A stretch of DNA of 15,183 bases from an uncultured Deinococcales bacterium (GCA_964244895.1 CAXTKV010000132.1:1-15183), one strand, 5' to 3'. Counted from the stretch's first letter, positions 1-15,183 are shown. Notes: generated by a model from the letters alone, not told the origin. Translations and numbers: made by a program.

Positions 1-41
1 AGTGCGGCGGTGAGTGCGAGTGCTGCGGTGATTCGCTTCAT
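1..41 (-). CDS. 5' end of a secreted/periplasmic protein (partial, runs off the window)
   Basis: Minus strand from 41 reads ATG AAG CGA ATC ACC GCA GCA CTC GCA CTC ACC GCC GCA = MKRITAALALTAA(L), a typical Sec signal peptide start. AGGGGG SD-like motif at 56-51. Not in the ORF track. Confidence 0.7.
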   Translation of the reverse strand, partial: MKRITAALALTAA

Positions 42-129
42 GTGGTAATTCCCCCTGAATCGTGTGACGGAGCGCATCGTTTTTGGGTGAGAGGTCCAGT
101 TGCCGTGTTTCCTGCCTCTTCCAATCGCG

Positions 130-400
130 ATTTCACGTTCCTGTTTGGAGATGTTGTTTCAACATGAACAATCTCACCTCCTTTCATTCCCATGTTGAAC
201 TCATAGTTCTCCGAAAAGGAGTATTCAGTTCAAAGAAAATAAAGTCAAATATAAATTCAAGGTCAATTTTTATTATGAAAACCTTGACAATCAATTGACA
301 GAGAATTGAAGTTCGATTTACATTCAATTTATAAATCGAAGTTTTGCTCGGGATACATATTCATGACAAATTCAATGACATTCAGGACACACAACGGTAC
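130..400. promoter_or_regulatory. AT-rich divergent promoter region with several inverted repeats
   Basis: Much more AT-rich than the flanks. TTGACA at 284-289 and 295-300; TACATT at 319-324 (18-nt spacer from the second). IR TCAAGGT(257-263)/ACCTTGA(281-287). IR TTCGATTTA(312-320)-N11-TAAATCGAA(332-340). Confidence 0.6.
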
Positions 401-404
401 TACC

Positions 405-1157
405 ATGCCTACCGTGGACGAAATTCGACGCGCGCAGGCCTGGGACGACCCGACCGTAGAATCCGTCGTCGTGTATGAGCCCGAGCGGCACCAATCCGAA
501 ATCATCGTGCGGGCGCTCGAGCGGCAAGGGTATCGGGTGTACGTGGCCCCGAGCGTCCGGTCAGTGCTCGATTACCTTCAGATGTACTGCCCCGACGCCG
601 TGTTGATCGGGCTCAGTGACGCCGATACGGCTGCTCGAGATGTGCTCTCGGTGATTCATCGGAGCCACGAAGTGCCCGTCATCTGCGCGGCCACCGACTT
701 CAGCACCTTCGAGTTGCAGATCGAGGCGGGCGTCAAGCCGAGCGATTTTCTGCTGAAACCGATCAACCAGAACGAGCTCGCATTTCGCGTCAACGCCGCC
801 ATCAGAACGGCGGAAGAGGCGACGAACGGCACCCGCCATCTCGAGATCGGCCCGATCAGGCTGGATCTCAGGCGCAAGCTGGCCTACGTCGGAAACGCGC
901 GCCTGAACTTGACCATGACCGAATACCGCATCCTCGAGCACCTGGGCTTTCATCGCGGCGTGATCGTCGATCGCCAGAGTCTGGCGGAGATGTTGGCGCT
1001 CCGAAGCACCAGCCAACGCATCATCGACACGCATTTCAGCAACCTGCGCATCAAACTCAGGGTTGCCGGAATCTGGGATATTCTGGAAACCGTCCGGGGT
1101 TACGGCTACCGCCTGTGGTACGAGGGCGCCAACCCCGCATTTGAAGCCAGCGCGTAA
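405..1157 (+). CDS. OmpR/PhoB-family response regulator with degenerate (pseudo-)receiver domain
   Basis: REC-like N-terminus (VVVYE..PDAVLIG..PVIC..DFLLKP) and winged-helix C-terminus (LTMTEYRILEHL, IIDTHFSNLRIKL, LETVRGYGYRL). The ORF-track TTG start at 306 lies in AT-rich promoter DNA; the real start is uncertain (ATG 363/375/405 or GTG 414). Confidence 0.85.
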   Translation: MPTVDEIRRAQAWDDPTVESVVVYEPERHQSEIIVRALERQGYRVYVAPSVRSVLDYLQMYCPDAVLIGLSDADTAARDVLSVIHRSHEVPVICAATDFSTFELQIEAGVKPSDFLLKPINQNELAFRVNAAIRTAEEATNGTRHLEIGPIRLDLRRKLAYVGNARLNLTMTEYRILEHLGFHRGVIVDRQSLAEMLALRSTSQRIIDTHFSNLRIKLRVAGIWDILETVRGYGYRLWYEGANPAFEASA

Positions 1158-1249
1158 TCCTGACGCGCCATCCTTGAGGCATCGCGGATTGGCCTGAACT
1201 TCAGGGCGTCCGCGCCGTCTGGACTATTTCACTCGAGGACGAAACGCCG

Positions 1250-1873
1250 ATGATCGCCGCGCCTCAAACGACAGATGGGCTGATCGAACTCGCCGCGCGC
1301 TTCGGTGGCCTGGTGACTCGGGCGCACATCAAGGCCGCCGGAATCCACGAGCGGGTGATCGCATCCTGGGTCAGTCAGGGCAGGATCGTTCGCCTTCATC
1401 GCGGCGTGTACCAGATCGCTGAGTTCGGTCGAGGCGCGCCGCAGACGAGCCTCGCGTCGGTGCAGTTGCGAATTCCGAACGGTGTGATCTGCCTGGAAAC
1501 GGCGCTCGCCGTACACGGAATGACCGCAGCTTTTCCCGCCGTGGTCAGCGTGGCCGTGGGCCGCACGGCGCGCGCCCCAACCATTCCGGGGGTCAGCGTT
1601 TACCGGTTCGCTCCCGGCCAGTTGACGGACATTGAGACGAGAACCCATCAGGGCGTGCCGGTGTCTGTTTTCGGCCTCGAGAAAACCCTGGTCGATCTGC
1701 TGCGTTACCGCCGCGCGCTCGGGATTGAACCGTTCTGGAGCGGCCTGAGCGCATACTTCAAAAGCGAGATGCTAGATCAGAACAGGTTGGAGGCGGTCGC
1801 GCGGGACTGCCGCACCGGGCGGATCATGCTCGAGATGATCGAAAAGCTGAACGCTCAACCCGTCAGGGTTTGA
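1250..1873 (+). CDS. AbiEi-family (type IV toxin-antitoxin) antitoxin-like transcriptional regulator
   Basis: N-terminal wHTH (GGLVTRAHIKAAGI..GRIVRLHRGVY), then GVICLETALAVHGMT and LEKTLVDLLRYR, characteristic of AbiEi proteins. GAGGA upstream. Confidence 0.85.
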   Translation: MIAAPQTTDGLIELAARFGGLVTRAHIKAAGIHERVIASWVSQGRIVRLHRGVYQIAEFGRGAPQTSLASVQLRIPNGVICLETALAVHGMTAAFPAVVSVAVGRTARAPTIPGVSVYRFAPGQLTDIETRTHQGVPVSVFGLEKTLVDLLRYRRALGIEPFWSGLSAYFKSEMLDQNRLEAVARDCRTGRIMLEMIEKLNAQPVRV

Positions 1874-1926
1874 TCGAAAGCGCCCAGATCTTTGAGCGCA
1901 ACATCGCGACTTTGAGGATCTAAATT

Positions 1927-2046
1927 CCAGAGAACACCGTCCAGGACGATGTTCTCCTGGTAAAGAAATACGCGTCCAGGACGGTCTTCCGGATCGCTCG
2001 AGCCTCAAGACTGCGCGCTGGACGGCGCTCAGCCTGGACGGCACTC
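1927..2046. repeat. REP-like palindromic repeat cluster between convergent genes
   Basis: GAGAACACCGTCC-A-GGACGATGTTCTC (1930-1956, one mismatch, flanked by CCAG/CTGG); second unit GAAATACGCGTCCAGGACGGTCTTCC (1965-1990); partial CTGGACGGC units near 2018 and 2034. Confidence 0.8.
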
Positions 2047-2512
2047 AGCGCGCGACCGCGCGAGCCTGGGCATTCGCCAGCCTGTCCGCGCGTTCGTTCA
2101 GGTCGTGCCCGGCGTGACCTTTCGTCCAGTCCCAATCGACCGCGTGGATCGCGCTCAATTCCAGCAGGCGCTCCCAGAGTTCCCTGTTCTTGACGGGTTC
2201 CTTGCTGGCGGTCTTCCAACCGTTTTTTTGCCAGCCCGCCAACCAGCGTTTGGTGAAGGCGTGCTGGACGTATTTTGAATCCGTCACGATGGTCACGGCG
2301 CACGGTTCCTTGAGGGCTTCCAGGGCGCGGATCGCGCCGGTCAGTTCCATGCGGTTGTTGGTCGTGTGGGCCTCGTTGCCGGAAAGCTCCAAGGTTTTCG
2401 ATTCGCCTTTTGAGTTGATGTATTCCAGGATTGCGGCCCACCCGCCCGGCCCCGGATTGCCCAGGCAGGAGCCGTCCGTGTGGACGATCACTCGTTTTTT
2501 GGGCGTCTGCAT
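2045..2512 (-). CDS. rnhA: Ribonuclease HI
   Basis: Motifs [61 protein letters not shown]. Confidence 0.97.
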
Positions 2513-2599
2513 CGGCGAAAAGTGTACCAGATGATTTTTTGATGCAAACTCCGTTTATTCGAGTCAGCGAGAATTGATCCGGGCGGGTAACAATGTCTG

Positions 2600-3604
2600 A
2601 TGCGTTCGCGCCCGAAATCACCGGCGTTGCGGGTGCTTTCCATCCTGAACTTGATCGGGCTGGTCGGGCTGGCGTGGCTCGAGACGGCGTTGGCGGAACG
2701 CTTCTGGCTGGTGACGGTAGTCACCTACGCGCCGCAGCATCCGCTCGGGATCGCGGCGCTCGGGCTGATCTGTTGGTCGGTGATCGCGCGCGATGCGCGA
2801 GCGGTGGCGATCAACCTGGTGGCGTTCGGGTCGATCGCGTTTTTCTTTCTGGGCCTGAACCTGCCGTGGCGAGCGCTGACCCAGAAGCCTGAAGGGACGC
2901 CGTTGCGGGTCGTGACGTACAACATTCGCAATTCTGCGGACGCGCTGAACGCCGTGCGCCACCTGAAACCCGACGTGATCTGCGCGCAGGAATCGAGCGC
3001 GTTGAACGATCCGCACCTGGGCAGGGCATCGCTGATTTCCGGGTACGGGTCGGTCACAGAGGACGAACTGACGGTCATCTCGAGGTACCCGATTCGTTCG
3101 CACCGCCTGATTCGTTTGTCGCCCGTCGAACCAGCCTCCGCGTTGCAGCCGACCAATCAAGCGTTCCTCGAGATGCTGATCGAGGTGCGTGGGAAGCCCG
3201 TCAAGGTGATCGACGTGCACGTCTGGACGCCGGATATCCTGGGGCGTTTGCCGCGCTACGAGGGTCTGGGTTTGAAGGCTCGCGTGACGCAGTTCTCGTT
3301 GAACCGCTGGGCGGAAGTGCAGCGCGTGCTTGCAGAAGCAGCTGATGGAAACGTTCCGGTGATCGTCTGCGGTGATTTCAACACGCCACCTCGGGGGGCG
3401 CTCTATGGCGCGTTGAAAACGAAGCTGACGGACGCTTTTGCGGCCTCGGGTTGGGGGTTGGGGGACACGTACAGCGCGCGCTGGCCGCTGTTGCGCATCG
3501 ATTACGTCTGGACATCGGATCGGTTGCGCGCCGTCCGGTCTTTTGTGGCGAACGATCTGCTTTCGGATCACCGGGCGCTGATCGCGGATCTGATGCTGCG
3601 CTGA
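2600..3604 (+). CDS. Membrane-anchored endonuclease/exonuclease/phosphatase (EEP) family protein
   Basis: Three N-terminal hydrophobic segments, then EEP motifs LRVVTYNI, DVICAQE, VIVCGDFNTP, RIDYVW, SDHRAL. Confidence 0.9.
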   Translation: MRSRPKSPALRVLSILNLIGLVGLAWLETALAERFWLVTVVTYAPQHPLGIAALGLICWSVIARDARAVAINLVAFGSIAFFFLGLNLPWRALTQKPEGTPLRVVTYNIRNSADALNAVRHLKPDVICAQESSALNDPHLGRASLISGYGSVTEDELTVISRYPIRSHRLIRLSPVEPASALQPTNQAFLEMLIEVRGKPVKVIDVHVWTPDILGRLPRYEGLGLKARVTQFSLNRWAEVQRVLAEAADGNVPVIVCGDFNTPPRGALYGALKTKLTDAFAASGWGLGDTYSARWPLLRIDYVWTSDRLRAVRSFVANDLLSDHRALIADLMLR

Positions 3605-3650
3605 GAACACCGTCTGGGACACGTATTTTATTCGCGTGCCGGACGGTATC
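3603..3650. repeat. REP-like inverted doublet overlapping the EEP stop codon
   Basis: GAGAACACCGTCTGGGACACG (3603-3623) and CGCGTGCCGGACGGTATC (3633-3650), imperfectly complementary arms. Confidence 0.75.
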
Positions 3651-3741
3651 GTCGAAAAGGAACGAGAAGAAACGGTGCCGCTTCTCGAGAGAAATTCGTC
3701 TCCGGGGTTCAGCGCGCACGGAAGCCTGGTAGCCTTCACCC

Positions 3742-4710
3742 ATGCGTTCCGCTCGAGCCATCGCCGTGTCCGCCGTGATGCTGATGACCGCCCTCGCTTT
3801 CGCGCAGGATGCCGCGCCCAGCGCGTTGCGGTTGCGCGCGGATCAGGGCACGGTCACGAAATACGGCGGCAAGACCGATCAGCTCAGGTTCTACGCGTTC
3901 TCGTTCGCCACCGGACCGGGCGGGGCGCGCCTGCCGGACGACCTGCGCGACAGGTTGAAGCTCGCTTTCGAGCGCGATTTCTCGGGGTCTTCCGGCCTGG
4001 ATTCCGGCAAGACGCTGACGGTGGCCAACTCCACCGAAACCATCCTGGAAGCCAGAGACGATGGATCGCGCGTCGTGCAGGTCGAATCGTACACGCAGTC
4101 AACGGGCCTGGTCGGTCTGGGCCAGACGGCGGACTCGAGCTACCTGCGCACGCACGCGCCGGATGGCGGCGTCAGCCTGGGGGACGTGAAGGTCAAGATC
4201 GAGACGGCCCAACCGTTCCTGAGCGACGAGGTGCAGAACGCGAAGATCATCGCCTCGCTCGAGCAGAGCGTCCGTTTTGGGGCGATCATTCAGGCGGAAA
4301 TTCTGACCGGCTGCTTTCAGGCCGCGCCCGGCGCGGTCAGTCCGTTGATGATCGATCCCAGACCGTTCATGCCCAGCGCAAATTCGGGCGCTGATGCTTC
4401 GGGCGCACCCGATGGTCTTCAGCCCGTCCGTCTGGGCGATTTGCGGCTCGAGCGCACCGCAGAAGGCGGTGCGGATTGCCGCGTCAGCCTGGAACCGAAA
4501 CGCTACGGTGTGGGTTCCGAAATGTACTCGTTCGTCTCGCGCCAGAGGCTGCAATTTTTGCCCGACGGTCGGGTGAACCATTCCGAATCGGTTTCCAGCA
4601 CGAGCATCAACCGCTCTGAAGCCACGGATTTCGAGTTCGAGAGCAGGATCTACCGCGTCCGCTACGCGCTGGTTTTTCGTTCTCAGGGCTCGAGCGACCG
4701 TCTGGATTGA
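3742..4710 (+). CDS. Secreted hypothetical protein
   Basis: 322-aa ORF with Sec-type signal peptide (MRSARAIAVSAVMLMTALAFA|QD). Extended -10 TGgTAGCCT (3727-3735) lies 6 nt before the ATG. No family recognised. Confidence 0.75.
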   Translation: MRSARAIAVSAVMLMTALAFAQDAAPSALRLRADQGTVTKYGGKTDQLRFYAFSFATGPGGARLPDDLRDRLKLAFERDFSGSSGLDSGKTLTVANSTETILEARDDGSRVVQVESYTQSTGLVGLGQTADSSYLRTHAPDGGVSLGDVKVKIETAQPFLSDEVQNAKIIASLEQSVRFGAIIQAEILTGCFQAAPGAVSPLMIDPRPFMPSANSGADASGAPDGLQPVRLGDLRLERTAEGGADCRVSLEPKRYGVGSEMYSFVSRQRLQFLPDGRVNHSESVSSTSINRSEATDFEFESRIYRVRYALVFRSQGSSDRLD

Positions 4711-4753
4711 GCTTCGCGCAAGCCGAAAACATGTTCTCGAGAAGGCTGACCCC

Positions 4754-4805
4754 GAGAACACCGTCCGGCACGTGGGCACATAAACGCGTGCTGGACGGTG
4801 TTTCC
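4754..4805. repeat. REP-like inverted doublet between convergent genes (possible bidirectional terminator/stabiliser)
   Basis: GAGAACACCGTCCGGCACG (4754-4772) pairs with CGTGCTGGACGGTGTTTCC (4787-4805). Confidence 0.8.
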
Positions 4806-4830
4806 GTACCGTGGAAGCCCGAGTCGGTGT

Positions 4831-5841
4831 TCAGCTCGGCGGTCCGCAACTGCCGCGTCGGATCAGCGTGCCGGGAAAGCGCTGCCGCACGACCAGTTCC
4901 AGATCGCGGCGTTCGATCGTGTCAATCACGATGTCCACGGCGGCCAGGCCCATGTCCAGGGTCGGTTGGGTGATCACGTCCAACGGCGGATCGACCAGGC
5001 TCGTCCAGGAATAGTCGTCGAAGGTCAGGAACGACACGTCCTGCGGGATTCGCGAGCCCAGTTCCTTGAGGGCGCGGAAGGCTCCGGCGGCCTCGTTGCC
5101 GGTCATCGAGAAGATCGCGGTCGGGCGCTCGGGCAGGCGCATCAGTTCCAGGGTGCGCTCGTAAGCGCTCTCCTCGCTCAAGGTCGTGCCGCGTCGGTAG
5201 GCCCTCGGGATGCGCAACCCGAAGGATTTCATGACTTCCGGGAACGCCTTGCCGCGCTCGTCCTGAAGTTTGTGCGGGTCAAAAATCGTCAGCGCCGCGA
5301 TCCGCTCGTGCCCCAGATCGTGCAGGTAGCGCACGCCCATCTCGACGCAACCCGCGTTCTCGAGCATGACGTGCGAGAACGGGCTTCCGGCCACGAAGTT
5401 ATCGATTTCCAGGATGTACGTGCCTTGCTGGTGCAGGCGGTTGAGGTATTCCAGGTTGCCCGCGCCGAAAGCGCTGCGGATGATCAAACCGCTGACGCGC
5501 TGCCCGTGGAACATCCGCAGGTGCTCGAGTTCCAGGTCGGTTTCGTACTCGTTGTCGGCCACGATCAGCGCGTAGCCTCTGGCGTGGACGGCCTTGGCGA
5601 TGGTGCGGGTCAGTTGCGCGAAGAACGGTTCGATGATGTTGCCGACCATTAACCCGATCGTCTGGCTGTGGCCGCGCCGCAGCGCTCCGGCGGTGCGGTC
5701 GGGTTCGTAGTTGAGTTCCTGGATGGCGTGTTGGACGCGTTCTAAGGTCGCGCTCGTCAAGAGGTGCGGTTCGCGGATGGCGCGTTTCGCGGTCGTCGCA
5801 GAGACCCCCGCGAGCCTGGCGACATCGTGAATGTTGGTCAC
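4831..5841 (-). CDS. LacI/GalR-family transcriptional regulator of the polyol locus
   Basis: HTH NIHDVARLAGVS, hinge YEPDRTAGALRRG, sugar-binding domain (LGHERIA, IPQDVSFLTFDD, ITQP). GTG start 6 nt after TAGAAT. Confidence 0.95.
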   Translation of the reverse strand: MTNIHDVARLAGVSATTAKRAIREPHLLTSATLERVQHAIQELNYEPDRTAGALRRGHSQTIGLMVGNIIEPFFAQLTRTIAKAVHARGYALIVADNEYETDLELEHLRMFHGQRVSGLIIRSAFGAGNLEYLNRLHQQGTYILEIDNFVAGSPFSHVMLENAGCVEMGVRYLHDLGHERIAALTIFDPHKLQDERGKAFPEVMKSFGLRIPRAYRRGTTLSEESAYERTLELMRLPERPTAIFSMTGNEAAGAFRALKELGSRIPQDVSFLTFDDYSWTSLVDPPLDVITQPTLDMGLAAVDIVIDTIERRDLELVVRQRFPGTLIRRGSCGPPS

Positions 5842-5848
5842 GTGGCCA
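5835..5848. promoter_or_regulatory. Candidate LacI operator O1 (overlaps regulator start codon)
   Basis: TGGTCACGTGGCCA, near-perfect palindrome with central CG. Confidence 0.75.
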
Positions 5849-5877
5849 TTCTAGTCACAGATTCAACTGCGGAGGGC

Positions 5878-5907
5878 TTTACAAACCCGAGAGTCATCCT
5901 GTAGAGT
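5878..5907 (+). promoter_or_regulatory. Candidate sigma70 promoter of the polyol operon
   Basis: TTTACA (5878-5883), 18-nt spacer, TAGAGT (5902-5907). The predicted start site falls inside operator O2. Confidence 0.55.
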
Positions 5908-5909
5908 TC

Positions 5910-5923
5910 TGGCCACGTGACCA
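5910..5923. promoter_or_regulatory. Candidate LacI operator O2
   Basis: TGGCCACGTGACCA, the exact reverse complement of O1. Confidence 0.75.
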
Positions 5924-6030
5924 TTACAACATCTCGGGTTGCCGCCTGTCGTTCTACGATCTAGCGGTCTGAGCCTGAAATGCGCGGCTCGAGACCCGGA
6001 AGAAGGAGTGCGGATTTCCTATCCCCACTC

Positions 6031-6046
6031 ATGGCCACGTGGCCAT
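6031..6046. promoter_or_regulatory. Candidate LacI operator O3
   Basis: ATGGCCACGTGGCCAT, perfect 16-bp palindrome. Confidence 0.75.
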
Positions 6047-6174
6047 TACCGACTGAAACGCGAAACAATCCTGAGGAGGTGAAATCCAGACAAGGCACCA
6101 CCCGCAGAACAGGGGAGAAACCGACCGAACCCACACGCATCCACAGTTCGTTCAGCTCGCTCGAGGGAGATCGC

Positions 6175-7536
6175 ATGAAATCAAAAACATTGCTTTTCGG
6201 TGGGGGACTGTTGGCCGTCGCCGGAATCGCCGCCGCGACCGTCGCGCTCGCGCAAGAGCCGACCACGATCACCATCGCCACCGTCAACAACTCCGACATG
6301 CAGACCATGGAAAAGCTCACCCCGGAGTTTGAAAAAGCCTACCCGGACATCAAGCTCAAATGGAGCGTGCTGCCCGAAAACGAACTGCGCCAGAAGCTGA
6401 CCACCGACATCTCCACCGGTGCGGGCAGCTACGACGTGGCCACCATCGGCACCTACGAAGTGCCGATCTGGGCCAAGAACGGTTGGCTCAACTCGATGGA
6501 TGCGCTCTTCGACAAGAACGCCGACATCAAAGCCTCCTACGATGTCAACGACCTGCTGACCCCGGTCAAGCTGGGCTTGTCCTACAACAAGAACCTGTAC
6601 GCGCTGCCCTTCTACGCCGAATCCAGCATGACCTTCTATAACAAGGCCGCCTTCGCCAAGGCTGGACTGGTCATGCCCGTCAAACCGACCTGGTCTCAGA
6701 TCGAAGGCTTCGCCGCCAAACTGCACAAGCCGCAGAACGGTTTCTTCGGCATCTGCTTGCGCGGGTTACCCGGCTGGGGCGAGAACATGGCGGTCTTCAG
6801 CACGATCGTCAACACCTTCGGTGGACGCTGGTTCGACCCGAAGTGGAACGCCACGCTGAACTCCCCCGCCTGGAAGGCCGCGCTGACCTTCTACGTCAAC
6901 CTGCAAAAGAAGTACGGCGCACCCGGCGCGACCGGCAACGGCTTCACCGAGAACCTGACCTACATGAGCCAAAACAAGTGCGGCATGTGGATCGACGCGA
7001 CCGTCGCCGCAGGCTTTCTGAAGGACCCCAAGCAGTCCAAGATTGTCGACACCGTCGGCTTTGCCAACGCCCCGACCGGCCCCGGCACGCCGAAGGGCAG
7101 CAACTGGCTGTGGTCGTGGTCGCTGGCCATCCCGAAGTCCAGCAAATCGGCTGACGCCGCCTTCAAGTTCATCACCTGGGCCACCAGCAAGGAATACATC
7201 GCCCTGGTCGCGCAGACCAACGGCACCTGGGCCAGCGTTCCTCCGGGAACCCGCAAGAGCACCTACGCCAACCCGGAATACAAGAAGGCCGCCGGTGATT
7301 TCGCAGGCATCACGCTCGATTCGATCAACCGCGCCGACCCGACCAACGCCACCAAGGACCCCGTGCCTTACGTCGGTGTGCAGTTCGTCGGCATCCCCGA
7401 ATTCCAGGCGCTGGGCACGCAAGTCGGACAGTACATCGCCGGAGCCCTGGCCGATCAGTATACGGTCGACCAGGCTTTGAAGCTCGCTCAGGCCGCCGCA
7501 GAGAAGGTCGCTAAAGAGGGCGGCTACAAGAAGTAA
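6175..7536 (+). CDS. smoE: Polyol (sorbitol/mannitol-type) ABC transporter substrate-binding protein
   Basis: GAGGGAG SD then ATG 6175 (the ORF-track start at 5980 is a non-coding extension). Signal peptide ending ALA|QE. ITIATVNNSDM, ENELRQKLTTDI, TIGTYEVPIWAK, LRGLPGWGENMA, WLWSWSLAIP, PVPYVGVQFVGIPEFQ match SmoE/MtlE-type proteins. Confidence 0.9.
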   Translation: MKSKTLLFGGGLLAVAGIAAATVALAQEPTTITIATVNNSDMQTMEKLTPEFEKAYPDIKLKWSVLPENELRQKLTTDISTGAGSYDVATIGTYEVPIWAKNGWLNSMDALFDKNADIKASYDVNDLLTPVKLGLSYNKNLYALPFYAESSMTFYNKAAFAKAGLVMPVKPTWSQIEGFAAKLHKPQNGFFGICLRGLPGWGENMAVFSTIVNTFGGRWFDPKWNATLNSPAWKAALTFYVNLQKKYGAPGATGNGFTENLTYMSQNKCGMWIDATVAAGFLKDPKQSKIVDTVGFANAPTGPGTPKGSNWLWSWSLAIPKSSKSADAAFKFITWATSKEYIALVAQTNGTWASVPPGTRKSTYANPEYKKAAGDFAGITLDSINRADPTNATKDPVPYVGVQFVGIPEFQALGTQVGQYIAGALADQYTVDQALKLAQAAAEKVAKEGGYKK

Positions 7537-7544
7537 GGCCCTCA

Positions 7545-7574
7545 GGGATGCTCGAGCGACCGCTCGAGCATCCC
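7545..7574 (+). terminator. Strong hairpin after the binding-protein gene (mRNA stabiliser or attenuator; no U-tract)
   Basis: GGGATGCTCGAGCG-AC-CGCTCGAGCATCCC, perfect 14-bp inverted repeat 8 nt after the stop codon. Confidence 0.7.
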
Positions 7575-7850
7575 GCCCTCCGCTTCCCTCGATTCAAACC
7601 AGCCCCTCGCGTTCTCGAGAGCGGATCGGTTCCACCAACCCCACTCGCAAACACCATCTGCGACGATGCCGACTGAACCCGTTCAGCGCGCCATCCTGGC
7701 GGGTGAACAGACCTTCGGCTCGAGCCACGAACGCGGAGTGCGCCCAAAACGGGCCTCGGCGTGCGCGTCAAACTGTCCGCTTCAACGCCACCGGGTTCAT
7801 CAGACGCCACATAAATCAAGAATTCAGATGCTCAACGCTCGAGGTCGATC

Positions 7851-8777
7851 ATGACGCTGAAACCAGCCCTGAACCGTTCGGCAACCCAGAAATCGGGGCG
7901 CACCTCGAGCCTACCAGCCTTCTTGTTGCTGCTCCCAGCGCTCGCGTACCTGATCCTGACCACGCAAGTCCCATTTTTGATGACGATCTACTACAGCCTG
8001 TTCCGTTACAGCCTGGTCGATCCGTTGCGCCGTCCGTTTATCGGCCTGGAAAATTACGTGAGCCTGTTTACCGACCCTCTTTCGGTTCCGGTTTTGATCA
8101 ACACCCTGGTGCTGGTTTTGAGCGTGATCGGGTTGACCGTGCTGCTCGGGCTGGGGCTGGCTTTGTTGTTCAACCGCAGGTTTTTTGCCCGGAACCTGGC
8201 GCGCACCTTGTTGATCGGACCGTTCTTCGTGATGCCGGTGATCACCGCGCTGATCTGGAAAAATTCGCTCTATAACCCCGTGTACGGTCTGTTCAGCGAA
8301 GTCGCGAGGGCTGTCGGGCTGCCCGCGGTTGACTGGCTGGCCAAATTCCCGATGCCTTCGATCGTCGCCATGGTGACCTGGGAATGGACGCCTTTTGCCA
8401 TGCTGATCATGCTGACCAGCTTGCAATCCTTGCCGCAGGATCAACTCGAGGCCGCGCGTCTGGACGGTGCGAACGGCTTTCAGGAATTCCGTTTCATCGT
8501 GCTGCCGCACCTGTCCAAAGCGGTCGAGGTGATCGTGCTCCTGGAAGCCATTTTTATTTTGCAAATCTACGGCGAGATTTACATCGCCACCAGCGGCGGC
8601 CCCGGACTGGCCACGACCAACTTGCCGTACTTTATTTTTCAGAAAGCCTTCGCGGAGTACAGCATCGGCATGGCTTCGGCGGCGGGCGTGTTCGCGGTGA
8701 TCCTGGCGAACATCGTGACGGCCTTTTTCTTGCGGTTGGTGAACCGCAACGTCAACGTCAGGGTGGTGCCCCAATGA
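7851..8777 (+). CDS. smoF: Polyol ABC transporter permease (MalF-like)
   Basis: Multiple TM segments, EAA loop (EAARLDGA), WEWTPFAMLI, TSGGPGLATTNLPY. GAGG upstream. Confidence 0.9.
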   Translation: MTLKPALNRSATQKSGRTSSLPAFLLLLPALAYLILTTQVPFLMTIYYSLFRYSLVDPLRRPFIGLENYVSLFTDPLSVPVLINTLVLVLSVIGLTVLLGLGLALLFNRRFFARNLARTLLIGPFFVMPVITALIWKNSLYNPVYGLFSEVARAVGLPAVDWLAKFPMPSIVAMVTWEWTPFAMLIMLTSLQSLPQDQLEAARLDGANGFQEFRFIVLPHLSKAVEVIVLLEAIFILQIYGEIYIATSGGPGLATTNLPYFIFQKAFAEYSIGMASAAGVFAVILANIVTAFFLRLVNRNVNVRVVPQ

Positions 8778-9610
8778 TCAGGAAGAGTGCTCAAAACCCG
8801 TGGTTGATCGCCAAGAACGTCGGTCTGGGTACGCTCGCCTGGGTGATCGCGTTGGCGTTTTTCTTCCCGATCTTCTGGATGTTCCTGAGCGCCTTCAAGA
8901 CCGAAGATCAGGCGTTTCAAACGCCGCCCGTGATCTTTTTCCAACCGATCCTGGACAATTTCGTTCACGCCTTCGCCAAGTACGCTCCGGCCTTGCGCAA
9001 TTCTTTGGTGGTGGCTTTCGGCTCGAGCCTGATCGCGTTCACCCTGGGCATTCCGGCGGCCTTTTCGATGGCGTTCTACCCGACCCAGCGCAGCCGTGGG
9101 ACGCTGTTGTGGTTCGTTTCGACCAAGATGATGCCGCCCGTCGGCGTGATCGTGCCGCTGTACCTGATCTTCAAGGATTTGCACCTGCTGGACACGCTTT
9201 TGGGATTGACGCTGATGTACACCACGATGAATTTGCCGCTGGTGGTCTGGATGATGCATTCGTATTTGTCCGAAATCCCGCCGGAAATCCTGGAGGCGGC
9301 CCGCGTGGATGGCGCGAGCTTGCGCCAGGAATTTCTGAACATCGCCATGCCGCTGGCCGCGCCGGGCATCGCTTCGACGGCGTTGTTGTGCCTGATCTTC
9401 GCGTGGAACGAGGCGTTTTTCGCGTTGAACCTGACGAACATCGACGCTGCGCCATTGTCCGTTTACGTCTCGAGCTTCAAGACCTCCGAAGGTCTGTTCT
9501 GGGCGGGTCTGTCGGCGGCGGCCACGCTGGTGATTTTGCCGGTGATGGCTTTCGGCTGGTCGGCGCAACGCCAGCTCGTGCAGGGCCTGACGATGGGCGC
9601 GGTCAAGTGA
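8774..9610 (+). CDS. smoG: Polyol ABC transporter permease (MalG-like)
   Basis: Start at ATG 8774 (ATGA overlap with the previous stop). FFFPIFWM..FKTE, STKMMPPVG, EAARVDGA, AWNEAFF, SEGLFWA, QLVQGLTMGAVK. Confidence 0.9.
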   Translation: MIRKSAQNPWLIAKNVGLGTLAWVIALAFFFPIFWMFLSAFKTEDQAFQTPPVIFFQPILDNFVHAFAKYAPALRNSLVVAFGSSLIAFTLGIPAAFSMAFYPTQRSRGTLLWFVSTKMMPPVGVIVPLYLIFKDLHLLDTLLGLTLMYTTMNLPLVVWMMHSYLSEIPPEILEAARVDGASLRQEFLNIAMPLAAPGIASTALLCLIFAWNEAFFALNLTNIDAAPLSVYVSSFKTSEGLFWAGLSAAATLVILPVMAFGWSAQRQLVQGLTMGAVK

Positions 9611-9665
9611 GCGGGCCGGTCGTGGAGCAGGCGTCAGGTATCAGAGGTGATCCGAGATCGATGCG

Positions 9666-9729
9666 TGGGAACACCGTGCTGGACGGTCTTTTGAAAAACA
9701 CGAGAACATCGTCCAGCACGGTGTTCCCA
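9666..9729. repeat. REP-like inverted doublet (BIME/REPIN-like) inside the operon
   Basis: TGGGAACACCGTGCTGGACG (9666-9685) is the exact reverse complement of 9710-9729, and each unit is itself an imperfect palindrome. Confidence 0.85.
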
Positions 9730-9748
9730 ATAGAAAGAGGAACCAATC

Positions 9749-10774
9749 GTGTCTGAAACCATGCGGGCTGCCGTCATCACTGCGCCCGGAGAACTCGAGA
9801 CCAGGGCCTTCGCCGTGCCGCACGCGGGCGCTGGTCAGGTGCGCATCAAGGTCGCGGCCACCGGCGTGTGCGGTACGGACCTGCACCTCCTGCACGGCGC
9901 GTTCGGCGCGCAACTGCCGCTCGTGCCGGGTCACGAGATCGCGGGCGTGATCGATCAGGTCGGGCCGGGCGTGCTGGAACTCCACGAGGGCGACCGCGTG
10001 GCGCTCGACCCGGTCATCAGTTGCGGTCAGTGCCACCACTGCCAGCGCGGAATGCGCCACCACTGCCTGCGTTACCAGGCGCTCGGCGTGACCCGCGCGG
10101 GCGGCTTCGCGGAGTACGTGGTCGCCCCCGCCGAGAACGTCTACACCATCGGCGACCTGAGCCTGGAAGTGGCCTCCTTCGCGGAACCCCTGGGCTGCAT
10201 CGCCTGGGGCATGAAGCGCCTCGAGCCAGCGCCAGCCTCCAAGGTCTTGCTGTTCGGCGCTGGCCCGATCGCGCTTTTGTTGATGCAGGCATTGATCGCC
10301 TCCGGCGCCAGCCAGGTCACGGTCGTGGAACCCAACGCGGAACGCCGACGGATCGCCCTGGCACTCGGCGCGAGCCGCACCCTGGACGCTGGCCCCGATT
10401 TGAGCGTCCAACTGCTCGACCTCGAGCCTTACGGTTTCGACATCGTGACCGAAGCGACCGGATCGCCGCGCGTGGTCGAGGGCATGCTGCAATACGCCGC
10501 GCCCGGCGGCAAGATCATGATTTACGGCGTCGCCCCGGAAGAAGCCGTGGTGCAGTTCAGCCCCTACGAGATCTTCCGGCGCGACCTGACGGTGATCGGC
10601 AGTTTCTCGCTCTTGGGAACCGTTCCCATCGCGCTCGAGTGGTTGCAGGCCGGGCGCGTCAAGGTCGAACCCCTGATCACGCACCGTCTGCCCATCGAGG
10701 AACTCGGGCGGGCGCTGCGCTACAAGGACAACCCTGGACTCGAGGGTTCGCAAAAGGTTTTGATCGTGCCCTGA
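9749..10774 (+). CDS. Zinc-dependent medium-chain (polyol) dehydrogenase
   Basis: GVCGTD, PGHE, structural Zn motif CGQCHHCx7C, GAGPIA. GTG start with AGAGGA SD. Confidence 0.92.
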   Translation: MSETMRAAVITAPGELETRAFAVPHAGAGQVRIKVAATGVCGTDLHLLHGAFGAQLPLVPGHEIAGVIDQVGPGVLELHEGDRVALDPVISCGQCHHCQRGMRHHCLRYQALGVTRAGGFAEYVVAPAENVYTIGDLSLEVASFAEPLGCIAWGMKRLEPAPASKVLLFGAGPIALLLMQALIASGASQVTVVEPNAERRRIALALGASRTLDAGPDLSVQLLDLEPYGFDIVTEATGSPRVVEGMLQYAAPGGKIMIYGVAPEEAVVQFSPYEIFRRDLTVIGSFSLLGTVPIALEWLQAGRVKVEPLITHRLPIEELGRALRYKDNPGLEGSQKVLIVP

Positions 10775-10792
10775 GGGAAGAGCCACTTGTAT

Positions 10793-10851
10793 AGAATATC
10801 GTCCGGCACGCCACGCTCGAGAATCAGGAAACACCGTCCGGGACGGTTTCC
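10793..10851. repeat. REP-like units
   Basis: AGAATATCGTCCGGCACG (10793-10810) and GGAAACACCGTCCGGGACGGTTTCC (10827-10851), with CTCGAG (10816-10821) between them. Confidence 0.75.
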
Positions 10852-10930
10852 TTGAAGCCCAAAGACATCACAACATCAAACGCACAATTCCGTCGGCCAC
10901 GTTGACGCCACCCTCGACGAGGAGAACCCC

Positions 10931-11686
10931 ATGAGCGCACCCAATTACGCACTGCACGACCAGATCGCCATCGTCACCGGCGGCGGGCGAGGCATCGGAT
11001 TCGAGATCGCCAGGGCGATGCGAGGCTCCGGCGCGCGCCTCGTGATCGCGGAAGCCGACCCCGGCGTCGGAGAGAGCGCCGCCAGGGAACTGGACGGCCT
11101 GTTCGTGCAGACCGATGTGACCGATTCGGCCTCCGTGCGCCGCATGATCGAATCGGTTGTGGCCGAGCACGGACGGATCGACTGCATCGTCAACAACGCG
11201 GGCATCTGCCGCAACACCCCATCAGAAGATGTCACCGACGACGAATGGCGATTGGTGATGAGCGTCGACCTGGACGGCGTGTTCTACTGCTGCCGCGAGG
11301 CCGCAAAGGTCATGCTGGCTCAGGGTTCGGGCAGCATCGTCAACATCGGTTCCATGTCCGGCATCATCTCCAATAGGCCGCAACCGCAATCCGCCTACAA
11401 CGCCGCCAAAGCGGGCGTGATCCACCTGACCAAATCCCTGGCGGGGGAATGGGCTTCGCGCGGCGTGCGCGTCAACTGCATCAGCCCCGGTTACATCGCC
11501 ACGCCGATGACCAAACAGGGACTCGAAACCCCCGAATGGCGCGAGACCTGGCTTTCCAGCACCCCGATGGGGCGGCTCGGTGAACCCGTCGAGGTCGCGG
11601 CCTGCGCGGTCTTTCTGGCCAGCCCCGCCGCCAGCTTCCTGACGGGCAGCAACATCGTGGTGGACGGAGGTTACACCTCATGGTGA
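10931..11686 (+). CDS. SDR-family oxidoreductase, polyol dehydrogenase/ketose reductase type
   Basis: TGGGRGIG, NNAG, SMSGIISNRPQPQSAYNAAK (YxxxK; the NRPQ segment is typical of galactitol/mannitol dehydrogenase- and sorbose reductase-like SDRs), VDGGYT. GAGGAG SD. Confidence 0.92.
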   Translation: MSAPNYALHDQIAIVTGGGRGIGFEIARAMRGSGARLVIAEADPGVGESAARELDGLFVQTDVTDSASVRRMIESVVAEHGRIDCIVNNAGICRNTPSEDVTDDEWRLVMSVDLDGVFYCCREAAKVMLAQGSGSIVNIGSMSGIISNRPQPQSAYNAAKAGVIHLTKSLAGEWASRGVRVNCISPGYIATPMTKQGLETPEWRETWLSSTPMGRLGEPVEVAACAVFLASPAASFLTGSNIVVDGGYTSW

Positions 11687-11695
11687 GCGCGGAAT

Positions 11696-11723
11696 CGCGG
11701 GTCGGGGGTCGCGGGTCACGGGT
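11696..11723 (+). repeat. Short tandem heptamer repeat
   Basis: CGCGGGT CGGGGGT CGCGGGT CACGGGT. Confidence 0.6.
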
Positions 11724-11762
11724 AAGAATCAGGGTGTTCTCGAGCGTGAGGGGTGAAGGTCT

Positions 11763-12839
11763 GTGAGCGCGGCTCCTGAAAACATGAACGTGGCCGTCAT
11801 GCACGGCATCCGGGACGTGAGACTCGAGACGCGCGCCGTGCCGAAGCCAGGCCCACGCGATGTGCTGGTCAAGATCGAACGCGTGGGCGTGTGCGCGTCG
11901 GATGTTCACTACTACACGCACGGACGGATCGGGCATTACGTGGTCGAGAAGCCGCTCGTGCTGGGCCACGAATCGGCAGGCGTGATCGCAGAAGTTGGAA
12001 GTGAAGTCACGAGCCTCAAGGTCGGTGACCGGGTCAGCCTGGAACCCGGCCACACCTGTCGGCGCTGCTACCACTGCAAACGCGGGCGCTACAACCTCTG
12101 CCCGAACGTGACCTTCATGGCCACCCCGCCCGTGGACGGCGCGTTCCTGGAATACATCACCTGGCCGGATGATTTCGTCTTCAAGATTCCCGATTCCATG
12201 AGCCTGGACGCGGCGGCGTTGCTCGAGCCGCTGGCCGTGGGCGTCTGGGCTGCCAAGCGCGGCGATGTCGCCATGGGCAGTTCCGTGGCCGTCTTCGGGG
12301 CTGGCCCGATCGGCTGCACGACCCTGCAAGCCGCCAGAGCCGCAGGCGCGACCACGATCATTGCCGTGGACATCATCGCGTACAGGCTCGATCTGGCCAG
12401 GGAACTCGGCGCGACCCACACCATCAACGCCAGAGAAGAAAACACCCTCGAGCGCATCCGCGAGATCACCGCGCCGTTAACCGGACTGCCGCACGCCAGC
12501 GCTGGGGTGGACGCCGCCTTTGAGACGGCGGGCACGCTCGAAACCTGCCGCACGACCATCCTGGCCACGCGCACGGGCGGGGTCGCCATACTGGTCGGAT
12601 TGCCGCCGGACCCGCTGGTCAGCCTGGACATCGTGGCCGCGGCCAGCCGTGAGGTGGACATTCGCGGGCAGTTCCGCTACGCCAACTGCTACCCCGCAGC
12701 GCTCGATCTGGTCGCCACGGGACGCGTCAACCTGGACAAGATGATCACGCACCGTTACCCGCTGGCTCAGGCCGGTGACGCCCTCGAGTTCGCGGATCGC
12801 GAGCGCCAATCCATGAAAGTCATGGTCGAAATCGGCTGA
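11763..12839 (+). CDS. NAD-dependent sorbitol (L-iditol 2-)/xylitol dehydrogenase-like MDR enzyme
   Basis: [63 protein letters not shown]. Start is GTG 11763 or ATG 11784. Confidence 0.93.
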
Positions 12840-12966
12840 ACTCCGTTCTGGACGCGGTTTCTTGAAGATACAAAACTAGCGTCCCGGACGGTGTTCTCGA
12901 GGTTAGAGGAATACCGTCTGGGACGTTAAATTTCATTTTTGACTCGTCTGGAACGGCGTTCTCGAG
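12838..12966. repeat. Four-unit REP-like array at the end of the polyol operon
   Basis: Units at 12838-12861, 12880-12901 (CGTCCCGGACGGTGTTCTCGAG), 12908-12925 (GGAATACCGTCTGGGACG) and 12945-12966 (CGTCTGGAACGGCGTTCTCGAG). Confidence 0.8.
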
Positions 12967-13013
12967 CTTCCCAGCTTCAGCTCGAGCATCCACAGACGCG
13001 CTAGAATGCACCC

Positions 13014-13385
13014 ATGGCCGTCAAAAAAAGCACTGAGAATTTTGAAATAGACATCAACAAGGACGTGCTGATCGGCATCGCGGGCATCGCGCTCGAAGGT
13101 GTCAAAGGCGTCACACCCGTCACGCCACCCGTCAAAGTTGGTGAAGTGCTGGCGGGCAAACGCCTCAAAGGCATCAACGTCAACCGCGACGGCAACAACC
13201 TGACCGTGGATCTGACCGTCAACGTCGATTACGGCCTCGAGATTCCCAACGTCGCCCGCGAGGTTCAACGCTGCGTCGCCGAGAACATTGAAGTCATGAC
13301 CGGACTGAACGTCAAAGCCGTCAACGTCACCATTCAGGGCATCGTCCTGCCAAATGAACCCAGCAAAGAGAACGCGAATGCCTGA
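13014..13385 (+). CDS. Asp23/Gls24-family envelope stress protein (YqhY-like)
   Basis: INKDVLIGIAGIALEGVKGV..VDLTVNVDYGLEIPNVAREVQ..MTGLNVKAVNVTIQG. Conserved position upstream of nusB. TAGAAT lies 6 nt before the ATG. Confidence 0.9.
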   Translation: MAVKKSTENFEIDINKDVLIGIAGIALEGVKGVTPVTPPVKVGEVLAGKRLKGINVNRDGNNLTVDLTVNVDYGLEIPNVAREVQRCVAENIEVMTGLNVKAVNVTIQGIVLPNEPSKENANA

Positions 13386-13914
13386 AAGCACCGACCCCGC
13401 CCTAAACGCGCCCAAACGCAACACCGCCGGAGTCCGCCGCCGCGCCCGAGAACTCGCGTTCCGCGTGCTGTTCGAATCCGAACAGGGCAACGGGACAATC
13501 AGCGACGCCTGGGATCACGCCATGACGGAATTCGCGCCCCGAGACGGCGCGCCTGCAACCCGAGAAACCCGCAAGGAACCCCGATCCCGAGACGACGAAT
13601 CGAGCAACGAAGCCCTGGATGCCGAAGGGATCGCCTTCGCCCACCGGCTGGTGCTGGGCTTCGACGACAAACGTTACGACGTGGATCAGACCTTGGAGCG
13701 CGTGATCGAAGGCTGGACGTTCGGTCAGATGTCCAAAACCGACCTGACCGTGCTGCGGCTGGCCGGGTTTGAAATGATGTTCGACACCACCCCGCACCCG
13801 CCCGTCATCGAAGTCGCCGTGCGGATCGCCAAGAAATACGGCGGCGAGGAATCCGGAAAGTTCGTGAATGGCGTGCTGGCGAGGTTAAAGAAGCACCTCG
13901 AGTCCAATCTGTAG
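13378..13914 (+). CDS. nusB: Transcription antitermination factor NusB
   Basis: RRRARELAFRVLFE, GWTFGQMSKTDLTVLRLA, VIEVAVRIAKKYGGEESGKFVNGVLARL. ATG 13378 overlaps the asp23 stop (the ORF track uses 13354). Confidence 0.95.
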   Translation: MPESTDPALNAPKRNTAGVRRRARELAFRVLFESEQGNGTISDAWDHAMTEFAPRDGAPATRETRKEPRSRDDESSNEALDAEGIAFAHRLVLGFDDKRYDVDQTLERVIEGWTFGQMSKTDLTVLRLAGFEMMFDTTPHPPVIEVAVRIAKKYGGEESGKFVNGVLARLKKHLESNL

Positions 13915-13916
13915 GA

Positions 13917-14273
13917 TCAATTCCACTGATCGAAAAATGCTTTTGAGTTCGGGCCAAGATAAGGCTCCACCGTCGCCGAGAGTTCTCCCTCACCTGCGAT
14001 GTTCTCAAGAAAGCAAGTGCAAGCGGCGGTATCAAGATCGACATTTGAATTACTCACGCACTGTTCGATAAGTGAGAACAGGGCGAGGAGTTGATATTCG
14101 CTGGTTTTCGAGAAGGATTCCCGAATGTATTGGGTGAATTCCAAGAACAGCCCACAAAACGTGAACGCTCCATCCGGTTTCATGAAGAGGTTATTGTCTT
14201 GCGCCCATTGAATTGCAAAGTCTGGAAATATTGCCGAGAGGTGCTCGAGAATAGTTTCTGGGTTGACTCGCAT
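13917..14273 (-). CDS. Small low-GC hypothetical protein (possible DUF7674/immunity-like helical protein)
   Basis: 118-aa ORF filling the nusB-def gap, with AT-richer codons than its neighbours. C-terminal AACTCFLENI..YLGPNSK motif. CATACT lies 6 nt before the ATG. The family name is from memory, unverified. Confidence 0.75.
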   Translation of the reverse strand: MRVNPETILEHLSAIFPDFAIQWAQDNNLFMKPDGAFTFCGLFLEFTQYIRESFSKTSEYQLLALFSLIEQCVSNSNVDLDTAACTCFLENIAGEGELSATVEPYLGPNSKAFFDQWN

Positions 14274-14332
14274 ACCTCAAGTATGCCCTGGATTGCGCTT
14301 GACCACACCAACCACGATTTCTTTCCACCTTC

Positions 14333-14361
14333 AAAAACCTGTCTGGGACGGTCTTCTCGAG
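14333..14361. repeat. Single REP-like unit
   Basis: AAAAACCTGTCTGGGACGGTCTTCTCGAG matches the family consensus and ends in CTCGAG. Confidence 0.7.
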
Positions 14362-14415
14362 ACTCCAATCCTTGATACTGCGTTTTGGTCAATGTCCAGG
14401 TAAACTCTAACGCTG

Positions 14416-15021
14416 ATGATCCTGCCCATTCGACTCTACGGCGATCCCGTGCTGCGCCAGAAGGCGCGACCCGTGACGGATTTTTCCGACATCCCGAAAC
14501 TCGCACAGAACATGCTGGAAACCATGTTCGACGCGCACGGCGTGGGCATCGCCGCGCCGCAGGTGGGTTTGCCGATCCGTCTGTTCGTGGCCGTGGAATT
14601 CAGCGACGATGAACCCGAGGGAGAGCAGGCCGAGGAATCCGACGAACCCAGGTCTCGGGTGCTGAACGAGTTCGTGGTGGTCAACCCGGTGCTCGAGGTC
14701 TTGCAGCGCGGTCCGGTGGAAGGTCTGGAAGGTTGCCTTTCGATTCCTGGCATCTACGAAGAAGGCGTGCCGCGCGCTCAAGCGGTGCGTGTGCGCTACC
14801 AGAACGAGCGCGGCGATCACAAGACCATCGAGGCCGAGGATTACCTGGCGCGGGTGTTCCTGCACGAGTTCGATCACCTGGAAGGGAAGTTGTTCCTGGA
14901 TTACTTGCCGCGCGAGGTCGTGAATGTTCATCGCGATGATTTGACGGAAATGCAGCGCAAGGCAAAGGCCTTCTTGAAAGAAGAAAAAGACCGCGAGAAG
15001 GTCTTGAAGGGCAAGCGTTGA
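14416..15021 (+). CDS. def: Peptide deformylase
   Basis: Motifs GVGIAAPQVG, EGCLS, HEFDH. Confidence 0.97.
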   Translation: MILPIRLYGDPVLRQKARPVTDFSDIPKLAQNMLETMFDAHGVGIAAPQVGLPIRLFVAVEFSDDEPEGEQAEESDEPRSRVLNEFVVVNPVLEVLQRGPVEGLEGCLSIPGIYEEGVPRAQAVRVRYQNERGDHKTIEAEDYLARVFLHEFDHLEGKLFLDYLPREVVNVHRDDLTEMQRKAKAFLKEEKDREKVLKGKR

Positions 15022-15183
15022 GCATCGAAAGAATCGCGTTTTTTGGATCGCCCGCGTTCGCGCTGCCCGTCCTGGAAGCGCTGCGCGAGCGTTTTCAGGT
15101 CGCGCTGGTGGTGGCGCAACCGGACAAAACCGCCGGGCGCGGCTTGAAGCTGACGCCGCCGCCCGTGGCAGTGCGGGCGCGGG
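15018..15183 (+). CDS. fmt: Methionyl-tRNA formyltransferase (5' partial)
   Basis: TTG 15018 overlaps the def stop; translates (M)SIERIAFFGSPAFALPVLEALRERFQVALVVAQPDKTAGRGLKLTPPPVA, the Fmt N-terminus. Canonical def-fmt order. Not in the ORF track. Confidence 0.93.
   Translation, partial: MSIERIAFFGSPAFALPVLEALRERFQVALVVAQPDKTAGRGLKLTPPPVAVRAR

Follow-up and report, generated by a model that had tools for sequence, protein, structure and literature searches.

For about 30 years highly iterated palindromes have been a puzzle known from cyanobacteria, and another case of independent origin would establish them as a general phenomenon. Among other systems that could enrich a short word, the uptake bias of DUS and USS has been shown by experiment, and in enterobacteria very-short-patch repair is one classical reason why methylated words are mildly over-represented. 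HIP1 (GCGATCGC) is among the closest described systems. The available part of one study (PMC5861425) describes HIP1 sites as conserved and as periodically distributed at 10-90 kb, and HIP1 sites are reported to raise natural transformation in the portions at hand of bioRxiv 10.1101/2024.09.10.611283 and PMC13756078.

We analysed a window of 15,183 nt, the whole stretch of DNA studied here, from the genome of an uncultured Deinococcales bacterium (G000; 5.12 Mb, GC 62.7%, 91% complete). As shown by an exact word count, the window contained 50 copies of CTCGAG (3.3/kb) within 516..14697. Dinucleotide-preserving shuffles gave a mean of 6.3 copies (sd 2.6, maximum 15) and none of 200 reached 50. 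A preliminary description had estimated about 50 copies, roughly ten times the expectation; the exact figure, from 516 to 14692, was 50 against 6.3. On a home-made gene map, 34 copies were coding and 16 intergenic; the preliminary description had given about 17 intergenic copies. Coding copies were found in all frames, as had been noticed. Twenty-five read CTC-GAG (Leu-Glu) and were located at 516, 840, 933, 1676, 1829, 2678, 3167, 4258, 4447, 5359, 5524, 6160, 8445, 9794, 10220, 10421, 10634, 10739, 11823, 12222, 12447, 12783, 13236, 13897 and 14692. Two read xCT-CGA-Gxx with the rare Arg codon CGA (634 and 3752, the latter Ala-Arg-Ala; span 634..3757), and seven read xxC-TCG-AGx (3079, 4134, 4689, 5988, 7904, 9022 and 9469; span 3079..9474). 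The examples quoted in the preliminary description were right: 634 is GCT-CGA-GAT (Ala-Arg-Asp) and 3079 is ATC-TCG-AGG (Ile-Ser-Arg). The intergenic copies were located at 1232, 1997, 3684, 4736, 7551, 7563, 7614, 7719, 7838, 10816, 11739, 12896, 12961, 12981, 14244 and 14356 (span 1232..14361). Non-coding sequence (about 2.5 kb) had 6.3 copies/kb and coding sequence (about 12.6 kb) 2.7/kb.

A perfect inverted repeat with 14-bp arms and a 2-nt loop (7545..7574) was located just 3' of the stop codon of a solute-binding protein gene and contained one CTCGAG in each arm. The site at 7551 was common to 5 of 11 aligned relatives and that at 7563 to none of them. The site at 9794..9799 was an old conserved one, common to 10 of the 11 relatives, from four other genera; sites 8445, 10421 and 12222 were each common to 9. 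The site at 10220..10225 in an alcohol dehydrogenase gene was found only in the source genome, and its creation cost a Gln-to-Glu change, since all 11 relatives encode Leu-Gln at this position. A second hyper-abundant word, GGACGGTGTT, was followed directly by CTCGAG at 12886..12901 (+), and a one-mismatch copy was followed by it in the same way at 14346-14361. Genome-wide, ACGGTGTT occurred 2,926 times, 377 of them with CTCGAG immediately 3'.

The source genome contained 21,883 copies of CTCGAG, one per 234 bp. The observed/expected ratio (O/E) was 12.8 at order 0, 9.1 under Markov 1 and 9.8 under Markov 2, and 3.4 and 1.25 at orders 3 and 4. Loss of the excess under a 4th-order Markov null had been named in advance as a refutation, and formally the last value comes near to it; but this null is built from the signal's own pentamers and conditions on the signal, because 21,883 of the 30,712 occurrences of CTCGA/TCGAG (71%) sit inside CTCGAG itself. 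The excess was not confined to the window either, the other outcome envisaged there: it was present on all 272 contigs of at least 5 kb (1.6-8.2/kb, median 4.26; the longest contig is 66 kb). The second-ranked palindromic hexamer reached an O/E of 3.45 against 12.8 for CTCGAG, 39 of the 64 palindromic hexamers were below 0.5, and the top 40 octamers included no palindromic octamer without CTCGAG. CTCGAG in this genome is a highly iterated palindrome in the broad sense. It is not HIP1 proper, as the word is CTCGAG and not the octamer. Positions outside the hexamer carried at most 0.12 bit each (21,860 sites; also about 7,000 outside called genes), and a dispersed repeat element of the REP/MITE type was rejected for want of an extended consensus. 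Because the gaps were almost Poisson (CV 0.96; variance/mean 0.98 in 1-kb windows), nothing points to a required spacing.

The 18 other genomes sampled from this uncultured family, which represent four further genera, all had 4.6-6.8 copies/kb, and an order-wide draw showed the excess in 11 of 11 genomes of the family. Other families of the order had a graded excess of 2-3.4/kb, and the sister family (Deinococcus) avoids the word, with 37-1,193 copies per genome. At the orthologous locus, 10 Deinococcales MAG loci contained 283 copies in 60 kb (O/E 19) and 21 Deinococcus/Deinococcaceae loci contained 9 in 151 kb (O/E 0.2). Only one family shows the strong excess, and a weaker form occurs in other parts of the order.

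Site positions were compared with those of other hexamers as controls. In three comparisons between congeners, 276 of 322 sites (86%), 260 of 349 (75%) and 32 of 69 (46%) were identical, versus 51%, 31% and 20% of controls, and in a further pair, over 27.4 kb, 127 of 143 and 127 of 160 sites were kept (84%) versus 49.6%. Between the source genome and G006, a single-contig relative with 67% identity, 60 of 247 sites were common (24%, controls 16%), and off-frame sites were shared no more often than controls (1/9 and 4/34; in the reverse direction 1/52 and 4/38). The positional signal between genera is weak. Of 126 site columns, 66 were single-genome. The sites are maintained and are still being gained; in the window block within one genus, a strict rule gave 8 loss-like and 0 gain-like changes, which are small numbers. 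Conservation of the protein flanks of the sites lay 4.2 points below the mean of their gene (n=253, p=9e-5), consistent with accumulation of CTCGAG where proteins tolerate it; the corresponding trend at gene level was not significant (rho -0.17).

Several explanations of the excess have to be weighed. It might be a by-product of protein and codon preferences, that is, of Leu-Glu-rich proteins and of the codons CTC and GAG. In the source genome 71% of coding copies are in the CTC-GAG frame, Leu-Glu is the most over-represented dipeptide (O/E 2.14), and high-GC phage contigs can have 5-7 copies/kb where GAGCTC is abundant too. However, Glu-Leu is not enriched (0.98) and GAGCTC has an O/E of 0.33. 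Our home-made gene calls, spanning about 75-79% of the genome, contained 14,679 sites versus 3,418 expected under a synonymous-codon shuffle (O/E 4.3), so the excess also withstands the codon-preserving null proposed at the outset. The ratio was 3.6 for CTC-GAG, 14.2 for xCT-CGA-Gxx and 6.8 for xxC-TCG-AGx, which places off-frame sites 7-14 times above expectation. Intergenic density was twice the coding density, and short intergenic gaps had 8.0 sites/kb (O/E 26). CTCGAG spelled 59.4% of 17,473 Leu-Glu pairs versus 10.5-14.8% expected, and CGA made up 51.5% of Arg codons where the flanks complete the site, 24% with 5' CT alone and 7-10% otherwise. Orthologous loci of Deinococcus lacked the Leu-Glu excess (O/E 1.00 in 20 loci versus 2.13-2.48 in loci of the CTCGAG-rich family). 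Leu-Glu usage alone is insufficient, as the preliminary description had argued, and the excess off-frame and between genes rules the by-product out, leaving it a negligible probability. Very-short-patch-type biased repair, which would keep turning one near-site into CTCGAG, is close to refuted and we consider it extremely improbable. Its classical part in the mild word excess of enterobacteria and the fact that 18 of 24 single-base differences at sites are transitions are in its favour. These differences, however, were spread over all three half-site positions (8/6/10), and neither Vsr (PF03852) nor a C5 methyltransferase (PF00145) was matched by profile in the source genome, which is 91% complete. 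None of the nine one-off neighbour pairs was depleted except the CTAG-containing one, and the T-variants had O/E values of 1.27 (CTTGAG/CTCAAG) and 3.65 (TTCGAG/CTCGAA). In a toy 4,096-state substitution model, with hexamers as independent loci and uniform HKY rates, boosting one edge saturated the excess at 2.3x and emptied that neighbour to 0.02-0.15, so that single-mismatch repair could not give 12.8x; a whole-site fixation bias of 2.6 gave 13.4x with neighbours at 1.00. The methylation-directed repair origin proposed earlier is disfavoured.

Methylation might act in another way. CTCGAG or its TCGA core may be marked by an orphan methyltransferase, as proposed for HIP1, with selection keeping the sites; such a mark would be used in replication, in regulation or in choosing the strand during mismatch repair. 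We regard this as possible at a rather low probability. HIP1 co-occurs with two orphan methyltransferases, according to the available part of PMC4390886, and TCGA is enriched (O/E 3.1; 1.8 outside CTCGAG) and nested like GATC inside HIP1. CTCGAG and TCGA also appear as methylated motifs of hot-spring metagenome genomes in the accessible portion of bioRxiv 10.64898/2026.06.24.734251, and the source genome is just 91% complete. Its recognisable DNA methyltransferases are BREX PglX, type I HsdM, a beta-class, a D12-class and a DUF6094 enzyme. Two of them, however, are parts of defence systems that have other types of site, and the last four, which were compared (PglX was outside the comparison), are each sporadic among relatives; none of these four is common to the genera of the family. 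The beta-class enzyme lies in a 42% GC island free of CTCGAG, and G006 had no PF01555 match. C5 enzymes, of which none was found in the source genome, occur in 18 of 18 relatives and include unrelated restriction-modification modules: two that were compared are 28% identical, one of them adjoining an NgoPII-type nuclease, and a further one sits in a 35-40% GC island. The HIP1-type methyltransferase tie suggested at first is so far not supported. A search for an XhoI-family nuclease found none, and it was equally without a match in any control genome, so that this negative carries little weight. It is unlikely that a family-specific nucleoid protein binds CTCGAG as a dimer and compacts or organises the chromosome. 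The word is palindromic, very dense, conserved and present in all genomic contexts, and the periodicity of HIP1 is linked to chromosome structure in the part at hand of PMC5861425; but spacing is Poisson-like, the only period in the pair distances of the source genome is that of codons (3), without helical phasing, and a candidate protein was not found. We think it quite improbable that CTCGAG is an orientation-free Chi-like signal, at which an AddAB-type helicase-nuclease would stop, load RecA and protect the cell's own DNA after breaks. The source genome encodes an AddA/AddB-like pair (C128:11513-15257, continuing at C123:2-1831), and the four families without avoidance of CTCGAG have an AddB-like gene in 10/11, 31/32, 15/15 and 30/31 genomes, versus 3/31, all weak matches, in the avoiding one. 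This pattern is nevertheless a single phylogenetic contrast, the density in AddB-bearing families spans 0.3-6.8/kb, and one genus has CTCGAG no more often than its reverse. Counts are low, as is ordinary for the avoiding family, in its three genomes with an AddB-like match (302, 349 and 419). A Chi word is asymmetric and is recognised on a single strand, so that CTCGAG, a palindrome, makes a poor fit; as a classical Chi site it was rejected, being without asymmetry and strand orientation.

The HIP-like reading in Deinococcota offered by the preliminary description holds, in that the pattern is genome- and family-wide, in all frames and intergenic, codon-independent and positionally conserved. 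We favour, with somewhat better than even confidence, the explanation that CTCGAG is kept by a bias for the intact six-base site through a recognising protein, and not by codons, repeats or single-mismatch repair. The bias would be selection or recombination-linked drive acting through this putative protein, and the force would act on the whole site, favouring all routes in and disfavouring all routes out, at a scaled strength modelled as about 2.6 across the genome. Given that the word is short and perfectly palindromic, its reader would be a symmetric double-strand DNA-binding or DNA-modifying protein; no protein recognising CTCGAG was identified in this analysis. As to function, we tentatively prefer that CTCGAG marks own DNA in exchange, either uptake or homologous recombination. 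This role is drawn mainly from the analogy with HIP1 and uptake sequences, by which site-carrying alleles would spread through the population. In its full form, which we put forward still more guardedly, CTCGAG would be a family-wide self-recognition word, read by a symmetric protein in uptake or recombinational repair, with the alleles spreading. If so, thousands of Leu-Glu positions, and intergenic DNA too, were rewritten by an exchange drive, while Deinococcus, the sister family, restricts the same word, and the HIP1 phenomenon had an independent second origin.

With a CTCGAG-rich family beside a sister family that avoids it, nature supplies a comparison in which the responsible gene can be sought. 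Given the graded excess of 2-3.4/kb in other families, experiments on cultured relatives may be feasible, if any exist there. The word distorts codon-usage and dipeptide statistics and inflates high-order Markov backgrounds; it also offers an easy mark by which these genomes can be binned and recently acquired DNA recognised.

Like HIP1, as far as described in the available parts of PMC4390886 and PMC5861425, CTCGAG is a short palindrome that is hyper-abundant clade-wide within and between genes, has positions conserved beyond background (PMC5861425), has its one-off variants rarest at central positions and sits in a genome otherwise avoiding palindromes. Unlike HIP1, it has 6 bp rather than 8, is another word in another phylum, has no co-distributed methyltransferase that we found and shows Poisson-like local spacing. 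It is denser (4,270 versus 300-2,700 per Mb) with a lower fold excess (12.8 versus 55-228), the HIP1 values being those in the available parts of the sources and the word lengths being not directly comparable. The DUS and USS of Neisseriaceae and Pasteurellaceae are likewise family-level words spread through core DNA in several frames with peptide changes tolerated, are rarer in recently acquired DNA and are explicable by molecular drive without benefit to the cell; they are longer, asymmetric and at about 1/kb, and experiment backs their uptake bias. Chi, read by RecBCD/AddAB, is likewise over-represented and labels a cell's own DNA for repair by recombination, and an AddAB-like pair is present here, but Chi is asymmetric, replication-oriented and mildly over-represented, whereas CTCGAG is a palindrome at 13-26x. 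XhoI/PaeR7I-type enzymes target this very word; the avoidance to be expected of a restriction site is seen in the sister family, and the family of the source genome has the opposite sign. The present case thus combines another word and another phylum with the lack of an obvious methyltransferase partner and with avoidance of CTCGAG in the sister family.

Exact counting placed 50 copies of CTCGAG in the window, as estimated in a preliminary description and at the positions listed there, compared with 6.3 expected and a maximum of 15 in 200 dinucleotide-preserving shuffles. Genes were mapped with a home-made ORF and codon-usage caller and checked against Pfam. According to this map 34 sites were coding and 16 intergenic. 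The coding sites occurred in all three frames (CTC-GAG 25, xCT-CGA-Gxx 2 and xxC-TCG-AGx 7), and the two codon examples cited earlier, GCT-CGA-G at 633-639 and ATC-TCG-AGG at 3077-3085, were both correct. The genes themselves were ordinary, encoding a response regulator, RNase H, a LacI-regulated sugar ABC transporter, dehydrogenases, NusB and peptide deformylase.

The window is contig C132 of the assembly G000 (5.12 Mb in 328 contigs, GC 62.7%, 91% complete). This genome contained 21,883 sites, or one per 234 bp. The preliminary description had considered that the enrichment might be confined to the window or might disappear under a 4th-order Markov or codon-preserving null. Sites were present at 1.6-8.2 per kb (median 4.26) in every one of the 272 contigs of at least 5 kb, and the excess is therefore not local. 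The observed/expected ratio (O/E) was 12.8 from base composition, 9.1 and 9.8 under Markov models of order 1 and 2, 3.4 at order 3 and 1.25 at order 4. A fall at order 4 did occur, but it does not count against the excess, because 71% of all CTCGA pentamers in G000 sit within CTCGAG sites and the null already contains the signal. Palindromes were otherwise strongly avoided. O/E was below 0.5 for 39 of the 64 palindromic hexamers, and the runner-up to CTCGAG reached 3.45. Avoidance was extreme for CGGCCG (30 copies, O/E 0.006), CCCGGG (60), GGGCCC (129) and ACTAGT (10), and every CTAG-containing hexamer had an O/E near 0.03.

The pressure acts on DNA, not on proteins or codons. Synonymous codons were permuted gene by gene across 3,763 called genes, so that each protein and the codon usage of each gene stayed the same; 23 gene calls with N were left out. 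Coding sites numbered 14,679 against 3,418 expected, so that the excess persisted under the codon-preserving null with an O/E of 4.3 (3.6, 14.2 and 6.8 by frame). Because CTCGAG has already inflated the codon usage that the shuffle preserves, this is a conservative test. The word wrote 59.4% of 17,473 Leu-Glu pairs (10.5-14.8% expected), and the rare Arg codon CGA rose from 7-10% to 51.5% where its neighbours complete a site. Leu-Glu was the top over-represented dipeptide, with an O/E of 2.14 compared with 0.98 for Glu-Leu. With crude ORF picking, the Leu-Glu ratio was 1.00 in 20 Deinococcus loci, 0.76 in loci of other taxa, 2.13 in 187 kb of one relative and 2.48 in other family loci. Protein neighbourhoods of sites were slightly less conserved (-4.2 points, p=9e-5, n=253). 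Outside genes, 1,897 intervals of 30-300 bp that separate called genes (277 kb in total, GC 57%) held 2,225 sites, or 8.0 per kb (O/E 26), which is twice the coding density. Convergent gaps were the densest (9.45 per kb), followed by tandem (8.28) and divergent (5.76) gaps.

Flanks of CTCGAG carried at most 0.12 bit both genome-wide and outside genes, with a weak G on the 5' side and C on the 3' side. A REP- or MITE-type element was rejected, as the repeated unit is a bare hexamer. Gaps between sites were near-exponential (mean 231, median 163, CV 0.96), the variance/mean of sites per kb was 0.98, and just 6 site-free stretches of 2 kb or more were present. Among pair distances, a codon period of 3, a deficit of distances under 12 bp and a minor peak at 7 bp were seen; no fixed spacing or pairing beyond these was found in G000. 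Even spacing of sites was not seen in this genome. Nor were sites nearer to the borders of low-GC islands, with a median of 90 bp for 20 borders of 13 islands compared with 72 bp at random. Window positions 7545-7574 form a perfect inverted repeat with 14-bp arms and a 2-nt loop, possibly an intra-operon hairpin. The repeat follows directly on the stop codon of the gene for the solute-binding protein, and the 314-bp spacer in which it lies contains 5 CTCGAG.

To follow individual sites, 11 relatives were aligned over their syntenic blocks to positions 4701-12900 of the window, with other hexamers in the same alignments as controls. Between congeners at 88% identity, 276 of 322 sites were identical (controls 51%). 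The figures were 260/349 (controls 31%) at about 80% identity and 32/69 (controls 20%) at 73%. In one pair, an additional 27.4 kb yielded 127/143 and 127/160 (controls 49.6%). The alignment of relatives G003 and G009, in which conservation of intergenic and coding sites was to be compared, contained no aligned intergenic sites. Site 9794 was common to 10 of the 11 relatives. Site 10220 was found in G000 only, at a position where all 11 relatives encode Leu-Gln, and 66 of 126 site columns in the aligned block belonged to a single genome. Polarising residue changes in the gene for the solute-binding protein with 20 Deinococcus orthologues yielded only 9 site columns, a number too small to be used. 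Conservation weakened across genera. In 64 kb made up of 69 orthologue pairs at 67% identity, G000 had 60 of 247 sites in common with the single-contig relative G006 (controls 16%), and off-frame sites were no better kept than controls. At conserved Leu-Glu pairs, G006 had CTCGAG in 55 of 112 cases where G000 did and in 25 of 70 where it did not. This indicates that each lineage largely re-creates its own sites.

The nearest named records for the transporter binding protein were labelled 'MAG: Deinococcales bacterium' (82-92% protein identity), followed by cold-habitat Deinococcus species at about 70%. Each of the 18 other family genomes sampled, in which 4 further genera are represented, carried 4.6-6.8 sites per kb, so that G000 has the lowest density among them (4.27 per kb). 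GC in the aligned block was about 45-60% in family members and 62% in G000, and the same word was kept. When orthologous loci were compared, 60 kb from 10 Deinococcales MAG loci contained 283 sites (O/E 19) and 151 kb from 21 Deinococcus/Deinococcaceae loci contained 9 (O/E 0.2). Among 121 genomes drawn from across the order, a family resembling Deinococcus had 0.013-0.27 sites per kb in 31 of 31 genomes, and the three remaining families had 0.3-3.4. CTCGAG was no commoner than its reverse word GAGCTC in one genus and 5-29 times commoner in others. From this gradient we conclude that the trait is graded across the order, with the family of G000 at the extreme and an avoiding family beside it.

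Viral contigs were scanned for three sites within 90 bp, which returned at least 130 stretches, of which 80 were examined. The densest among the matches listed were high-GC contigs also rich in GAGCTC, such as loci L261, L244 and L212, with 5-7 CTCGAG per kb plus 27-69 GAGCTC per 10 kb. The excess in such contigs looks codon-driven and unrelated to the family of G000. Five listed viral stretches poor in GAGCTC showed no similarity to G000.

A search for a cognate orphan methyltransferase had been proposed. G000 was searched with Pfam for Eco57I, N6_N4_Mtase, C5 DNA_methylase, N6_Mtase, D12, XhoI nuclease and Vsr, and its gene calls were screened for [DNS]PP[YFWH] (43 matches, 20 put to Pfam). 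Recognisable DNA methyltransferases were a BREX-1 PglX, a type I HsdM with an HsdM_N domain, whose gene neighbourhood suggests a type I operon, a 329-aa beta-class N6/N4 enzyme, a D12-class enzyme from Pfam and a DUF6094 enzyme from the motif screen and Pfam. The beta-class gene is borne on a low-GC island (G000:C114:10540-12700, loci L003/L010; 2.2 kb, about 40-42% GC) that lacks CTCGAG, is among the 6 site-free stretches and also holds two ORFs of no known family. Its sole close homologue in the relatives was in G008 (59% identity). HsdM, the beta-class, D12 and DUF6094 enzymes had matches in few relatives only; the searches of G000 and its relatives revealed no methyltransferase shared family-wide. 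No PF01555 match was found in G006. C5 DNA methyltransferase and Vsr had no Pfam match in the 91% complete G000. A C5 match was present in 18 of 18 relatives, G000 being the only family genome without one, and the single copy of G006 sits in a low-GC island. The C5 enzymes were rejected as CTCGAG partner, since the two compared were unrelated restriction-modification modules (28% identical). Searches for an XhoI-family nuclease gave no match in G000 or in control genomes and are hence uninformative. An AddAB-like helicase-nuclease pair (G000:C128:11513-15257 and C123:2-1831, the AddA gene split by a contig break) was missed by the Pfam PDDEXK_1 search. AddB-like genes were near-universal in the four families not avoiding CTCGAG and rare in the avoiding one. 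This association amounts to a single phylogenetic contrast, and within families it does not follow CTCGAG density.

Other words and one gene also stood out in G000. GAGCTC had 568 copies (O/E 0.33), compared with 0-161 in the 18 relatives of 2.3-5.7 Mb. Together with the C5 distribution, this looks like the loss of a restriction system against GAGCTC in the lineage of G000. A second hyper-abundant word, ACGGTGTT/AACACCGT (2,926 copies, O/E 24.7), belongs to inverted pairs AACACCGTCC ... GGACGGTGTT of varying distance. It occurs in the window at 1933-1988, 4757-4802, 9670-9725, 10830-10839, 12886-12895 and 14346-14355, and GGACGGTGTT had 14 matches there at up to 1 mismatch (1.1 expected). CTCGAG directly follows 13% of the copies of this second word. 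The top over-represented hexamer not overlapping CTCGAG was TGATCG/CGATCA (11,304 copies, O/E 5.5); TGATCA had an O/E of 3.0 and GAATTC of 3.45. A 437-aa frame at G000:C76:2572-3882 (L051) combines a PrmC-type release-factor methyltransferase (N-terminal domain, MTS) with a RuvX Holliday-junction resolvase domain.

Methylation-directed repair had been suggested as a possible source of CTCGAG. In a 4,096-state HKY substitution model at the GC of G000, a 50-400x boost of one mutational route to CTCGAG raised the site only 2.1-2.3x and lowered the neighbour on that route to 0.02-0.15. A whole-site fixation bias of scaled strength 2.6 raised it 13.4x with neighbours at 1.00. Of the 9 pairs of words that differ from CTCGAG by one base, only the pair containing CTAG, a generally avoided word, was depleted in G000, and outer-position variants were enriched (O/E 1.4-3.65). 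The 24 single-base site differences between congeners hit all three half-site positions (8, 6 and 10). A very-short-patch-type origin was therefore rejected on the model, the neighbour words, the positions of the differences and the lack of Vsr and C5 methyltransferase in G000. The data point to a force acting on the intact CTCGAG, either selection or a conversion/uptake-type drive, and fit either.

No description of CTCGAG hyper-abundance in Deinococcota was found in the literature searched, mostly outside subscription journals. The closest known system is the cyanobacterial highly iterated palindrome HIP1 and its alternates, which are, like CTCGAG, clade-wide, context-free, conserved and unexplained (PMC4390886; PMC5861425). 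A connection of HIP1 with natural transformation has been reported in recent work (bioRxiv 10.1101/2024.09.10.611283; PMC13756078). CTCGAG differs from HIP1 in word, length and phylum and in its Poisson-like spacing. No methyltransferase was identified for it, the defining partner of HIP1 having no counterpart found in the 91% complete G000. Our analysis adds a quantitative case against single-mismatch repair, an order-wide gradient of CTCGAG and, in G000, a lowest-density member without C5 methyltransferase in which GAGCTC is far commoner than in its relatives.
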